In this document: positions 1 through 60,247 of the stretch, one piece after another
How positions within the stretch are numbered: position 1 is the first letter of the stretch
Layout: each line of letters opens with the position of its first letter
Origin: Candidatus Aceula meridiana
GTDB taxonomy: Bacteria; Omnitrophota; Gorgyraeia; Zapsychrales; Aceulaceae
Direction of reading: 5' to 3'
Assembly (NCBI GenBank): GCA_030765185.1
Contig: JAVCDE010000011.1
Coordinates: 1 to 60,247, forward strand
Length of the DNA: 60,247 bases
Made by a program: the position numbers and the translations under genes
Notes under the pieces: generated by a model
Seen by the model: only the letters and a program-made list of their open reading frames with translations
Databases searched by the model: none
Told to the model about the DNA's origin: nothing

Positions 1-1
1 G

Positions 2-316
2 AAAGAAGAATATGATTCAGATAGATGCTGCGGGTATTTTGATGAGGACGCCTGCCCTTTGCCAGATTGTGGTGTCCATAAAACAGCGGAAGAATGCTGT
101 GACGATTGGAAAGACAGATGTGTTTGGATTAGTGACTATCATCTAACAAGCTGTAGCGCAAGCGGCGCTCCACAATTTTCTTGCAAGTCAAAGACGTTTG
201 GCATACTAAGATGTCAAAGCATTGATTTTTCGGAGTGCTGCTGTATTGTTTCAATAGGAGCAAAGGATCCGCCTTGTCCTACGTGCGATGACGCACCGAA
301 TCCACTGCATCCGTAA
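2..316 (+). CDS. 3' end of a Cys-rich protein, truncated by the window start
   Basis: Frame is open from base 2 (KEEYDSDRCCGYFDEDACPLPDCGVHK...ECC...SECCC...CPTC), so the track start at 59 is internal. The CC/CCC pattern resembles the Cys-rich pseudopilins downstream. Confidence 0.75.
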   Translation, partial: KEEYDSDRCCGYFDEDACPLPDCGVHKTAEECCDDWKDRCVWISDYHLTSCSASGAPQFSCKSKTFGILRCQSIDFSECCCIVSIGAKDPPCPTCDDAPNPLHP

Positions 317-341
317 GCACAAAAAATTTTGCAGAAACCTC

Positions 342-370
342 TTGTTTTAAAATCTGTTCCCTTTTATAAT
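342..370 (+). promoter_or_regulatory. Putative sigma70 promoter for the PPIase-cpaB-cpaC operon
   Basis: TTGTTT(342-347)-17 nt-TATAAT(365-370); RBS AAGGAGG just before ATG 407. Confidence 0.5.
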
Positions 371-406
371 CTATATATAAATAATTATATTTCAAATTAA
401 GGAGGA

Positions 407-1333
407 ATGAAGGTGAGAAAACTTTATCCTGTTGTTGGTCTTTTTATATTTGTTTTAGTTTTTTCCGGATGTGACCAGATATCCGACATTTTAGGAGACT
501 ATTTTCCGTCGATGAAAAAAGAAAAAATCGTTGTTATTCCGACAGAGAAAAAAATTGCTGCAAAACCGACGATAATGACTAAAGACACGCTAGCCAAGGT
601 TGGCAGTTGGACGATTACTTTAGTGGAGTTTAACGAAAAACTAAAAAATCTTAAAGAAGTTTTGCCGGAGTATGATGGGAAGGACGTTGAAACAAAAAAA
701 CTTGTTTTAGAAGAACTTGTTCGTCAGCAGCTTTTGGTTAAGGCCGCGGAAGAAAAAGGAATTCAAAATAAAAAAGAAATTAAAGCCGCCATGGACGAAT
801 TTCGAAAAACTTTGCTTGTCAGAGAACTCGCCGTTCAATTAACAGAAAATGTCAAAGCCACCGAACAAGACGCTAAAGATTTTTATGCAGAAAACGAAGA
901 CATGTTTCGCGAAGTTCCGCAATGGCGTATCCGTGAAATCCTCGTTCCTGATGAAGCCAAGGCTAAAGAGCTTTTGATTGGCCTTTTGCAGGGAGAAGAT
1001 TTTGCTACTCTTGCGACAGCAAATTCTATTACTACTTCGGCTGCTAACGGTGGTGACATAGGGTTTGTTTCTGAGTTTGCAGATCCACAAGTACAAAACA
1101 TGGTCTTTTCTCTTGAGCCTGGCTCAACGAGCAGCGTCTTTAAAGGCGAAAAAGGCTATTATATTATTAAGCTTGAAGAACAAAAAGGTGGAGAACTCCA
1201 GCCTCTTGAAACTGTCAAGCAAGAACTTATTGAAGGCCTCACGGCCATGAAACAGCAGGAAGCAGTCGTTGGGTATATTGAAAAATTAAAATCTCAAACG
1301 GATGTTCAAATTAATGAGGACCTTTTAAAGTAA
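407..1333 (+). CDS. Parvulin-type peptidyl-prolyl isomerase (PrsA/SurA-like foldase), lipoprotein
   Basis: Lipobox-like FSGC; SurA_N-like LAKVGSWTIT...LEELVRQQLL; rotamase motifs GEDFATLA, GGDIGFV, GYYIIKL. Confidence 0.9.
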   Translation: MKVRKLYPVVGLFIFVLVFSGCDQISDILGDYFPSMKKEKIVVIPTEKKIAAKPTIMTKDTLAKVGSWTITLVEFNEKLKNLKEVLPEYDGKDVETKKLVLEELVRQQLLVKAAEEKGIQNKKEIKAAMDEFRKTLLVRELAVQLTENVKATEQDAKDFYAENEDMFREVPQWRIREILVPDEAKAKELLIGLLQGEDFATLATANSITTSAANGGDIGFVSEFADPQVQNMVFSLEPGSTSSVFKGEKGYYIIKLEEQKGGELQPLETVKQELIEGLTAMKQQEAVVGYIEKLKSQTDVQINEDLLK

Positions 1334-1343
1334 GAGGAGTTTT

Positions 1344-2192
1344 ATGCCGGTTGATTTAAAAAAGATCGACAAGAAAAAAGCAGGCATTATCATTGTTGCT
1401 ATTGTTGCTGGGCTTGGGGCAGTAGCGTTAACAAACAATTATATTAATTCACAGGTTTCGCAAGGGGCTAATCCGGAAGCTATTGAACAGATGATGGGAA
1501 AAATTCAGCAGCTGGAACAAAACGACCAAGCTCTTTATGAAAAGCAGAAGGCAGCTGCCCAGCAGCTGAGCCAACAAATAAGCGCTGTCGCCCAGCAAAG
1601 GGCTCAGAGCCCGACTCGAGAATCAGGAGAAAAATCTCCTGTTGCCGACTCCTTGGCCTTAAGAACTCCTTCGAACAAAAGAGCTATTACCATTCAGATT
1701 CAAACGCTTTCTGCTGTCGGAGGGCTTTTGAATCCTGGAGATTATGTCGATATTTTGGCCCATCTTGATATTCCTTTAGATTTAGAGAATCCAGCGCAAG
1801 CATTTAAAACAATTGTTACGTTGTTTCAGCACGTTCAGATTTTGGCAATAGGGACAAATGTTAGCCAGCCATCAGATTTTGAGAGTCATCAAAAAGCTGG
1901 CAGTCTTCCGATTACTTTTGCCGTTGATCCGCAGCAAGCGGAGCTTTTAACTTTTGCGGAAAAAAACGGAAAGCTTCAGCTTATTTTAAGAAGTCCGGAA
2001 GAAGACCTTTCTTATCAAGTCGAACCAGCAAACTGGGGGTCGCTAGAAAAATATTTGCAAGAAACTCAAGGGATCGATATTAATGCGCCTGCAGAGCCTA
2101 ATCAGCCTAAAAAGAAAACGGCTACTCCTAAAAGAACACCTGCTCGCAGTATTCAGGTTATCCGCGCAGGAAAACCTGACGGCGGGAAATAA
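1344..2192 (+). CDS. cpaB: Flp pilus assembly protein CpaB/RcpC
   Basis: N-terminal TM; RAITIQI...AVGGLLNPGDYVDIL...VQILAIG...ITFAVDPQQAELL...GKLQLILRS. Confidence 0.9.
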   Translation: MPVDLKKIDKKKAGIIIVAIVAGLGAVALTNNYINSQVSQGANPEAIEQMMGKIQQLEQNDQALYEKQKAAAQQLSQQISAVAQQRAQSPTRESGEKSPVADSLALRTPSNKRAITIQIQTLSAVGGLLNPGDYVDILAHLDIPLDLENPAQAFKTIVTLFQHVQILAIGTNVSQPSDFESHQKAGSLPITFAVDPQQAELLTFAEKNGKLQLILRSPEEDLSYQVEPANWGSLEKYLQETQGIDINAPAEPNQPKKKTATPKRTPARSIQVIRAGKPDGGK

Positions 2193-2204
2193 CACAAAAT
2201 TATT

Positions 2205-3881
2205 ATGACTCACAAACAGTTTAATTCTCGACAGAAGACTATCGCACTATTTCAAATTGTCTTTTTATTTATGTTTGTTTCGCTTGTTTTTTCTGCTTCT
2301 CCCTCCGAGAGGTACCTTACCAGCGAATCTGGAGAAATCCGTATGATCGTCGGAGATGTTCAAACTGTTTGGACTAAAGAGCTTACCCGCGTTTCGATTA
2401 CTAATCCTGAAGTAGCTGATGTTTTAGAAGTTGCTTCATCGGAGATTTCTCTTCTAGGCAAGAGGCCCGGAAAAACTGAACTTTTTGTTTGGGACAAGAC
2501 AGGCAAGCGATCGGTGCGCATTTGGGTTTTTAAAGAAACCCTAGAGCTTGTCGAGATGCGAATACAAGAACTTTTAAGAACGATAAAAATTGAAAACTTA
2601 ATGCTTGCAAGAAATGAGATGGAAGGAAAAATTGTTATTTCTGGGGAACTTGAAGAGAAAAAGCTTAAAGAATACAACCAGATTATCGAACCCTTTTCTG
2701 AAAGCATCATTAATTTAGTCCAAGAGCAAGAAGAAATTGAACTTGTTGAGATTGACGTACAAGTTGTTGAGATGAGCTCTTCTTATTTTCAGAACCTTGG
2801 CATCTCTTGGGCAAATAGCGATGGAGATAATAATCTTAATTGGAATGAAACGCTTCCGGACCTTCAACCAGGGCTAAAAGATTTTTTTAAGATAGGAGGC
2901 TTTACTAGAACTTCTTCTATTCAAGCAAGCGTTAATGCCCTTGTTACTCAAGGAAAAGCCAAAGTTCTTTCGCGCCCTAAACTCGTTGTTAAAAGCGGAG
3001 AAGATGCCTCTTTTCACGTGGGGGGGGAAATTCCTATTAGAACAACAACTATTTCTAGTGAAGGAACTGTAGAAAATATTACTTTTAAAACTTATGGGGT
3101 CGACCTTAATATTAAAGCTACGGTTAAAAACGATAAGAGCATCGACATAGATCTTAATGTTGATATTTCAGATATCGATGCCTCTAACAAAGCTGGGGAT
3201 GTTGTTGCTTATACGAATAGAACAGCAGCAACAAAGCTATTTTTAGATAACAAACAGACAGTTGTTTTAGCCGGGTTTATTAAAGAAAATAGGGCCGAAA
3301 CGATTAGCCGCATTCCCTTTTTAAGCGACATTCCTATCTTAGGCGCTTTATTTCGAAACAAGACAACAGATCCTGACAACTCGACAGAGCTTTTTATCAC
3401 CTTGACGCCTACAATTATTGCGCGAAGAGGAGAAGAAGAATCTCAAAAAGATGAAAAAGGAGTTGTAAAAGAGCAAACAGTTGAAGAAATTGTTGCCGGG
3501 CTCAATTTAGATGCGGATAAAAAGGAAGACAAAAAAGAAGCCCAAGCTTCTAAGCCTCCTGAGCCAATTTATCAGTCAGCATCTGTTCCAGGCAACCTGG
3601 CTTCGTATGTGCGCCGCATACAGGAAAAGATTGCTAAAAAATTAATCTATCCTCAAGCGGCTAAGGACGATAATCAGCAAGGACAGGTTGTTTTAGATGT
3701 TTCTGTGCATAAGGACGGAGGCCTTTTATTAGCTTCTGTCCGAGAGTCTTCCGGGCACACCCTCTTAGATGAAGCAGCACTACAAACAGCCAGACAAAAT
3801 TCGCCATACGGACACTTCCCCGAATTGATTAGCGCAGAAAAGCTGACCATTACCATCCCTATTGTTTATCGGCTTGAATAA
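2205..3881 (+). CDS. cpaC: Tad secretin CpaC/RcpA with C-terminal TonB_C-like domain
   Basis: N-domain RVSITNPEVADV...GKTELFVWD; secretin core AKVLSRPKL...GGEIP...IPFLSDIPILGALFR...ELFITLTPTI; C-terminus YPQAAK...GQVVL...ESSGHTLLDEAAL...TIPIVY. Confidence 0.9.
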   Translation: MTHKQFNSRQKTIALFQIVFLFMFVSLVFSASPSERYLTSESGEIRMIVGDVQTVWTKELTRVSITNPEVADVLEVASSEISLLGKRPGKTELFVWDKTGKRSVRIWVFKETLELVEMRIQELLRTIKIENLMLARNEMEGKIVISGELEEKKLKEYNQIIEPFSESIINLVQEQEEIELVEIDVQVVEMSSSYFQNLGISWANSDGDNNLNWNETLPDLQPGLKDFFKIGGFTRTSSIQASVNALVTQGKAKVLSRPKLVVKSGEDASFHVGGEIPIRTTTISSEGTVENITFKTYGVDLNIKATVKNDKSIDIDLNVDISDIDASNKAGDVVAYTNRTAATKLFLDNKQTVVLAGFIKENRAETISRIPFLSDIPILGALFRNKTTDPDNSTELFITLTPTIIARRGEEESQKDEKGVVKEQTVEEIVAGLNLDADKKEDKKEAQASKPPEPIYQSASVPGNLASYVRRIQEKIAKKLIYPQAAKDDNQQGQVVLDVSVHKDGGLLLASVRESSGHTLLDEAALQTARQNSPYGHFPELISAEKLTITIPIVYRLE

Positions 3882-3885
3882 AGAA

Positions 3886-3913
3886 TTGATTTTTTGTGAT
3901 ATTTTGCTATAAA
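3886..3913 (+). promoter_or_regulatory. Possible internal promoter upstream of cpaE-cpaF
   Basis: TTGATT(3886-3891)-16 nt-TATAAA(3908-3913) with an extended -10 TG; AT-rich background lowers specificity. Confidence 0.3.
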
Positions 3914-3958
3914 GATAAAAAGAAATTTAATCTCGGGTTATTATATTAAATAAATTAT

Positions 3959-6121
3959 ATGAGCGCAAACTCCATAGTTGTTTTTAGCACCAAAGGTGGC
4001 GTTGGAAAAACTTTTACGGCTGTCAACCTTGCTGTTAGCCTAAGTTTAAAGAAGAAAAAAGTTCTTCTTCTTGATTTTGATTTACAAGCGACCAATGACC
4101 TTGCCCGCATGATCAACATAAAAACCGGCCGTTCTATCGTCGACATTTTGACAAGCGGAGAGGCTCTTGAAAAAATTGAGATTATCAAAAAGCAAATTGT
4201 CCGTCACTCCTCCGGCATTGATTTTTTGGCTTGTGTTTCTCACATTAACCAAGTTCCTCAAATTGAACAAGAAAAGATTAAACTTTTTTTAAAGCACATT
4301 TCTTCTGCTTACGATTACATTGTGGTTGACGGAGGCAGGGCATTTACGGAAACCTTGATTACAGTTTTTGATAATTCTAATTTGATTTTACTTGTGACGA
4401 CTCCTGATGTTTTGGCTGTTTATCAAGCCAAGAATTCTCTCACTGTTTTAGAAAGCCTACATTTTCCAACCCAAATTATTAAACTAGTTTTAAATCGGTC
4501 GCAAAGCCGCGGAGGCGTTGCTTGGCAGGAGGTCCGTTCTGCTCTTCCGTGCGAAATTTTTGCCCAGATTCCTTCAGATGGGCGAGCCGTAGGTCTTGCC
4601 CTAAACAGAGGTGTTCCGTGTGTCATTGACGGCCCAGATAGCGCAACTTCAGAGGCTTTTTTTAAGATTGCGGATAACCTTTTAAAAGGAAAAGATATTT
4701 TTATGCAAGGCACTGATGTTGCTAAAGTTAGGACAATTACAGGTGCAGGACAAGACGATAATTTTTGGGAAAAATTTGGCATTTCTCAGCAGTCTATGGA
4801 AAGTCAAGAAGTTATGGCTGTTGTCAAAGAAACAGACGATATCATAAAGTTAAAGCAAGCTGTTCATGACAAGCTGGTTGACAAAATGAACTTAGGATCC
4901 CTTACAAGCGATGCTTTAAGCGATCCGGCACAAGCAAAAAAAATTCGTGAAAGCACTGAAAAAATTATTGGAGATCTTTTAGCAGAAGAAGCCGGCGCAG
5001 TTATTTCTTCTCATGAAGAACGTCGCCACTTAGTTAAAGAAATTGCCGATGAAACGTTAGGCTTAGGTCCTTTAGAGGAGTTTTTAGCCGACCCGGATGT
5101 TACAGATATCATGGTCAACAACAAGGATGAGCTATATATAGAGAAAAAAGGAAAGATTGTGTTAACGCAAAAAAAATTTATTTCTAACAGCCAAATCCGA
5201 TCGACCATTGAGCGCATCATTGCTCCTCTAGGAAGGCGCATTGATGAGTCGGTTCCTATGGTTGATGCCCGTCTTCCTGATGGCTCGCGTATTAATGCAA
5301 TTATTCCACCCTTGTCTCTAAGAGGGCCGATGCTAACTATCCGCAAGTTTTCCAAAGAGCGTATTACCGTTGAGGATCTTTTACATACTTATCATACGCT
5401 TTCACAGCCTATTGTGGATTTTTTAAAAGCAACTGTTGCGTGTCGAAAAAATATTATTATTTCTGGAGGAACTGGCTCTGGAAAAACAACGCTTTTAAAC
5501 ATTATTTCTTCTTTTATTTCCGACGAGGAGCGTATTTTGACGATTGAAGATGCCGCTGAGCTACAGTTAAGACAAAGGCATTGGGGGCGATTGGAGTCTC
5601 GCCCTGCTAACGTTGAAGGAAAAGGAGCCATCACAATCCGTGACCTTTTTGTCAACTCTCTTCGTATGCGGCCTGACAGGATTGTCATCGGTGAGTGCCG
5701 CGGGCCTGAAATTTTAGACATGTTGCAGGCGATGAACACCGGCCATGACGGATCAATGACAACCTTGCATGCGAATTCAACACGTGATGTTTTAGTTCGC
5801 ATGAGTACGATGATTTTGCTTAGTGGCCTTGACCTTCCTTTGAGGGCTATTTATGAAATGATTTCAACCGCTATTGATGTTGTAGTGCATGTTGCTCGTC
5901 TTTCTGATGGTTCTCGTAAAATTACAGGTGTTACAGAAATCGTTGGCCTTGACAACGAGAGAGATATTATTTTAAAAGATATCTTTTGTTTTCATCAAAC
6001 AGGGATCGCCGAAGGCGGAAAAGTTTTAGGAGACTTTAAGGCTACCGGATATATCCCGCAATGCTATGAAGATTTTATTACAAGAGGTATCCACGTCGAT
6101 AAGAGTATTTTTAATAAATAG
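3959..6121 (+). CDS. cpaF: CpaE/TadZ (MinD-like) fused to CpaF/TadA assembly ATPase
   Basis: Deviant Walker A KGGVGKT and LLDFDLQ at the N-terminus; TadA motifs GLGPLEEFLADPDVTDIMVN, RRIDESVPMVDARLPDGSR, GGTGSGKTT, LRMRPDRIVIGECRG, AMNTGHDGSMTTLHANS. Confidence 0.95.
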   Translation: MSANSIVVFSTKGGVGKTFTAVNLAVSLSLKKKKVLLLDFDLQATNDLARMINIKTGRSIVDILTSGEALEKIEIIKKQIVRHSSGIDFLACVSHINQVPQIEQEKIKLFLKHISSAYDYIVVDGGRAFTETLITVFDNSNLILLVTTPDVLAVYQAKNSLTVLESLHFPTQIIKLVLNRSQSRGGVAWQEVRSALPCEIFAQIPSDGRAVGLALNRGVPCVIDGPDSATSEAFFKIADNLLKGKDIFMQGTDVAKVRTITGAGQDDNFWEKFGISQQSMESQEVMAVVKETDDIIKLKQAVHDKLVDKMNLGSLTSDALSDPAQAKKIRESTEKIIGDLLAEEAGAVISSHEERRHLVKEIADETLGLGPLEEFLADPDVTDIMVNNKDELYIEKKGKIVLTQKKFISNSQIRSTIERIIAPLGRRIDESVPMVDARLPDGSRINAIIPPLSLRGPMLTIRKFSKERITVEDLLHTYHTLSQPIVDFLKATVACRKNIIISGGTGSGKTTLLNIISSFISDEERILTIEDAAELQLRQRHWGRLESRPANVEGKGAITIRDLFVNSLRMRPDRIVIGECRGPEILDMLQAMNTGHDGSMTTLHANSTRDVLVRMSTMILLSGLDLPLRAIYEMISTAIDVVVHVARLSDGSRKITGVTEIVGLDNERDIILKDIFCFHQTGIAEGGKVLGDFKATGYIPQCYEDFITRGIHVDKSIFNK

Positions 6122-6151
6122 AACGCTCTTCTTTCTAAAAGATCTTACTTG

Positions 6152-6496
6152 ATGAAAATCATCAACTTGACTCAAAAAAATATTTTATCTGATTCAGCTT
6201 TATCGGCAGATGGATTTTTTGCCCGCGCGAAAGGCCTGTTGGGTAAAAAAAATCTTGATAAAGGAGAAGCCCTGGTCATTTCTCACTGTCAATCGATTCA
6301 TATGTTTTTTATGCAGTTTGCCATCGACGCGGTTTTTGTTAGCAGAGATAATGTTGTCGTCGGGCTATGCAAAAATATAAAACCTTTTCGATTAAGCCCT
6401 ATCTTTTTAAAGGCGAGTTTTGCTATTGAGCTTCCTTCCGGGGTGGTTAATTCTACGCAAACCCATCTCGGGGACAAGATTTCAATCGAGGAGTAG
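6152..6496 (+). CDS. DUF192 family protein
   Basis: RAKGLLG...CQSIHMFFMQFAIDAVFV...AIELPSG...GDKI; ATG at 6152 (track starts at TTG 6149). Confidence 0.85.
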   Translation: MKIINLTQKNILSDSALSADGFFARAKGLLGKKNLDKGEALVISHCQSIHMFFMQFAIDAVFVSRDNVVVGLCKNIKPFRLSPIFLKASFAIELPSGVVNSTQTHLGDKISIEE

Positions 6497-6503
6497 ACAC
6501 TTC

Positions 6504-6734
6504 TTATATTTGATCGTAAGTGCTGGCGCCGTTATCAACGCTATCGAGCCATTGTTTGCAGTGCCGGCAGATGTGGGCTTCTTTAAGGATTTTTTTCCCG
6601 CAGAAAAAACATTTCTTTTTATCTAAACTTTTAAATTCTGTCTCGATAATTGTATCAATAATAAACTGCTCGCAATGCGGGCATTTCTTAATTTTTTCTT
6701 CCAAGACCTCAAAGCAATAGGGACATTTAATCAT
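6504..6734 (-). CDS. Small double zinc-ribbon protein (76 aa)
   Basis: Four CxxC pairs (CPYC, CPHC, CFFC, CRHC). ATG 6734 is preceded by an AAAGGA RBS, so it is preferred over the track start 6794. Confidence 0.8.
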   Translation of the reverse strand: MIKCPYCFEVLEEKIKKCPHCEQFIIDTIIETEFKSLDKKKCFFCGKKILKEAHICRHCKQWLDSVDNGASTYDQI

Positions 6735-6892
6735 AACAAAAATCCTTTCGTTGTCTTTATGGTATATTGTGCCTTTTAATGGTAGGGTTGACAAGAAAAA
6801 TTTTAACCTAAAATTTTTATGATGAATTTTACATTTTTTGATATTTTACGATTTTTGTATTATGAAAATTTGAACCAAGGGAAGGCTTGGTT

Positions 6893-6904
6893 GGGGGGGG
6901 GGGG
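6893..6904. repeat. G12 homopolymer tract
   Basis: 12 consecutive G in an AT-rich divergent intergenic region. Confidence 0.9.
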
Positions 6905-6964
6905 AGCCCCTAATCGTCTTCGAGAATTTAAGCCCTTCGGGCAGAGATTTCTAGTAAAAGATTT

Positions 6965-7050
6965 AGAGCTTAAAGTATTTTAAGCTCTTGCTGTCTATGT
7001 CAGGGTGGTATATAATAAAAAAGCTTTTTGGACAAAAACATTTTTGGACA
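6965..7050 (+). promoter_or_regulatory. Sigma70-like promoter with upstream palindrome and downstream direct repeats
   Basis: Inverted repeat AGAGCTTAAA-gtat-TTTAAGCTCT (6965-6988); TTGCTG(6988-6993)-17 nt-TATAAT(7011-7016); TTTTTGGACA twice (7025-7034, 7041-7050). Confidence 0.55.
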
Positions 7051-7201
7051 TTCAGTGAGCACTTAAGGTGCAAATCCTTAGCACTGTAATTTAGAAGGGC
7101 GAAAGGACTACTCCTTTTGCCCCACGAATGCGGGAGCGGCGAGACTAAATTCAACCTAACCTTTTGTGTCCACTACGTTCTGCAAAAATTGGATTTCATT
7201 T

Positions 7202-8893
7202 ATGGGAATTACTTACAAGCTTAAAAAAGAAGTTGTTGGATATATTCTTGATCAAAAACAGGCAAATTCTAGCCTCAGCTGCAGAAAACTTGCAGAAATG
7301 GCAAGCGAACATTTTCATAAGAAAATTTCTAAATCTTCTGTTAACAGCATTTTAAAGCAAACTGCCTTAAGCAGCCCTATTGGCCGCAGGGCAAGCAAAA
7401 AGAAAGCTCCTTCAGTCTTTAAACTTCCAGAATATCGAAAAGAACAGCTTTTTCAAAAAGCACCTCTTCACCTTGTTGAAACGCCAAAAATAGAGCCTAA
7501 GGCGCCAGAACCAGAAATCGAAATAGGGGCTTCAGGAAGCATCTCTGCTATGCTCTTAAAGGCAGTGCAATGGGAGGTATGCCGTGAGCCTCTTTTAAGC
7601 GCGATTTTAAGCAAATATAGCGATTGCCCTCTTTCTCGGGAAATTGATTCTATTTGTGACGCGCTTCTGATGATGCCGATTTTTGGGATAAGAAGAGCCG
7701 AAGACCTTTCTAATCCAGAAGGCAAGTCTTTGAGAGAGTTTCTTGGGCTTAGCCAACCCTTTGACCTTGTTAAGATAAGCAAGGTTTTAAATAGCTTGCA
7801 AGCTCTTGAGAAGAATAAAATTCAAATTCTTTTAGAATATTCTCAGATTTTTACAGAGATTGAATTATTTAGAATTATTTTAGAAAACGACACTGAACTG
7901 AGTATCGATGCAAGGATGAACTCAGTTTGGACAAAAGATAATGTCCATTCTAGTGGATCTCTTCCTCTTAATAAGGCGCTTGATTTTTTATCAAGAGAGA
8001 TTGTTGCAAATAACTCTCCAGTGATTCTTAGAGAGGTGTCCCAAGAGAGTTTTGCGCTAAACCTTTCCACGATGTTTTATGCCTTTGAGAATGTTGATTC
8101 TTTTCGCATTAAGCGAATCGAGCTTATTGATGGGAAACAAGAGATTATGACCTCTTTTGATAATATTTTAAACCGGAAGCGGCAAGCAATCATTGGCCTT
8201 AGCGCTGATCAGCCTGAGATAAGGCAGCTTGTAGATGATAATGCGCAAAAAAAGTCTTTTTCTTTGCCCTTTTTTCAAAAAAACGTTGTATATCAATCTT
8301 TTCAAACGACAATGCCAATTGTAAATTCTTCTCATGCGTTTTCTTTAAGGGGGGCTGTCTTTTCAATTGAAGGCCAGCCTAACAGTAGAGCCGCCCTCAT
8401 AACAAATATTTCTGAAAAAGATGCTTCGATAGAGCAGAACATTTCTTCCTACGCCAAGCGTTGGATTAATTGGGCCCAAAGCGGAGATGAAAAAAAAGAC
8501 AAAAATCCAGATAGAGCCCAAAAAAGTTTTTCTCTCGACGAGAAAGAGTCCCTTGGGATTGATTGTTCAGCTTTTTCAACAGCACCTTTTGCCGGGATTA
8601 TTGTTAAAAATATTGTTGTAAGACTTTATGAGCTTGCGCAACAATATTTTTTACCACCGGCAGAGACAAAAAGGTCTTTTGAAGAGACGTGCCGCGCTTT
8701 TTCTTGTTTGAAAGGGCTTATAGCGAAAGATAATAATTTTATCAAAGTACACCTCGACCCCCCCAAAAACTCCTCTAACTGGAAAGCCTTGCAACATATA
8801 GCCTTTCGGGTAAATCAGGCTGCTATTTTCGAACCGTTAACCGGCCAAAGACTATTGTTTGTCCCCCCCTCGCAGAAAACCATATTATCTTAG
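7202..8893 (+). CDS. Hypothetical protein (563 aa) with N-terminal HTH and transposase-like C-terminal remnants
   Basis: ATG 7202 (MGITYKLKKEVV). HTH-like SLSCRKLAEMASEHFHKKISKSSVNSILK. ALITN...SSYAKRW resembles the IS4-type L-TN...Y-RW motif. ORF is certain, function is inferred. Confidence 0.7.
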   Translation: MGITYKLKKEVVGYILDQKQANSSLSCRKLAEMASEHFHKKISKSSVNSILKQTALSSPIGRRASKKKAPSVFKLPEYRKEQLFQKAPLHLVETPKIEPKAPEPEIEIGASGSISAMLLKAVQWEVCREPLLSAILSKYSDCPLSREIDSICDALLMMPIFGIRRAEDLSNPEGKSLREFLGLSQPFDLVKISKVLNSLQALEKNKIQILLEYSQIFTEIELFRIILENDTELSIDARMNSVWTKDNVHSSGSLPLNKALDFLSREIVANNSPVILREVSQESFALNLSTMFYAFENVDSFRIKRIELIDGKQEIMTSFDNILNRKRQAIIGLSADQPEIRQLVDDNAQKKSFSLPFFQKNVVYQSFQTTMPIVNSSHAFSLRGAVFSIEGQPNSRAALITNISEKDASIEQNISSYAKRWINWAQSGDEKKDKNPDRAQKSFSLDEKESLGIDCSAFSTAPFAGIIVKNIVVRLYELAQQYFLPPAETKRSFEETCRAFSCLKGLIAKDNNFIKVHLDPPKNSSNWKALQHIAFRVNQAAIFEPLTGQRLLFVPPSQKTILS

Positions 8894-9048
8894 CGCGGCA
8901 AGGATTATTTTCTACCTTGGAAAATGTTCGCTGTTAGCCTGGAAGCTCCATAAGTCCTTCAAGTTAAAACAAAAGCAGAAAAACATTTCTTTTTATTAAA
9001 TGACAGGCCGTTAAAAATTTTTGTAATTTCGTAGATTTTCACTTAAAG

Positions 9049-9061
9049 ATATGTTATATTT
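9049..9061 (+). promoter_or_regulatory. Extended -10 element (TGnTATATT) upstream of the pilin array
   Basis: ATATGTTATATTT, identical to 21441-21453 in the giant-gene promoter; -35 is weak. Confidence 0.45.
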
Positions 9062-9264
9062 ATATTACGTTCTAAACAGAGTTTAGTGAGAAAATAATTT
9101 TTGCTTTTTTGCTTTGCTGCTAAACCTTTTTTTCTCAAAATCCTTTAGCCACGGGAGAAGAAATGGGATCTTATCTATTGAACCTGAAACTTGCATTAAA
9201 AAATTTTTGTTATTCTAAAAACATAAAACAAAAATGTTTAACAAAAAAAGTGTATTTAAATGCA

Positions 9265-9399
9265 AGCCGCTTTCCCTCGGTCCCACATTTATGGAGCCTC
9301 GCCTTTGACGAGGCATGGTGGTGGGGCTTGACCCCGCAAGTCGCAACAAGGCGCGACGCTGCGGCCCTTCGGGTGGATTTTGCATCAGCAAAACCCAGG
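9265..9399. other. GC-rich multi-hairpin element in front of or within the first pilin gene
   Basis: Stems GCCTCG/CGAGGC, CCCAC/GTGGG, CCGCA..GTCGC/GCGAC..TGCGG, CCC-TTCG-GG tetraloop, TTTTGC-atca-GCAAAA, in otherwise AT-rich DNA. Confidence 0.55.
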
Positions 9400-9543
9400 T
9401 TGAAGAATTACAAAGGACAAAATTTAATTGAGTACGCTATTGTCATAGCGTTAGTTTCAGCTGCTATGGTCGCCATGAGTACGTATATCTTTCGCTCGGT
9501 TCAGGCGGTCCAAAAGCAGATCGACGGAGAACTACGGAATTAA
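9400..9543 (+). CDS. Flp-like pilin (start uncertain)
   Basis: KG|QNLIEYAIVIALVSAAMVAM prepilin motif. In-frame TTG at 9400; the 9163 extension reads through the hairpin element and is not protein-like. Confidence 0.7.
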   Translation: MKNYKGQNLIEYAIVIALVSAAMVAMSTYIFRSVQAVQKQIDGELRN

Positions 9544-9587
9544 CCATAGGTAAAAACCGTATTTATTTTAACGGTAAGGAGGATTTA

Positions 9588-9986
9588 ATGAAGGGGTTAA
9601 GAAAGAATAAAAAAAATAAAGGACAAAATGTCGCCGAATACGCCATTTTAATTGCTTTGGTTGTCGGTGCTATTTTAGCTATGCAGACATTTGCCAAGCG
9701 CGGTTTGCAGGCAAGAGTTCGTGACGTTACACAATTTATGGTGGACGAAACATCGTCAGCCGACCTTCCACCAGAAGTTCGATGGGGCAACACAGCGCAG
9801 TATGAACCATACTATTCTGAGAGCGCATATGAGACAACAAGAGAGACTAACGAACAAAAGGAACTAGTTGGAGAGACTAACTTTTTAATCGGTTCAAACG
9901 GAGTTTCTTCTCGCGCTGTCGGCGGTTCTCAGAGAACAACTTATAATGTTGATGCAGGGGCTATTAGTAACGGCATGGGTTTTTAA
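9588..9986 (+). CDS. Tad pilin/pseudopilin, family A copy 1
   Basis: Basic leader + G|QNVAEYAILIALVV; QYEPYYSES; ends GMGF; RBS AGGAGG. Confidence 0.9.
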   Translation: MKGLRKNKKNKGQNVAEYAILIALVVGAILAMQTFAKRGLQARVRDVTQFMVDETSSADLPPEVRWGNTAQYEPYYSESAYETTRETNEQKELVGETNFLIGSNGVSSRAVGGSQRTTYNVDAGAISNGMGF

Positions 9987-10034
9987 CAAAAGATTTTACT
10001 GTTGGCATGGCAGGATAAGAAGGATGACATTAAA

Positions 10035-10487
10035 ATGAAACAGATACAAAAAGAAGATTTTAGAAAGAAACAGCAAAAGCGAAAAGGACAGAATGTCGCT
10101 GAATATGCAATTCTGATTTCTTTGGTTATTGGTTCTGTTTTAGCCATGCAGACGTTTGTGAAAAGAGGCTTGCAGGCAAGAACACGTGATACAACACAGT
10201 GGATGGTCGAGGAAACAGACATGCTTGGAGACACCGGGCAATATGAGCCGTATTTTTTTGAAAGTTCGTATGAAGTCGAAAAAGGAGTTGACGAGGTAAA
10301 AACTTTAACAGGCGACACCAACTTTGAAATTGATTCATACGGAAGGACTCATAGACAAGCAGGCGGCTATCAGAGGTCTACATATGAAGTGTCGCATGAT
10401 ATCGGAGACGGGATGAAGTTTGGCAGCGGCGGAGGCAGTTCTGTAGTTAATTGGACAGCAATAAACGAAGAAGAAGAAGAAGAATAG
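10035..10487 (+). CDS. Tad pilin/pseudopilin, family A copy 2
   Basis: G|QNVAEYAILISLVI; QYEPYFFES; GMKF followed by a GSGGGS...EEEEEE tail; ATG 10035 preferred over TTG 10002. Confidence 0.85.
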   Translation: MKQIQKEDFRKKQQKRKGQNVAEYAILISLVIGSVLAMQTFVKRGLQARTRDTTQWMVEETDMLGDTGQYEPYFFESSYEVEKGVDEVKTLTGDTNFEIDSYGRTHRQAGGYQRSTYEVSHDIGDGMKFGSGGGSSVVNWTAINEEEEEE

Positions 10488-10551
10488 TTAAGTAGAAAAA
10501 TAGAAAAATAAGTTGTTTTGTATTTATCATCATTAATAAAAGGAGGAATCA

Positions 10552-10746
10552 ATGTTAAAGAGAAACCGAAAGAAAAAAGGCCAAAGCACCTTAGAGTATA
10601 TTATTTTAGTAGCTGCTCTTGTTTCTGGCCTTGTTGTTTTTCTTGCTAGCGATTCAAGTCCATTCAAGAAAGCTGTAAATCAAACCTATACCTCAGTGCT
10701 GGATGGAATGGAAAATAAAGCAACCGACATGGTAGATAGCTGGTAA
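10552..10746 (+). CDS. Flp-type pilin, candidate major pilin (64 aa)
   Basis: KKG|QSTLEYIILVAALV; Flp size; strong RBS AAAGGAGG. Confidence 0.9.
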   Translation: MLKRNRKKKGQSTLEYIILVAALVSGLVVFLASDSSPFKKAVNQTYTSVLDGMENKATDMVDSW

Positions 10747-10802
10747 TAAACACAAAAGCCTTTAGTTGTGACTAAAATAAGAATCTTAAGGAGGCAAAAA
10801 AA

Positions 10803-11168
10803 ATGATAAAACGTAATAAAAAAAAGAAAGGGCAGAATGTCGCTGAATATGCAATTTTGATTGCCCTTGTTGTCGGCGCAATTATTGCCATGCAAAAATT
10901 TGCCCAAAGAGGCCTGCAAGGAAGAGTTCGTGACGCAACGGAGTGGATGGTGGCTCAAGGAAATGATCAGATAGGACATAGTACGGGACAGTACGAGCCG
11001 TATTATTCTGAAAGCTCGTATGATGTTTATCGTGATTCTTCTGACACAAAGACATTATGCGGAGAAGTTAATTTTAAAGTTGATGCAGACACTGATGTTA
11101 CGCGAAATGGTTACCAGAGGACAATTTATGACGACACTCAAAATGTTGATGGAGGTATGAATTTTTAA
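10803..11168 (+). CDS. Tad pilin/pseudopilin, family A copy 3
   Basis: G|QNVAEYAILIALVV; QYEPYYSES; ends GMNF; RBS AAGGAGG. Confidence 0.9.
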   Translation: MIKRNKKKKGQNVAEYAILIALVVGAIIAMQKFAQRGLQGRVRDATEWMVAQGNDQIGHSTGQYEPYYSESSYDVYRDSSDTKTLCGEVNFKVDADTDVTRNGYQRTIYDDTQNVDGGMNF

Positions 11169-11242
11169 AGATGCAGAAATCCAAGGGAGTTAGTTAACAA
11201 TAATGAAGTTAATTTCCCGTTAAAGAAAAAAAAGGGGGAAAA

Positions 11243-11572
11243 ATGCTTAAGAAAATTAGAAAAAGAAAGAAAACAAAAGGCCAAAGCACTCTCGAATATG
11301 CTGTCTTAGTTGTTGTTGTCTTAGGAGCTTTAATGGCTGTGCAGCAGTATCTCTCGCGCGGTATCCAAGGTCGGGCTAAACAAGCCACTGACGATATTAG
11401 CGATACGCAGTTTGTTCCTGACCAGACAGTTTATACAAAGACAGTAGTAACAGCATCAAACACAAAAGAAATGGCCCAAGGAGGCGAAACAAATTCTGAA
11501 CTGCAGGGAGATGCGGATGAAACAACAACAACGACGATTGATATGTATTTCGACAACACGTTGACGCCATAA
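11243..11572 (+). CDS. Tad pilin/pseudopilin, family B copy 1
   Basis: G|QSTLEYAVLVVVVLGALMAVQQYLSRGIQGR. Confidence 0.9.
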   Translation: MLKKIRKRKKTKGQSTLEYAVLVVVVLGALMAVQQYLSRGIQGRAKQATDDISDTQFVPDQTVYTKTVVTASNTKEMAQGGETNSELQGDADETTTTTIDMYFDNTLTP

Positions 11573-11846
11573 AAGAAGTAGAAAAATAGAATAAAGAAGT
11601 GGTTGTTATCTTTAAGATAACAAGAAAGCATGCAAAAAATAATAAATTTTACGTGCTAAAATCAAGGAGGCACAATGCTTAAGAAAATTAGAAAAAGAAA
11701 GAAAACAAAAGGCCAAAGCACTCTAGAATATGCTGTCTTAATTGTTGTTGTCTTAGGAGCTTTAATGGCTGTGCAGCAGTATATCGCGCGCGGTATCCAA
11801 GGTAGGGCTAAACAAGCCACTGACGATATTAGCGATACACAGTTTG
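11243..11846 (+). repeat. 172-nt direct repeat (11243-11414 / 11675-11846)
   Basis: 6 mismatches in 172 nt by manual alignment; sequences diverge abruptly afterwards. Confidence 0.95.
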
Positions 11847-11983
11847 ACCCTAGTATTACGCGGCACATTAAGACGACCAATACCTCCAGCACGACAAATG
11901 AAATCTCTTTAGATGGAGAGACATGGTCAAACATGTTGGCGCCTGAAGTAACAAATACAAAAATAAATATGTACTTTGAATAG
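11675..11983 (+). CDS. Tad pilin/pseudopilin, family B copy 2
   Basis: G|QSTLEYAVLIVVVLGALMAVQQYIARGIQGR; RBS AAGGAGG. Confidence 0.9.
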   Translation: MLKKIRKRKKTKGQSTLEYAVLIVVVLGALMAVQQYIARGIQGRAKQATDDISDTQFDPSITRHIKTTNTSSTTNEISLDGETWSNMLAPEVTNTKINMYFE

Positions 11984-12026
11984 TTAGCAGGCGTGGAAAT
12001 TACAGAAGCTTTGGTAGTTATGATTT

Positions 12027-12077
12027 AAGCGTAGGGGACTTTTCATCAAGAACAGGGGTCGTTCCCTGCGCTTTTTT
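12027..12077 (+). terminator. Putative intrinsic terminator inside the pilin array
   Basis: AAGCGTAGGGGA ... TTCCCTGCGCTT stem (two G-U pairs, long loop) running into a T6 tract. Confidence 0.55.
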
Positions 12078-12152
12078 GCGGGCAGCATTAATGAGAGTAA
12101 TCGTAGAACTATCGCGAAAAATGGTAAAAAATTAGGAAAGGCGGCATAGTAA

Positions 12153-12581
12153 GTGCTATTTTTTAAAAAAAATATAAAAGCTCAGGTTATTTCTGAGTTT
12201 TCTATGGTTTTAGGGATTGCTATATTAGCGGTTGTGTCAATGATGGTTTTTGTTCAAAGAGGCCTACAAGGACGCATTCGTGACGCCAGAGAGTATGTAT
12301 CTGTGACGTTAGATAGCGAAGCAGACGCAGCCAGACTACAGCGCACAGGAGGCGCGGTTCCTGCTGGGAGCTTTCCTGATGTTCTTTATGGATATGAGCC
12401 ATATTATCAAAAAAAAGGAGCTGTTGTTGAGAGAGATGCGAATCAAATGACAGATTTTTCAGGAACGCAAGGAACGCATAAAAAAAGTATTAATTCAAGA
12501 ACGAGCATGCAAAGCGTATCAGAAGAAGCGCCGGCAGAAAATGATTTCTGGTGGGGCAATGCTGTTATCCCTGGGGAGTAG
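12153..12581 (+). CDS. Tad pseudopilin
   Basis: GTG start; KA|QVISEFSMVLGIAILAVVSMMVFVQRGLQGRIRD; YEPYY. Confidence 0.85.
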   Translation: MLFFKKNIKAQVISEFSMVLGIAILAVVSMMVFVQRGLQGRIRDAREYVSVTLDSEADAARLQRTGGAVPAGSFPDVLYGYEPYYQKKGAVVERDANQMTDFSGTQGTHKKSINSRTSMQSVSEEAPAENDFWWGNAVIPGE

Positions 12582-12604
12582 CGGGAAAAGATACGGGAAA
12601 AAAT

Positions 12605-12937
12605 ATGAAACAAATAAAGAAAAAAGCGCAGTCTTTAACTGAATATACGATTGTTGCCGGAATTATTGCTGTTGTTTTGGTTGCCATGGGAACTCCTTTT
12701 CGAAGAACGATTCAGCGCGTTGTCAAAGATGTTTGCGACGTCATTGGCTTGCAGGCTGATGCCGAGCAGGCTTCCGAAGACATTACTCAAGGGCAGCTGA
12801 TCAATAGTGCTTTTGATTCTACCGCGACAATGACACAGTTAAAAGATGGCTCTGCAGGCGTTCAGACAGCACAAAAATTGGGACGGACGTCTGCGAACAG
12901 CATTTCTTATTCAAGCGGAGGGGTCGTCGATGATTAA
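12605..12937 (+). CDS. Tad pseudopilin
   Basis: MKQIKKKA|QSLTEYTIVAGIIAVVL; ATG 12605 preferred over GTG 12551. Confidence 0.85.
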   Translation: MKQIKKKAQSLTEYTIVAGIIAVVLVAMGTPFRRTIQRVVKDVCDVIGLQADAEQASEDITQGQLINSAFDSTATMTQLKDGSAGVQTAQKLGRTSANSISYSSGGVVDD

Positions 12938-13262
12938 GCAAATTTCAAAAAAACAAACGGGTTTTTTAAGAGGGCAAACGCTTTTAGAATATGCCTTTTT
13001 AGCTGTAGTTGTTATGGTGGCCTTGATGGTTGTCCAACGTTATGTACAAAGAGGCATGCAGGGAAAATGGATGGATAGCTTGAGCAGCCTCGATAGCCAA
13101 TATGACCCTCAGGCAGATATTCAATCTAATCATTACACAGAAGCTGAGTCTAGAACAGTGACGAGCGTTGAGGATGGCGGAGGTGGAGGAGTCTACACCC
13201 AGCGTACAGATACAAGCAATATGAATGAAATAGTAAACGAAATCGTAACCGTAACATACTAA
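12930..13262 (+). CDS. Tad pseudopilin
   Basis: RG|QTLLEYAFLAVVVMVALMVVQRYVQRGMQG; ATG 12930 with GGAGGG upstream, overlapping the previous stop. Confidence 0.85.
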   Translation: MIKQISKKQTGFLRGQTLLEYAFLAVVVMVALMVVQRYVQRGMQGKWMDSLSSLDSQYDPQADIQSNHYTEAESRTVTSVEDGGGGGVYTQRTDTSNMNEIVNEIVTVTY

Positions 13263-13266
13263 AAAA

Positions 13267-13689
13267 ATGAATAAGAATAGGCATAAAAAAAAAGCATTCT
13301 CAACTCTGGAATATACAGCATGTATTGTTTTTATAATTGCATCTTTGATGATTATGAGAAAACCCATCGCCCGTATTTTTATGGGTCGATGGAAAACCTT
13401 AGGCGATAGTTTTATGCATGGACAGCAGCTTGATTATGACCCGAACGTGACTAGAGAATGCGGCCAGTATGTGCCTATCGTAGATCCTGAGGAATTGCCG
13501 CTTGTTTGGGGAGATCCGGTTTGGTATAACTACAGGTGTTATGAGTGCTGTATGGATAGAATTGGGCCGACTACGTGCCCAGCGGGTCTTGCCACAGCGG
13601 CAGACCTTTTGGGTTGCCGGGCTGAGGCTGATCCTCTGTTGCGACGAGCATGTTGCGCTGATGCTTGCAAAGACGAGGATTGTAATTAA
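13267..13689 (+). CDS. Tad pseudopilin with Cys-rich C-terminus
   Basis: KKKA|FSTLEYTACIVFIIASL; CYECC...CP...CR...CCADAC...C. Confidence 0.85.
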   Translation: MNKNRHKKKAFSTLEYTACIVFIIASLMIMRKPIARIFMGRWKTLGDSFMHGQQLDYDPNVTRECGQYVPIVDPEELPLVWGDPVWYNYRCYECCMDRIGPTTCPAGLATAADLLGCRAEADPLLRRACCADACKDEDCN

Positions 13690-13702
13690 GGAAAAAAGTA
13701 TT

Positions 13703-15598
13703 ATGAGAAGAATAAGAAAAATAAGAACTTTAGGAATTGACGAAAAAGCGCAAGCCGCAATTGAGCTCGCATTATTAGGGTCTATCCTTTTATTTGTCTT
13801 TGGCATGCTTATCCGTTATGGAATGAATTTTGCTGAGACACAAAACATGCAATACAAAGCTTTTCGTCAAGCCTTGAAGCTATCTGGCGAAGATGCGATT
13901 GAAGGGAAGTATTCTTTGTCGGGTGATGACCTGCCCCAAACAGATGCATGGCATCCTAAAGGTAATAGAAAAAACGCTTCGCTTATTTTTATTGAGGACA
14001 GGCCCACGGTGCAAGGCGGCGAAAAATATGGCGCATCTTCGCGAAGTCCTTATATGGCTTATGGATCAGGGGTATTTAGTAGCCTTCAACAACTTCCTCT
14101 AGAGTTTAACGAAACAGAGAACATTCCTGTTATGGATATGAGTGTTAATGGACAGCCCTTTGTTTTTCGCACAGCAAAATTTGTAAGGTATTTGACGGTG
14201 CCATGTTTTACGGAACAGGCTAACTATGCCTGTGGCGATTTTTCTTACACCCCGAACTGCTGGTCAAGGACTATTGGAGATGTTGACTATCCAAATGTCG
14301 GACCTCAATATCTTGACCGTGATGTAGATGGTCACGGGATCGCTTTTCCTCACCCTTGGAATTATACTTTTTATTCCTGGATGGGAGCCATTGCGGATGA
14401 AAATGCTTATCCAGCCGGATGCCGCGATGTGCGATTTGTATATACAAAGATTCCTTTTAATCATGAAAAGTTTTGTAATTTAGGCGCTTTTGGGCACCAT
14501 TGTATGGGAATAAATTCCACGGAGCTTAACTGGCGGTTTGATTTAAAAAGAGAAGGGACCCCTGCTTCTCCCTCACCGATTGATCAGGCGGATTGGATTA
14601 AAATGTCTTGGCAGTGGTTTCCTGTTGCTCTCACAAGCAAAGGTGTTGATCTTTATGATTCAAGCTGGACTTCTTTAGATGTTGACGGAGACTTAAAGGA
14701 AGAAACGGTCATGTCTTTTGTAACACGTCATTTTAACAACCCAGAAAAGGACAGCGTCTATTATTCGCCGACAGGAACGAGCTATGAGCTTGATAACGGC
14801 AGCAATATGCCAGATCCTACTGAGGAAGATCATGGTTATGGCTCTTCCGATGAACCTTATACCAGAAAACCGATTGTTTTGCTGAGCGTTATTGATTTTC
14901 AAGAAGGAGATTTTGATGCGACATATAATGAGGTAGATAAAGCAATTTTTCAGACTAAAAAACCAGGACTTTTGGAAGAGTCTCAGATTACAAGCTTTGT
15001 TCCTCGAGACGAAGGGGGGAGCACTTTTTTGATCGACCAGAGCATGTCCGGTCAAACCCGTACACAAACCGCGACCCAAAGCGGAACATCTTATGACATC
15101 GTCGAACGCCAATTTCGTTTAAGCAACAACACAGGATGCTTTTGTCCGGCGAGGATGGATGACGACGACCCCTATGGTAATAATGGTTGGGAAAATTGTC
15201 AGGATAGTGCAGGAGGGCCTTGGACATATCTCGCCCCTCCTTGGGGGGTTGAGACTCCTACGCCTAACGGGAAACCAAGTTATTGTGAAGCGGACAATCT
15301 TTCTGTCAAATACGCTTGCGAAGGAGAAGGATGTTGTAGCCAATGTTGTGCAACCGGCGATGAGCCTTGCTGCAACGAAGAGGGAAATTTTTGCTGTGAC
15401 GAGGACGATGTATATATTAAAAACCGTCCTTCTGTTTCATGTTTTGAATATAAGAAAGTTATGGAGCTCGACGAAGTGTCAACAGGCGTTAATCTTCCAT
15501 ATAACGATCATAATATGCTCTATATTCGAACAACTATTGCGTCAAAAACCGGATATAAAACAATCACAACAGAAAACGTTGAAACGATACAATATTAA
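13703..15598 (+). CDS. Large TadE-like pseudopilin/adhesin (631 aa), Cys-rich
   Basis: ATG 13703; KA|QAAIELALLGSILLFVFGMLI; LDVDGDLKEE (Ca-binding-like loop); CCSQCC...CC...CC. Confidence 0.85.
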   Translation: MRRIRKIRTLGIDEKAQAAIELALLGSILLFVFGMLIRYGMNFAETQNMQYKAFRQALKLSGEDAIEGKYSLSGDDLPQTDAWHPKGNRKNASLIFIEDRPTVQGGEKYGASSRSPYMAYGSGVFSSLQQLPLEFNETENIPVMDMSVNGQPFVFRTAKFVRYLTVPCFTEQANYACGDFSYTPNCWSRTIGDVDYPNVGPQYLDRDVDGHGIAFPHPWNYTFYSWMGAIADENAYPAGCRDVRFVYTKIPFNHEKFCNLGAFGHHCMGINSTELNWRFDLKREGTPASPSPIDQADWIKMSWQWFPVALTSKGVDLYDSSWTSLDVDGDLKEETVMSFVTRHFNNPEKDSVYYSPTGTSYELDNGSNMPDPTEEDHGYGSSDEPYTRKPIVLLSVIDFQEGDFDATYNEVDKAIFQTKKPGLLEESQITSFVPRDEGGSTFLIDQSMSGQTRTQTATQSGTSYDIVERQFRLSNNTGCFCPARMDDDDPYGNNGWENCQDSAGGPWTYLAPPWGVETPTPNGKPSYCEADNLSVKYACEGEGCCSQCCATGDEPCCNEEGNFCCDEDDVYIKNRPSVSCFEYKKVMELDEVSTGVNLPYNDHNMLYIRTTIASKTGYKTITTENVETIQY

Positions 15599-15607
15599 AG
15601 GACAGGA

Positions 15608-15892
15608 ATGCGAAATAAAGACATCAACAAGAAATATAACATAAAACGAAAAGCCCAAGTTACCTTGGAGTTTGTTTTTTGTTTTTTTATTGTGATGCTT
15701 ATTTTTTATAGCTGTGTTAAAGCGCTACAATGGTTGGGCAAAGCACTTATCGGTCCTCATTATCAACAATCTCGTGCATATGACAGTGATGGCGGCTTGC
15801 GCGAAGTTGTGGATCAAATGGATGCTCCTGTTGATCAGTATACGCCTTTGCGTTTAATGTATCGCAATAAAACTTTTGGTGGTTCTTATTAA
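15608..15892 (+). CDS. TadE/TadF-like pseudopilin
   Basis: KRKA|QVTLEFVFCFFIVMLIFY. Confidence 0.85.
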   Translation: MRNKDINKKYNIKRKAQVTLEFVFCFFIVMLIFYSCVKALQWLGKALIGPHYQQSRAYDSDGGLREVVDQMDAPVDQYTPLRLMYRNKTFGGSY

Positions 15893-15917
15893 AGATTTTA
15901 GAGAAGGGAATCAAAAT

Positions 15918-18900
15918 ATGTTGCAAACAATAAATAAAATAATGAAAGATTGTCTCCGAATAAAAAAGAGAAATCGTGATCGCGCAAGAGGACAAATTGC
16001 GATTATTTTGCTTGTTGTTATCAGCATAGTGCTTATGCTCGTTGCCGTTGCCATTAACCTTGGCAAAATTTCTATGACAAAAACCCAGATGCAGATTACG
16101 GCTGACTCTACGGCAGCATCTTTGGCATCAAATATGGCAAGTTATAGTGAGAGCCTTTATAGGACGATTATTTTGCCTTCAAGGCAAACAGGAGACCATG
16201 GAAAGAATTTTGGCTTAACGCGTAGAAATTCAAGCGAAAGACTTTCAACGATGATTACAATAGTCATTTGTGCTGTTGCGATTATTATTTCTTGCATTTG
16301 TCCTCCGACATCCGCGCTTACGGCACCATTGTTAGCTAGCGGCATCATCGGAGGTATTGTTTCAACAGGGGCGCTTGTCTATCAAACTGCGGTGGTTGAA
16401 CCGATGTTTCAAAGTATGTGGGCGAAACAGTTTAAAGACCTGCCTTATGCAGACCAGTTTATTAAGATGGGGACAAATTTTGCTCTTCAGTCGGCTGCTA
16501 CAGATTCTGTTCAAATTCCGGATACCGGAGATTATAATATGGATGGGTTTTATTGTCAGGAGGACAACCCGAATTGTGCGTATAAAACCAGCCGTTTTGG
16601 TGTAAAGGTAACGAAGGGGAGCACGAGCACTATTCCCGAGAGCGCCGTAAACAAGGCGAAAAGATTTGGTCAGACTTTAGCTAGCTTTATGTTTTCGCAG
16701 AACTATGCATCAGGGCTTGACAGAAGCATTGTGATTGATCCAAACTATCTTTTGACTGCTCCGGATGGCGTTTTTGTGCCGGATGAGTGGGGTGTTTTTG
16801 ATCATGATGGAATCAAAGGAGCCAATACGCATGATCCTTCCTCGACGACTTTAGGTGATTTGGACCCCTGCCTGACGGACAATCAGTGCAACCCTGCATG
16901 CATTCCTCAAAAATCTTCTTATAATTCACACGTGGATCTTTATTCTGTTTATGAAAACTTAGCCTTAACATCTGGCCAAACTAAATGCCCAGGAACAACT
17001 GATATCGATCCAGAGATTTGCTCAGACCCTAATACGCCGTGGTGTTTTGCCGGAGATGAGCTTTATGAGGATCCTGACAACACTTTTGAATCTTTTCGTG
17101 AATTGATAGGGCGTGATGATGAGAACATGTATCTTTTAGGCGGCATGAGCAAGCAGCTTCGTGACCTGAATGCTGTTAAGCTATTAGCAGCAGACAAGCA
17201 GTTTAGCAGCAAGGACGCAACGGGTGTTTACGAGGCACTTTGGAAACTATATTTGACAGATTTAGACAAGTCAACTTCTCCTTTTCAATTTGTTAATGGA
17301 GGAGAATGTTTTTGGAAAACAACAGATGCGTCTGGATGCGAAGATACTGGGCTTTGGGAGCTTCAATCTGTCGGGGGAAATGGACCTCCTCCATGTGCTC
17401 CAAACTGCTATGTTCGCTCTAATATAGATCCTTTGAAGGTAACTGGCATGACGGGAAACGAAAACCTCTGCTATTCTGACGACGAGGATGTTCCAGAGGA
17501 AGATTTTTTCTGGAAGAAGGGCGTTAATGCTTATTGCAACGACTATGAACCTCCGTATTATATGTGTGATCAAAAGAGCTGTGACGCGGGATCGCCAAAT
17601 TGTGAGCAAAATTGTCAGACTCCTGAGGCTGCGGAAGAAGCTTGTGAGCTTTATTCCTGCAATGAAGATGAAGAAGGTGATTCTGTTCCTAACCAGGAGC
17701 TTTGGAGAAGCGACAGAGCTGAGACTTTACGAGAAAGTGAAGGTATTGATGATTTTGTTAAATTTGCTTATAGTTTGCTACGAAAAACTCCTAATAATTT
17801 AATCAGAGATTTAAATAGCTGGTATCCTATTTTTCTTCAGTGGAGAGATATTTATTTGCCTGAATGGGCAGAGAGGATTGATGAACTTCAGGGTTTTTAT
17901 CAAGATTTTGATACTTGGACTGCAAGCGAAGACCCAAATTATTTCTGTCCGAAAGGATGTGCCGATTCTGCTGCCTGCACCAAGGATGAGGTTGCCACAT
18001 GCTTGTCAACCAAGAAAAATGTCTATGACGCTTGCCTCACCGATTGCACCGCTGCTAATTGTACAGACATCGCCACAGAGCTTGGAGTTGCCTTCGACTC
18101 CTGCAGCGCTTCTTTTAAACAAACAGCACATCTTTATCGGGAAATGTTTCGTTATCGCGGGGAACTCTTGACAAGCCTTACAAATGATTATGATGACCTT
18201 TTTACACTAGGGCCAGATGGCAAATTAACCATAGCCAGAACAAACATTTATGGATTTTTATCTGATTATAATATTAACAATAACCTCCTCGACCTTGATG
18301 CCTCGCTTAACTCTGGAGAATGGTTAGGGTTTGATAAAGGAATATATGTTTGGAAAGACGCAGACGAGCCTGATGGCACAGTAGGGCTTTGGCACGTTGT
18401 ACGTACTGATGTTAAAATTCCTACGCGCTGCAACGAACAATGCTTTAGAGATCTGGAGCCTGATTCGAAATATAATGATGGTGATAACTTTCCTGCCGAA
18501 GAGCCGAATTTTCCTGAGATTGTGCGCTGGGATCGCGGTGGCGCAAATGTTTTTCATACTCTAACAGACTATAACTGTAAAGGACGATGCGGTATTCATA
18601 ATTATAAGGAAAATAAGAACAATTATGATAAATGTGGTTCGGGAAGAAGGAACAAGACAAGCTATAAAGAGGATCAGGTGAACGGCGGCGACAACAACGG
18701 GAACAACAAATGTTTTAAAGGCGGGCTTGTCGGTGCGAGGGTTGCGCGCTATGATCAGCCAAGATCTCAAGCTTTTTCATGGGCTACAAACGTAGAGTTC
18801 TGGAAAACTTTGTTTAAAAATCCTTCTGTTGCGACTGTCGTTTCTCCCAATATAAATGCTGTTTGCTCGGATTATCTTGATCTGGGAAATCCAGAGGGAG

Positions 18901-19151
18901 AGGCTTTTTTTATTGTGAAGAGAATTGCTGGGGGACCTGAGCAGAATGCGCCGTGCTGGGATCACTTGAACGTGCTTTTAAATCAAGGAACGCAGGCTAT
19001 TTCTTGTGCTGAATATTATTGCCGGATGAACTCGACTGCACCGTCTGAGCGAGGCCCAAATAAGTCTAAGGATGTAGCAGAAGAGACATCTATGTTTGGG
19101 ATGCGTTTTACCGAATGCCCCGGTGGTAGGCCTTTTATAACAGTTCCCTAA
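15918..19151 (+). CDS. TadG-like large pseudopilin/tip adhesin (~1077 aa), Cys-rich
   Basis: RG|QIAIILLVVISIVLMLVAVAINLGK...KTQMQITADSTAASLAS (TadG N-terminal pattern); two further hydrophobic segments; many Cys. Start 15918 or 15942. Confidence 0.85.
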   Translation: MLQTINKIMKDCLRIKKRNRDRARGQIAIILLVVISIVLMLVAVAINLGKISMTKTQMQITADSTAASLASNMASYSESLYRTIILPSRQTGDHGKNFGLTRRNSSERLSTMITIVICAVAIIISCICPPTSALTAPLLASGIIGGIVSTGALVYQTAVVEPMFQSMWAKQFKDLPYADQFIKMGTNFALQSAATDSVQIPDTGDYNMDGFYCQEDNPNCAYKTSRFGVKVTKGSTSTIPESAVNKAKRFGQTLASFMFSQNYASGLDRSIVIDPNYLLTAPDGVFVPDEWGVFDHDGIKGANTHDPSSTTLGDLDPCLTDNQCNPACIPQKSSYNSHVDLYSVYENLALTSGQTKCPGTTDIDPEICSDPNTPWCFAGDELYEDPDNTFESFRELIGRDDENMYLLGGMSKQLRDLNAVKLLAADKQFSSKDATGVYEALWKLYLTDLDKSTSPFQFVNGGECFWKTTDASGCEDTGLWELQSVGGNGPPPCAPNCYVRSNIDPLKVTGMTGNENLCYSDDEDVPEEDFFWKKGVNAYCNDYEPPYYMCDQKSCDAGSPNCEQNCQTPEAAEEACELYSCNEDEEGDSVPNQELWRSDRAETLRESEGIDDFVKFAYSLLRKTPNNLIRDLNSWYPIFLQWRDIYLPEWAERIDELQGFYQDFDTWTASEDPNYFCPKGCADSAACTKDEVATCLSTKKNVYDACLTDCTAANCTDIATELGVAFDSCSASFKQTAHLYREMFRYRGELLTSLTNDYDDLFTLGPDGKLTIARTNIYGFLSDYNINNNLLDLDASLNSGEWLGFDKGIYVWKDADEPDGTVGLWHVVRTDVKIPTRCNEQCFRDLEPDSKYNDGDNFPAEEPNFPEIVRWDRGGANVFHTLTDYNCKGRCGIHNYKENKNNYDKCGSGRRNKTSYKEDQVNGGDNNGNNKCFKGGLVGARVARYDQPRSQAFSWATNVEFWKTLFKNPSVATVVSPNINAVCSDYLDLGNPEGEAFFIVKRIAGGPEQNAPCWDHLNVLLNQGTQAISCAEYYCRMNSTAPSERGPNKSKDVAEETSMFGMRFTECPGGRPFITVP

Positions 19152-19195
19152 ATTCAGTAGGGTTAGACAAACAAAACTATATTAATATTTTATAA

Positions 19196-20053
19196 ATGTT
19201 ACTTGCTATCATTCTTCTTATTTTTACATGCGCTTTTCTTTTGGCATATCTTATTTTGCCAAGAGTTTTTCAGGTTGTAAAGGTTGTTGCCAACAAGCGC
19301 GAAAAAAAACTTTCCGATAAAATGGATGCGATGTATTTGCAATCTAAGGGAAAGCGGGTGATGTTGGTTTATGCCTTGGCCCCTATTATCTTTGGCGGCC
19401 TTGGTTTTTTTCTTTTTGCTGGACAACTTCGGCTTTTTGCCGTGATCGGTGGAATTGTTCTTGGATTCGTCGGGCCGGGAATATATTTTAAGTTTCTTGT
19501 CGGCAGACGAAAGAAGATGTTTTATAACCAGCTTATTGATTCTTTGATGATGATGAATAGCTCACTAAAAGGTGGCTTAAGCCTTTTGCAAGCTATGGAA
19601 GTTGTTGCTGATGAAATGCCGATTCCGATTAGTCAAGAATTTGCTATTCTTATAGGAGAGAATAAGATGGGTGTTTCATTGGAAACATCTTTTGATAGGC
19701 TCTACAAACGGATGGAATCTGCTGCCCTTCAGCAGTTTATTTCGGCAGTTCTTTTGGCGCGTGAAACCGGCGGAAACCTCCCAATCATTTTTAACCGCAT
19801 TATTGGAACCATCCGGGAAAATAAAAAAATTCAACAAAATATCGAAACCCTTACCCTTCAAGGAAAGCTGCAGGGCTTTGTTATGTCTCTTTTGCCGATA
19901 GGATTTGCAGCTTTTATTTACACCTCCACCCCTGAGCATTTTGACATTATGCTTGAATCTACTTTGGGGCGTAATCTTTTAGGTCTGGCTGCAATTCTGG
20001 AAGTTGTTGGGGCTATTATGATTATAAAAATTAGTCAAATTAAGGAATTCTAA
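19196..20053 (+). CDS. tadB: TadB (T2SSF-family inner-membrane platform protein)
   Basis: QLIDSLMMMNSSLKGGLSLLQAM...ETGGNL...IRE...TLTLQGKLQG; multiple TMs. Confidence 0.9.
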   Translation: MLLAIILLIFTCAFLLAYLILPRVFQVVKVVANKREKKLSDKMDAMYLQSKGKRVMLVYALAPIIFGGLGFFLFAGQLRLFAVIGGIVLGFVGPGIYFKFLVGRRKKMFYNQLIDSLMMMNSSLKGGLSLLQAMEVVADEMPIPISQEFAILIGENKMGVSLETSFDRLYKRMESAALQQFISAVLLARETGGNLPIIFNRIIGTIRENKKIQQNIETLTLQGKLQGFVMSLLPIGFAAFIYTSTPEHFDIMLESTLGRNLLGLAAILEVVGAIMIIKISQIKEF

Positions 20054-20057
20054 TTAT

Positions 20058-20939
20058 ATGCTAGTTATGATTCTTATCTTAGCTTTTTTTTCAGTTTTTA
20101 CTTTTGTCTTAGGTGTCGCTTCAGCGATTCAACTAGAGGGCCGTCCCACGCTGGACAGAATCATTGGAAGGACTACCCAGAAAAAACAGAGATTTGGGAT
20201 TTTTCGTCACTTAATACGGGCACTAATGTTTTTTAACAAACCTCTTTGCGCTGGCCCCATAGGAGAGCGCATGAGGAAGGATTTAAATTTATCACGCGTA
20301 GGGCTTTTCCCTGAGGAATTTATTTTTGTTAAGGAATCAGCCGTCATTCTTTTATTGTTTATTACCTATCCTTATTCTGATCCGAACAACAGAATGTTTT
20401 GGCTCATTGCAATGATTGCGGCAGGATGGTATTTGCCGGAGTTCTGGATCAAGACAAAAATTAAGAAAATTAAGAACCAGGTTATTAAAGACCTTCCTGA
20501 TGCGATTGATCTTTTGTCTCTTTGTGTTAATGCTGGGCTGGATTTCTTGTTGGCTCTAAAATGGGTTATTGATAAATCTGTGCCTTCGATTCTTATTTTA
20601 GAGTTGAATCATGTCTTGCAAGAAGTCCAGGTTGGTAAGCCTAGAAGAGATGCTTTAGTTGATTTTGCAAATAAGTATCAGATTCCGGACCTTTCCACTT
20701 TTACCCGGGCTTTGGTCCAAGCAGACCGCATGGGAACCTCTGTTTCTGACGCCTTAAATATTATTTCAGAAGATATGCGTGTTTCTCGCTTCCGAAGAGG
20801 CGAGCAAACAGCTCTTAAAGCACCTTTAAAAATGCTCTTCCCTCTTTTGTTTTGTATCTTCCCCGTTGTTGGCATTCTTGTTGCCGGGCCGATTCTTTTA
20901 CAGTTTATGCAAGAAAATCCTCTCAAAGCTCTATCATAG
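20058..20939 (+). CDS. tadC: TadC (T2SSF-family inner-membrane platform protein)
   Basis: DLPDAIDLLSLCVNAGL...GKPRRDAL...QADRMGTSV...KAPLKMLFPLLFCIFP. Confidence 0.9.
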   Translation: MLVMILILAFFSVFTFVLGVASAIQLEGRPTLDRIIGRTTQKKQRFGIFRHLIRALMFFNKPLCAGPIGERMRKDLNLSRVGLFPEEFIFVKESAVILLLFITYPYSDPNNRMFWLIAMIAAGWYLPEFWIKTKIKKIKNQVIKDLPDAIDLLSLCVNAGLDFLLALKWVIDKSVPSILILELNHVLQEVQVGKPRRDALVDFANKYQIPDLSTFTRALVQADRMGTSVSDALNIISEDMRVSRFRRGEQTALKAPLKMLFPLLFCIFPVVGILVAGPILLQFMQENPLKALS

Positions 20940-20947
20940 TAATTTCT

Positions 20948-21423
20948 GATTGGACAATTTGATTTTATTGAAAAAATCAGTAAATTTTCGCTATTTATTT
21001 GAATAAAATTTCCTCATGCGCGTCCAATCTGGAATTTATAATGTCCAATCAATAAAATATTTTTTTTCGTGATATTTTTTTGAAAAATTAAACAAGCCCG
21101 CCATTAGCATTTTATATCATAAATATATTCGGAAAAAGAAAAAGAAAAAATTTAAAACGAAATTTTTGCAACGGAAGATAGTTCTTCTTTTTACGTTTTT
21201 TCTGATTTACCGGCGAGAGATAGGATTTCCTAGAGGGGGTTAAGGAGAAAAAAAGGACAAGCTTTTTCGTGGGCTTTTTTTCTTTTTGTCTTTTTTTGGC
21301 GAGCACCTTGACAGCTGTTTTAAAAGGAAGCGTTTGCTTTAAAGGCCTTTTTCAGAAAACATAAGAAATAAGTTAAATAAATTATAAATTGTTGCAAAAT
21401 ATAGACTTACAGAATGTCCAATT
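20948..21423. promoter_or_regulatory. Recurrent (T)GTCCAAT motif upstream of the giant gene
   Basis: Copies at 20948-20956 (reverse, GATTGGACA), 21022-21029, 21042-21050 and 21415-21422 (next to the -35 box). Confidence 0.45.
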
Positions 21424-21424
21424 C

Positions 21425-21452
21425 TTGACACTTCAAGAATATATGTTATATT
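21425..21452 (+). promoter_or_regulatory. Sigma70-type promoter of the giant gene
   Basis: TTGACA(21425-21430)-16 nt-TATATT(21447-21452) with extended -10 TG at 21444-21445. Confidence 0.7.
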
Positions 21453-21473
21453 TTAGTTGTCGTTAAGAAGAAA

Positions 21474-21573
21474 AAAGCCACGGAAAAGCCACGGAAGAAG
21501 TAAGAAGTTTGGGACGTTATTTTAATAGGTAAAGGGCTGTGGCTTTGAAGAGGGAAACAAAGACGCAGCCCTT
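21474..21573 (+). promoter_or_regulatory. Structured 5' leader of the giant gene
   Basis: Tandem AAAGCCACGGA x2 (21474-21495); hairpin AAGGGCTGTGGCTTTG/CAAAGACGCAGCCCTT (21532-21573) just before RBS AGGTGG. Confidence 0.55.
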
Positions 21574-21590
21574 AAAAATTTAGGTGGATA

Positions 21591-24500
21591 ATGAGCAGAC
21601 TTAGTTCAACAATAGACATTATCAAAAACTCTTATAATAAGATTCAAAGTCTTATACTAAGAGTTCTTTTTTTTGTTTATCGTAAGTCTACTAAGGCCGA
21701 AGTTCAAGCCAACCCAGAGCTTGCTTTTGTTGAGGCTCAAGAGATTCAAACCGCTAAAGATCAAGAAGCTGCCCGCTTAGCAGAATATGGCCCGGCATTT
21801 CAAAGCCGAGTCAAAGACTGGATGCGTCTTGTTGCACTCACTATTTTAATCGTTTTTATCCCGGAACAAGTCAGCTGGGCGTTTAATTACAATCCATCTG
21901 TTTTGTGGAGTCGCAGAGGCGCTGATGGATATTTGTCCACTCAGGCACAAGGCACTAATTCTGTCGCAGAAAACATCCAGCATCTTTTAAAACAAATCGC
22001 TGAAAAAGAAAATCCTAGAGTCCAGGTTCCTTTGCCTAGCCCTGATGCAGAAACTCAGAGTAGTCAAAAAGCCATTTTAGTTAATTCTACTCTAACCTTC
22101 ACAAACGAATATATCCAGGATATTTTAGCTTGGCTTAGAAATCCTGAAACCCATCCGTTAAATTGTGGTGTTTATGCCTTAAGAGACCTATTAGCCATAC
22201 ATCAAATTGGCCTTGAAGTTGAGCAGGTTTCTGTGCTTACGCTTACGGTCGATATTTTAAGTAAGATTATTAAGCCTTCTGATGAAAAGCTTAAGACTTC
22301 GCTTTACGCTATTGAGAAAATTGCCACAGCCTATGGGCTTGACATGGCATCTTTTAGGGTGGATATCTCTGATCTTTCCAAGATTGAAGGGCCATTTATT
22401 GCGAATTTAAGGCCGGAACACTTTGTTTTTGTGGCAAGCGTAGATGAAGAAAATGTTGTTTTAAAGGATGTGGGTGAGACTGCGGTTGTTCCTTTAGAAG
22501 AATTTGCCAAGGATTTTACTGGGTTTGTTTTGGCGCCTAAGACTGATGCGGTAAGCGAAGCCGAAACAGTTTCAGATGAGAAAAAGGCATTTGTCTGGGG
22601 TTCACGTTGGCGTAACCAATTTGAAGACGGTCTGCCGGGAACAATAACTGGCAAGCAAGTCCTTATTAGTGCTGCTATCGACATTGCTTCAATGATTTTA
22701 TCTTTTGGAATGGCTGGGGGTTTAAAAGCCGGGGCGGATGTCGCGAAAATTATCGCTCAAGCCATACAAGCCTATATTCTTTCAAAATCTATCAGCGAGA
22801 TGACAAACGCTATCGGAAGAGGACAGGCTCTTAAGTGCATGGATAAAGGAGGTAGCGCAGAGGAATGTAAAGATGCTGGGGAAACTGCCCATATCATTGG
22901 CGTTGTTGTTTCGACGGCCTTGACACTTGCTATGGGCACAAGCGGTTTTAAGGAAACAGTTACAGAAGAAGTAGTTACAAAGGCTGGAGAAGAGGTCATA
23001 ACAGGCATTGTTGTAGATGAGCTTGGGGTACATGTTGTAAAAGAGGTGGCAACAGAGGCAATAACTACGACTACGACCGAGTTGGTAAAGATGGGAACGG
23101 CAGAATTTATCGGAGCAGTTGCCAAAAACTTGTTAGTAGGCGCTGGAGTTGGTTATGCTAAGGCTGTTGTTCAGATGAAAATTTATAAATATTTAGATGA
23201 AGAGCTTAAGATGGACGACAGCGTCTTGCGCGATGCTATTATTGCTACGGCTGTTTCTTTAGCCGGATCTTTGACAACTGTTGTTGTCGCAAGTGGGGCA
23301 GAGCTTATGCTTAAAGTAGCCGGATTCGCCAAGGTAGACATTGATGGCGGTTTTGGCCTTCAAGATGACACTGGAAAAACGCTATTCGGTGAATTTTTTG
23401 CAAAAGTAGGAGACACATTAAGCAACGAGTGGAAAACGCAAAGAGGCCAAATCGTTGGTATTGCTCTTGGATCTCTTGGTGAATATCTTGCAGAAAAATA
23501 CGAATGGTTTGGCGGCGGTGATGCCAGCAAAACATTTTTTGTGCAAGCCTTAACGGAGCTCGGAAATGCGACAGGACAGGTTGTTTTTGAGGAAATGCTC
23601 TCGCCTAATAGACAAAGACGTTATTTTAAAGATGAGAATGGGAATTTGGTTAGATGGAAGGATGTCAAAAAAGATAGAAAAGAAGAGCTTCGAGCCAACA
23701 ACTCAAAAGATTGGCGAAAGAAATATCACGATGAGAGGAAAAGCGCGCAGTGGTTGGTCCTTGGTCCAGATGCCTTTACGACAAAAGACATAGACACTCT
23801 TCGCGACGCGTATAAAAAAGAACGTCAAGAGATTTTGGACAACAAGAAGCTTTCAAAAGAACAGCAAGAAATAGACCTTCAGGTCTTGGATAAAAAATAT
23901 GAAATGAAAATAGACAAGCTTTACGTAAAGTATGAAACAGCCCGTCAAAAGATTTTGAACGAAAAGGGGCTTTCAAAAACGCAAAAAGAAGAAAAGCTTA
24001 AGGCTTTGGAAGAAAAGAACGGAGTAAAGCTGGTCTTCATGCTCGACGACTCTGGAGATCCTATGGATTTTCAAAGCCCAGGGCACAAATTGGTTGGCAC
24101 CCTTGCAAGGGGAAGCATAAACGCAGCTCTTGCTTTTAAGTTTGATAAGATTGCGATGAAAAGACGAAAACAAGGCAAAGAAACAGGTTCTGGATTTTAT
24201 GCCTTAGCTACTTTAACGACAGCGGCTGCTGCGGGTCTTTCCGCCGCAGCATGGGAAGCCATTAATATTAAAGGAAGCAGGGCGCTAGCTAAAGAAGAAT
24301 TATCTGAAGAAATTGCTGAAGCGGCAGAAGCACAAGGCATTCAACTCACTAAATCAGCCTTACGAAAAGCAACACGTCAAGCCTGGAAGGGCGAAGATGT
24401 TGAGATTCCCGCTCTTTCTAATGAGATCAAGCAACTTAGAGAAGAATGGGAAGCTGCGATAGTTTCAAAAGATTTTGTCACCGCTCTAGCACTTGCTGAA

Positions 24501-27500
24501 GAGATTACCGAAAAAGAAGCCAGTCTTGATAATTTTAAGCATAGCGATGTTAGCGTTTTCGAGATCAAGCAACTTAGAGAAGAGTGGGAAGCTGCGATAG
24601 TTTTAAAAGATTTTGGAACCGCGCTAGCGCTTGCTGAAGAGATTACCGAAAAAGAAATTGGTCTCAACGTAAATACAAAGGCAGAGTTTAAGCTTGATAA
24701 AAAAGCTACAAAACAAATTGAGAAAGGGTTGCGCCAGGGCTATCGCCAAGGCAAAAAAGGCTTGCGGGAAGGTCTAAAGGCTAAAGGGTTAAAAGGTAAA
24801 AGATTTAAAAATGCCTTCACCGATCAAAAAGCAACTCTTCTCGATAAGTTAAATATTGTTGCAGGAGCAAAAGGTGAAGATAAGGGTGTTAATGTATCTA
24901 CGGCATCGCAGGATAGGAAACTTGCCCGTCTGCATTCCTTTCAGCTGAAGACATCTAGGGCAGAAGCCAAGAAGAATTTAGAAAAAGAAATAATTGATGA
25001 TGCAAAAGCAAGAAGCAGAGAACTGACCGGCAGAGATCTGAGGAAGGCCGTTAATAAAGGTTGGGAAACCGAGGGGACTCTTGATAGGAAAGGCGACGAA
25101 ATTAATAATTGGAACGCTCAGGGCGAAGCATATTTTAATGCAAAAGAAAAAGATCTCGCTGCCCTTAAGGCCTCAATTCCTAAAACCAACGCGGGAATAG
25201 CGTTAAGCATCGTAGGCGACGCAAAAAAAATCACGTTGCTACGTTTAAAAGATTTTGCAGACGACTATCTTTATTTCGGTGGCATAGGTTCCAACACAGG
25301 AATGACCTTACAGGATGAACAAAACCGAGAGGCCCAAGGCAAAACGAATTATTACAAAGAAGGAGTTCAAGGCTTTAATAACCGTATCGATATTATCATG
25401 AGCTTGAGCGGATTAACCCTCGATTGGGCTGTTGAGTTTGATAAGGGCATGGAAAAAGCCTTAGCAAAAAATGCTGCAAAAGTAGATGATCCGACGACAC
25501 CGTCTATTGACGAAGGCCCAGAGTCAGAAGAAAAAGTTATTAGCGACTACATGTTTCACGGGCTTATCAATGTTACTCCTCTTAGCGCCACTATTGCTTA
25601 TCAGACACAGAAACTTCGTAAGGCAGTTTCGCAAAACATTCTTTCGACTTTAGAATATGCCAAAGGCCCTCTTGACCTAAGCTTGTTTGGCTTAGGCGAC
25701 CGTTCTATTGAAAATATTTTGCTTACGCCGAAAGATAGGTTTAATGTCAGGGCAGATTCATTTTCTTCGTGGGATAGAATTATTAGGCGCAAAGACGAAG
25801 ATGGCAATAGAGTAAAAATTGCTTATGGAACTAGCGACATCTTGAGCAACGGCCGGGGAACCATTGACTATAAAAAAGTTACTCAAAAAGATAAAGCAAC
25901 TAAAGAGAAAACACAAAAAGGATGGGTTAATTTTAATATTGAAGACGTTGTTCTGCCAAACATTTCGCAGGCACACCAGCTTATCAAAGGTGGCGAAGAG
26001 CTTGCTCTGTTTGGCGAGGATAACAAAAGCATTGCCTATTCTGATTCTATTTCTGATGCATTTAAAAATAGGCGAAAAATAAAATATAAAATAATTTATA
26101 AAGATATAACAGCTCTCAAAATAAAAACAGACGTGATGGGCTTTAAAGGAAAAGGGTGGGGAGGAGCGAGCTTAAAAGGAGAGCCCGAAGAGAGCAGAAT
26201 AGTAGCCAAAGGATATACGAAAGTCGTCATTAACAATCCAGCTGGTAAAAAGGCCCGCGCTATTGCCAGTCCGAGACGGATGGATGACAAAGTTGAATTT
26301 TCCATTCTTAATTCCGACTGGGCCGGACAGTTTGTAAATATTAGCGGACACATTTCTTTTTCTGATAAAAAATCGCGTAAAGGCATTTTAGGAAAATTAG
26401 GCCTGAAAAAGAGAGTCGATAATGGCATCGATAGCGATTTGTTTATGAAAGCCAGCGGAAGCTGGGGATATTTGAATACAGTTGAAAAAGATATTTATTT
26501 GACGAAAGACGTCCCTTTAGCTCGTTTAAAAGCATTAACGCCGGATGGATGGATAGGGACTGGCGGTCTTAGCAACGACCCTCTAGAGATTATCCATCAA
26601 GAAGAAACAACCAAAGTAACAGTTAAAGATTCTGAACAAGTGGGATATGACGCCAAAGAAGGCTACGCCTCGATTAACACAAGAATTTATAATGACAAAA
26701 ATCAAGGCACTATTAAGGCTGATACTTTAGATGCGCAGGGCAAGAAAGGTTGGGTAGAGACCGGAGAGCATAAGATAAAAAAGAGATATGTAAACAATAG
26801 TTTAAAAGCAAAGATGAAAGGATTAGGATCAGGCTTTGATCTGATGGGCAATCTTAAGGGAAAGCTGTGGGGAGGAATAGATAGTCTTTCAGAAGCATAC
26901 CCTCTAACACCAATATCACCGCGTAAAGCATTTTCAGAAGAAGATTTTCAAGAGGTCCAAGAAGTAGTTAAAGATACAGCAAAAGAGTACGATAATCTTT
27001 TAACCGAAGAAATTGAAAACCCTTTTGTTGCAAGAACAACAAAATCAGGAAAAAATGCTGTTTATTATTTTGAAGGAGATAACGCCAGGAGTACATTAAC
27101 CGGTATTACCAAAGGTGAGTTAAAAAAAGAAATAGCAGACAATCTTATACACCGCGACGGTAAAACAGAACGAGGCTATACATTTAGGCTTCAAAACGCC
27201 CTTAATGCCATTGATCAGCTCGAAGAAGTTGGTGATGGACTGCGAAGCACATATTCTCTGAAGGACGCCCTTGTGAAGTCGGGCTTAAATGGTGTTGATA
27301 TCGTCGCCCAAGAAGGCCTTGCTTTTGTTTTTTCTCCGTTTTTAGACCAAAAAATAGAAAAACATCAAGCCGAAGAAGGCAAAGTCATTACTGCCGTTGA
27401 TGAGGATAAAATCATTTCACCTTCTGAAGATAAATATGTTTCTGATCAAAAAGAATTTGAACAGATTGATGAACTTCAAATGAATACTGACGAAAAGAAC

Positions 27501-30500
27501 GAGATTAATTGGATTACAAATATAAAAACGGGGTCTGACATCAATCTTGCCCAGGGTGAGATTGGGTTAGGGTTGACAGATATTTATTTTCAGGGTGAAA
27601 ATCCTGATGACCCCGAAGACTACTCTTTTGGCAAAACAAATTATCAGCCTACTTTTAGTAACGTTGTCTGGCTTAACAAAACGCTTTTTGAAACAGATAA
27701 AAAAGGAAAAATTAATCCTTATACCGGCATTCATTTCAGCAGTAATTTTTGGATTGGTGATTTTGATCATGCCTCTGGCGCTATTACGTTTGGCGAAAAT
27801 GGCCAGATTGTTGATGAGGAGAGCACATATGCCAAGGTATCTATGGGGAGGAACAAGAAATGGAGAATTAGTGCCCAAGCAGATGCCGCGGGCTTATCTG
27901 CCTATGGAGAGATTGAAAGATATAAGATTGCTGAATTGGTCAATCCAAATGCGGAAGATCCCGCGAAGCGATATGAAATTCATCTTCCTTCTCTTGAGAT
28001 GGAAGGGGTGACCGGCCGCCAAGAGGTTCTAGCTGAAGGAAAGCAAGTCACAACAGAAGAATTTGACGTTGAAAAGGCAGTTGTGACAAAAGATAAAGGC
28101 GCTCAACAAATGCTCGGCTTTAGGGTAACAACTCGCGATGGAGGCTCTATTTATGTTCCAGCGACTAAAGAAGGCGGAACCGGGGATGATTCAGGAGATT
28201 TTGATCCTGTTGAGAATTCGGTTGTTTTAAATCACGAAGGAATTGTAGATGGAAAAGGAACCAAAAATGGCCATCGGTGGAAATTAAACAAGGCTTCCGG
28301 AAATACCTATTTTGTTTTTACGCAGGGATTTAAATTTGACGAAGAAGGCAACCTTCAGAATGAAGGGGCTGTTGATGTAAGTTCTATTGCTTTAAAACAA
28401 GGAAAATGGCACAACGTTGACGCAACAACCATTAGCAAAAAAAAGATTAAAGACAGCAAAGGTAATCTGGTTGATCGAACGGTTGTGCATGTTGACAAAA
28501 CCCCTCATCTTATTGCTTACAGCTGGGGGGAAGAAGGTGGCCTTATAAATGAATCTTATATTGGACGAGACAGCAAGAAAGGAAACAAAAATTTTGTTTC
28601 TATCCCCGAAGGTAATGCGTTTATGCTTAAAGGCCTATTTTCGTCAACAGAACAATTAAGTGATTTTGTTTTGGCTTCAGAGGACTTTGAGGTTAAAGAT
28701 GAAGATGGCAATGTTGTTGGTGTTGAACTTTTAAAAACCCCGGGTGCGTTACGATATGGTAATAGTGAAACATGGACATATATGGAACAGAATAACGCGG
28801 GAGAATTCGTTATCCCTACGCAACAACTCGTCCTTTTAGGAGATAATATCCAGTTTAAGACTAAAGAATACGAGCGTACCATAGCGTATATGAGCTTTAA
28901 AGATTTTCTTGGAAACGAGAGCGAGGTTTTCGAAAATGGAAGCCTTGTTTCCGACATTGTTGTCTATGGGCAGTCTTTTAAAAAGGGAGTATCAAGGGAA
29001 GATGTTAAAAAAGCCCTTCCTTCTTTTGACGACAAAGGCCGTCTTACTGAAGATTTTGCGGCCTATGGCCATAATTATAAAAAAGGAGCTTTAAAGCAAG
29101 ACGTAGAAAAAGGCTTCCCTGGAAAAATAGTTTCAAGGCAGGATATAGAGCTACAAGAAAGCGAAGAAGGAGATGTCCTTGCAGCTGATGCAGACCAGGA
29201 ACAAGACAAAGTCGCTATTTTAAGTGATGAGATTAAGAAATCTTCGAAAAAAGCAAAATATCAGGATACTTTTGAAGATGGACAAATTGTTTATGGTGTT
29301 GAAGGGATGTCTTTTATCCCGTCGGGAATCCAGCATACTGTTTCTTCAGCGGGTGAAAAGAAAGAGCTAACCTCTGCTTCTAAGGTTCATGTTCGTCAGG
29401 ATTTTTACACCGATGGCATTGTCCACACTTCTGAGGCCGCAGACAAAGACAACACGATTAATTCTGTAGAAGGGTTTGCAGCAACTGTTCCGGCTACTGT
29501 TACTTTAGGGGCGGATGGCGTAACTGTTTCCTCACATGCTGAGGCGGTTGGTATGGGCTATGAGTTTGATAGCGTTATGGGTCAAGAGGACCGAATCGGT
29601 GATTTTGCTGAGACCGTAGTTCTTGCCCTACGTGATGGCCAACCTGCGGAGCAAAGCGAAGAGGATGTTGACAAGGCCTTGGAAGACGATGCTTCTGTTC
29701 CTCATCTTCAAGATAGCCCCTTTTTCTCTAACGAACTTTATTCGGCTTCCGATAGAACAGCTTCTTATTCCGGAGGTTTTAATAGAAATGCTCCTAAGCC
29801 TGACATTGTTTTTCCTGTTGCTTCAACTGGGTCCCCGCTATACAAAACTTGGGAAGGAAATATAGACATTAGTCCGGATACCGCGATTCTTTCTTCTTTG
29901 TCTAAAAATGAGGACGGAATTGTTACAAAAACATTTATTGGTGCCATGGGAGATCCTGACACAGCCAATCCTTCTATTGCGTACAGAGCTGATGGACAGG
30001 TTGAAGGGGCTATCAGCCTTCAGGAGCAAACAACAACAAATGATGACGGGTGGTTTACTGTTGAGGAGAATGGCGTTGAAGTTAAACAAAGAGTCATTCC
30101 GATGGTAATGACTCAAAAGAAAGAAGAAGGAAAATGGGAGTGGAAACGGGATACAAGCCGAAGATGGCATTTTAACGGAGGATATGTTAAAGAAAATTAT
30201 AAAGGTGCTAAGAAGCTCTCTGAAACTTCTCTTCAGCCGCGATGGAAGTCCATAAGCGCAAGTGAGTTAGGTCAATTTTTTGATTCAGAAGGTAATCTCA
30301 CTAACGATATCAGCATTTATGGCGTTGATTATAAAAAAGGAATGTCAATAGAAGAATTTGATGATATTTCTGCGAAAGAAATTGCTACTTTAAAAAAGAC
30401 AGGTTTTGATTTTAGCGCGAATCCTAACACGTTTCTTGTGTCAGTCATGACAAAAATTAATGATCTTCCTATATCTGCTGATATTACTTTTCAGGACGAT

Positions 30501-33500
30501 ACGTATAATCTTGGCATGGCTCGTCCGGGGATCCGAGAAAAAATAGAGCCTACAACCCTGAATATTCTTGACATGATGTTTGGTCGTGATGGCATATTAG
30601 ATGAAGATGTCAACATTTATGGCATTAGGTATAAAAAAGGAATGTCGGAAGGTGACCTTATTGAAGCCCTTTCAAAGGACCTTAAACAATCTTTTTCTCC
30701 AGATTCGCAGAATTCGCAAGGGGCAGAAGAGACGATGTCATTTCAAAGAGCTTCTGATGTCATCCGTGCTAGGGTTAGCAATGAGGGATGGAACGAACGA
30801 TTTCAAGGAGATCCTCAGGTTGTGTATGTAGTTAAGAAAAAAGAGTTATCTCGAGACGATGTTAGGGAAGCTATCTATGGGTACAGAGTTGAAGGGAAAG
30901 ATTTTAAAAAGTATGGAGAACTTATGCGTAAGTTTATCACGCCTGATCCTAAGGAGGTAGCCGATGAGTCCAATCAGGTAGGAGATAATGGCCAAGCAGC
31001 GCTGCCGAGCGTTTATAATTATATAGGGAACAATACCATTTTAGCCAAAGCCGGGATTTCTTCTGATAAAGGGAAGTTTTTCTTTTCTCCTACTGTTGAT
31101 TATTTGGATAAATCTGCTGAAATGAGAAATATGCATGGAACAGAGATGTTCGTGCATGAAGGCAAGAGCCTAAGGCTTGTTACTCCAAAAATGGAACGTT
31201 TGAATTCGAAGCCGAAAATAGGATTCTTTAAGAAGTTAGGAGATGGCGCTGATGCTGCAGAACATAGAGCTTATGCACTTGGCTTCCTTTCACTCACTGG
31301 AGGAACCTGGGTTCTTAGGCAATTTAGCGGAGGCTTGAATTTTGCTACAGGCGGAAGGATTAAGGCACTTCAGGATGCAGATAGCTTTTTGATACGACTG
31401 ATAAACCATTCTTGGAGCCAAACAAAATATCAGGATGTTGTTGCCGATAATTTTTCTTCGTCTGAGGCGGTGGGCATTGGATTCAGAAGAAGCGCTAGCG
31501 AAGAAAGACGAATAATGATGGATCAGGAGAAATTATTTGTTGAGAACACTTTTGGCACAAGTGATATTGCTAAATGGATGTATTTTTCTAATTTTGCTGA
31601 ACAGAAAGTTGACTTTCTTCAGGGAGCCAAGCCATTTTACCTGGAAGTTCAAAAAGGTAAAAACTTACGTAAAGCAGGGCAAACAGGCCAAGGGGTTTTT
31701 TGGACAGGTGTTGGCGTAGCTGGAGAGCTTGGGCAGTTTGCCCTTGAGATGACTCTCGGAAGCCGCCTGATCAAGGGCGTCGTATCTGGTGGAAAAGTGT
31801 TATTTGGTGGGGCAAAAGTTTTGAATTCTCCTGCAGCTATAAGATCTATTTCTTTTGCAAAAAACTTGCTTGGCAAGGGAGGAAAGGCTTCAAGATTACA
31901 AAATGCCATTTTTGAAAAGATTGGATCATTGGTCACTAAAAAAGTGGCATATCAAGCTGTAGCAGGAGAACTCCTTACCTATGGCGTAATCGGCGCAGGC
32001 GTTAACCCTGCTTTGAATCCGAAAAACGGCGGTTATAGCAATTGGAAGAATTATGCAACTGGTTTTGGCATGGGCGTAGCTGCGCCTTTAGTGTTGAGAG
32101 GGGCTGGCGCAGTTTTCAAAGGCGCTAACCGGCTGATGAGCGGAGAATTGATAGGCAATAAAGCTTATCAACAGCTCGCTCGGTTTGTCGTTAAGAATGG
32201 GTTGAAAAATAATCAATTGGCTAGATTTGCACTCGGGGCAGCAAAAGAGGGAGCAAAACTTGGTTTGCGAGTTAGTGGGCGCAATTTTTATCTTGCGACA
32301 TCCACCGTTGCATCTTGGGCTACCGATGGTGCTAATGGGGCAAAAGCAGAAAAAGACACGACCATGTGGGATGCCTTTAAAGGTATTTATAAAACAGGAG
32401 GCCGTGAGATTTTATCTGGAGCTGGGAAGTTTGGAAATTGGGTTGGGATTGAGAATTCCATAGAAAAGAATATTGGGCTCAATCGTCAGAGGGAAAGAGG
32501 ATTATTTGATCACACTATTACGGGAATGGCGGGAACTAATTTTGCGCCTCTTGCTTTCTTCTCGTCTTTTGCTCTTCAAGCATTGGATAGTTATCTGACT
32601 GTACGCTCTGGGGCTATTATAGTTAGCGCGTTCGGCAATCCTATGGAAACTCTACGCGCTGCTCTTGAGCTTCCAGGCATTGTTACGGATAGAGCTAAAG
32701 ATGCTATTAATGGACCTCCTGAAAAAGCCGGATGGGCTCAGTTTGGACGTATTGCTGGTTCGCTTTATGGGTTCTCAAAAGGTGCTAAGGGCCTTGGCGA
32801 AGCAAGCATGAATCATAAGGGATTGCTGAATCCAAAAACTCAGCCTCTCAAGCAGGCTATGCAGCGTGTGCGCGACAAAGGCGTGTGGCACAAGAATACA
32901 AGAACATCAAAGTGGGGAGCAAAAAATACCGTAAGCCTTAAGTTTAAAAAAGGAAAGCTATTGGAGACTTTTGGTTACCGTCGTGCGCTTTTTACTGTGG
33001 AAACTATGAACATGGCGAGTAATTTTCAACTTATCAATACAGCCTTTAGCCTTTTGTATCCAACATTGCAGGCAGGAGGGGGAACGGGCGGAAGATTTGA
33101 TGCTATTCAGTCTTCGGCGTCTCAAATTGCCTATACTCCTGAGGAAATTGCCCGCTCAACTATCGGTATCGCTGTCACCTGGACAGCTTTGAGCGGCGGT
33201 CTAAAAAGCGTTAATCGACGCATAAATAACTATGTAACAAAGGGTAGCGCTCCGGAATGGATGAAGAAAGCAAACAATTATGCTATTGGGAACTATCGCA
33301 CAGTATCTAAAATTACAGGAAAAAATTATAGAATTACTGGAAAAGCCATAACGCCTACAGTTAAATTAGGTTTAGGAGCTGGCATGTACATTCTTGGTAC
33401 GGACACTGAAATTTTTGGTTGGAAAAGCGGTTTAAATTTAAAAGGAACACTGGGCGGCAATCTTATGGCCAACGCAGGGCTTTTAATTGCCGGCACGGGC

Positions 33501-36500
33501 GTTAAAGCAGGATTGAAAAATTTTAGAGGTTCTCAGTTTGCAAAAGGTGTGACAGAGAAATTAAGGCCACAAAAGATGGATGGCGTCTGGCGTATAGGAG
33601 GGAAATTTGACAAAGCAACTAAAACTTTTAAAGGCGGAATAAAGGCCCGATGGATCAGCAACGGTATTACAGAGGCAACTGCGACTACTTTTAAGGAAAA
33701 ATTCAATAAATTCTTTACTCCTGATATTAGCCCTGCAACCCAAGGCGGAGCTCCTCTGGTTAAAATGAAAATAAAATATAATGCTGGACTTTATGCGGTT
33801 GGAGCCGGTGCCGGTGTTTTAACAGGATATATTAGAAATAAAGATAATGAGAATTTTAACAAATGGGATCTCGCGATGTGGGCTCTAGGTGGTATGGTAG
33901 CTACAAAAGCTGTAAAGAAAGCTCCTCAGATTGTTTCTGGTTTAGCTGATGTGGCTGCCACAGGTGCGATTGTTTATGGAACCAAAAAAGCAATTGTTGA
34001 TCCAATGCTTGCTGGCTTTGAGAACTGGATGGGTCATCGTGAGAGAGACAAAGATGTTAAAATCTCAACATATGTTGAAGCCTCAACACCTCATCTTTTT
34101 GACTTGTATGATGTTTTAGATAGCAAAGGACACAAAATTGATGAAGTGAAATCTACTAAAGATCTTAGTAGTCTTGTAGAAAATGGCAAGCTTACTAAAG
34201 CGATCTATATCAATGGAAAAGAATATGCCGCAGGAACTAAAGTTAACGAGTCCATGGCAGCAGCCGCATCAAAACACGAAGCGCTTTATAAAACAGGCAA
34301 GAATGTTCAAACAAATGATTGGGCTTCTGCGCTTGCTCTAGGGGTTTTCTTCCAAGGAGGCCAGAAATTCTTTAAAACACGAAATGATTTATTACGCAAG
34401 GGAAGAGCATATGAACAAGTCGGCAAGGGAGCTATAGGTGGCGCAAAGGAAGCTCTTAAGACAGAAGCCGTTAAAAGATTTGGAAAGCTTTTAAAGCGCG
34501 CAGAGCATCATTCCGGAAGATACAATGCTTATGTTGCTGCCGGCGGCGCAGGAGCATATGCTGCATCCTTTTTTGTCGGCGATGATACAGAAGTCGTAAA
34601 AGGCGTAAGGCTTAAACCGGTTATGCAGGCTGTAGGAGCTACGCTTTTTGCAACAGGTGTAGCTGGTTTAGCAGCTAGAGGTTTAGCCTCTCGCAAGGGT
34701 GTTAGTCTGGGAAGCAAGAAGTCTCTTTTGAAATTCTCACAGTTTACTGCTAAAGCAGGATCAGCGGCAAGCCGGTTTTTAGGAAAAGATTTAATCTTTG
34801 ACAGTGCTGTTAACATGGCTATGGTCATTGCCCCATTGCATGGCGTTATAACCGTATCCTCTTATTTTGGAAAAGAAATTATGTCGAAATCTGCTTCTTC
34901 TGGCATTGAAAAAACAATTTGGGATAGCACCGTTGGCGCATTCTATACCACAGAAAATGATGCTTTGGCCCAGAATATTGACGCCTATAAGCAAGGCGGA
35001 GCTGCTAAAGACATGATGCGTTCAACTGTCTCAGAATATAGTGACTTAAATAATTATAAGGGGATGCAGCGTGCTTTAAAATACGTAGAGCGTTCTCTTT
35101 TTGTTGGACTCGGCGCTGGCGAAGATGGCACAACAAAGATTAAATCTATTTCTGATCTTGTTGATGCTGTAAGAGAGAGAAGGGCAGGCCGTCTTAAAGC
35201 TTCGGGTAGCCAAGGAACAAGCCGAGAAAAGATTGGTGACTTTGTTAATATTCTTTTGACAGATGTTCTTAGCGACACTAATAAATCTTTCGCTGTTAGC
35301 CTTAACCTTTTAAGTCCTCTAGCTCAAGGTGTTCTTCCTGAAATTAGAGTAGTAAACTTTGGGCATCATTTTAAAGCAACAGCTGAGGCTTTCGAATCTT
35401 TATCTCCTAGCGCTTTAAAGCAAGCCGCTAAATCAAAGCATACTAATTTTCATAGCTGGTTTAGAAATACAGTCAGAAATAAAATTTCGATGGCTGTTAA
35501 CGGTACTCGTGAAGAAGTTTTCGATGAAAACATTACAGGGGCCGCTATCAGCCTTTTGCCATTAGGTGCTCAAACCCAAGAAGTTCTTCAAGAAATTGTT
35601 AACAACGGCCCGGGCTTTAACATGAATAAGTATCAGAGTGGCAAGGGCCTTATTGATGCTTTGCGCATTAATAATGGATGCATTCTTGAGATTAGAGCAG
35701 CCAAAGGTCAATCATTTAGCGACAAGCAGCAAGATCAGATTGCTACATTGGAAGGTAAAAGTTACAAGGATCTCGTTAGTGATGTGAAGAGTCTTGATAT
35801 TTTGAATGAATTAAAACAAAAAACAGAAATTGTTATTGGCTTTTCACGCTCAGGAGAAGTTCCTGTTTTTCAAGCAGCTCCAGCGGGGGTTCCTGCCTTC
35901 GCTTCTGTATCTAATCACGACGTCGAAGTTGTTTACGAGGTTGGCAACAAAGAAGAATGGGGCGAAGATTTAAATGTTGAAAGAATAAGCGCTTCTGTAG
36001 AGAATCAATTTGAAAAGAAAGGTTATTCACAGAAACAAAAACAAGAAGTTGCTTACCGTGCTTTAAGAATAGGAAATTTGTCTAAAAATAGACGAAAGGC
36101 TTTTGAAAATATTTTAATTAATACTCTTGATGTCAATAGTGGTGCCGATATGAAGATTGCTGCCCTTGTAGGGGTGAGCGGTCACGATAGAGTTAAGCTG
36201 TCGCCGAAAATCGAGGTTAACGGTAAGATGATAGAGATAGCAATCTCCGTTAGCATGGAAGCTATCCTTAACCGTCGTGCTGTTGATAAGCAATTCGACG
36301 ATGCTGTTCGCAGCGCTCAAAAAGAATTAGGCCTCTATAGTCAAACATTTTCTATGAAGCCAGGAGAAGAGATTAGAAGCCAAAGCGGCTTGTTATCATT
36401 TAAGCTAGATCGAAATATAGAAAAAGCACAAGAAAAGAAAGGCGAGGTTGATCGTTCTCAAAAAACACAAGAGATGTTCCCTGCGTATTATACCGCCTCT

Positions 36501-39500
36501 ATCAAATCTGCCGATGCCATGGTAGATCAGATGCGAACAGGTGAATATCATCATGAAATTCGTGCTTATACTGCTCAGGGTATCATGGAGGATATTTCTA
36601 AGGATATGGCCAGCGCTCAAGGCCAGTATCTTGCGTTTAAGGCTGCAGGAGAGGACAAGGATAAAGATGCAGGACTTGGGTATCATATAGCTGGTTTGTT
36701 TGGTTTGGGTGTTAAAGGACAACAAATTAGAAATGTTGTGAGGGAAGAGCGGAGAACCGAGCTTAAAGAAATATTAGACGACAAGAGAAATGAATTAAAG
36801 TATGACCTTGAAGATAAGAGAATCAGCCAGGAAAAATATGATTCCGGACTTAAGGGTGTTGAGAAACAAGAAAAGAAGCTTGAGACTAAGATTGCAAAAC
36901 AAAAAATATCTATTGTTGATTATTATATGTCATTAGGAGGCCTTAACAAACAATATAAAAAATGGTTTACAAATCAAAGAGGCCTTGAAACAGGAGCTGA
37001 GCAGGGGTTCAGCGCTTATAGCGGTGCTGTCTATGCAAAGGATGCAATTAAAAAGATCGTTGCGTCTGGTGAAATGACAAAAGACGAAGCTCAAGTAAAG
37101 TTTGCTAATGTTTTTAAAGAGCTAGGTGTTTTAGGAAAAACAGATGCCTATGGCGCAAAAGCAGTTACACTCGCTTTGCATCCTGTTTTATCTTATAAAG
37201 CGGCAAAAGATGGTGGATACCAAGGTGTTTATCAAGATTTAGCTAAGCGTGGTATTGCAATTGCTGAAAAGGAAACTGGAGAAAAACTTGATGGAGCAGA
37301 AATTGTTTTAAAACGTCAAGTGCGAAACTTTAAGACTAAGAATATGGTCACAGCCCAAGCACAAGGTGGCAACGAAGTTTGGGTGGATTCTCATGCAAAT
37401 ATCAATTTTAATGTAGGCTTTGATTCTAATAACAACCAAGTTGTTTCTGTTGCGCCAAATGCAACTGGTGAATATAACGCCGGCGAAGGTGCTCATGAAT
37501 TTATCCATTTAGGTGTTCAATCAGCATGGAAGAACAATCAAGGGGATGATAAGTATGGGCGAAAAGGCACAGAATTAAGAAAAGCTGCCCAAGAGTTAGC
37601 AGATGTTCGTTATGGGGGAGACCTTAGTAAAGTTGACTTAAGACTGGACGAAATGGGCGATAATGAAGTTATTACAATGTATCGAAGTGGAATTCTTGGG
37701 TTTAAGGCAATGAAAGACAGGCCAGAGTTGCTAACAGAAATTGATGATTCAATGATGACGCTTGCTTACGACTTAAATCATCATTTTAATCCTTCTAGCT
37801 TGGGAACAAATAATGGCTTGTCTGATTTACTATCTTTAAGCAAGACGGGCGGCAAAGCAAATGAAACTATGATAGCAAATGTTGAATGGGTTTACGGAAA
37901 CGAGGCCGGACGCCGAAACCAAGCTTTGGATAATCAGGTTGTTGAAGGAAACGAAATCTTTAACGAAACAGTGCAAGAAATTTCCAATAAAGATCTTTCA
38001 GGACAAAGCACAACTCAAATTGCCAAGCTTTATACAGAGACGTTTAATCGCATTGCTGAGGCCAAAGGAAGCAATCTTAGAGACGATCCTCGCTTAACAT
38101 CAGTTGCAAGCGGCTTAGATATTTCTACTCCGGAGTATCAGCCAGAGAATACCGGAAGTTTTGTTTTTAAAGGTCAAAATATTACAATTAACGCTTCTAT
38201 CCAAGCACCGACAGCTTCTTTAGAAATTGGTGGAGATGCTGTTGACATGGGATATGAAAATTATAACTTTGCAACAACTTGGCATCTTGGCCAGACTGTA
38301 GATCTTGCTCAACAGCAAAACGAGATTAATCAATCTGCAAAGATTATCGCAGAAGAAGAAAAGCAAAATCAGGTAACCTTTATTGATCCAGCAACGCAGA
38401 AGCCTGTTGTTTCTCAAGCCGGAACCCGCACGAACACTGTTAACTCTTGGGTAAAGCAACAGAGCGGGACAAATCAAGAAAAAAGAAGCAAGGCCGCACG
38501 ATTAGCGATGGCTATTGCTCGTGAAAAGGTTAAAACAGGCGATATCGAAACTTGGGAAGAATTTGGAAATGAAATGCGAAGCGTGATTGAAGAAGCTGGA
38601 TATGGCAACGATGGATTCTGGCATGCGAGAAAGAATATTGTATCCGGCAAAGAAGTGGGACCGATTAGTTTTGGTCAGCATCATGACGGCAGAGAGCTAA
38701 AGGGACTGATTCGTCAGGGAGACGTTGTTAGTCTTAGGCCGTTTATGCGTGTTCCAAGCGGCGTCGGATCTGTTGAAGCCAAGACATTTGTTATGGAAAG
38801 TGTTCCAAGATTCGTTTCTGACACAAACAGTGATATTGTCAAAACACAAGATTTTAACAAAATGATTGAAAACGGACAATACGATCAGGCAATCGATCTT
38901 TTTGAACAATCAGAGAAGAATTTTGGTAAGAGCATTGATAAAAAAGAAGTTAAAGCCAAGCTTTATTCAGACATTATTGAAGATTTGGTGAAGCCTGAGA
39001 AGTTAAAAACAAAAAATTATGATTCAGCTCCGTATGATCAGGCTGTTGCGTTTGTTCACAGAGCCAATAAAGATTTTGGCGATAAGATGTTTGACATCAA
39101 CAGCGCTGAAACAAGCATCTATACGATGCAAGTAAATCATTTAAGAGAAGAGAAGACTAAAACATCTACAACACAGCATGATCAAAAAATTATAGATCTT
39201 GATCAAAAAATTAGCCAGATTGCAGGACAAAAGTATGATGCAAAAATAACGCAAGTTAAGAATTTGAGCTTTGAAAGAGATCATTGGATTAGAGAAGGTA
39301 AATATAGCAAAGCTGTTCAGGCTGTTGAAGGACTCGGTAAAGTCCTAGGAGACGCTTTTAATGTTCCACAAGCTACTGCTCAAATTTATATCACGCATGC
39401 CGTTAAACTAGAAGGAGCAAAGATGTTTGGCGCTGCTGAGAAAGAAAGAAAGAGGGCCTACAAGGCTCTTGGCATTCCAGAAGCCGAACAATCTGATATC

Positions 39501-42500
39501 TTAAAATTGCACAAACAAGCCAGAGAGTTTCATGAGAACAACGAGCATAAAAAAGCAAAAAAGACGCTTGTTAAAGCAAATAAGATTGAGGAGAAATGGC
39601 TTAAAAGAGTAGCTCAAAAACAAGAAGGAATTTATGATAAATTTGGAAAAGCAGGGGGGGATGAAACTGACGGGGAAGTAATCAGCACTTTAAGCGCAGT
39701 TCCAAAGCTCAGAGATCAATTTGCTAAAACAATTGTAAACAGCGTCCCATCTTCTGTTAAAAAACCTCGCGTTTTGTCTATTGGTTTGGGAACTGGTACT
39801 TTTGAAAAGAAATGGCTAATGGACAAGCACGGATTTGATGTTACAGGTCTGGAGTACAATACTGGTTTGGCAAAAACAGCCAACAACAATGGTGTTAAGA
39901 CAATACAGGGAGACGGAAACCAGCCTCTTCCATTTGCGAATGAGTCTTTTGATGTGGCTATTTTTCCAGAGAGTATTGAACATTTAAGCCCAGAATCGTT
40001 CAAAGAGGTTAATCGTGTTTTAACGCCAAGCGGAAAGATTGTAGCGGCTGAAGTTCTTTCTGAAAATAATACTGAGGGAAGAATTGTTAAGGATATTTTA
40101 ACGAGAAAAGAAGTAACAAACGATTATTTAAAGAAATATGGTTTCAAAAATGTAAAAGCAAAAACGGCATCGGGTAGAGCGCAAGGAGCTTTCGGAAAAA
40201 GAGATATCACGATCATTGAAGCCACAAAGGTCTCTTCGAGTGCAATAGCCTCGGAGCCAACCCGTGCACCGCCGACGAGATGGCAAAGAGTGCAAAGATT
40301 TGTTAACAATAACGTTTCTCCAAAGAGCGGGGCAGGAACCTTCTTAACCGCACTTGCCTTTACTTTCGGCCTTGCTCAAAACACACAAGCACAAGATAAT
40401 ACTCAACAAGTTTTGCCAGCCATGGCACCTGCTGCTACACAAATTTCTGTAGCAGAAAACCAGCTTTCATCAATTAATGAAGGAAATATATATTCTGTAA
40501 CACCTCAAGACCTTGAGCAAGAGCTTCAAGCAGATCCTGTTATGACTGTTCCTCAAACGTTAGCTCCAGTTGTTGCTCCAGCACTTTCGACTATTTCGGT
40601 AATCGGACCACTATCGCAAACGACAACAACTAATGTCTCTATTCCAGCCATCGCAAAAACCTCGTCGGCAAGTTCAAACGCTATTGCTAAGGCAATAGAA
40701 TCCAAAGACGCCGAAAAGTTTGTTCAGGCGCTTAAACAAGATAGCTTAGGAACGGCAAGGAAGGTCGAAGATTTTTATGTTGTCGATGACAAAACTTTAG
40801 GAGCTCTCTCAGGATATGATGCTTTGGATATAACGCCAAACGAAAGCACAGCATTCCATATCGCAGACCAGGTCTTTATCACGAAATCAGCCTATGAACA
40901 AATGAGCCAGGGAAATAATGAAAGTCATTTTTCTGTTGAACGCGAAAAAGCACGCATGGAAAAACATGCACTTTCTGACTATCAAGATTATCAAGATGGT
41001 GACGAATGGGCAACGGCAGAATTATATGCAGGATTTAAAGCTGCTGTGAATGTTTTTGGGATTGAGCAGATACAGACACATAAAGAAAACATTTATAAAG
41101 CGATGGAACGGTCTATTGATTCGTTTTCAGGGGATAAATCTTCTAAGGATTATTACAAATTCCAAATACGAGGCGCTGTTGATATTATAGCCCAGAATTT
41201 AAGTGAAGGCAGCGTAAGCGAACGCGCGAGATATTACGAATATTTAAAGAATACGAAAAGTTTAGAAGAAGCCTTAGGAAGCTATTCTAATTATGAAGGC
41301 CTAAGGAAGTTTTATTCGAAGTCTGGGCATGTCGGCGATATCAGTTTCGCGCAGGCGACTCATCGGACTTATGAAAAGTTTAATGAAGAATATGACAAGG
41401 GCCAAGCAACGGCATCCGTTTACCAGGGCAGGTCTCAACAAGAAATCCTTAACGAACTTTCCAAGCAATCACCGGCGGAGATGGCGGCAAAGGTTTACGA
41501 TATATCTAATCCTTTTGCACGTCTCAAAATTAATTCTAACGATCTTGGCGCAGTTTTACAGAAGAGAGATAAAGGTTTCCAACAAGAGTTCTTAAATGCG
41601 ATGGAGACGATTATTTTAAAAGATGTTTCTGCCGGGCTAGAGGTTTTTGATAATCCTCTCGATGTTTTTCAAAGTGATGTTTCTTTGGGAAGGTTCTATA
41701 TCCAAGATACTCTTGGTCTTGAAGCCTTGAGCACAAAGAATTCTTCATCATTCTTAAATACGCCTGCCGTTGATATTTTCAACAATCTTAAAGGGCAGCT
41801 TGATTTTCAACCGATTGTGAGCCAGCGATTATCTCTAGCTGCGCCGAAGGTCAATCAGCTTTATCAAGATGTACTAAAGAAATCTCCGAATCTTTTGATT
41901 TCTAGCGAATTCTTAAGGAACGAAGATAATCAACAGATGGAAGAGGAAATGACAGCGTATAGCGGCTATCTGTTTAAAACAAATGTGCTTCAAAAGATTT
42001 TAACGTTTGCCTCCGAAGCGAAATCAGATGCACAGTATCAAAATCAAGTTGACCAGTATTTATCACAAGGATCTCAGGCAATAGAACAGTGGAAGCCTGA
42101 AATTGCAGAGCTAGTTCAAAGATTAAAGAATGGAAGAACGGGCCTCAAAGATCTTAATCTTGTTGTGACGGAAAGACTAAGACAGAGAATTTTAACCGCA
42201 GTCTTTAATGCGGCTGGAATAGGAGGCCCGGAAGCGATAGACGAAAAAGAAGAATTTTCATATTATCTCTCGGCTATTAAAAAGGGTATGGTTCGGCCGC
42301 TTGTGTGGGATCAAATATCTGTGGCTAAAGAATCCGGCGAAAAAGTGTTTTTAGGCGAAGAATTATTTAAAAACAGAATTCAGTATGAAAAGGGAAAGGT
42401 GGACTCTAGGCCTAAAGCGGTTGTTGTGGCATCGACAAATGATGCAGGAGGTACTTTCTTCCAATACGATACATTGCAAGAACTTGTCCGGTCAGGGTTT

Positions 42501-45500
42501 AACGTTCTTTATTATGAAGTTAAGGCGACAGATGCAACTGATCGTTTATCAGAAGCGAAAGCTTTCTTAAATACTTTAGGAGAGGCTACTTCTGAATCAC
42601 CGGCAGACATCATTGTCTTATCGCATCACGGTACACCTAAAGGCATTAAAGATTTCTCTTTAAATCAAGGAATTTTGAAAAATGGCGGCAGTGTTCTTTT
42701 AGATGCTTGTTCGACGGGCAGAGAAATAAATCAAAACAGGGGGAGCATGGTTAGCTGGTTAGCTTCGCAGCTTCCTCAGGCTGCTCATGTACTCGGTGCA
42801 ACAAAGGGAGTAACTTCTTTAGGGCTTGAGATTAGTCCATCCGGCATTTCTTTAAATGCAGATGCTCCAATATATGATGGCATAACACACCAAACGGCAA
42901 GCCTCAACGGAGATGGTTTGAGTCGTTTTGATGGAACACGAGCACTTTCTATCCAAGCAGCACCTGCAAGCATACCAGCAGGAAACGCAAGCATGGCTTA
43001 TGTGCCAAACCGTGGTTATGTTCCATCAAACACAACCGCCCAAGACCTTCTTGCTAAAGCTCAAGAAATCAAGAGAAAGAGCGATGAAGCTTTAAGAAAA
43101 TTACAAGATCAGGCTCGAGTTCAGAATCAATCTCAAAAGACTCAGCCAACACCACCGCAGACAAACGTAATGCAAACAGGAAGTGTTATGCCAGCTGCTC
43201 CAACGAGCACAAAAGGGGTGTTCAATTTTGTTAAAAAATTCTTTGGTTTTTCACCTCAAAAAGAACAACCATCTCTGATGGCAAAAGCGCAGCCTTCGCT
43301 TGTCAGCTCAGACATTAAAAACGGTATGCCAGCTGCTCCAGCGAGCATAGGAATCTCAAAAACTGCACAAGGAATTCTTGTCCCTGGCGAAGGACTAGCG
43401 TCTAATTCCGGGTCAATATTGGTTACTGTTACCAAGGACAAGGAAGGAAAAGTTACTTTAAATGGCATTCCTGCGAGTTCTCGAACTAGTACAAAATTAG
43501 AAACACCAACTTTTTATCAAGCTCAGAACATCATGAAGGATCTAGGCATTAAAAATATTGATTATTCGAAGAGTTCTTCTATGAAGAGGCCGATAACGCT
43601 GATTATTAATCATTTAAAAAATAATCCTACTGATAGGCAAAAACTTGTTGATGAGATAGAAAAGTATCCTATTGAGCTGGAAGAGTGGTCACGAGCATCC
43701 AATAAAAACGATAAGCCCGCTATCCATGTTGTTGACGGAAACACTCGATTGGCCTTGTTGTACATGTCTCGAGCCGACAAAGACGATACTGTTAGCATTC
43801 CTTCTGTTGTTAGAAACGCAGGGCAATATACGGCACCAAAGACTTTTGTTGCCTCGTCGGCAAGCACAACCGCTCCTCAGATGCCCACGACACCAGTTGC
43901 TTCTGCTACAGAAAAAATTAAAACCATTTCTATAAGCCGATTACTTAGACCTAATGGTGCAGTTGGCAATCAAGGTGTAACGACAGAACAAGTACGTGGA
44001 ATATTGAACAATGTTTTAGGGCTAAACGTAGGTGAGAATTTTACCATGAGAGAGATGGTTGATGCATTTTTGTCTAAGAAATCTAATGTTCAGAAATTGA
44101 TTGATTATACGAACATGAATCCGATCGAAATTACTATTTTACCTGATAATACTGTTCATATTGACGATGGTCATCATAGAGCGTTCTTGCTCAATCAAGC
44201 AAAAGTAAAGAATATTGCAATAGCTTCACTATCAGAAAACACTCTTCCATCAGAAGTAAGCACCTCTGCTAGTTTAGCCGCAAGCGCTATTGAAACAGCA
44301 TCAAATACGACAGGCGCAATGACTTATGCACCAGCGACCACTACTGCAACTGGTTATACACAAATGGCTTACACGCCACCAGCAGGAAACGCAAGCATGG
44401 CTTATGTGCCAAACGGTGGCTATGTTCCATCAAACACAAGCACATCAAATGGAACAAGCTATGGTGCAGGCGTTAACTATACTTCGCCACAAGCCTATAA
44501 TTGGACAAGCAATCCGGTTTATACGTATTCTACAAACACAACCGCTCAAGATCTTCTTTCTAAAGCTCAAGAAATTAAGAGAAAGAGCGATGAAGCTTTA
44601 AGAAAATTACAAGATCAGGCTCGAGACGTTCAGAATCAATCTCAAGAGACTCAGCAAAAGACATCAACACCACAGCAGACAAACGTAACGCAAGCAGGAA
44701 GTGTTATGCCAGCTGCTCCAACGAGCACAGCTGGGGTATTCAGCTTTGTTAAAGAATTCTTTGGTTTTGCACCTCAAGAAGAACAACCATCTCTGATGGC
44801 GGCTGAGACTATATCATCAAATATAACAGCTGTTGGAAAAACTAAGAGCATTACAAAAGAAACAAATCAAAGATTAGCGAAAACAGGATTAGATTTAGAG
44901 CTTAGATCAGATGGCGCAAACGGTTTAGGATGGGAAGAATGGGCAATTCTAAAAGATGGAAAAGAAATAGGAGACGTTAAGGCAGTTCCTAAGACAAACG
45001 GCAATTTGCTTGTCGAGAGCATCGGCCTGGAAGGACGTTATCAAGGACATGGCATCGGATCGAATATCTATATTGCCCTAAACGAAGCCTTAGGCACAGA
45101 AACACAAGGCATCCTATACACAAAAGGTGGGACATTCTCGAAGACTCAAGACACTAAGAAATTTGCAGAAGAAATTAAGAAAGGAAAGCAATTATGGACA
45201 GGACTTACTCAAAAAGGACTTGCTGAGAGAGCAGGCGTAGATTACTACCGAATGAATTCTTACGCGGCTGGCAATCCTTCGAAAGTTTTTGAAATTAAGA
45301 AAATTTCTTTGGATATCGCAGCGCCGAAGATTGCAATGCCGGCTGCACCGCAAAAGATCACGATGCCAACAGCATTCGCAAAATTTGACCGCGTCGGCAG
45401 CACATTTGTTTCAAGCTCATTGCCACAAGCGATTCAAGACGTTATTAAGAGTCTTGAAGCAGATGGCCGTCAAAAAGAAATTCCTTTAATTGCTGGATAT

Positions 45501-48500
45501 TCTATTATTTCGTCTTCGGCTACCGTGGGTACTCCGCAAGAGCTAACTGATTTCTATTTTAGCAATAATTATCCTGATGTTTATTGGAGCACAGATGGTG
45601 ATGTTTATAGTGTTAATGCAGATCTTACTTTAAACGAGAAAATTGATATCGAAATTATTAAAAATGGTGTTGTCATCGTTCCTTCAGACAGTCCAATTGA
45701 TCCGCTTTCGGATATGAGTCGTTTAGGATGGTTTGATCCTAACGCCTTTAGCATGCCGACAACAGTTGCTGCACCGCAATATGCAGCCACAGTTTTCAGC
45801 GGCGATACGCCTCCAGGAAGCACATTCCTTATGTCTAGCAGCGTTGTTAGTGACATTAATATGCTTAAAAAGGCCTTGCCAGCGGATCAATTAGCGCTTG
45901 TTGTTTCAAGCTCTATTATTTATGTTGCGCCTGAAGATTGGAAAAAGACAGCAGCTTCTCTAGCGCCAACGCATTCTGTTTATGCTTATGATGGTAAAAA
46001 CATTCATCCGGTTAGTGAAAACGGCAGCATTACCACAAGCACAATTAAATTTGCTGATATTTCCGGTCAATTTAGTATTTTTGTTGCAGAAGAAGACTTA
46101 CTAGAGGCATTTAACGCTAAGCACAGATTCATGGTTGTTGAAGGCACATACTTCTTTGATAAGACGCTCTACACTCTTAAAGCAACTGTTTCAACCACAG
46201 AAACAGAGATAGAAGAAGATTTTGCTCCTGTAGATGTTCCTCAATTTGAGGTTCCGGACATGACTCCGCCGGCTGAATTTACTCCGGCTGTGCCAACAGC
46301 TCCGATTGCGCCAACATTTATGATTACACCTCTTCTTGGTAAAAAAGAAGTACAATCAGACCAAAAGATGGCTCAGGCGCCTCCGACTACCTTTGTATAT
46401 AGTCTTGCAAAAGCAGAGCCAAACAGCGCAGGTCAAAATCGGCCTTATACCATACCCATACATACCGAACACGCTGTGATGCCATTAGTGCCAGCATTGC
46501 CTGATGTCCCTGTCTCTGAGAATGATCCTAGTACCGGAGGCAATGGCAGCAATAATCCTGTTCGAAAGGCACCTACGCATCAGATGATTGCCTTTGCAAG
46601 AGCTAATGTAAACAAAACTGACATAGTTCAGCCAGTAGGCCTTGCCGCAAGCGCTGCGAGAGAGAATGGCGCAGGTTGGAAGATCGAGATTGCTAAAGCG
46701 ACATCGACAAAGGGCCTTACTACTGGCTTAGATCCGAATCCGCTTTCAGCTGCCGCTCGTTTCCGCAACGAGTCAGGCGGGAGAATAACAGGAAGCGCGG
46801 AACAAGAAGCCATGGACTCTGTGTCGGTATTTGCTTTGACCGATGTAGACGCAAAAGAAGAAAAAGAAGCAAATGTTGTTAAATTGTTCTCTAAGAACGC
46901 TTTAGACGTAGTTAGTCTAAACAACGGAGACGAAAAAGCCAAAGGTGTGCGTTCTGGAGTAGTTGTTGATCTTCAGAGAAATGCCTTCAGGTTAGCCAGC
47001 CTGGTCCTTGCAAAGGGACGAATGAGCTTGAACCGTTCTTTGAACATAGTGAATGCTGCCCCTAGCACTATTAGGGAAAGCGTGATTGCTAAAGGCGCTG
47101 AAAATGCCCGTATCTTAGGCTCTGCCTATTATACTAGGGTAAATGATGTCCTTAATGTGATCTATGCTGATGTCAAGGACGTTGCTCTTTGGATGAATGG
47201 ATCGTTACAGGAAGTGCTTACTGTAATCGCAGGCCTGTTTGTTAGCCCTGTGTATGCTGCAGAAATAAGCGTTTCCGGTGGTGCGCGAGGTGTGTCCTCA
47301 AGCGATGCTGCTAAAACAGTCGAAGAAGATGTAGAGACTGTAGCTGAGCTTAAGGCCAAACCAGCTCTAAGCGTAGATGCGCCTCTAAGAGGCCGCATGA
47401 TCACCTTCCCTATAGTAGGGGAAGATGCCGGAAAAGCTGCAGATGCAAACTCAGTGTCTAACATGCGAAATAGTCTATCACAAGAAGGATTAAAAAGACT
47501 ATTCACACAGCCAGCTTTTGCAGAAATTGGCGTTTCCGGTGGTGCACAAGGTGTGTCTTACGAAGACCGAGCCCCAATCACTGCCCCAGCAGGAAGTATC
47601 TCTGCCAGAGCAGCTAGTTCTATAGGCTCTATAATAAAGAAGGCACTCAGTGCAGTTTACAGCGCCATCGTTCAAAGAAACAACAGAGGTTTCGAGCTTC
47701 AGGGCAAAGAAGTCAGCATCGCGAGAAACTTGATCGCCGGAATCCTTATTCCGACGCTCTTCATACTTCAGGTTCTCCAAATACTGCCCAACGGGAATGC
47801 TGTGTCTCCCGAAACCTTAAACTTAGTACAAAATATTCAGATTTCAGGGACTGACCTTAGCGTATTCAATCATCCTATCGTTAGAATTATAATTCTTTCT
47901 TGGGGCTTTGGGTTCTATTTCTTAGCAAGAAACATGCCGTTTGTGTCATTGCACTTATTTGTAAAATCAGTTCTTTGGATGGACTTTGGTGGTGCTGGAA
48001 CATTCTGGGGCAATTATGGCTATAATGCAACTATCGACATGCTTTTCTATATGACCTATGTTATGGCCGGGGCAGAAGTCCTTAGGCTAGGCTGGAGACT
48101 TCTTAATGGTAAATTCTTAGAGCATTCTAGCTTTAAAGCAATGCAAGATAACTTTGGCACTATTCCTGCTCAAATCCTTTCTGCTCTTGCAGAGGTCACT
48201 TATAGGGCTCAACCAAAATTTACGACTCGTCAAGTTATCGCAGGCGTTGTTACAACCTTTGTCATTCTAACCCTAACGGAGATTTTCCCAGTTGAAGCTT
48301 ACTATATTTACGAAACTTATATTGTTAAAGGACAGCAGACACGATATAGCGGACTTACTCCTGATCGCTGGGATGTTGTTGCATATGCCTTTGGCGGTCT
48401 TTGGCTTACTCCGGTTGCCTTAAAGCTTAGAAACTTAGCTGAGAAGACCAGCAAAGCGATTAGTAAAGCTATTAAAGAGGAATGGGAAGAAGATACGAAA

Positions 48501-51500
48501 GATTTTGATGATGAAGATGAAGGGAACAAATGGGAGCAAGGCTCTAGCGCTGTTGAAACCAAAAAGGCTTCCAAGGTTTCTAGCCCTGATAGAAAAATGG
48601 ATTCCAATATTCCAGCGTTACCTTCGCTACCTTTAAATTCAGCGAATTCTCCAATTATTTATAGCGTAAGCCCACTTCTCTTAATGCCTGTTATGTTAGG
48701 TGCTGGCGTAAGCGCATCTGCTATCGCAGAGGGTGCACTTGTTGCCGCAGGTTTCTTTGGAATTATTTGGTTGCTTAGAAAATGGTTTGCTAAGACAATT
48801 TCTGCACCAAATCGGATCAGTGGAAAACTAAAAGATTTCATGCTGAAGGCGTTGTCAACTGCATCCCTTAACCGTGGCGGTGGGATTGAAGATTTCATGA
48901 CAACGCCTTCTTCTATTATTAACACCATTAAGCTGCTGGCCGGGATTCTTGTACCTTTCCGTGGCAGGAATACAAGTAGAAACGTTCTGCCAGCAGCTTC
49001 TTCTTCAGCTAGCCCTGTATCTAAGAAGACTGAAAAAGCAAGAAGCGTAGTCAAAGCCGTAGTTATCTTTGCAATTATAGCGCTATCAATTGTTGGAGTA
49101 AGCATCAACTTCGGGGCTATAGCCACGTTTATCTCGCTGGTTCCGTTTAAGACATTATTAGTAGCATTGTCTAAAGAGGCGACGATGTTGTTCTTAAGCG
49201 GCACGCTTATCGTGGCTGCTTTAACAGCGAAATTTATCGCAAAGATTTTGAACATAAAAAATAGTAAATTAAAATCAGCGCTATCTTCTTTCTGGGTGCC
49301 GGCATTGCAGTTTACCGTTCTTATCGGATCCACTTATTTATGGGTAATTGCTCAGTCTCAATTTGCTGCATCAATAGCTATTGCCGCTACTTTGTTACCG
49401 TTTATTAAGTTAGCAATGTTTTCAGCGTTGTTCTTTATCGTGGTTTGGGCATTAAATGGAATGGTGGACAACATTGGCAGGATCATAAATGGCGAAGAAG
49501 TTAAGTTGATGAACGGAATTAAATCTCGACTTGGGAGCATGCCTAAACTTAGCAGAGCGGTCTGGCTATCTATAAGAGACTTGAGAAAAGCAAAGAGAGC
49601 AGAGCTAAAGACATCTATGAAGGCACATTTTGTTAAACTCTTTAACGATGTTAAGAAAGGCAACTGGAAAGCAATAGTTAAGGTAGTTGGTGTCACAGCC
49701 TTAGTGTTGACTGTTATTGTTGCTGATCCGGCCTTAAAGATATCGGCCTTTGCCTGGTTTGTTGGGGCTTTATTAGCTGTCTTTGGAAGCTATCTTGTTA
49801 ATGTGTTCTGGAATTTCTTTATGGATAGAATTGACGCTAATGTTAAGACTTTGGATCAGATCGTTGAATACGCCAAAAGAGCTAACGGAGAAGAATATGA
49901 TTCTGAAGCATTGCCTGACGCAACAATCGGAATAATCGAGAAGAGAGCCAAAGAATACGAGGAAAGGATTAAAAGAGCCAGCAAGGTAGGAAACGCCATA
50001 TATAGATTTAACGCATGGATGGAGAGAAGAGTTCAGAATAATCCTACCTTCGCCGGATATCTCGGATTGTATTTCTCTAGGATTTTAATCGCTGCTATTG
50101 GTGTGTGGGTCGCTGGACCTGTGGGAGTAGGTTTAGGATTTGGCGTAGAAGATTCTGTGCTGGAGCCAGTATTAGAGACCATTGGTTTTTCAGCAGAGTT
50201 TATCAAAGGCACCATAGCTAACTTGGTAAAATTAGGATTACAGCATACACAAGGACAACTCGTCAGAGTCTTGCTTATCGTTTTAGGTTATATGGTCGTT
50301 GGTTTAGCTAATAGATTTAGAGCAGCCCAGCAAGGAAAATTTGGCATTGGCACCAAGTCAACACATGTTCTTAGGGCTTTAGTAGAAAACAAAGAGAACT
50401 TGAAGATAGTGGATCAGATAAAGAGTCTATATCAATTAGGCTTGGTAAATGATGTTCTTGGAATGGGTACAAAAAGATTAATAGAAGAAGAATTAGGCAT
50501 GAACAAAGAAGATATGCATTCTATAGGAAAGCGTATTAAAGCTCAAGTTGTTTACAACGTTGTTCCGATGTTGATAGCTCTTGGAGGCATAGCATTATTT
50601 GTTTTACCTCTATTAACTAAAATGTTATGGGCAATCAATCCGATTTTAGGGGCAGCAGTTTTGGCCTTGCCGATAGTAGCTGGTTTGGTTAGTTTAATGT
50701 TTAAGGCAAGGCAAGATTTTGCAGCTAAACATCCTTATTCAAACGTTATCGCGCAACAAGCAGCACAATCTTGGAAGAGCTTCGGCGGAATGTATATTAT
50801 CGGTACAGAGATTAGCGCAATCACTCACGGCGCAGAGTATTTAACTCATATTCCCGGAGTAGGATTTGTATTTGAACCAGTAGACAATATGGCGCAGGCA
50901 TTTGAAGGCGAAGGCGGGTTAATCAGCATTGGTGACCAGCTAATCGGAGCCTTCGAAGGAGCATATGGATTTGTTAACGGAGAGACAATAGAGGAAGTTC
51001 AAGGATTAAGCAGTCAGTGGGTATATTCTAAAGTTCTAGGAGCGGAAGGGGATCTTAAAGATATCCAGATGGCAGAACAACATAGAATCTCTGTAGAACA
51101 AGCTGCAAAAATGAGAGAGCTACAAAATTTTAAGGCCAAGAAAGCTGTTCAGGAAGGTTACAATTCTGAGAATGGCTGGTGGAAGAACATCATCAAATTC
51201 GGTAATGTTGTTCAGGCTAAGGGAGTTGACTTACCTGTTGGTGACATAGACGAGCAGATTAATCTCTTGCAGAAAGAATTGGATATATTAGAAGCAGAGC
51301 ATAAACTTGAAGAATCATTAAAAGAAAAAGAGAGAGTAGAAACACTTTCAGAATTAAGCGAAACAGAAAAGACCAACATGCTTTCTGTTTTAGGCTATGG
51401 CCTGCCGGAAGATGAAAATGCTGAAAGAAGCATGAAAGCCTTCAAGGCAGCACGAAAAGACACTGCTGATTCTGAAACAGACGAAGACAAGGCCTTAGTC

Positions 51501-54500
51501 GATGCGTATCTATCTTTAGTTAACAATGATATCGAGAGAACTAACAATAGTAGAGAAATGACGCAGATAGCCTTAAATCAGCTAGCAGACAGCAAAGAAT
51601 ATGTAACCTTAATCACAACCGCTCCGGTTCAGCTAGAGAAGGAGCAGGAGGTTGTGAATAGATTAAACGGGTACACAGAAAGATTAGAGCAGCTAGCCGC
51701 TGAAGACAATGCTTTAAGAAATAAGAGTGATTTAGAAATTCTTCGCAACCAAGACTTAAGATATAAGTTAGAACTTAGCGAAGGAATTGCGAACGAAAGT
51801 AGGAGAGACATCGTCGAGAAACAAAAAGAAGTTGTTGCCAAGCAGGTTGAGGTGTTAGAGGAAAAAGAAAAGTCAGAAGATGACCAGAATCGAGAAAAAA
51901 TTGCATTGCTTTACAAAGAAATAAGAGACCTAAACGGAGAACTCGCGGACCTAAAAAGTGAGTATTTTAAAGAAAAATTAAATGAATCTGAAGTCGTCAG
52001 AGAAGATTTAATTGATATTTTAAATAGCATAGGAGTCCTTAGACAACCTCAAGATGTCAACGCGGAAGCTAGCGATAGCGACATCGAACAGGCTCTTAAC
52101 ATTTTAGAAAGATCGTTAAATATTCCTGCAAACGATAATAACGGTATCGAAATAGGAGACAAAACAAAACAAGCAATAGTGAACATCTTTGATGTGAAAC
52201 TAAGAATATCCAAAGAAAAGGATATCCAGAAGAGAACCGCAGACAAGATTAACTTAAAAAATACTTATTATGAAATCAACAGAGTAATCGCTCAGGACAA
52301 CCATGACGCAAAGAGAGACTTTACCTTGCAGAAGATTTGGGATGCAATAAAAGACAAACGCTATTTGCCTTCAGAAAAATTACTTCAGCAAATAGAAGAG
52401 GCTGAATACTTTGTTGATTATTTAACTTATTCTTTAGGCGTGCTTAATACTGTCGCCATAGCTGATGGTTATGAATACACAGATGATGTGCGCGTAGCTT
52501 TAGATAAACTAAATATTTATTTTGATAGCAATGAGAATGCCGATAAAGCTAAGGGATACTTGGAAGCCCTTGAATCCAAGACAGCTTCACTTAAAGAGAC
52601 AGAAGCTAATTTGAGGGAACTATTAAATGAAGCAAAGGAGTCTTTAGAGAAATCAATGGCTCAAGCTTGGGGCGAAGAAGAACTTGTAGAGATTGACGAG
52701 CAAGATGCAAATGATGAGGTAAGAAGTGCGTTGGCTGAAGAAGTCAATGGCATGAAAGAAGCTTTCGGTGAGAATATAGCCAAAATAAGAGACATAAGAA
52801 GTAGCCGCTATGAGAATATTTCTAATCAGAACGATGAATTGGCAGAGCTAGATAAACTTTTTGGAAGCCAAGAAGCCTATGAGCAGAGAATGGCAGACAT
52901 CTACGCTAAATTAACAATGATAGATTTATATGTTGATCTTCAGCTAGGAGACACAGGTAGCAATGTCGAGAAATTATACAGACTGTTAACCCAGGAGTTT
53001 GATGCCACTGAAAAAATAAAAGGCATCGCCGGTATAGATATCACAGGAATTTTTACCAATCAGATGAGTGAAGTTATCGAAGGCTTACAGCAAGAGCTAG
53101 GAGTAGAAGTTAGTGGAAAATGGAATGATGAGACCGCCGCCGCTGCAGAAGACTTTATCAGCGAAAAGGTATTGGCTACTTATCATATCGGCCTGCTTAA
53201 GAATGCTGGCTATTATAACGAGGCAGATAATTATGAATCCAATCAAGATGTATTTGCCGATTTAGAAAATATTTCTAAAATAATTGACGGATTCCAAGCC
53301 GATGCCAAGTTCCCGGTAGATAAAATAACCGGTGAGTGGAATTTAGAAACAACTGAATATTTCTCTAGGCTCGAGCAAGGTTATATGCAAGCTAAATGGT
53401 TGAACCAGCGCTCTTCTGATTTAATCGCAGAATATAGAACAGAGCTAAATAGCTTGAAGCCGGAATTCCCAATTGAAGGAAAAGACGCTAAAGATGATGT
53501 GGCATCCAGGTTCGGATTTGTTAAAGGTCGCTTTGACAGCAAGTCACATGTTAATACCGGCATTACAATCGATACCCAAGACGGCACCACAATACACGCC
53601 ATAGCAGATGGCGAGGTCGTTTTTGTAGACAACAAAAAAGGTATTATCAAAATAGACCACGGCAACAATATAGAGAGCATTTATAGAAACTTAGGCAAAG
53701 TCGAGGGCGACCTTAAAGTAGGCGACATGGTTATCAAGAGAAACAAGCTAGGCGAGAGTAAAGATTCATACATGCATCTTAAGGTGCTTATCAATGGCGC
53801 TGCGGTTAATCCTTTAAATGGAGTACTGTACGAGAACTTGGCCGATGAAGACAGAGCCGCACACGAATCAATCAAGCAAATCAGACAAGATCGAGAAGAC
53901 ACCAGACGCAGACAAGATTTAATAGATTTTATGAATTCCCGTACAGAAAATGCTGATGTTGTAACACTTGAAAAAGCATTGGAGAGTATAAACAGCAAAG
54001 AATTTGAGGCAGAATATCGCAGGAGCAATGAAGATGTTGACAACGCCTTGATTACTTTTGAAAGAATGTTGCAGGAGTTAGATCAACAGGGCTTTAAAAA
54101 ATTCGTTAAAATGCTTAAAGATCATCAATTTAATATCGGCGGCTCTATACAGCTTAATGAAGGTTCTCTAGAAAAAATGGGTTGGTTAGGGTTTGCATCT
54201 AGATTAGACGATATTTTTGTAAAACCATTCCGAAAAGACAGCAAATATGAAAGCATCTCGCTAGAGGCTACACTCAGCTATTTCAACGCCTTGATTGCTT
54301 TAGAAGATGCCAGATTAGATGCGGAGAGAGAAATTAAAGAAGCTTATATAGGCCTGTTATCAGCTGAGATGAGATTAAGAATGTTTGAGGGTGGAGAATT
54401 GACACAGGATTTAGTAGATGTTTGGAAGAAAGACGGATACGCGTTTGATGCTCATCAGAAACGATACCTGAATATACCTGTTGAGAAATTAGCCAACTGG

Positions 54501-57500
54501 GAAGAAGCAAGAGCTGATTGGGAAGAATCGAAAAAGGCTTTCCAGGACATAACCAACATAGAAGTCAATCCGTTTATGCTGGAGACGGTCAGCCTAGTTG
54601 ACCTAAAACAGGAAATTCTAGATACAAAAATTAATAGAAAGAATATCGATGGGCACACAGAAGGCGTAACTGCTTTAGAAAATAATTTAGCTAAGAATTT
54701 CATAGGCAGACTATTGAGCAACGTCAATGTACAGTTTGGATTCAGTCTCGCAGAAGGCAGAAGTGGATTATTTAGTCTAGGGGTAGACCTCAAGGTTCTA
54801 GACAGTGAAAGAAAGCTTAGCGAACAAAAAGATCAAGTAACCTTTAGCGTCATAGGAGAGAGAAAAGAAGACCTGATAGAAAAGACATTAGCCAATGATG
54901 CTCACTACAGCAACTTAGTCGACCAAGCAATGAACTTTAACGAAGACATTGCTCTCGTTAGAGAATATCAAGCGCCGGTTGAGGCATTCATAGAAAAGCT
55001 AGATCCTATCTTGCCAATCAAAGAAGCTTCCATTCTCGAGGCCAAAGAACTTAAAGATTCTATAAAACTTCAGAAGGCTAATTTGCCAAGCCTGCTTTTA
55101 AGCAATCTCACACCTGATCGTCAAGCTATCACAAAAATGCGCGCCGGATTAAATCTAGGTATTAAAAAATCTGCAATAGCGCAAGCAGAGCTAGAAGACG
55201 GATCAGGAGAAATTGTTAAAAACAGGACGGAAATTGATGAGGAAAAAGTTAAGGAATTTAGAGATACATGGCAACAATGGTTCAAGGACATAGACAAGGT
55301 CAATAACAAAAACAAGAAGACACCTACAGAGAAGGCCAATGAAATAAATGATATTTTAGCTGAAGCTAAATTATTTGAGGATTATTTCAAGCTTGAGAAA
55401 ACACAAAACAGAACTCTAGACAGTGAATTCAAAATAAAGCTAGAAGCATTAGAAACATATACTATCCTATCTGACAAGGAAAGAGATGGCTGGTTTAAGC
55501 GCTATATGGCTTCTCTATTAAAGGGAGAGCACGTGAACGCTCCTCCGCAGACAGCCGCAGAAGCTGCAACACTTCCTTTAACCCTCGAGCAAGCCACAGA
55601 TTACTTCAAGACATTCCAAGGATACCAAGACACAGAAGAATTAATAAAAATCGTTCACGACAGATTGCCATACACCGCAGACGTAACCCTACAAACAATC
55701 ATTGACGAAGCTATTAGAGAAGAAAAAGACGCATTCGATTTAAATAATATATTTACTGAGATAAGCAATATGGAGCTTAGGTTAGCCCAAAAGAGAGGCG
55801 TAAGCATCAAAACAGGATACTTTATTGCCATGGCTACCTTAAGGGTTCAGATTCAGTCGCTCTCTAAAGGCGAGATAGCAGGCACAGAATACAAATTAGC
55901 TTATGAAGGCCTTATGAATATTATCGATGCTCAGCTCATCGCTTTCAAGGCTACAGACGCTTACGAAAATTACCTCCACACCTTGTTAGAGTACCAAAAC
56001 TGGACAGGAAAAGGCGGCGATGAGTTTAAAGCAGCGCAGCTTAAGAGAGACCTAGAGATAAGCAAATTGTATCTACCGGCATCAATGCAAGATAGCCAAG
56101 AATTAAAAGATTTAGAGGCGCAGGATATTACATATAAGAAGCTTACTGACCTCATCGAGCAGGATAATAAATTAATCGACTTCAGCGTATTAGGTGATGA
56201 GTTAAATCAAAGAATCATATTTGCCAATATTTGGAAACTTAGAGAAAATAAGAGTGACTGGGTAATACAGGGTGCATCCGAGGTTTATACGGCAGCCGTA
56301 ATGTTTGCTTTACCGTTTGTGACTAAGTTTATCAATTGGGTAGCCGGTCCGGATAAAAAAGAGATTGCTAACCAGATAACAATTCTTTCCGGAGAATTAA
56401 ACAGGATAGAAACAAATAATGCAAAAGGAATTCAGTCAGAGCAACAACTCCTCGAGTCTTATGAAAGTCAAACGATGAGCATAGATTACTTTGAGAGAGA
56501 AATGATCGAGGCAGAAGATAATAGTAGAAAAGAATCTGAGGTAGAGTCGAGCCTAAATCAGGCTGCCTATAACTTAGCGACTTTAGAAGCTAAAGCAGCT
56601 TATGGAGATTTTGAGCTTCCTGTCACTCAGACCATGGATGAGGATGAGTTCCAATATATCGATGATCAGACAACCTCTATTGACTCTGAAATTATAAATG
56701 GGGCTTCTATATTAAGCGCGGTAAGGTTTACATATGGGGATGGAGCTACAGGGGAACAAGTAACCGTCTTAACGGATGAGGGCAGCCTTGTTGAGGTCAG
56801 AACGATGCATACTTCTGACGGAATTACCATGCGCTATATTAATTCTGAGAATTTAAGAGATAGGTCAGATAGGATGCAGATAGACGGCAGCGTTAGACCA
56901 GGCCTTGATAGATCTATCGATGCTATCCAGGCGGTAGATAAGATGGAAATACCTTTAGAGCTCTTTGGTCAAGATGAGATAGATGTAGATTACGCCTTGA
57001 AGATGACAAAGGTCGAAAATGAAGCTCAGTATTTTGGCAATATCGGCGTAGCCTACCGTTTGACTTTCAAGAACGGGGACAGATTAGAGTTGCCGGTCTT
57101 CGTGCTTGTCGACCAGGATGAAAAGATTAGTTATTTTGTCGACTTCGACTATTACAGCAAAGATTTCAGCTTAAACACAGGCCTCTATATTCATCCAGAA
57201 GTAAACGATGCTGGCGAAGATATTTATAAGGTAACTGGCCTCGTTGGCGGCCGCAAGATATTTAGGGATCAGGCAGGCGCATATAATGGAGATGTCAGAG
57301 TCTTCTACCAAGATACCAAAGCAGGAGTATATTCTAAGTTTATGTTTGGAGCAGATAATGGCTGGCGTATGAATATAGCTATGGATACGGACTGGAAAGA
57401 GAATCAACATTACAGCAGTCAAGTAGGCGTTGAGAGAAGGGTGAATAATAAATATTTTGTAGGAGTAGGGCTAGATATTGCTTACAGAGAAGAAGGATTC

Positions 57501-60247: not shown

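Follow-up and report, generated by a model that had tools for sequence, protein, structure and literature searches.

An open-ended 38.6-kb reading frame in an Omnitrophota bacterium is very likely the first half of one giant gene

The contig of Candidatus Aceula meridiana analyzed here (60,247 nucleotides, hereafter the window) raises the question whether most of it can be a single protein-coding gene, and what kind of protein such a gene would encode. An earlier note, made from the sequence alone, had proposed a giant ORF of more than 12,880 amino acids starting at position 21591. Open-ended ORF listing, translation and stop counts bear this out. Positions 21591..60245 of the forward strand form one frame of 12,885 codons that starts with ATG, contains no stop when translated and is still open at the 3' end of the contig, a span that agrees with the proposed 64% of the window. 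Base composition predicts about 877 stops for a stretch of this length (ln P of finding none about -908), and the other five frames over 21591-60245 contain 519-1,253 stops each. The order GC1>GC2>GC3 by codon position holds in 12 of 12 bins of 3 kb, much as in five upstream genes. Stop-codon reassignment was dropped as an explanation, since a frame without TAA, TAG and TGA under table 11 is open in any code. The ORF track had overlooked the frame for the reason the note gave: no stop lies in the window, and the frame leaves the contig at its 3' end. The ORFs that the track did list in this span had been called shadows, which fits our finding of only four other-frame ORFs of at least 120 amino acids overlapping the giant frame (138, 133, 224 and 120 aa), none with a Pfam match at the cut-off. 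We are highly confident that the frame is a single very long protein-coding gene of a kind known from Omnitrophota, and we assume that it is translated into one chain.

The 5' end carries plausible expression signals. The nearest in-frame stop upstream of the ATG is 5 codons away (12,890 versus 12,885 codons), and a Shine-Dalgarno-like AGGTGGA (21582..21588, +) is separated from the ATG by 2 nt. A candidate sigma-70-like promoter, TTGACA-16-TATATT (21425..21452, +), matches the consensus at 11 of 12 positions and has a TG preceding the second hexamer. Because the same scan found 4 sites versus 2.3 +/- 1.5 in shuffled sequence, this consensus match by itself is weak evidence. The earlier description of a promoter, a ribosome binding site and recognizable domains throughout thus stands for the two start signals as candidates, but not for the domains, which are sparse: Pfam and NCBIfam together recognize four stretches in the window part, covering about 450 of 12,885 residues or some 3-4%.

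The first of these stretches belongs to the N-terminal module. A hydrophobic anchor at aa 80-98 (21828..21884, +), identified by a hydropathy scan and by invariant columns in alignment A1, falls within a conserved block running from F70 to Y100. It is followed by a C39 cysteine-peptidase domain at aa ~170-320 (22098..22550, +), which matches Pfam PF03412 with E 1.7e-10 and 41.3 bits (47.6 in a second search) against a cut-off of 22. Conserved residues are N191-C192, E276-H277 and D293; across 26 aligned N-terminal modules, C192 and H277 never vary and D293 is at least 90% conserved. The PF03412 alignment covers only model positions 44-129, which leaves C192 outside, and the role of this residue is assigned from conservation and spacing. 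With this catalytic set in place, the peptidase is apparently active. Three moderately hydrophobic segments (aa 357-375, 435-453 and 549-567; 22659..23291, +; hydropathy scan) follow, with Cys416 and Cys426 among them.

C39 domains are also found in the bacteriocin-exporting ABC transporters PCAT and ComA, and the giant protein shares with them a Pfam match above the cut-off and the order Cys...His...Asp. The spacings are 85 residues from Cys to His and 16 from His to Asp, compared to 79 and 16 in ComA. Unlike in PCAT and ComA, the domain comes here without a fused ABC transporter and follows a single anchor helix at the head of the protein. A crude motif count found no double-glycine leader-like motif in either part of the giant protein, and a profile of the N-terminal module searched against the PDB matched no solved C39 structure, giving a single spurious match to a designed repeat (E 0.0038).

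The anchor and the C39 peptidase are the only conserved part of the giant gene. The module occurs in 35 of 40 relatives from the same order, in open frames of 85,816, 82,151, 53,549, 44,145 and 39,654 codons, among others. Among 1.84 billion proteins, it matches 346 representative clusters at E<=1e-3. Homologues of the N-terminus carry the name 'C39 domain-containing protein, partial [Candidatus Omnitrophota...'. A search for related loci in genome contigs with the first 700 residues gave 180 pattern matches, of which 0 were confirmed. The genome studied here has only one N-terminal C39 module.

Where the gene ends is indicated by the structure of the assembly. The window is the entire contig C20 of an assembly of 1.9 Mb in 33 contigs (G000, completeness 94.6%). 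At the contig end lie acidic, aromatic-rich repeat units of ~83 aa (59826..60245, +), the final one cut by the contig end. Within them, an 80-nt word (60121..60200, +) is identical to positions 48-127 of contig C12, in the same reading frame, and marks the assembly break point. The word lies 47 nt from the end of C20 and of C12, and it is the sole other genomic match of the last 1.2 kb of the window. C12 thus begins within the terminal repeat of C20, in the same frame, and its first 13,934 codons are open, ending in TAA. The extension to a stop that the note had asked for was therefore possible in silico. Very probably the giant gene continues on C12 and encodes at least 26,819 residues. If the contigs join directly, the gene measures 38,655 + 41,802 nt = 80.5 kb, which is a lower bound, and the two parts make up 4.2% of the assembly. 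By analogy with the previous repeat unit, at least ~23 residues are missing at the junction, and possibly further units.

Two other explanations of these contigs have to be weighed. That the window ORF and the C12 ORF are different genes, either two giants or a window gene that stops soon past the contig end, is quite unlikely. It draws on the ends being unbridged by any read or contig, as none of the short contigs from four public runs was seen to link the end of C20 to C12, and on the different flanks of the shared 80-nt word. Also, neither the final 1,000 residues of the window ORF nor the initial 1,000 of the C12 ORF found a homologue in the five closest genomes, an absence that is uninformative about the join. 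Against two genes stand the position of the in-frame repeat exactly at both contig ends and the fact that the genome has a single N-terminal C39 module and a single open frame of this C-terminal type: among open frames of more than 5,000 aa, only that of C20 exits through a 3' contig end and only that of C12 enters from a 5' end. No intervening contig is possible, because none is open from end to end. Relatives, moreover, carry both module kinds in single ORFs and in the same order. The ORFs of G001 (same genus), G008 and G026 have the window-type N-terminus followed by the module of C12-part aa ~3290-3640, and that of G001 holds homologues of both halves, with six window blocks collinear ahead of the C12-type module. 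Still less credible, to the point of being very improbable, is a false long frame produced by a chimeric contig or collapsed repeats. That the assembly is of the metagenome type, with 33 contigs, and that a contig breaks inside a repeat give some reason to consider it, but a chimera could not yield 38.6 kb without a stop, and the ORF is collinear with that of the relative. The window ORF is also nearly free of internal repeats, with three matches at the protein level and two trivial tandem rows at the DNA level (Tandem Repeats Finder). Short contigs of all four public runs match the last 20 kb of the window, most listed pieces with 0 differing letters and all without indels, covering 30, 29, 30 and 30 of 30 bins (the uncovered bin is in X2); these contigs are short, with a depth of ~1-5, and the runs may be the source samples and are not independent support.

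The DNA-type runs that contain the sequence, 17 in number, are labelled 'salt lake metagenome'; no RNA run containing it turned up, which is uninformative about expression. An apparent joint 47541>47828 in X2-X4 was rejected as a variant of the gene, its short side being 21 letters and its contigs having a depth of 10-18; similar loose ends lie at 45163-45492 and 47455-47848. We attribute all of these to a different organism of higher abundance or to a short stretch held in common. Rfam gave no match within the window.

Upstream of the giant gene lies a co-oriented Tad/type-II-secretion-like cluster (407..20939, +). By Pfam it comprises a Rotamase_2 PPIase (407-1333), RcpC/CpaB (1344-2192), a secretin fused to TonB_C (2205-3881), a ParA-like domain fused to a T2SSE ATPase (3959-6121), a DUF192 protein (6149-6496), a TadG-like protein (15876-19151) and two T2SSF TadB/TadC proteins (19196-20939), all on the forward strand. 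Small pilin-like ORFs on the same strand (9163-13262) gave weak Flp and class-III-signal matches. In G001, 20 of 20 proteins of the cluster are collinear on contig C7 at 27-75% identity, and that genome's giant ORF follows. Every named top match of the cluster ATPase is from Candidatus Omnitrophota or Omnitrophica, at 60-75% identity. The cluster agrees with the Rotamase_2-RcpC-secretin-ATPase-pilin-type set described upstream of giant genes (West-Roberts 2023, 10.1101/2023.11.21.568195) and also fits the description of Nielsen & Lui (2026, 10.64898/2026.06.07.730766).

The remaining recognizable domains of the window part are few. A class I SAM-dependent methyltransferase (aa 6062-6151; 39774..40043, +) is supported by Pfam Methyltransf_11 (E 1.1e-11, 45.7 bits versus a cut-off of 21.2), by NCBIfam and by PDB entry 1ve3 (E 1.4e-7), and has the Gly-rich SAM-binding motif LSIGLGTG. 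The preceding aa 5139-5999 were found in only 2 of 40 relatives, too few for a deep profile. A hydropathy scan placed 13 candidate transmembrane segments at aa 8542-9703 (47214..50699, +). In relatives, parts of this cluster are found only inside large open frames (1,188-85,816 aa), and its aa 9002-9099 are 41% identical to aa 10028-10128 of the C12 part. A weak PG_binding_1-like stretch (aa 10481-10518; 53031..53144, +; Pfam 19.5-20.4 bits, below the cut-off of 23) precedes an M23/LytM domain at aa 10638-10763 (53502..53879, +; Pfam PF01551, E 2.3e-11). Phmmer searches of three pieces against PDB sequences found the methyltransferase and M23 only, and NCBIfam added nothing beyond Pfam.

The M23 domain looks inactive. 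Active M23 enzymes have the motifs HxxxD and HxH and an intervening His. In the alignment with the active enzymes 3slu and 6muk, the H and D of HxxxD are replaced by N and T, the next His by N and the first His of HxH by Y; of the zinc and catalytic positions only the last His of HxH is kept (the aligned residues read Y-M-H). A regular-expression search found no HxH in aa 10,601-10,800, and the sole HxxxD match, HAIAD at aa 10,669, is off the zinc motif in this alignment. This M23 fold signature with replaced zinc ligands is shared with EnvC, NlpD and SpoIIQ, the non-catalytic LytM factors, and PDB matches include EnvC (4bh5) and SpoIIQ (3tuf, 3uz0). The run of about 600 charged, Gly/Pro-poor residues ahead of the domain is a further similarity. 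In contrast to these factors, the domain lies deep within a giant chain, near residue 10,700, a crude heptad scan found no coiled coil ahead of it, and neither an amidase nor an FtsEX-like partner was identified.

The C12 part adds divergent ROK and CofD domains, NUDIX, GNAT, RelA/SpoT-like, CrcB, sigma-70-like and TPR domains. Together, both halves contain about 12 distinct domain kinds, each in at most two copies except TPR; NUDIX matches twice. The CrcB domains form a tandem pair and are the only CrcB matches of the genome, whose only RelA/SpoT-like match also lies in the giant ORF. The sigma-70 r2/r4 (ECF-sigma-like) domain recurs inside a 26,689-codon frame of G005. A GH2/GH5 glycosidase-like match in C12 is below its cut-off. 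SecA_DEAD (PF07517) was absent from C20 and C12 even at E<=0.1, with only the canonical SecA on contig C7 of this assembly and a weak match on C1 found; Pfam likewise detected no glycosyltransferase or HEAT domain in either half, and no GGDEF domain was detected in the giant gene. Downstream of the C12 stop, we found genes for a protein of 1,381 aa that matches no Pfam family, for a U32 peptidase, and for PMT_2-like, Mg-chelatase-like and DUF212 proteins, but no PilZ gene.

The composition of the protein is unusual with respect to cysteine, which accounts for 5 of 12,885 residues in the window part (0.04%) versus 1.17% in 758 other ORFs. In the giant span, TGT and TGC occur 5 times in frame versus 217 and 759 times in the two other registers. 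Cysteine rises only within the last ~8,000 residues of the C12 part, and is depleted about 30-fold across the first ~18,000 residues, with a content near half normal thereafter. Such exclusion suggests that the cysteine-free part lies outside the cytoplasm. A crude Kyte-Doolittle scan (19 residues, threshold >=1.6) gave about 39 candidate hydrophobic segments, 17 of them in the window part and the other 22 in C12. The two signals for location conflict: counting segments puts aa 570-8541, including the SAM methyltransferase, in the cytoplasm, and cysteine exclusion puts the region outside.

How the gene compares with published giants depends on the definition used. Its 38,655 open nucleotides in the window alone exceed the 20 kb by which Seymour (2023, PMC10066038) defined Omnitrophota giant ORFs, and the 80.5-kb lower bound stays below the 90,000 bp that West-Roberts (2023) requires of a giant gene. 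The Archaeovorins described there, whose type protein of 39,678 aa is from Velamenicoccus archaeovorus LiM (West-Roberts 2023; Seymour 2023), carry a C39 or S8 peptidase at the N-terminus, close to a signal or TM segment, and numerous TM regions. They also have glycosyltransferases, methyltransferases, glycosyl hydrolases, peptidases, NUDIX domains and HEAT and TPR repeats, in 'most' cases a divergent SecA DEAD/preprotein-binding domain, and in the 'majority' small PilZ and solute-binding/transport genes downstream (West-Roberts 2023). CBM/dockerin-like units and antiparallel beta-helix tubes are also reported there. Our protein resembles them in phylum, in the huge single ORF with C39 near the first hydrophobic segment, in its many TM segments and poor conservation, and, as a partial overlap in the domain set, in the methyltransferase, NUDIX, peptidase (C39, M23-like) and TPR domains scattered over mostly unannotated sequence. 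It also shares with them the Rotamase_2-rcpC-gspD/E/F-like locus upstream and the small class-III-signal genes there. It differs in the undetected SecA_DEAD, glycosyltransferase, HEAT and GGDEF domains, in the lack of a downstream PilZ gene and, with at least 26.8 kaa, in being shorter than the type protein.

Likewise, the two halves together have the composition of Class 1, the 'multi-enzyme metabolic cluster' of Nielsen & Lui (2026), who also report a 24-protein PF03412 architecture cluster. As in Class 1, many Pfam families occur once or twice with none dominant (methyltransferase, GNAT, ROK, NUDIX), the protein is anchored in the membrane and has a comparable density of TM segments, Tad/T2SS genes flank it, and nucleotide tandem repeats are absent, with almost no internal repeats in our case. 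In contrast, the sugar-metabolism core of Class 1 (starch synthase, GT1, phosphoglucomutase) is not present here, and the salt lake label of the runs differs from groundwater or Baltic water. The span very likely makes up the first half of one giant gene of the Archaeovorin or multi-enzyme, membrane-threaded kind. Giant ORFs of this build and their gene neighborhood are already documented across Omnitrophota. The additions made here are small: near-total cysteine exclusion, the lack of a SecA-like domain, and, in the C12 half, a sigma-70-like domain and the only CrcB pair of the genome. The main texts of the principal giant-protein papers, West-Roberts (2023) among them, do not mention sigma, CrcB, M23, LytM, polyprotein, cysteine or disulfide, although their supplementary domain tables may list such features. 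A literature search returned nothing relevant linking Omnitrophota to M23, or CrcB or a sigma factor to giant proteins.

In Omnitrophota, which are tiny bacteria, giant proteins are believed to serve in attaching to other microbes and in exploiting or feeding on them. For the present protein, we tentatively propose a role in attachment and envelope processing. The polypeptide would be threaded repeatedly through the cytoplasmic membrane, and its nearly cysteine-free first two thirds, for the most part beyond the cytoplasm, would form a scaffold or coat at the cell surface. Together with the adjacent pilus/secretion machine, this scaffold could grip a host or prey cell. Its LytM-like module may bind peptidoglycan or recruit or activate another hydrolase instead of being a cutting enzyme, and the more cysteine-normal C-terminal third would provide cytoplasm-type enzyme and regulator domains. 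The C39 domain may trim the giant protein or process another substrate.

This proposal competes with two others. If the M23 module were an active peptidoglycan endopeptidase, the window part would be a lytic weapon against prey walls, in line with the wall degradation hypothesized for the class in published work. The above-cut-off Pfam Peptidase_M23 match beside a peptidoglycan-binding-like stretch and weak NCBIfam matches to MepM and Pgp3 agree with such activity, but the N, T, N and Y at four zinc/catalytic positions and the matches to non-catalytic SpoIIQ and EnvC make it unlikely. The module was, moreover, not found in the giant ORFs of 40 relatives save one weak match in G014, and its closest kin are small proteins of 225-344 aa. 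Because the single cell-wall enzyme domain of the window half is this degenerate LytM, and the C12 glycosidase-like match is below its cut-off, the published model of cell-wall degradation has little support in this gene. Somewhat more weight, although we still find it rather unlikely, goes to a polyprotein or 'operon in one ORF', in which captured genes, some of them housekeeping, are translated in one piece and then cut apart by C39, or are read from internal starts, and do not form one scaffold. Cleavage by C39 or S8 was raised as a possibility by West-Roberts (2023), and nothing in this family is conserved as strongly as the catalytic set of C39, while the cargo varies even within the genus. 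The C12 half also holds normally stand-alone domains, as exemplified by sigma-70 r2/r4 with its recurrence in G005 and by the tandem CrcB pair in a genome that, unlike 7 of 7 other genomes of the family, shows no stand-alone crcB; at 94.6% completeness, however, that gene could be unassembled. Against this reading, Gly-Gly dipeptides are not enriched (67 versus 76 +/- 8 in the window part, 55 versus 47 +/- 7 in the C12 part), and the crude leader-motif test was negative. The CofD and ROK copies are very divergent while strong stand-alone copies exist elsewhere in the genome, which is more like co-opted folds than housekeeping genes.

The attachment and envelope-processing reading thus remains our preferred, if tentative, one. 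At the level of annotation, an 'invisible' 38.6-kb frame becomes a gene, half of a ~27,000-residue protein. ORF tracks that drop open-ended frames will miss the largest genes, which usually break assemblies at internal repeats. There is a slim chance that the ORF acts as an accreting 'gene sink' that absorbs genes once standing alone and assumes their functions in the cell, with C39 releasing or maturing the pieces. If so, the giants of Omnitrophota would be partly bacterial polyproteins with essential functions and not only predation scaffolds, and the cysteine gradient at ~18,000 residues would mark the border between an exported coat and cytoplasmic cargo.

The frame that opens at window position 21591 and runs on the forward strand to 60245 is a real, very large gene. 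When open-ended frames are listed it appears as an ATG-initiated ORF of 12,885 aa; direct translation gives no in-frame stop, and the frame is still open at the window's end. With this base composition, 12,885 codons would be expected to contain about 877 stops (ln P of none about -908), and the five alternative frames of the same span hold 519 to 1,253. GC content follows the coding-like order GC1 > GC2 > GC3 in 12 of 12 3-kb bins, uniformly and in a pattern like that of five upstream genes. The earlier note, which had proposed one very large gene at 21591-60247 and regarded the ORFs in other frames as shadows, was right in substance: just four other-frame ORFs of at least 120 aa overlap the gene, and none of these four reaches a Pfam cut-off.

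The nearest preceding in-frame stop lies five codons 5' of the ATG. On the same strand, a Shine-Dalgarno-like AGGTGGA, read from the sequence, ends 2 nt before ATG 21591, and a consensus match to a promoter (TTGACA-16-TATATT) is located 139 nt upstream. This ATG is supported as the start because alignment with same-genus relatives begins at residue 7-11. The 5' leader (window 21458-21600) folds more stably than its shuffles (z of -2.5, with 5/200 shuffles equally good); it contains a hairpin with 16-nt arms at 21532-21573, with the Shine-Dalgarno region paired within the outer stem, and the 11-nt AAAAGCCACGG twice in tandem at 21473-21494.

The window is contig C20 in its entirety, from an assembly of 1,913,144 bases in 33 contigs (94.6% complete). 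A scan of all contig ends yielded one matching partner, contig C12, which carries a 5'-open frame of 13,934 codons (C12:2-41803) ending in TAA. No other open frame in the genome exceeds 5,000 aa, and none of the 33 contigs is open over its full length. The window's final 1.2 kb has one further match in the genome, C12:5-127 (91% identity), including an identical 80-nt word (window 60121-60200, C12 48-127) that is in the same reading frame and 47 nt from each contig end. The sum 47 + 80 = 127 suggests that the assembly broke at a k-mer graph ambiguity. Because the flanks of the shared word differ, we read the two ends as successive copies of an acidic, aromatic-rich unit of ~83 aa; by analogy with the previous repeat unit, the gap between them would be at least ~23 residues.

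Relatives were compared with both contigs. In the same-genus genome G001, a frame of 14,881 codons, ended by the contig edge, is collinear with six blocks of the window part (aa 10-717, 1198-1406, 1911-2862, 5139-5999, 8055-8584 and 8995-9126; 22-38% identity) and, beyond these, matches aa 3294-3635 of the C12 part. Frames in two other relatives, G008 (22,826 codons, ending in a stop) and G026 (24,217 codons), combine a window-type N-terminus with the same C12-type module. No read or contig directly spans the C20-C12 junction; from the in-frame end repeat, the sole partner contig and the combined ORFs in relatives, we infer a gene of at least 12,885 + 13,934 = 26,819 codons, or 4.2% of the assembly. 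With this join, C12 would supply the stop codon toward which the earlier note had proposed extending the frame.

Recognisable domains, which the same note had expected throughout, are sparse. Pfam, NCBIfam and PDB sequences match four stretches of the window part, ~450 of 12,885 residues, and about 96% of it is without a match. Pfam gives Peptidase_C39 (aa 235-317 aligned, domain about 170-320), Methyltransf_11 (aa 6062-6151), a below-threshold PG_binding_1 (aa 10481-10518) and Peptidase_M23 (aa ~10638-10763). In a hydropathy scan, the window part also shows a hydrophobic anchor (aa 80-98), three segments of weaker hydrophobicity (aa 357-567) and a 13-segment cluster (aa 8542-9703). Three sequencing runs have contigs of depth 10-18 (~3 elsewhere) that, at window 47455-47848, match short pieces only and diverge beyond them; these contigs probably come from a more abundant relative or a stretch shared within the TM-cluster region. 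The window-part chain is essentially non-repetitive: self-BLAST returned three matches, two of them the contig-end repeat, and Tandem Repeats Finder reported nothing of note.

The two peptidase-like domains differ in their predicted state. The first 400 aa were aligned with 25 of 150 listed representatives, drawn from the top 40 once 15 long or N-terminally truncated ones had been set aside. The pairs N191-C192 and E276-H277 show no variation in this alignment, and conservation of D293 is at least 90%, with a His-Asp spacing of 16, which is typical of C39 peptidases; on these residues and this spacing, the enzyme looks active. No second C39 match occurs in the genome. Compared with the active structures 3slu and 6muk, the M23 domain has N/T for the H/D of HxxxD, N for the next His and Y-M-H at HxH, and its structure matches include the non-catalytic SpoIIQ and EnvC. 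It does not look active, because of these replacements and matches, and is read as a degenerate LytM domain, a putative binding or activating module rather than a hydrolase.

The window part is strongly depleted in cysteine, with 5 of 12,885 residues (0.04%) compared to 1.17% in 758 other ORFs of the genome (300-5,000 aa), about 30-fold fewer, whereas other residues deviate within about 1.7-fold. TGT and TGC occur five times in frame and 217 and 759 times in the two other frames; one of the five cysteines is Cys192 of the C39 domain. Along the C12 half, the first ~6,000 residues have 0-2 cysteines per 1,000 and the later ones 5-13. Cysteine is scarce, too, in the giant frames of G001, G035, G008 and G026 (0.06-0.24%). 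Cysteine exclusion occurs in exported proteins of bacteria that lack oxidative folding, and because of this the composition hints at a mostly extracytoplasmic location for the first ~18,000 residues. An opposite signal comes from counting hydrophobic segments, which places aa 570-8541, with the SAM-dependent methyltransferase, inside.

The C12 half has a more varied set of Pfam matches: a below-threshold GH2/GH5-like TIM barrel, divergent ROK (C12:13712-14569) and CofD (C12:16880-17332), two NUDIX, weak LMWPc and LigT, GNAT, a weak RelA_SpoT below the cut-off, a tandem CrcB pair (C12:36806-37576, E 9e-34), sigma-70 regions 2 and 4 (C12 ~39.2-39.7 kb, L005:~1230-1630) and C-terminal TPRs. It contains 22 hydrophobic segments by hydropathy scan, and hydrophobic segments and the TPRs follow the sigma-70 domains at the C-terminus. 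Divergent ROK and CofD matches also occur in the same order at C7:167022-168866 (reverse strand), within a 2,116-aa ORF that may hold a paralogous module.

Some of these domains bear on whether the giant ORF is instead a polyprotein, which we consider improbable. The tandem pair accounts for all CrcB matches in this genome, and a stand-alone crcB of 129-154 aa is present in 7/7 other genomes of the family; the neighbours of crcB in G001 correspond to C32:316275-316886 and C12:118682-118948, and crcB is absent at both. The sole RelA_SpoT match in the genome is likewise the below-cut-off one in the giant ORF, and a homologous sigma-like stretch recurs within a 26,689-codon frame of another relative (G005:C23, E 1.5e-24). 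These points would suit a polyprotein, but strong stand-alone copies of ROK and CofD exist in the genome and Gly-Gly sites are not enriched in the giant ORF. The relative G029 has a CrcB pair within a 7,894-codon frame plus a stand-alone copy. A single polypeptide is the preferred reading.

The same strand carries, in the 21 kb upstream, genes for a Rotamase_2 PPIase, RcpC/CpaB, a secretin with C-terminal TonB_C (window 2205-3881), a T2SSE/CpaF-type ATPase with an N-terminal ParA/MinD-like (CpaE-like) domain (window 3959-6121), DUF192, a TadG-like protein and two T2SSF proteins, with weak Flp and class-III-signal matches in small ORFs. The ATPase fusion is kept full-length among Omnitrophota matches; to our knowledge, both fusions are unusual for Tad systems. 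G001 has all 20 upstream proteins in the same order (27-75% identity), with its own giant ORF after them. Small ORFs at 9588-9986, 10002-10487 and 10803-11168 all match a single G001 gene, and those at 11243-11572 and 11675-11983 both match another, which points to local duplication of pilin-like genes. The only A24 prepilin peptidase in the genome is outside this cluster (C32:189025-189378). No Rfam family matched the window.

The neighbouring 720-aa ATPase has 7,794 matches, and every named one in the best 120 is Candidatus Omnitrophota/Omnitrophica (60-75% identity), among them Ca. Aceula lacicola (74%). Proteins homologous to the giant N-terminus carry the name 'cysteine peptidase family C39 domain-containing protein, partial [Candidatus Omnitrophota...', and runs containing the sequence are labelled 'salt lake metagenome'.

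Conservation is concentrated at the N-terminus. Among 40 relatives from the same taxonomic order, 35 have the module at aa ~65-400, in frames that include 85,816, 82,151, 53,549, 44,145, 39,654 and 25,804 codons, many others being contig-cut; among 1.84 billion representatives it has 346 matches at E<=1e-3 and 67 at E<=1e-30. The G001 orthologue aligns with 3,301 of the 12,885 residues (about a quarter, as a row sum) at 22-38% identity, and identity on these contigs is 75% for the ATPase and 62-69% for TadB/TadC. Outside the N-terminal module, the giant ORF evolves fast by this sequence comparison. The TM cluster occurs in 9/40 relatives, always in large frames, and aa 5139-5999 in 2/40. The LytM module appears to be a lineage-specific capture, since its closest kin are small proteins of 225-344 aa and only one other giant frame matches, weakly.

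The gene belongs to an already documented kind of Omnitrophota gene. Seymour et al., 2023 (PMC10066038) report ORFs above 20 kb in 77/116 Velamenicoccia genomes and in other classes, poorly conserved and with few annotated domains, including a 39,678-aa protein of V. archaeovorus with 42 TM segments, enriched in attached cells. West-Roberts et al., 2023 (10.1101/2023.11.21.568195) describe proteins of up to 85,804 aa with N-terminal C39 or S8 peptidases, many TM regions, SecA-like domains in most, GT, MT, GH, peptidase and NUDIX domains in 'Archaeovorin', an upstream locus as in the window, and genes for PilZ and transport proteins on the downstream side. Nielsen & Lui, 2026 (10.64898/2026.06.07.730766) list 916 long proteins, the longest having 147,155 aa, with a multi-enzyme class, a C39 architecture cluster of 24 members, 94% membrane-targeted, and T2SS/pilus flanks in 13 of the 14 largest. 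The present gene shares with the published Omnitrophota giants its phylum, its N-terminal module, TM threading, a sparse mixture of enzymes, fast divergence and the upstream locus. Unlike them, it has no SecA_DEAD, GT or HEAT match and no PilZ gene downstream of the C12 stop, and it is below the 90 kb of the West-Roberts set (at least 26,819 codons if the two contigs join). The main texts of the two principal giant-protein papers mention neither cysteine exclusion nor a degenerate LytM, a CrcB pair or a sigma-like domain.

For the present gene, there is little direct evidence of the published 'cell-wall degradation' role. Frame, domains, hydrophobic segments, synteny and conservation pattern are observed; from these we infer the remainder of a possible mechanism. 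A single polypeptide would be threaded through the inner membrane, with a C-terminal third bearing cytoplasm-type domains. The C39 peptidase may mature the giant chain or another substrate, and the LytM-like module could bind murein or recruit a hydrolase. The large cysteine-free exterior would then serve as a coat or adhesion scaffold, jointly with the Tad-like pilus/secretin system.

Follow-up and report, generated by a model that had tools for sequence, protein, structure and literature searches.

The region from 37340 to 45255 of a 60,247-nt stretch of DNA from an uncultured salt-lake bacterium of the Omnitrophota (the whole stretch is called the window below) lies inside a single open frame and carries a string of enzyme-like modules, most of them in a slot whose content differs between related giant proteins. 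We tentatively propose, at slightly less than an even chance, that this region represents exported, exchangeable conflict cargo, which would resemble MARTX toxins or polyvalent proteins in its working while being a member of neither class. An earlier note had described it as a central cassette of cytoplasm-acting enzymes (zincin, methyltransferase, two ParB domains, and GNAT), strung on low-complexity linkers and proposed as cargo for a target cell; its observation was partly confirmed and its interpretation partly supported. The coordinates of all features are compiled in Table 1.

Table 1. Features of the giant gene and its neighborhood (positions in the window)
Feature	Position	Strand	Remarks
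Tad-type pilus/secretion locus	1344..20939	+	Upstream of giant gene; Pfam
Giant ORF	21591..60245	+	12,885 aa; frame still open at contig end
Peptidase_C39 domain	22293..22541	+	Pfam 1.3e-10; near N-terminus of giant ORF
HExxH (zincin-like) module, putative	37317..37880	+	Conserved core, outside variable slot
Degenerate Peptidase_M24 (pita-bread) domain	37908..38840	+	Directly after HExxH module; closes left anchor
Variable slot	38796..45851	+	aa ~5736-8087, between two conserved anchors; blastp collinearity
Class I SAM-dependent methyltransferase	39723..40229	+	GxGxG motif (VLSIGLGTG); 0 Cys
Internal signal-peptide-like element	40275..40394	+	Basic stretch, 13-aa hydrophobic core, AQNTQAQ; read from sequence
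Module X2	40698..42260	+	No recognisable family
DUF4347/CHAT-like His/Cys domain	42363..42890	+	aa ~6925-7100; H7013-G7014, C7040
Linker copy 1 of direct repeat	42974..43282	+	Repeat search
ParB1, divergent ParB/Srx domain	43506..43823	+	Motif DGNTR
ParB2, ParB/Srx domain	43908..44243	+	Motifs PNGxxGNQG, DGHHR; aa 7440-7550
Linker copy 2 of direct repeat	44378..44800	+	Repeat search
GNAT-like domain, probable	44862..45260	+	Motif YQGHGIG
Right conserved anchor	45852..47342	+	Starts near motif SSSVVSDI; blastp to G004 (A 8088-8205), G001 (A 8236-8584)
TM-like cluster, ~13 hydrophobic segments	47214..50699	+	Kyte-Doolittle scan
PG_binding_1 (weak) and Peptidase_M23	53031..53813	+	Pfam M23 4.1e-11; PG_binding_1 0.0029, below cut-off

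The Tad locus encodes RcpC/CpaB, a secretin fused to TonB_C, a TadZ-TadA fusion ATPase, unannotated ORFs, and TadG-like, TadB, and TadC proteins (Pfam E-values: RcpC 2.1e-23, Secretin 6.5e-42, T2SSE 1.1e-58, Tad 1.5e-5, T2SSF 1.5e-15 and 2.5e-12). The giant ORF probably continues on contig C12 with 13,934 aa more, giving a total of at least 26.8 kaa; the orthologue of G001 aligns to the 12,885-aa piece and then to the C12 piece, in this order. Besides the C39 domain, the HExxH module, and the M24 domain, the conserved N-terminal part comprises a scaffold of about 5,000 aa without annotation; a second conserved part, beyond the slot, contains the TM-like cluster and, after it, PG-binding and M23. 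A hydrophobic segment ahead of C39 (aa 79-98) was conserved in four of four aligned orthologues; it alone is clearly conserved, and three weaker segments come next. Transmembrane (TM) segments were located by a Kyte-Doolittle scan (19-aa window, threshold 1.6), a crude method that leaves the number in the later cluster uncertain. Among the domains encoded on C12 are sigma-70, CrcB, NUDIX, and CofD; Pfam detected a SecA_DEAD domain neither in the giant ORF nor in the C12 piece.

Comparison by blastp with G004, G252, G226, G259, G316, G001, and G005 showed that collinearity with the relatives extends to aa ~5735, including the HExxH module and M24, and resumes from aa ~8090. Between these anchors, the slot of the window (2,350-2,500 aa) holds the methyltransferase, X2, the His/Cys peptidase domain, both ParB domains, and the GNAT-like domain, while that of G004 (~590 aa) holds an ART-PolyVal domain (42.7 bits, cut-off 31.2) and that of G001, a member of the same genus (~1,020 aa), a second M24 domain (1e-14); in the slot of G005 (~890 aa) no domain was recognised. 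Cassette content thus varies among homologous giants, as the earlier note had predicted, and the module it listed as a zincin belongs to the conserved core instead. Since the flanks of the slot are just 24-33% identical between relatives, part of this variability could be plain divergence, which is less likely because both Pfam content and slot sizes differ. The HExxH, ParB2-family, and GNAT-like modules are sporadic, most copies being located inside giant frames. The low-complexity linkers are real and one of them is duplicated: the direct repeat around the ParB pair consists of three blocks of 62, 93, and 136 nt with 97, 96, and 91% identity between the copies, and the protein copies of the linker are 64% identical. 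The motif SS[SA][AIVL] was found six times in the slot compared with 1.08 times in local shuffles (six reached in 1 of 1,000) and 17 times in the C12 piece compared with 3.5 (0 of 300 shuffles); in G252 and G004, too, it coincides with module borders. Immunity genes, reported earlier as not visible, are indeed lacking, the whole region being a single ORF.

In the left anchor, residues H73, E74, H77, E125, and E130 of the HExxH module were invariant in seven of seven aligned sequences, so that the motif and two downstream Glu residues of the proposed zincin stand; a Pfam match was not obtained, and fold comparison gave no confirmation of a zincin fold. Judged from its sequence, the module is probably a metallopeptidase. 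Of 300 other Omnitrophota genomes, six carry it, with all copies in frames of 2,156-16,310 aa. The degenerate M24 domain behind it had been overlooked, as had the DUF4347/CHAT-like His/Cys peptidase domain in the slot. In the latter, the His-Gly pair and the Cys were invariant in six of six aligned sequences, and one relative (P0090) exceeds the DUF4347 cut-off of Pfam (36.2 against 24.6 bits); the CHAT match is weak, and the copy of the window itself had no Pfam match. The methyltransferase was confirmed by profile comparison as a class I SAM type (Pfam Methyltransf_11: 51.3 bits, well over the cut-off of 21.2; E = 1.9e-13). Its nearest solved relatives, PDB 1ve3 (1.4e-9), 2avn, and MitM, are small-molecule-type class I enzymes; it is no DNA methylase of the kind typical in polyvalent proteins. 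The element following it may have a signal-peptide-like role; a comparable element was seen behind the ParB module in the giant protein of G018. Module X2 had no significant Pfam, PHROG, or PDB match.

[quoted passage not shown] ParB2 accounted for ~100 of 110 matches from a search of 1.84 billion representatives, and its family, found in 4 of 300 genomes, has a profile that matches SbnI (E = 0.0019), SerK (~0.08), and Noc. With 14.5 bits, the ParB2 domain of the window stays under the 23.6 bits required by Pfam ParBc_2, a threshold that one relative, P0019, passes. ParB1 aligned to the ParB2 family profile with an hhalign probability of 95.5% (E = 1.5e-8; HMMER E = 1.8e-5), and homologues beyond this family were not found, also in the search of the 1.84 billion representatives. 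According to blastp, ParB2-family proteins with 38-44% identity are encoded on six IMG/VR viral contigs, one of the records being a complete 343-kb phage with terminase; on viral contigs the family is fused to GNAT, as in jumbo phages, or to a Pol-beta NTase. Searches of deposited phages, plasmids, and PHROGs gave no match for the giant-protein region itself. For the GNAT domain named before, the motif is present and the profile signals are all sub-threshold (Acetyltransf_7, E = 0.012; YjdJ, 5i0c, E = 0.015; for its homologues Acetyltransf_1, 0.017, and Acetyltransf_10, 0.024). Comparison with the GNAT part of ParB-GNAT fusions gave an hhalign probability of 66% (E = 5.8e-5), and from its sequence the domain is probably GNAT-like. 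Modules homologous to it are present in further large proteins from G002 and G005, with one credible genome among 300. Three of the named domains stand on sub-threshold or motif-level support.

The first ~18,000 aa of the giant protein are almost without cysteine. The 12,885-aa piece has 5 Cys, one of them the predicted catalytic residue of C39 (Cys192), vs. ~1.26% Cys in the proteome; along the 2,640 aa of the cassette there is a single Cys instead of the 33 expected (Poisson P ~1e-13). This lone residue, C7040, is the invariant predicted catalytic Cys of the DUF4347/CHAT-like domain, and the C39 Cys is likewise kept. The purge is common to the orthologues (G001, 13 in 14,881 aa; G005, 8 in 8,708 aa; G004, 1 in 4,395 aa). 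In the C12 piece, 65 Cys are located within the final ~8,500 aa, and stand-alone relatives of the methyltransferase have 3-6 each. A Cys-purged carrier fits export; as the purge extends over several TM clusters, it is no simple inside/outside marker.

According to the cargo explanation, the carrier would be a giant, exported, almost cysteine-free protein of a predatory or episymbiotic Omnitrophota bacterium. Because the modules need SAM, NTP, and acetyl-CoA, they would work after export inside the cytoplasm of another cell. Export may be helped by the neighboring Tad machinery or by the carrier's own TM cluster, embedded peptidases could cut the modules free at the linkers, and modules might be exchanged through recombination at these linkers. 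The variable slot, the sporadic modules, the Cys purge, the phage link, the direct repeat, the Tad/C39/M23 context, and the contigs across the slot borders were counted as support and bring this explanation to not quite even probability. Counting against it, immunity genes are lacking, three of the domains have the limited support stated above, and no RNA run was among the listed sequencing runs that hold the region.

SAM, NTP, and acetyl-CoA are on hand in the producer as well, and a cassette that is never exported could serve there in regulation or metabolism, acting on the cell's own substrates, which we consider unlikely. With four N-terminal TM segments and the N-terminus inside, the chain would return to the cytoplasm ahead of the cassette, and an odd number of segments in the later cluster of ~13, if that is the case, would place M23 and PG-binding beyond it on the side opposite to the cassette. 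The sigma-70, CrcB, NUDIX, and CofD domains make sense as parts working in the producer cell and count against exported cargo; in the available text of 10.64898/2026.06.07.730766, the MTase/GNAT 'Module 1' of TM-only giants is taken in the same way. However, TM counts from hydropathy scans are unreliable, slot content is replaced even within the genus, the cassette has an internal signal-peptide-like element, the module families are common to phage proteins, with ART-PolyVal in the G004 slot, and the extreme purge spares the catalytic Cys only, unlike the C-terminal third and the stand-alone relatives. The purge also agrees with an extracellular location, and M24 and ParB1 appear catalytically degenerate, as parts of an extracellular coat could be, whose binding, structural, or surface-acting modules enter no other cell. 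We rate such a coat somewhat lower still, since the retained SAM-binding motif, His/Cys dyad, DGHHR, and GNAT motif A argue for catalysis needing cofactors absent outside cells, and Pfam found no adhesin-type repeats in the slot.

Similarly improbable is a polyprotein ('gene of genes') cut at its junctions into independent proteins serving the producer, some of them re-exported via internal signal peptides; the cassette would then be one such stretch of modules among others. The enrichment of SS[SA][AIVL] in the slot and the C12 piece, its position at module borders in two relatives, and the three peptidase-type domains within the giant protein would agree with this, but the motif is absent from some slot borders, and slot swapping between relatives and the Cys purge are left unexplained; moreover, such processing overlaps with the cargo explanation without excluding it. 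We consider it very improbable that the cassette is an assembly chimera or an insert decaying without function: the genome is a metagenome bin of 33 contigs with the gene broken at a tandem repeat and a low sequencing depth of 1-7x, yet short contigs from four sequencing runs of DNA cover positions 37000-47000 at >=99% identity and span the two slot borders, the frame stays open over 38.6 kb, and the catalytic motifs are intact.

As a giant ORF beside a Tad locus in Omnitrophota, the gene is of a known kind, described in this phylum as 'Archaeovorin' type, C39-headed or multi-enzyme long proteins in the available texts of West-Roberts et al. 2023 (bioRxiv 10.1101/2023.11.21.568195), Nielsen & Lui 2026 (bioRxiv 10.64898/2026.06.07.730766), and Seymour et al. 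2023 (PMC10066038). It shares with them an ORF of >10 kaa, an N-terminal C39 domain, TM segments, a Tad/T2SS neighborhood, and methyltransferase plus GNAT. As far as these texts are available, PF08241 and PF00583 are frequent in Omnitrophota giant proteins, the MTase/GNAT content of TM-only giants is placed on the cytoplasmic face (10.64898/2026.06.07.730766), and the predator V. archaeovorus is reported to express Tad and a giant ORF when attached (PMC10066038); its RNA was detected inside dead prey cells, according to the accessible part of PMC13153191. In their available texts, 10.1101/2023.11.21.568195 and 10.64898/2026.06.07.730766 never use 'cysteine', 'polyvalent', or 'ParB', and those of the papers on Omnitrophota giants contain no description of a slot swapped between conserved anchors of orthologues, of a Cys purge sparing catalytic Cys, of ParB/Srx modules common to jumbo phages, or of a clan-CD-like peptidase. 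Relatives of the same order have frames of 25,804, 44,145, and 85,816 aa.

MARTX (multifunctional-autoprocessing RTX) toxins are very large exported carriers with conserved flanks and few cysteines, whose center is a string of cytoplasm-acting enzyme modules differing between strains, with an embedded His/Cys peptidase. Their defining features are RTX repeats and a C80 protease domain, and they use a type I exporter. The giant protein is alike in outline, being a huge carrier with few Cys, conserved flanks, a variable enzyme string, and a His/Cys peptidase that could release modules. In contrast, its His/Cys domain is DUF4347/CHAT-like, the neighboring machinery is Tad-type rather than a type I exporter, and the carrier is at least 6 times larger and has TM clusters. 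The likeness to MARTX drawn earlier does not extend to the defining features, as Pfam found neither RTX or GD-rich repeats nor Peptidase_C80 in the giant ORF or the C12 piece.

Phages and conjugative elements encode polyvalent proteins, which combine many disparate enzymatic domains in a single polypeptide and whose zincin-type peptidase is presumed to carry out its processing (Iyer et al. 2017, PMC5512222, available text). Shared with them are several kinds of domain, namely zincin-type peptidase and GNAT (both putative here), ParB/Srx, ART, and peptidoglycan hydrolases (PMC5512222, same text), as well as Pfam ART-PolyVal in the G004 slot and the ParB2 family on phage contigs. Unlike them, the gene sits on the chromosome next to a Tad locus rather than in a phage or conjugation locus, and its methyltransferase is no DNA methylase; both ParB domains resemble ParBc_2/SerK. 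The tie to phage multi-domain proteins suggested before is made concrete by the ParB2 family on phage contigs; a phage or plasmid origin and MPTase-PolyVal (Pfam, cassette), which define the class, were not found. ParB-CTPase-fold fusions include ParB-acetyltransferases, one of which binds GTP, and ParB-SAM-methyltransferases, which bind ATP (PNAS 2025, PMC12704722, available text); as in these, a ParB/Srx fold without HTH and dimerisation domains lies near an acetyltransferase. Among solved sequences, the serine kinases SbnI and SerK come closest to the ParB2 family. Unlike all of these, ParB2 belongs to a distinct ~100-aa family, mostly under the Pfam ParBc_2 cut-off, which has an extra N-terminal PNGxIGxQG motif, and here it forms part of a giant ORF in which a 150-aa linker separates it from the GNAT-like domain.

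The open frame that starts at 21591 comprises 12,885 aa, runs to the end of the contig (C20, identical with the whole window) and is open-ended there. A second contig of the genome (1.91 Mb, 33 contigs), C12, begins with a 13,934-aa frame touching its 5′ end, and the first residues of this frame repeat the tandem-repeat peptide found at the end of C20 (...DVDPNSPTFGEYWIYDDVNQTFDVM...). Also, the alignment with the orthologue in G001, a genome of the same genus, covers the C20 piece followed by the C12 piece. Because of the shared repeat peptide and this ordered match, the two frames very probably belong to a single gene that encodes at least 26.8 kaa and is interrupted at the repeat. Relatives of the same order hold open frames of 25,804, 44,145 and 85,816 aa. 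A Pfam search of the whole C20 frame returned Peptidase_C39, Methyltransf_11, Peptidase_M23 and a weak PG_binding_1, while the C12 part contains ROK, CofD, NUDIX, LigT, GNAT, two CrcB fluoride-channel domains, sigma-70 regions 2 and 4 and TPR (loci L024-L026), as well as a weak RelA_SpoT match. The Tad-type locus ends 650 nt upstream of the giant ORF. Its secretin has a C-terminal TonB_C domain, and its TadZ (ParA/MinD-like) and TadA ATPase form one 720-aa fusion protein. The stretch from the ATPase to the TadG-like gene holds ORFs of 575 aa and 698 aa without Pfam family, and a run of 100-160-aa ORFs with high GC and AT skew lies at 10-14 kb; the ORFs of this stretch may be pilins or further Tad parts. 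On the strand opposite the giant gene's TM cluster lies an ORF of 224 aa, probably a chance frame.

Positions of features in the giant gene and its neighbourhood (plain numbers, nucleotides of the window; aa, residues of the C20 frame)
Feature	Position	Strand	Remark
Tad-type locus (RcpC, secretin-TonB_C, TadZ-TadA, TadG-like, TadB, TadC)	1344-20939		upstream of giant ORF
Secretin with TonB_C; TadZ-TadA fusion	2205-3881; 3959-6121		
ORFs from ATPase to TadG-like gene	7166-15598		
Hydrophobic segment	aa 79-98		
Peptidase_C39	aa 235-317	+	Pfam 1.3e-10
Peptidase_M23 and weak PG_binding_1	giant frame	+	Pfam on whole frame
Candidate Ser-Ser-(Ser/Ala)-hydrophobic sites	40233-45915; G000:C12		
Signal-peptide-like element	40275-40394		after methyltransferase
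DUF4347/CHAT-like His/Cys domain	aa ~6925-7100		
ParB2	aa 7440-7550		
Apparent ~120-aa units	45300-46200 (aa ~7935-8060, 8080-8200)		before/inside right anchor
224-aa ORF	48659-49333	-	
Tandem repeat at gene break	59900-60245		
Continuation of the gene	G000:C12:2-41803		ends in TPR repeats

Fragments and orthologues from the Omnitrophota genomes G004, G252, G226, G259, G316, G001 and G005 are collinear with the giant protein up to aa ~5735, the end of its M24 domain. Collinearity resumes at aa 8088 in G004, at aa 8236 in G001 and at aa 8613 in G005, which also matches aa 5743-5984. The intervening slot measures 2,350-2,500 aa in the window. It is ~590 aa long in G004, with the Pfam family ART-PolyVal (42.7 vs cut-off 31.2 bits), ~1,020 aa in G001, with a second M24 domain (1e-14), and ~890 aa in G005, where nothing was recognised, so that the cassette content varies among homologous giants as the earlier note had proposed. 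Since collinearity ends after M24 and the slot contents differ among relatives, the HExxH-M24 pair belongs to the conserved core and not to the cargo, and the string from methyltransferase to GNAT occupies an exchangeable slot. The modules are sporadic among 300 other Omnitrophota genomes: 6 carry the HExxH module, 4 a ParB2-family domain and 2 a GNAT-like match, one of which (L023 of G218, E=4.5e-4) looked unrelated on alignment and was excluded from the domain alignment.

Short contigs from four salt-lake DNA runs, which may include the source sample, tile positions 37000-47000 at identities of at least 99% and bridge both slot borders; no RNA run was present among the runs listed as holding the region. 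A joint of 39641 to 43613 on a single contig was dismissed as a chance match, since one of its sides measures only 22 nt and its ends are loose. The ParB pair is surrounded by a direct repeat with blocks of 62, 93 and 136 nt at 97, 96 and 91% identity. Nothing similar occurs elsewhere in the genome, and the repeat looks like a recent duplication or an exchange using the linker. GC skew drops at 40-48 kb; this was discarded as a mark of foreign DNA, as linkers rich in Pro, Thr, Ala and Gln can explain the drop. Around the start of the right anchor, the conserved stretch that follows the slot, there are apparently two similar units of ~120 aa, each starting with a hydrophobic-SSS-hydrophobic stretch. 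The pattern SS[SA][AIVL] occurs 6 times in the slot vs 1.08 in local shuffles (6 reached by 1 of 1,000) and 17 times in the C12 piece vs 3.5 (17 reached by none of 300). It lies at several module borders but is absent from others; in G252 and G004 it comes after the M24 domain, and it opens the right anchor. It is a candidate for a junction or cutting site.

The identities of the modules are graded. The methyltransferase (Methyltransf_11, 51.3 vs cut-off 21.2 bits, E=1.9e-13) is the only significant Pfam match among the cassette pieces. Its SAM loop reads VLSIGLGTG (GxGxG), its closest solved relatives are class I enzymes of the small-molecule type, and the sole return of a PHROGs search was a generic methyltransferase family. 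The internal signal-peptide-like element that follows it consists of a basic stretch (RWQRVQRF), a 13-aa hydrophobic core and AQNTQAQ; G018 has a similar element behind the ParB module of its 44,145-aa frame (L049). The next module, X2, gave no significant match (best, a NADAR chain with E=0.59). When aa 6706-7905 were searched against 1.84 billion representatives, 110 matches were obtained, of which ~100 fell on ParB2, 7 on the His/Cys domain, 3 on the GNAT-like domain and 0 on ParB1. The ParB2 family keeps an invariant P, P and DG.HR (D87, G88, H90 and R91 invariant in 23 aligned sequences), which corresponds to the DGxxR active-site motif of the ParB/Srx superfamily, and a PNGxIGxQG motif. 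Against solved structures its profile ranked SbnI (0.0019), SerK (~0.08) and Noc (0.3) at the top, all marginal. The window copy scores 14.5 bits against Pfam ParBc_2, below the cut-off of 23.6, and the family is mostly sub-threshold; the relative P0019 passes with 24.8 bits. ParB1 keeps DGNTR and matches the ParB2 family (hhalign probability 95.5%, E=1.5e-8; HMMER E=1.8e-5), and no homologues other than this family were found for it. A combined MAFFT alignment of ParB1, ParB2 and GNAT was dropped because the GNAT homologues were misplaced. The GNAT-like domain reaches at best 16.4 bits in Pfam (cut-off 27). Its motif A (Q/R-x-x-G-x-G/A), YQGHGIG, aligns to KGQGIG of YjdJ and to YQGQGIA of ParB-GNAT fusions, and five weak, concordant signals together with this motif make a GNAT identity probable. 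G002 and G005 have further copies of the module in other large proteins.

The HExxH module has no Pfam match, and HExxH, E125 and E130 are invariant in all seven homologues. Its structural model was poor (pLDDT 60.9), and the fold-search results reflected the M24 part of the model only. Immediately after this module lies a Peptidase_M24 (pita-bread) domain. Two homologues pass Pfam (3.5e-16 and 3.8e-5), the family profile matches prolidases (E=0.0015), and the window copy has no Pfam match. Peptidase_M24 binds its metals by five ligands, D, D, H, E and E. In the alignment the window copy has N, R and other residues at the D and EP motif positions of its relatives, and with ligand columns assigned from these motifs it seems to have lost metal ligands. 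The His/Cys domain keeps the His-Gly ... Cys dyad of clan CD peptidases, with H124, G125 and C151 (alignment numbering) invariant in 6 of 6 sequences. Its relatives match DUF4347 and CHAT, and P0090 passes Pfam DUF4347; the window copy has no Pfam match, and Peptidase_C80 is absent even at E<=10. Against PDB nothing significant was obtained with its profile (a DUF4347 chain, E=1.2). Of the four domain types named in the earlier note, the methyltransferase and both ParB domains are thereby supported, by the Pfam score and by profile comparisons, and GNAT by weak concordant signals. The zincin motif holds, placed in the conserved core instead of the cargo, and the list of domains was incomplete, as the degenerate M24 and the DUF4347/CHAT-like domain had been missed. 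That no immunity gene is present was confirmed.

Searches with ParB2 in PHROGs and among deposited phages and plasmids were negative. The window copy does match proteins on six viral contigs (38-44% identity, E 1e-23 to 1e-26), and the family profile matches 14 of the 78 fetched viral loci. One of these viral records, 343 kb long, is a complete genome that has terminal repeats and encodes a large terminase; terminase is also present in three other records with GNAT-and-tail relatives. The NCLDV capsid family had no match in five viral records, and the control was likewise without a match. Stand-alone members of the family often carry a fused GNAT or Pol-beta nucleotidyltransferase, and the ParB fusion P0015 has 242 relatives in IMG/VR, with no match in GTDB genomes and none in deposited phages. 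According to the available text of PMC12704722, ParB-acetyltransferase fusions are a documented architecture, of which one binds GTP. The phage ParB-GNAT proteins carry a basic C-terminal tail of ~60 aa, ENFADGKNPGRKG...KQRM..W..NM (P0015 residues 387-446; loci L086-L132). In dozens of IMG/VR contigs its identity is 85-97%, far above that of the rest of the protein, and it may be Pfam DUF7230, a family that matched P0007.

The C20 piece contains 5 Cys in 12,885 aa, whereas Cys makes up ~1.26% of residues across 1,117 ordinary frames from this genome. The five are C192 (C39 active-site motif), C416, C426, C4697 and C7040, of which the last is invariant in the His/Cys domain. For the cassette, 1 Cys was found in 2,640 aa vs 33 expected (P ~1e-13); its methyltransferase has 0 Cys, against 3-6 in each stand-alone relative. 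Orthologues are similarly poor, with 13 Cys in 14,881 aa (G001), 8 in 8,708 aa (G005) and 1 in 4,395 aa (G004). The C12 piece has 5 Cys in its first ~5,400 aa and 65 in its last ~8,500 aa. Its Cys content rises from near zero to ~0.8% past aa ~5400, and one ORF therefore holds two compositional compartments. In the available text of the two preprints on such giant genes (10.1101/2023.11.21.568195 and 10.64898/2026.06.07.730766) the word "cysteine" does not occur.

A purge that spares only predicted catalytic Cys points to export of enzymes with cytoplasmic cofactors. In the reading that we favour, the carrier would be exported and its slot modules, which depend on SAM, NTP and acetyl-CoA, would act inside another cell; the embedded peptidases would release them, and recombination at the linkers would exchange them. 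This proposal starts from the observed layout, graded module identities, slot variability, cysteine purge, repeat and phage link. It is also consistent, by analogy, with the lifestyle of the one cultured relative, for which the available text of PMC10066038 reports expression of Tad genes and a giant ORF on attachment and that of PMC13153191 predator RNA in dead prey. Against cargo count the absence of an immunity gene, the span of the purge over several TM clusters and the sigma-70, CrcB, NUDIX and CofD domains in the C12 part; for such content in TM-only giants, passages of the 2026 preprint (10.64898/2026.06.07.730766) favour a location on the cytoplasmic face. Four true N-terminal TMs would likewise place the cassette in the cytoplasm of the producer. 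The segment near the C39 domain listed in the table is the only clearly conserved one, and three weaker ones follow. As three of the four are weak, rich in Ala, Gly and Ser, and contain acidic residues, a topology from counts of hydrophobic segments was rejected as unreliable.

Extending delivery as cargo further, C39-headed Omnitrophota giants could be the cellular equivalent of both MARTX toxins and polyvalent proteins of phages, a scenario that we consider rather improbable as a whole. The cysteine-purged carrier would be exported beside the Tad machine and insert into a prey or host cell via its own TM cluster. Self-cleavage by the embedded His/Cys and HExxH peptidases would then free recombination-shuffled conflict enzymes, drawn from a module pool that jumbo phages also use, and the slot, evolving fast, would determine the host range or the counter-defence of the predator. 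Readings of Omnitrophota giant genes in the accessible parts of the literature are a coat, cell-wall digestion and a cytoplasmic enzyme array. If delivery as cargo were true, Omnitrophota would inject enzyme sets into prey, and the slot would be worth searching for new inter-cell effectors and for determinants of attackable prey. The locus offers testable handles in the swapped slot with fixed borders, the cysteine purge, and the ParB/Srx-GNAT and (in a relative) ART-PolyVal modules that jumbo phages share.

Among known systems, MARTX toxins share the variable central effector string between conserved flanks. However, they have RTX/GD-rich repeats, type I secretion and a C80 cysteine protease, whereas here no such repeat family was found in Pfam, the neighbours are Tad genes and the His/Cys domain of the window is without a C80 match. 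With polyvalent proteins, as described in the available text of Iyer 2017 (PMC5512222), the protein shares disparate enzymatic domains in one polypeptide. Those originate from phages, plasmids and conjugative elements, whereas the giant gene is chromosomal beside a Tad locus; of the polyvalent domain network (MPTase-PolyVal, ART-PolyVal, DdrB-ParB), ART-PolyVal occurs only in the relative G004, and MPTase-PolyVal had no match in the window. The likeness to both groups claimed in the earlier note is thus one of outline, and membership in either fails on the defining features. In our literature search, no paper joining Omnitrophota with "polyvalent" was found. With the Omnitrophota giant ORFs themselves the protein shares an ORF of >10 kaa, an N-terminal C39 near the conserved hydrophobic segment, and Tad genes nearby. 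Available passages of the two preprints and PMC10066038 describe giant genes that combine an N-terminal C39, TM helices and type II/Tad neighbours with methyltransferase and GNAT domains. A divergent SecA_DEAD is present in "most", not all of them, but none was detected in the assembled pieces (E<=0.01 in C20, E<=0.001 in C12). The giant ORF is a known kind of gene and a real feature; what is new is the slot, in which conflict-type modules are swapped within a cysteine-purged carrier.

Follow-up and report, generated by a model that had tools for sequence, protein, structure and literature searches.

At nt 47720–58025, the window (the whole 60,247-nucleotide stretch of Candidatus Aceula meridiana DNA analysed here) encodes a conserved module with membrane and cell-wall parts. 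The module lies mid-way in a protein that exceeds 26,000 residues and that it probably ties to the cell envelope. A sequence-only reading had noted that the domains of this stretch are arranged in the order of the layers of a diderm envelope, inner membrane first and exterior last, and had proposed that the protein encodes its own trans-envelope channel or anchor. The layer order holds in the window (inner-membrane block, peptidoglycan-binding motif and LytM domain, possible OEP-like unit, beta-barrel-like domain) and, because it is also kept in all relatives wherever they are covered, an envelope anchor is a fair reading, whereas a channel of its own is unsupported. The best reading of the module is a tether with an inner-membrane anchor at both ends rather than a demonstrated conduit.

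The module is part of a giant ORF, which occupies nt 21591–60245 of the window on the plus strand (as do all features described below), encodes 12,885 aa there and runs off the window with an open 3' end. The ORF almost certainly extends into a second contig, C12, as judged from two homologues (P0002 and P0003) that are collinear from the window tail into the head of C12; with the 13,934 aa encoded there, the protein would comprise at least 26,819 aa. The contig break at the window end is attributed to diverged repeats of ~83 aa. Contigs from four DNA runs show no differences from nt 53000–60247; the loose end of one of them at nt 60200 corresponds to C12:128–157, and an identical repeat of ~80 nt makes this ambiguous as proof that the window contig (C20) joins C12. 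Among the 16 runs listed, none is an RNA run for the stretch. The giant protein begins with a Peptidase_C39 domain (PF03412, aa 235–317), carries a Methyltransf_11 domain at about aa 6062–6151 and is nearly devoid of cysteine in its first ~17,000 residues (5 Cys per 12,885 aa in the window part versus 1.26% genome-wide). In the C12 part, polytopic membrane blocks resume ~5,800 residues after the first block, and domains of enzymes and sigma factors, cytoplasmic in type, come after them; the chain does not end at the exterior. The modules strung together in this part include ROK, CofD, NUDIX, GNAT, RelA_SpoT, CrcB and sigma-70 r2/r4. The host genome encodes BamA and three canonical OEP genes and is, on these grounds, that of a diderm.

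With a Tad pilus locus as its neighbour, the giant gene is a C39-headed, Tad-linked mosaic of the Omnitrophota type: the protein exceeds 10,000 aa, is headed by a C39 domain and has many transmembrane helices, and all three related loci are from Candidatus Omnitrophota. Relatives of the module are indeed few, with three (P0001, P0002 and P0003) among 1.84 billion representative proteins, 37–44% identical over 1,200 aa; the module of ~3,700 aa is thus common to four genomes only, and its domain order is kept in 3/3 relatives wherever covered. The beta segment had 0 matches in 300 further genomes of the phylum, a scan of metagenome contigs for relatives found nothing, and neither phmmer against PDB sequences with the helical and beta segments (no match at E <= 10) nor a tblastn search of the genome itself for paralogues, whether of the TolC-like or of the beta segment (none), added to this set. 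Giant ORFs of Candidatus Omnitrophota, including C39-headed and ‘multi-enzyme’ classes, have been described (PMC10066038; bioRxiv 10.1101/2023.11.21.568195; bioRxiv 10.64898/2026.06.07.730766), and as far as the accessible parts of these sources go, the present protein resembles them in its length of >10,000 aa, N-terminal C39 domain, many transmembrane helices, mosaic of unrelated domains, Tad pilus neighbour and poor conservation. It differs in that an M23/LytM, TolC-like or barrel-like module is not mentioned in those same parts (PMC10066038; bioRxiv 10.1101/2023.11.21.568195; bioRxiv 10.64898/2026.06.07.730766), and literature listings for Omnitrophota with M23 or TolC contained no such giant-protein module.

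The module opens with a polytopic alpha-helical membrane block at aa 8708–9703 (nt 47712–50699), which bears out the inner-membrane-type block of the sequence-only reading. In a Kyte-Doolittle hydrophobicity scan with 19-aa windows, aa 8714–9703 (nt 47730–50699) contain 19 hydrophobic segments that do not overlap, 14 of them scoring >=1.6 and five 1.21–1.55; an additional segment lies at aa 8543–8561, and there is none between aa 9704 and the end of the window; P0002 has a matching block and P0003 its last hairpin. The block is followed by an acidic spacer (aa 9704–10480, nt 50700–53030) with Pro/Gly-free stretches of 50–72 aa, which is presumed to be helical and varies in length from about 25 aa in P0003 to about 800 aa in P0002. 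More broadly, aa 9701–11700 are acidic, contain Pro/Gly-free stretches of 50–89 aa and are presumably helical; the long coiled coils claimed here are not borne out by a crude heptad score, in which only 3.2% of positions lie above the 99th percentile of shuffles. Since the excursion between the two membrane blocks holds only PG_binding, M23 and weak glycosidase-type content (a glycosidase TIM-barrel match, E 5e-4) and has almost no Cys, we infer that it is extracytoplasmic. A count by hand under the positive-inside rule would instead make the chain cytoplasmic from aa 9704, in conflict with this location, and is deemed untrustworthy either way.

Of the peptidoglycan-binding motifs claimed after the spacer, one is found as a borderline profile match to PG_binding_1 (PF01471; nt 53037–53144, E 1.1e-4, 22.7 bits versus a cut-off of 23, profile positions 21–56 of 57), and a second look-alike, at about aa 10567–10590, is seen by eye only. 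The LytM domain at nt 53550–53813 is clear as a fold (Peptidase_M23, PF01551; E 1.6e-12, 47.9 bits versus a cut-off of 28.7) and degenerate in its active site. LytM enzymes carry an HxxxD motif, a conserved His and an HxH motif; in the window copy, four of the five active-site residues are lost, with NTGITI in place of HxGxD, YRNL of YAHL and YMH of HLH, so the fold is kept and catalysis has probably been lost. P0001 is altered likewise (NTGINI, YIH), whereas the other two of the three relatives, P0002 and P0003, have intact sites (H..D, YAHL, HLH). That the domain is dead in half of the four genomes and intact in the other half suggests a switch between wall cutting and mere holding. EnvC and NlpD of Escherichia coli also have an M23 fold without catalytic residues, and in EnvC a coiled-coil/helical region adjoins it. 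The window copy is like them in having its zinc-binding and catalytic histidines and aspartate replaced, and unlike them in being embedded in a giant membrane protein and in having relatives (2/3) with an intact active site.

The helical region that follows had been read as TolC-like throughout, a claim that survives as a weak alignment for its first part, a candidate OEP/TolC-like unit of ~360 aa (aa 10784–11143, nt 53940–55019); the remainder (aa 11144–11670, nt 55020–56600), modelled as long alpha-hairpins, has no family match. The candidate unit consists of two hairpin-plus-long-helix halves and is collinear with positions 33–430 of 485 of OEP. In global hhalign it scores 19.5 and 16.2 against OEP (P 0.001 and 0.004) over 283–290 columns, hairpin on hairpin, which is above 13 other windows (0.7–11.1) and 40 column shuffles (maximum 9.4). 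When 303 ORFs of 380–560 aa from the same genome were ranked, one canonical OEP came first with 201 aligned columns (the other 14 listed have <=99), and the remaining two of the three OEPs ranked 221 and 299. Local hhalign against OEPs gives a probability of 0.7–1.5%, and its score of 23.9 beats 40/40 shuffles and is not distinctive, as the neighbouring helical region reaches 23.1; alignment of the unit's two internal repeats gives P 0.15. PF02321 (OEP) has no match at E <= 10 on the window segment and matches one of the four homologues at E 2.9 (8.1 bits); a six-frame scan of the whole genome places OEP in C32 and C1 only, an HMM built from the genome's three OEPs finds nothing in the helical and beta segments, and an NCBIfam search returned nothing relevant. 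Prediction of nt 53940–56600 from an alignment of four sequences yields helices only and no TolC fold (pLDDT 45.0, pTM 0.27). Outer-membrane-factor chains appear among the structural matches to this model only at E 0.6–2.7, OprM re-aligned to it gives Z 7.6 with an rmsd of 25 A, and VIA-align recovers a generic helix hairpin only (model residues 811–887, Z <= 8.6); language-model neighbours of the helical part include TolC/OEP clusters (scores 0.88–0.94, to be taken as leads only). The first ~360 aa of the region may descend from a TolC-family protein, being like TolC/OEP in the two consecutive, collinear hairpin-plus-long-helix halves and in the best rank of one own-genome OEP among the 303 ORFs, and unlike it in lacking a Pfam-level match or a modelled TolC fold and in not being a free secreted protein. 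A single-chain pseudo-oligomeric TolC is disfavoured: at most one protomer-sized unit is detectable in the 887-aa region, and its further windows score 0.7–11.1.

The beta region begins with a small alpha/beta subdomain (aa 11701–11825, nt 56691–57065; low-confidence model), continues as a beta-meander of ~20 long amphipathic strands that resembles an outer-membrane barrel in model and periodicity (aa 11826–12145, nt 57066–58025), and gives way, after a conserved Phe, to a Gly/Ser/Asn-rich linker (nt 58026–58151). Its beta-amphipathic signal is the strongest of the protein: period-2 amphipathicity peaks at 0.14–0.195 in windows starting at aa 11701–11801, the highest of 530 windows across 26.8k aa (mean 0.051, sd 0.029), and the predicted strands are 10–16 residues long and strongly dyad-amphipathic, with one face hydrophobic and the other charged. 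The beta-barrel-like region claimed earlier stands as a signal with matches to barrels, short of a demonstrated closed barrel. The AlphaFold prediction (alignment of four sequences) is an all-beta meander (pLDDT 47.7, pTM 0.43) that splits into two sheets, model residues 94–312 and 330–450. Foldseek matches it to 17 entries at E <= 1e-3, for the most part BamA, TonB-dependent receptors, LptD and VDAC, at TM-scores to barrels of 0.10–0.25 and rmsd >20 A, which leave closure of the barrel unsupported by the model; a beta-propeller (DDB1), a Tc-toxin/Rhs protein (TcdB2-TccC3) and teneurin are also returned. The best 50 of each of two VIA-align lists are all membrane beta-barrels by title (Z 7.1–10.4 and 8.4–10.0, a best Z of 7–8 being common for unmatched models), at an rmsd to membrane barrels of 4–11 A, and the second list has 93/996 chains at Z >= 8. 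Language-model neighbours of the beta part are SprA, Porin_4 and YaiO clusters (0.88–0.94, again leads only). Profile searches are silent: outer-membrane families of Pfam and NCBIfam have no match at E <= 10 on the beta region, nor does any Pfam family, the inverse-autotransporter barrel included, on nt 56691–58040, and in hhalign the beta region scores no better than shuffles with any of five outer-membrane proteins (four OMP_b-brl proteins, BamA).

The end of the meander reads hydrophobic-x-Phe followed by SG in 4/4 sequences (L-K-F, L-N-F, F-N-F and L-N-F). The beta-signal of outer-membrane proteins is C-terminal and likewise ends in an aromatic residue; the conserved Phe motif here is internal to the chain. 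In the favoured reading, the meander most likely forms a barrel set in the outer membrane. A periplasmic part followed by a barrel in one chain is known from the exporters PelB, BcsC and PgaA, which combine TPR with a porin, and from intimin/invasin, in which LysM is followed by a 12-stranded barrel (in intimin) and a passenger, and the periplasmic part of intimin binds peptidoglycan. The barrels of PelBC, BcsC and PgaA are among the structural matches to the beta model (Z 7.7–9.8), and the likeness to intimin/invasin is one of order alone (peptidoglycan-binding part, barrel, downstream region). In contrast to the exporters, no TPR lies ahead of the barrel-like domain of the window; the strand count appears to exceed the 12 of intimin; and, unlike all of these proteins, the giant chain later returns to the inner membrane. 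Outer-membrane insertion of the module is countered by a DeepTMHMM survey that made no beta-barrel calls in 916 long Omnitrophota proteins (Nielsen & Lui, bioRxiv 10.64898/2026.06.07.730766) and two in a wider set of 947, both dismissed by its authors (bioRxiv 10.64898/2026.06.07.730766).

The module could also do without outer-membrane insertion, with its helical and beta regions forming soluble periplasmic or surface domains (spacers, a beta-sandwich, a beta-solenoid or an Rhs-like shell) and the barrel and TolC signals being artefacts, produced by the amphipathic period of the sequence and by modelling at low confidence. The poor confidence of both models agrees with this, as do the DDB1, TcdB2-TccC3 and teneurin matches, YD-like motifs picked out by visual inspection of the homologues' downstream consensus, the generic nature of the helical hairpin matches and the failure of sequence searches to find an outer-membrane family. 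We nevertheless consider it unlikely, as soluble folds are absent from the best 50 of both VIA-align lists, the strands set a hydrophobic face opposite a charged one over 10–16 residues, the language-model leads point to SprA, Porin_4, YaiO and TolC/OEP, and the OEP alignment is collinear across a full protomer. That domain order equals the order of envelope layers is the argument for a private channel, in which one polypeptide would itself supply a pseudo-trimeric TolC tunnel and a barrel and so open a continuous path between inner membrane and cell exterior, with acidic repeats at the surface. This is disfavoured and highly improbable: a single protomer-sized OEP-like unit is detectable, no TolC fold is recovered, ordinary OEPs are already encoded by three genes of the genome, and the chain continues for >14,000 aa with inner-membrane blocks and cytoplasmic-type domains. 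The tail itself (nt 58152–60245) is Trp/Tyr-rich and indeed acidic, with a net charge of -33 to -50 per 385–500 aa by charge count; as to the claimed repeats, the diverged ones at aa ~12746–12885 (from about nt 59826) are all that was seen, and Tandem Repeats Finder reports none in the tail.

Unlikely, though a serious contender, is a polyprotein, from which a protease, perhaps the C39 head of the giant protein itself, would release separate envelope proteins of ordinary kinds, the order being operon-like. The products would be an inner-membrane protein, a dead LytM factor of the EnvC/NlpD kind, a self-trimerising TolC-like factor and a porin-like barrel ending at the conserved Phe. The N-terminal C39 peptidase is in keeping with such a polyprotein, and it has been suggested that giant proteins may be cleaved by C39 or S8 domains (West-Roberts et al., bioRxiv 10.1101/2023.11.21.568195). 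The C12 part is a string of unrelated whole-protein modules, and the Phe motif with its Gly/Ser/Asn-rich linker in all four sequences looks like the end of a free outer-membrane protein. The motif SS[SA] is enriched (57 times in the protein versus a chance estimate of about 15), but it is absent from aa 9139 to aa ~4018 of the C12 part, and by this measure no cut would fall anywhere within the excursion. Other junction motifs are rare in the protein (RSE.R once, SSP[VILM] once, DGG 5 times), and on reading the sequence no signal peptides are evident ahead of the OEP-like or beta segments. To our knowledge, cleavage has been demonstrated for no such giant protein.

To return to the tether, we give somewhat less than even weight to the stretch being an envelope module that joins inner-membrane, wall and outer-membrane parts in one covalent link of the giant protein of this uncultured diderm. 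In the proposed model, ~15–20 transmembrane helices would fix the chain in the inner membrane, from which an extracytoplasmic excursion of ~5,800 residues would extend to the second polytopic block, the flagged region being its first half. The variable acidic spacer would precede the peptidoglycan-binding motif and the LytM domain, which in the host genome would at most bind and not cut; next would come the helical region, its first ~360 aa possibly TolC-derived, and the beta-meander would then enter the outer membrane as a barrel. Tethered in this way to inner membrane, wall and outer membrane, the chain would hold the acidic repeats and glycosidase-like parts further along it at the envelope. 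The strictest form of the model, a covalent three-layer staple with alpha blocks in the inner membrane, a barrel (possibly with a TolC-derived element) in the outer and a peptidoglycan-binding, dead LytM domain between them, is doubtful in our view.

Processing, if it occurs, would naturally be sought at the conserved Phe-Ser-Gly junction. A candidate outer-membrane domain in a chain that crosses the inner membrane many times would, if real, challenge the separation of the Sec/YidC and BAM routes. A three-layer staple, if true, could place the surface machinery of the giant protein beside the Tad pilus, in a bacterium that would be ultra-small and live as a predator or episymbiont.

The stretch at nucleotides 47720-58025 lies within a single open frame on the forward strand (nucleotides 21591-60245; 12,885 codons), stop-free to the window end, and therefore corresponds to about residues 8710-12145 of a far larger protein. 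The window is one entire contig (C20) of a genome of 1.91 Mb (94.6% complete, 33 contigs). Only four Pfam matches were found across the 12,885 residues, all on the forward strand: Peptidase_C39 (residues 235-317), a methyltransferase (about residues 6062-6151), a borderline PG_binding_1 and Peptidase_M23. Another contig, C12, is headed by an open frame that runs for 13,934 codons; over its first 55 residues it shares 75% identity with the end of the window's protein. Two homologues, P0002 (7,087 aa) and P0003 (4,162 aa), each one protein, are collinear with window residues 9149-12860 and then with C12 (residues 1-1283 or 1-792). Because of this collinearity and the similar ends, we treat C20 and C12 as one gene, predicted to encode at least 26,819 residues and probably broken by assembly at diverged repeats of ~83 residues. 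A contig from run X2 has a loose end at nucleotide 60200 that matches C12:128-157, which is no proof of the join, since the two contigs share an identical repeat core of ~80 nucleotides. Parts of window positions 53000-60247 also occur in 16 public DNA runs, each of which bears the label salt lake metagenome; four of these contain at least half of the sampled words, their contigs show 0 base differences and 0 indels there, and one of them could be the sample of origin. C12 carries further hydrophobic blocks (residues 2605-4155, 6981-7161, 10048, 12247-12493 and 13241-13512) and ROK, CofD, NUDIX, LMWPc, GNAT, TPR, RelA_SpoT, CrcB and sigma-70 r2/r4 domains; in its segment L043 (G000:C12:31502-41803, G000 being this genome), a CrcB fluoride-channel domain, sigma-70 regions 2 and 4 and a TPR tail are in frame with the giant ORF.

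Upstream of the giant ORF lies a Tad pilus locus, comprising RcpC/CpaB, two TadB/C genes, a TadE/G-like protein, a secretin and an ATPase. The secretin and ATPase genes lie at window 2205-3881 and 3959-6121; the secretin has a C-terminal TonB_C domain, and the CpaF-type ATPase (720 aa in total) a fused N-terminal ParA/TadZ-like domain. The Omnitrophota ‘giant ORF’ phenotype, as described in the portions covered of three sources (PMC10066038; bioRxiv 10.1101/2023.11.21.568195; bioRxiv 10.64898/2026.06.07.730766), combines a C39 domain at the N terminus with many TM helices, a mosaic of content and Tad neighbours, all of which recur here; the same portions show that giant ORFs with C39 heads and Tad neighbours have already been published for Omnitrophota. 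Neither these portions nor the literature listings covered describe an M23, TolC-like or barrel module, and Nielsen & Lui (bioRxiv 10.64898/2026.06.07.730766) give no accepted beta-barrel call in the part covered. Relatives of the flagged module number only three among 1,835,955,588 representative proteins, sharing 44, 38 and 37% identity across 1,200 aa, and searches of 300 other genomes of the phylum and of metagenome contigs yielded no match. All three loci, in species-representative genomes, are titled Candidatus Omnitrophota, with the NCBI product names M23 or DD-metalloendopeptidase family protein, partial.

The sequence-only reading had placed a polytopic membrane block at the start of the module, and this is borne out by 20 non-overlapping hydrophobic 19-mers within residues 8543-9703 (15 of them scoring >=1.6), with none found from residue 9703 to the window end. 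The block has a counterpart in P0002, and its last hairpin forms the start of P0003. A TM hairpin module at residues 9002-9074 (window 48594-48812) is repeated at C12 residues 10028-10103 (G000:C12 about nt 30083-30310; 46% identity), both copies sharing a Pro-rich lead-in and an RKWFA motif after the hairpin. The motif A-E-I-[SG]-V-S-G-G-A-[RQ]-G-V-S occurs just twice in the 26.8k-residue protein (residues 8556-8570 and 8643-8657; window 47256-47300 and 47517-47561), each time after a hydrophobic, signal-peptide-like stretch with an Ala end. The spacer that follows the block is acidic, with Pro/Gly-free runs of 50-72 aa, and its length ranges from about 25 aa in P0003 through about 700 aa in this genome to about 800 aa in P0002. 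The long coiled coils claimed from sequence are not supported in canonical form by a crude home-made heptad score, in which just 3.2% of positions lie above the 99% level of shuffles. The PG-binding motif is borderline (PG_binding_1, 22.7 bits vs a cut-off of 23), whereas the LytM domain is firm (Peptidase_M23, 47.9 bits, E 1.6e-12). In the window copy and P0001 four residues are substituted, namely the His and Asp of HxxxD, the His of the middle motif and the HxH motif's first His, and P0002 and P0003 retain all four; HxxxD, the middle His and HxH are, following the LytM literature, what we take to be the catalytic motifs. With these four residues replaced, the LytM domain of this genome resembles EnvC and NlpD, which are LytM factors without catalytic activity. 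The acidic tail is present, its repeats being limited to the last ~140 residues; Tandem Repeats Finder found none there.

By no standard test does the candidate TolC-like stretch of the helical region count as a TolC family member. On the segment in the window, the OEP profile (PF02321) finds nothing at E <= 10; in a six-frame scan of the genome it has no match in C20, and it hits one of the four homologous sequences at E 2.9; local hhalign gives a probability of 0.7-1.5%, with a score no better than that of the neighbouring helical region. The structure model (pLDDT 45.0) has helices without the TolC fold, its structural matches are generic helix hairpins, and the outer-membrane-factor chains SilC, CmeC, MtrE and TolC are matched at E 0.6-2.7 only. 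Global hhalign of residues 10784-11143 is nevertheless collinear with OEP positions 33-391 of 485 (columns 1-320, score 19.5, P 0.001) and 66-430 (columns 41-360, score 16.2, P 0.004), two beta-hairpin-like stretches both falling on OEP hairpins, vs 0.7-11.1 for 13 other windows of the region and a mean of 2.9 (maximum 9.4) for 40 column shuffles. Among 303 ORFs of the genome (380-560 aa) ranked by global match, a canonical OEP comes first (201 aligned columns) and a TPR protein second (50 columns), with the remaining two OEPs at 221 and 299. TolC and OEP clusters are among the language-model neighbours (0.88-0.89). Residues 10784-11143 may thus be a single, much-diverged OEP-like unit of about 360 aa, a possibility of roughly even odds. 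A single-chain pseudo-trimeric TolC was rejected, there being at most one detectable unit of this kind.

No sequence family was found to match the beta region. Its AlphaFold model, from an alignment four rows deep because there are only three relatives, shows 26 strands in an all-beta meander, many of them 10-16 residues in length (pLDDT 47.7, pTM 0.43). Seventeen Foldseek matches reach E <= 1e-3, BamA, TonB-dependent receptors, LptD and VDAC making up most of them, with TM-scores of no more than 0.10-0.25. With VIA-align, 19 of 48,161 representative chains score Z >= 8, and the best 50 rows are, by title, membrane beta-barrels throughout (Z 7.1-10.4, a best Z of 7-8 being common with unmatched models); on re-alignment of Foldseek's list, 93 of 996 chains reached Z >= 8, the best 50 rows again being barrels only. 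The weight of these matches lies in the uniform fold class rather than in the score. Three observations are independent of the model's fold: the strands are hydrophobic on one side and charged on the other; the period-2 amphipathic signal is at its maximum of 530 protein-wide windows in those starting at residues 11701-11801, and the last strand ends in hydrophobic-x-Phe followed by Ser-Gly in all four sequences. Language-model neighbours, as leads, are SprA, Porin_4 and YaiO clusters (0.88-0.94). We rate the region as somewhat more likely than not to be an outer-membrane-type barrel, which may be closed and may insert into the membrane.

The genome encodes BamA and three ordinary OEPs and is therefore diderm. 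From residue 9704 to C12 residue ~2605, the content is of extracytoplasmic type only (PG_binding, M23 and a weak glycosidase TIM-barrel match, E 5e-4), with which a hand count by the positive-inside rule, placing residue 9704 onward inside the cell, conflicts. The TIM-barrel match, just below cut-offs, lies at about C12 residues 1452-1571 (segment L040:2401-4800; Glyco_hydro_2_C E 5e-4, Cellulase E 2e-3), and YD-like motifs are seen by eye in the homologue consensus downstream of the acidic repeats. Cys is near-absent over about 17,000 aa of the giant protein (window 21591-60245 and G000:C12:2-41803), with five among the 12,885 residues of the window part (residues 192, 416, 426, 4697 and 7040) vs 1.26% genome-wide, and returns to roughly that level past C12 residue ~6000; P0001 has none in 2,475 aa. 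The Cys at residue 192 belongs to an N-C-G motif that lies shortly before the stretch matched by C39. Ser-Ser-(Ser/Ala) occurs 57 times in the giant protein and nowhere between residue 9139 and C12 residue ~4018, leaving all of the putatively extracytoplasmic excursion (residue 9704 to C12 residue ~2605) without it.

Several readings of the module can be weighed against this evidence. That a single chain forms a private conduit, as the sequence-only reading had it, is very improbable, as neither a TolC fold nor a pseudo-trimer was found. A polyprotein that is cut into ordinary envelope proteins is a less remote though still unlikely reading, and soluble domains without outer-membrane insertion are likewise doubtful, a shade more so. 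We tentatively favour, at a little under even chances, an envelope tether with inner-membrane anchors at both ends. In such a tether the inner membrane would hold both ends, the wall would be bound through the PG motif and the dead LytM domain, and the outer membrane would be reached by the beta domain and perhaps also by the OEP-like unit.
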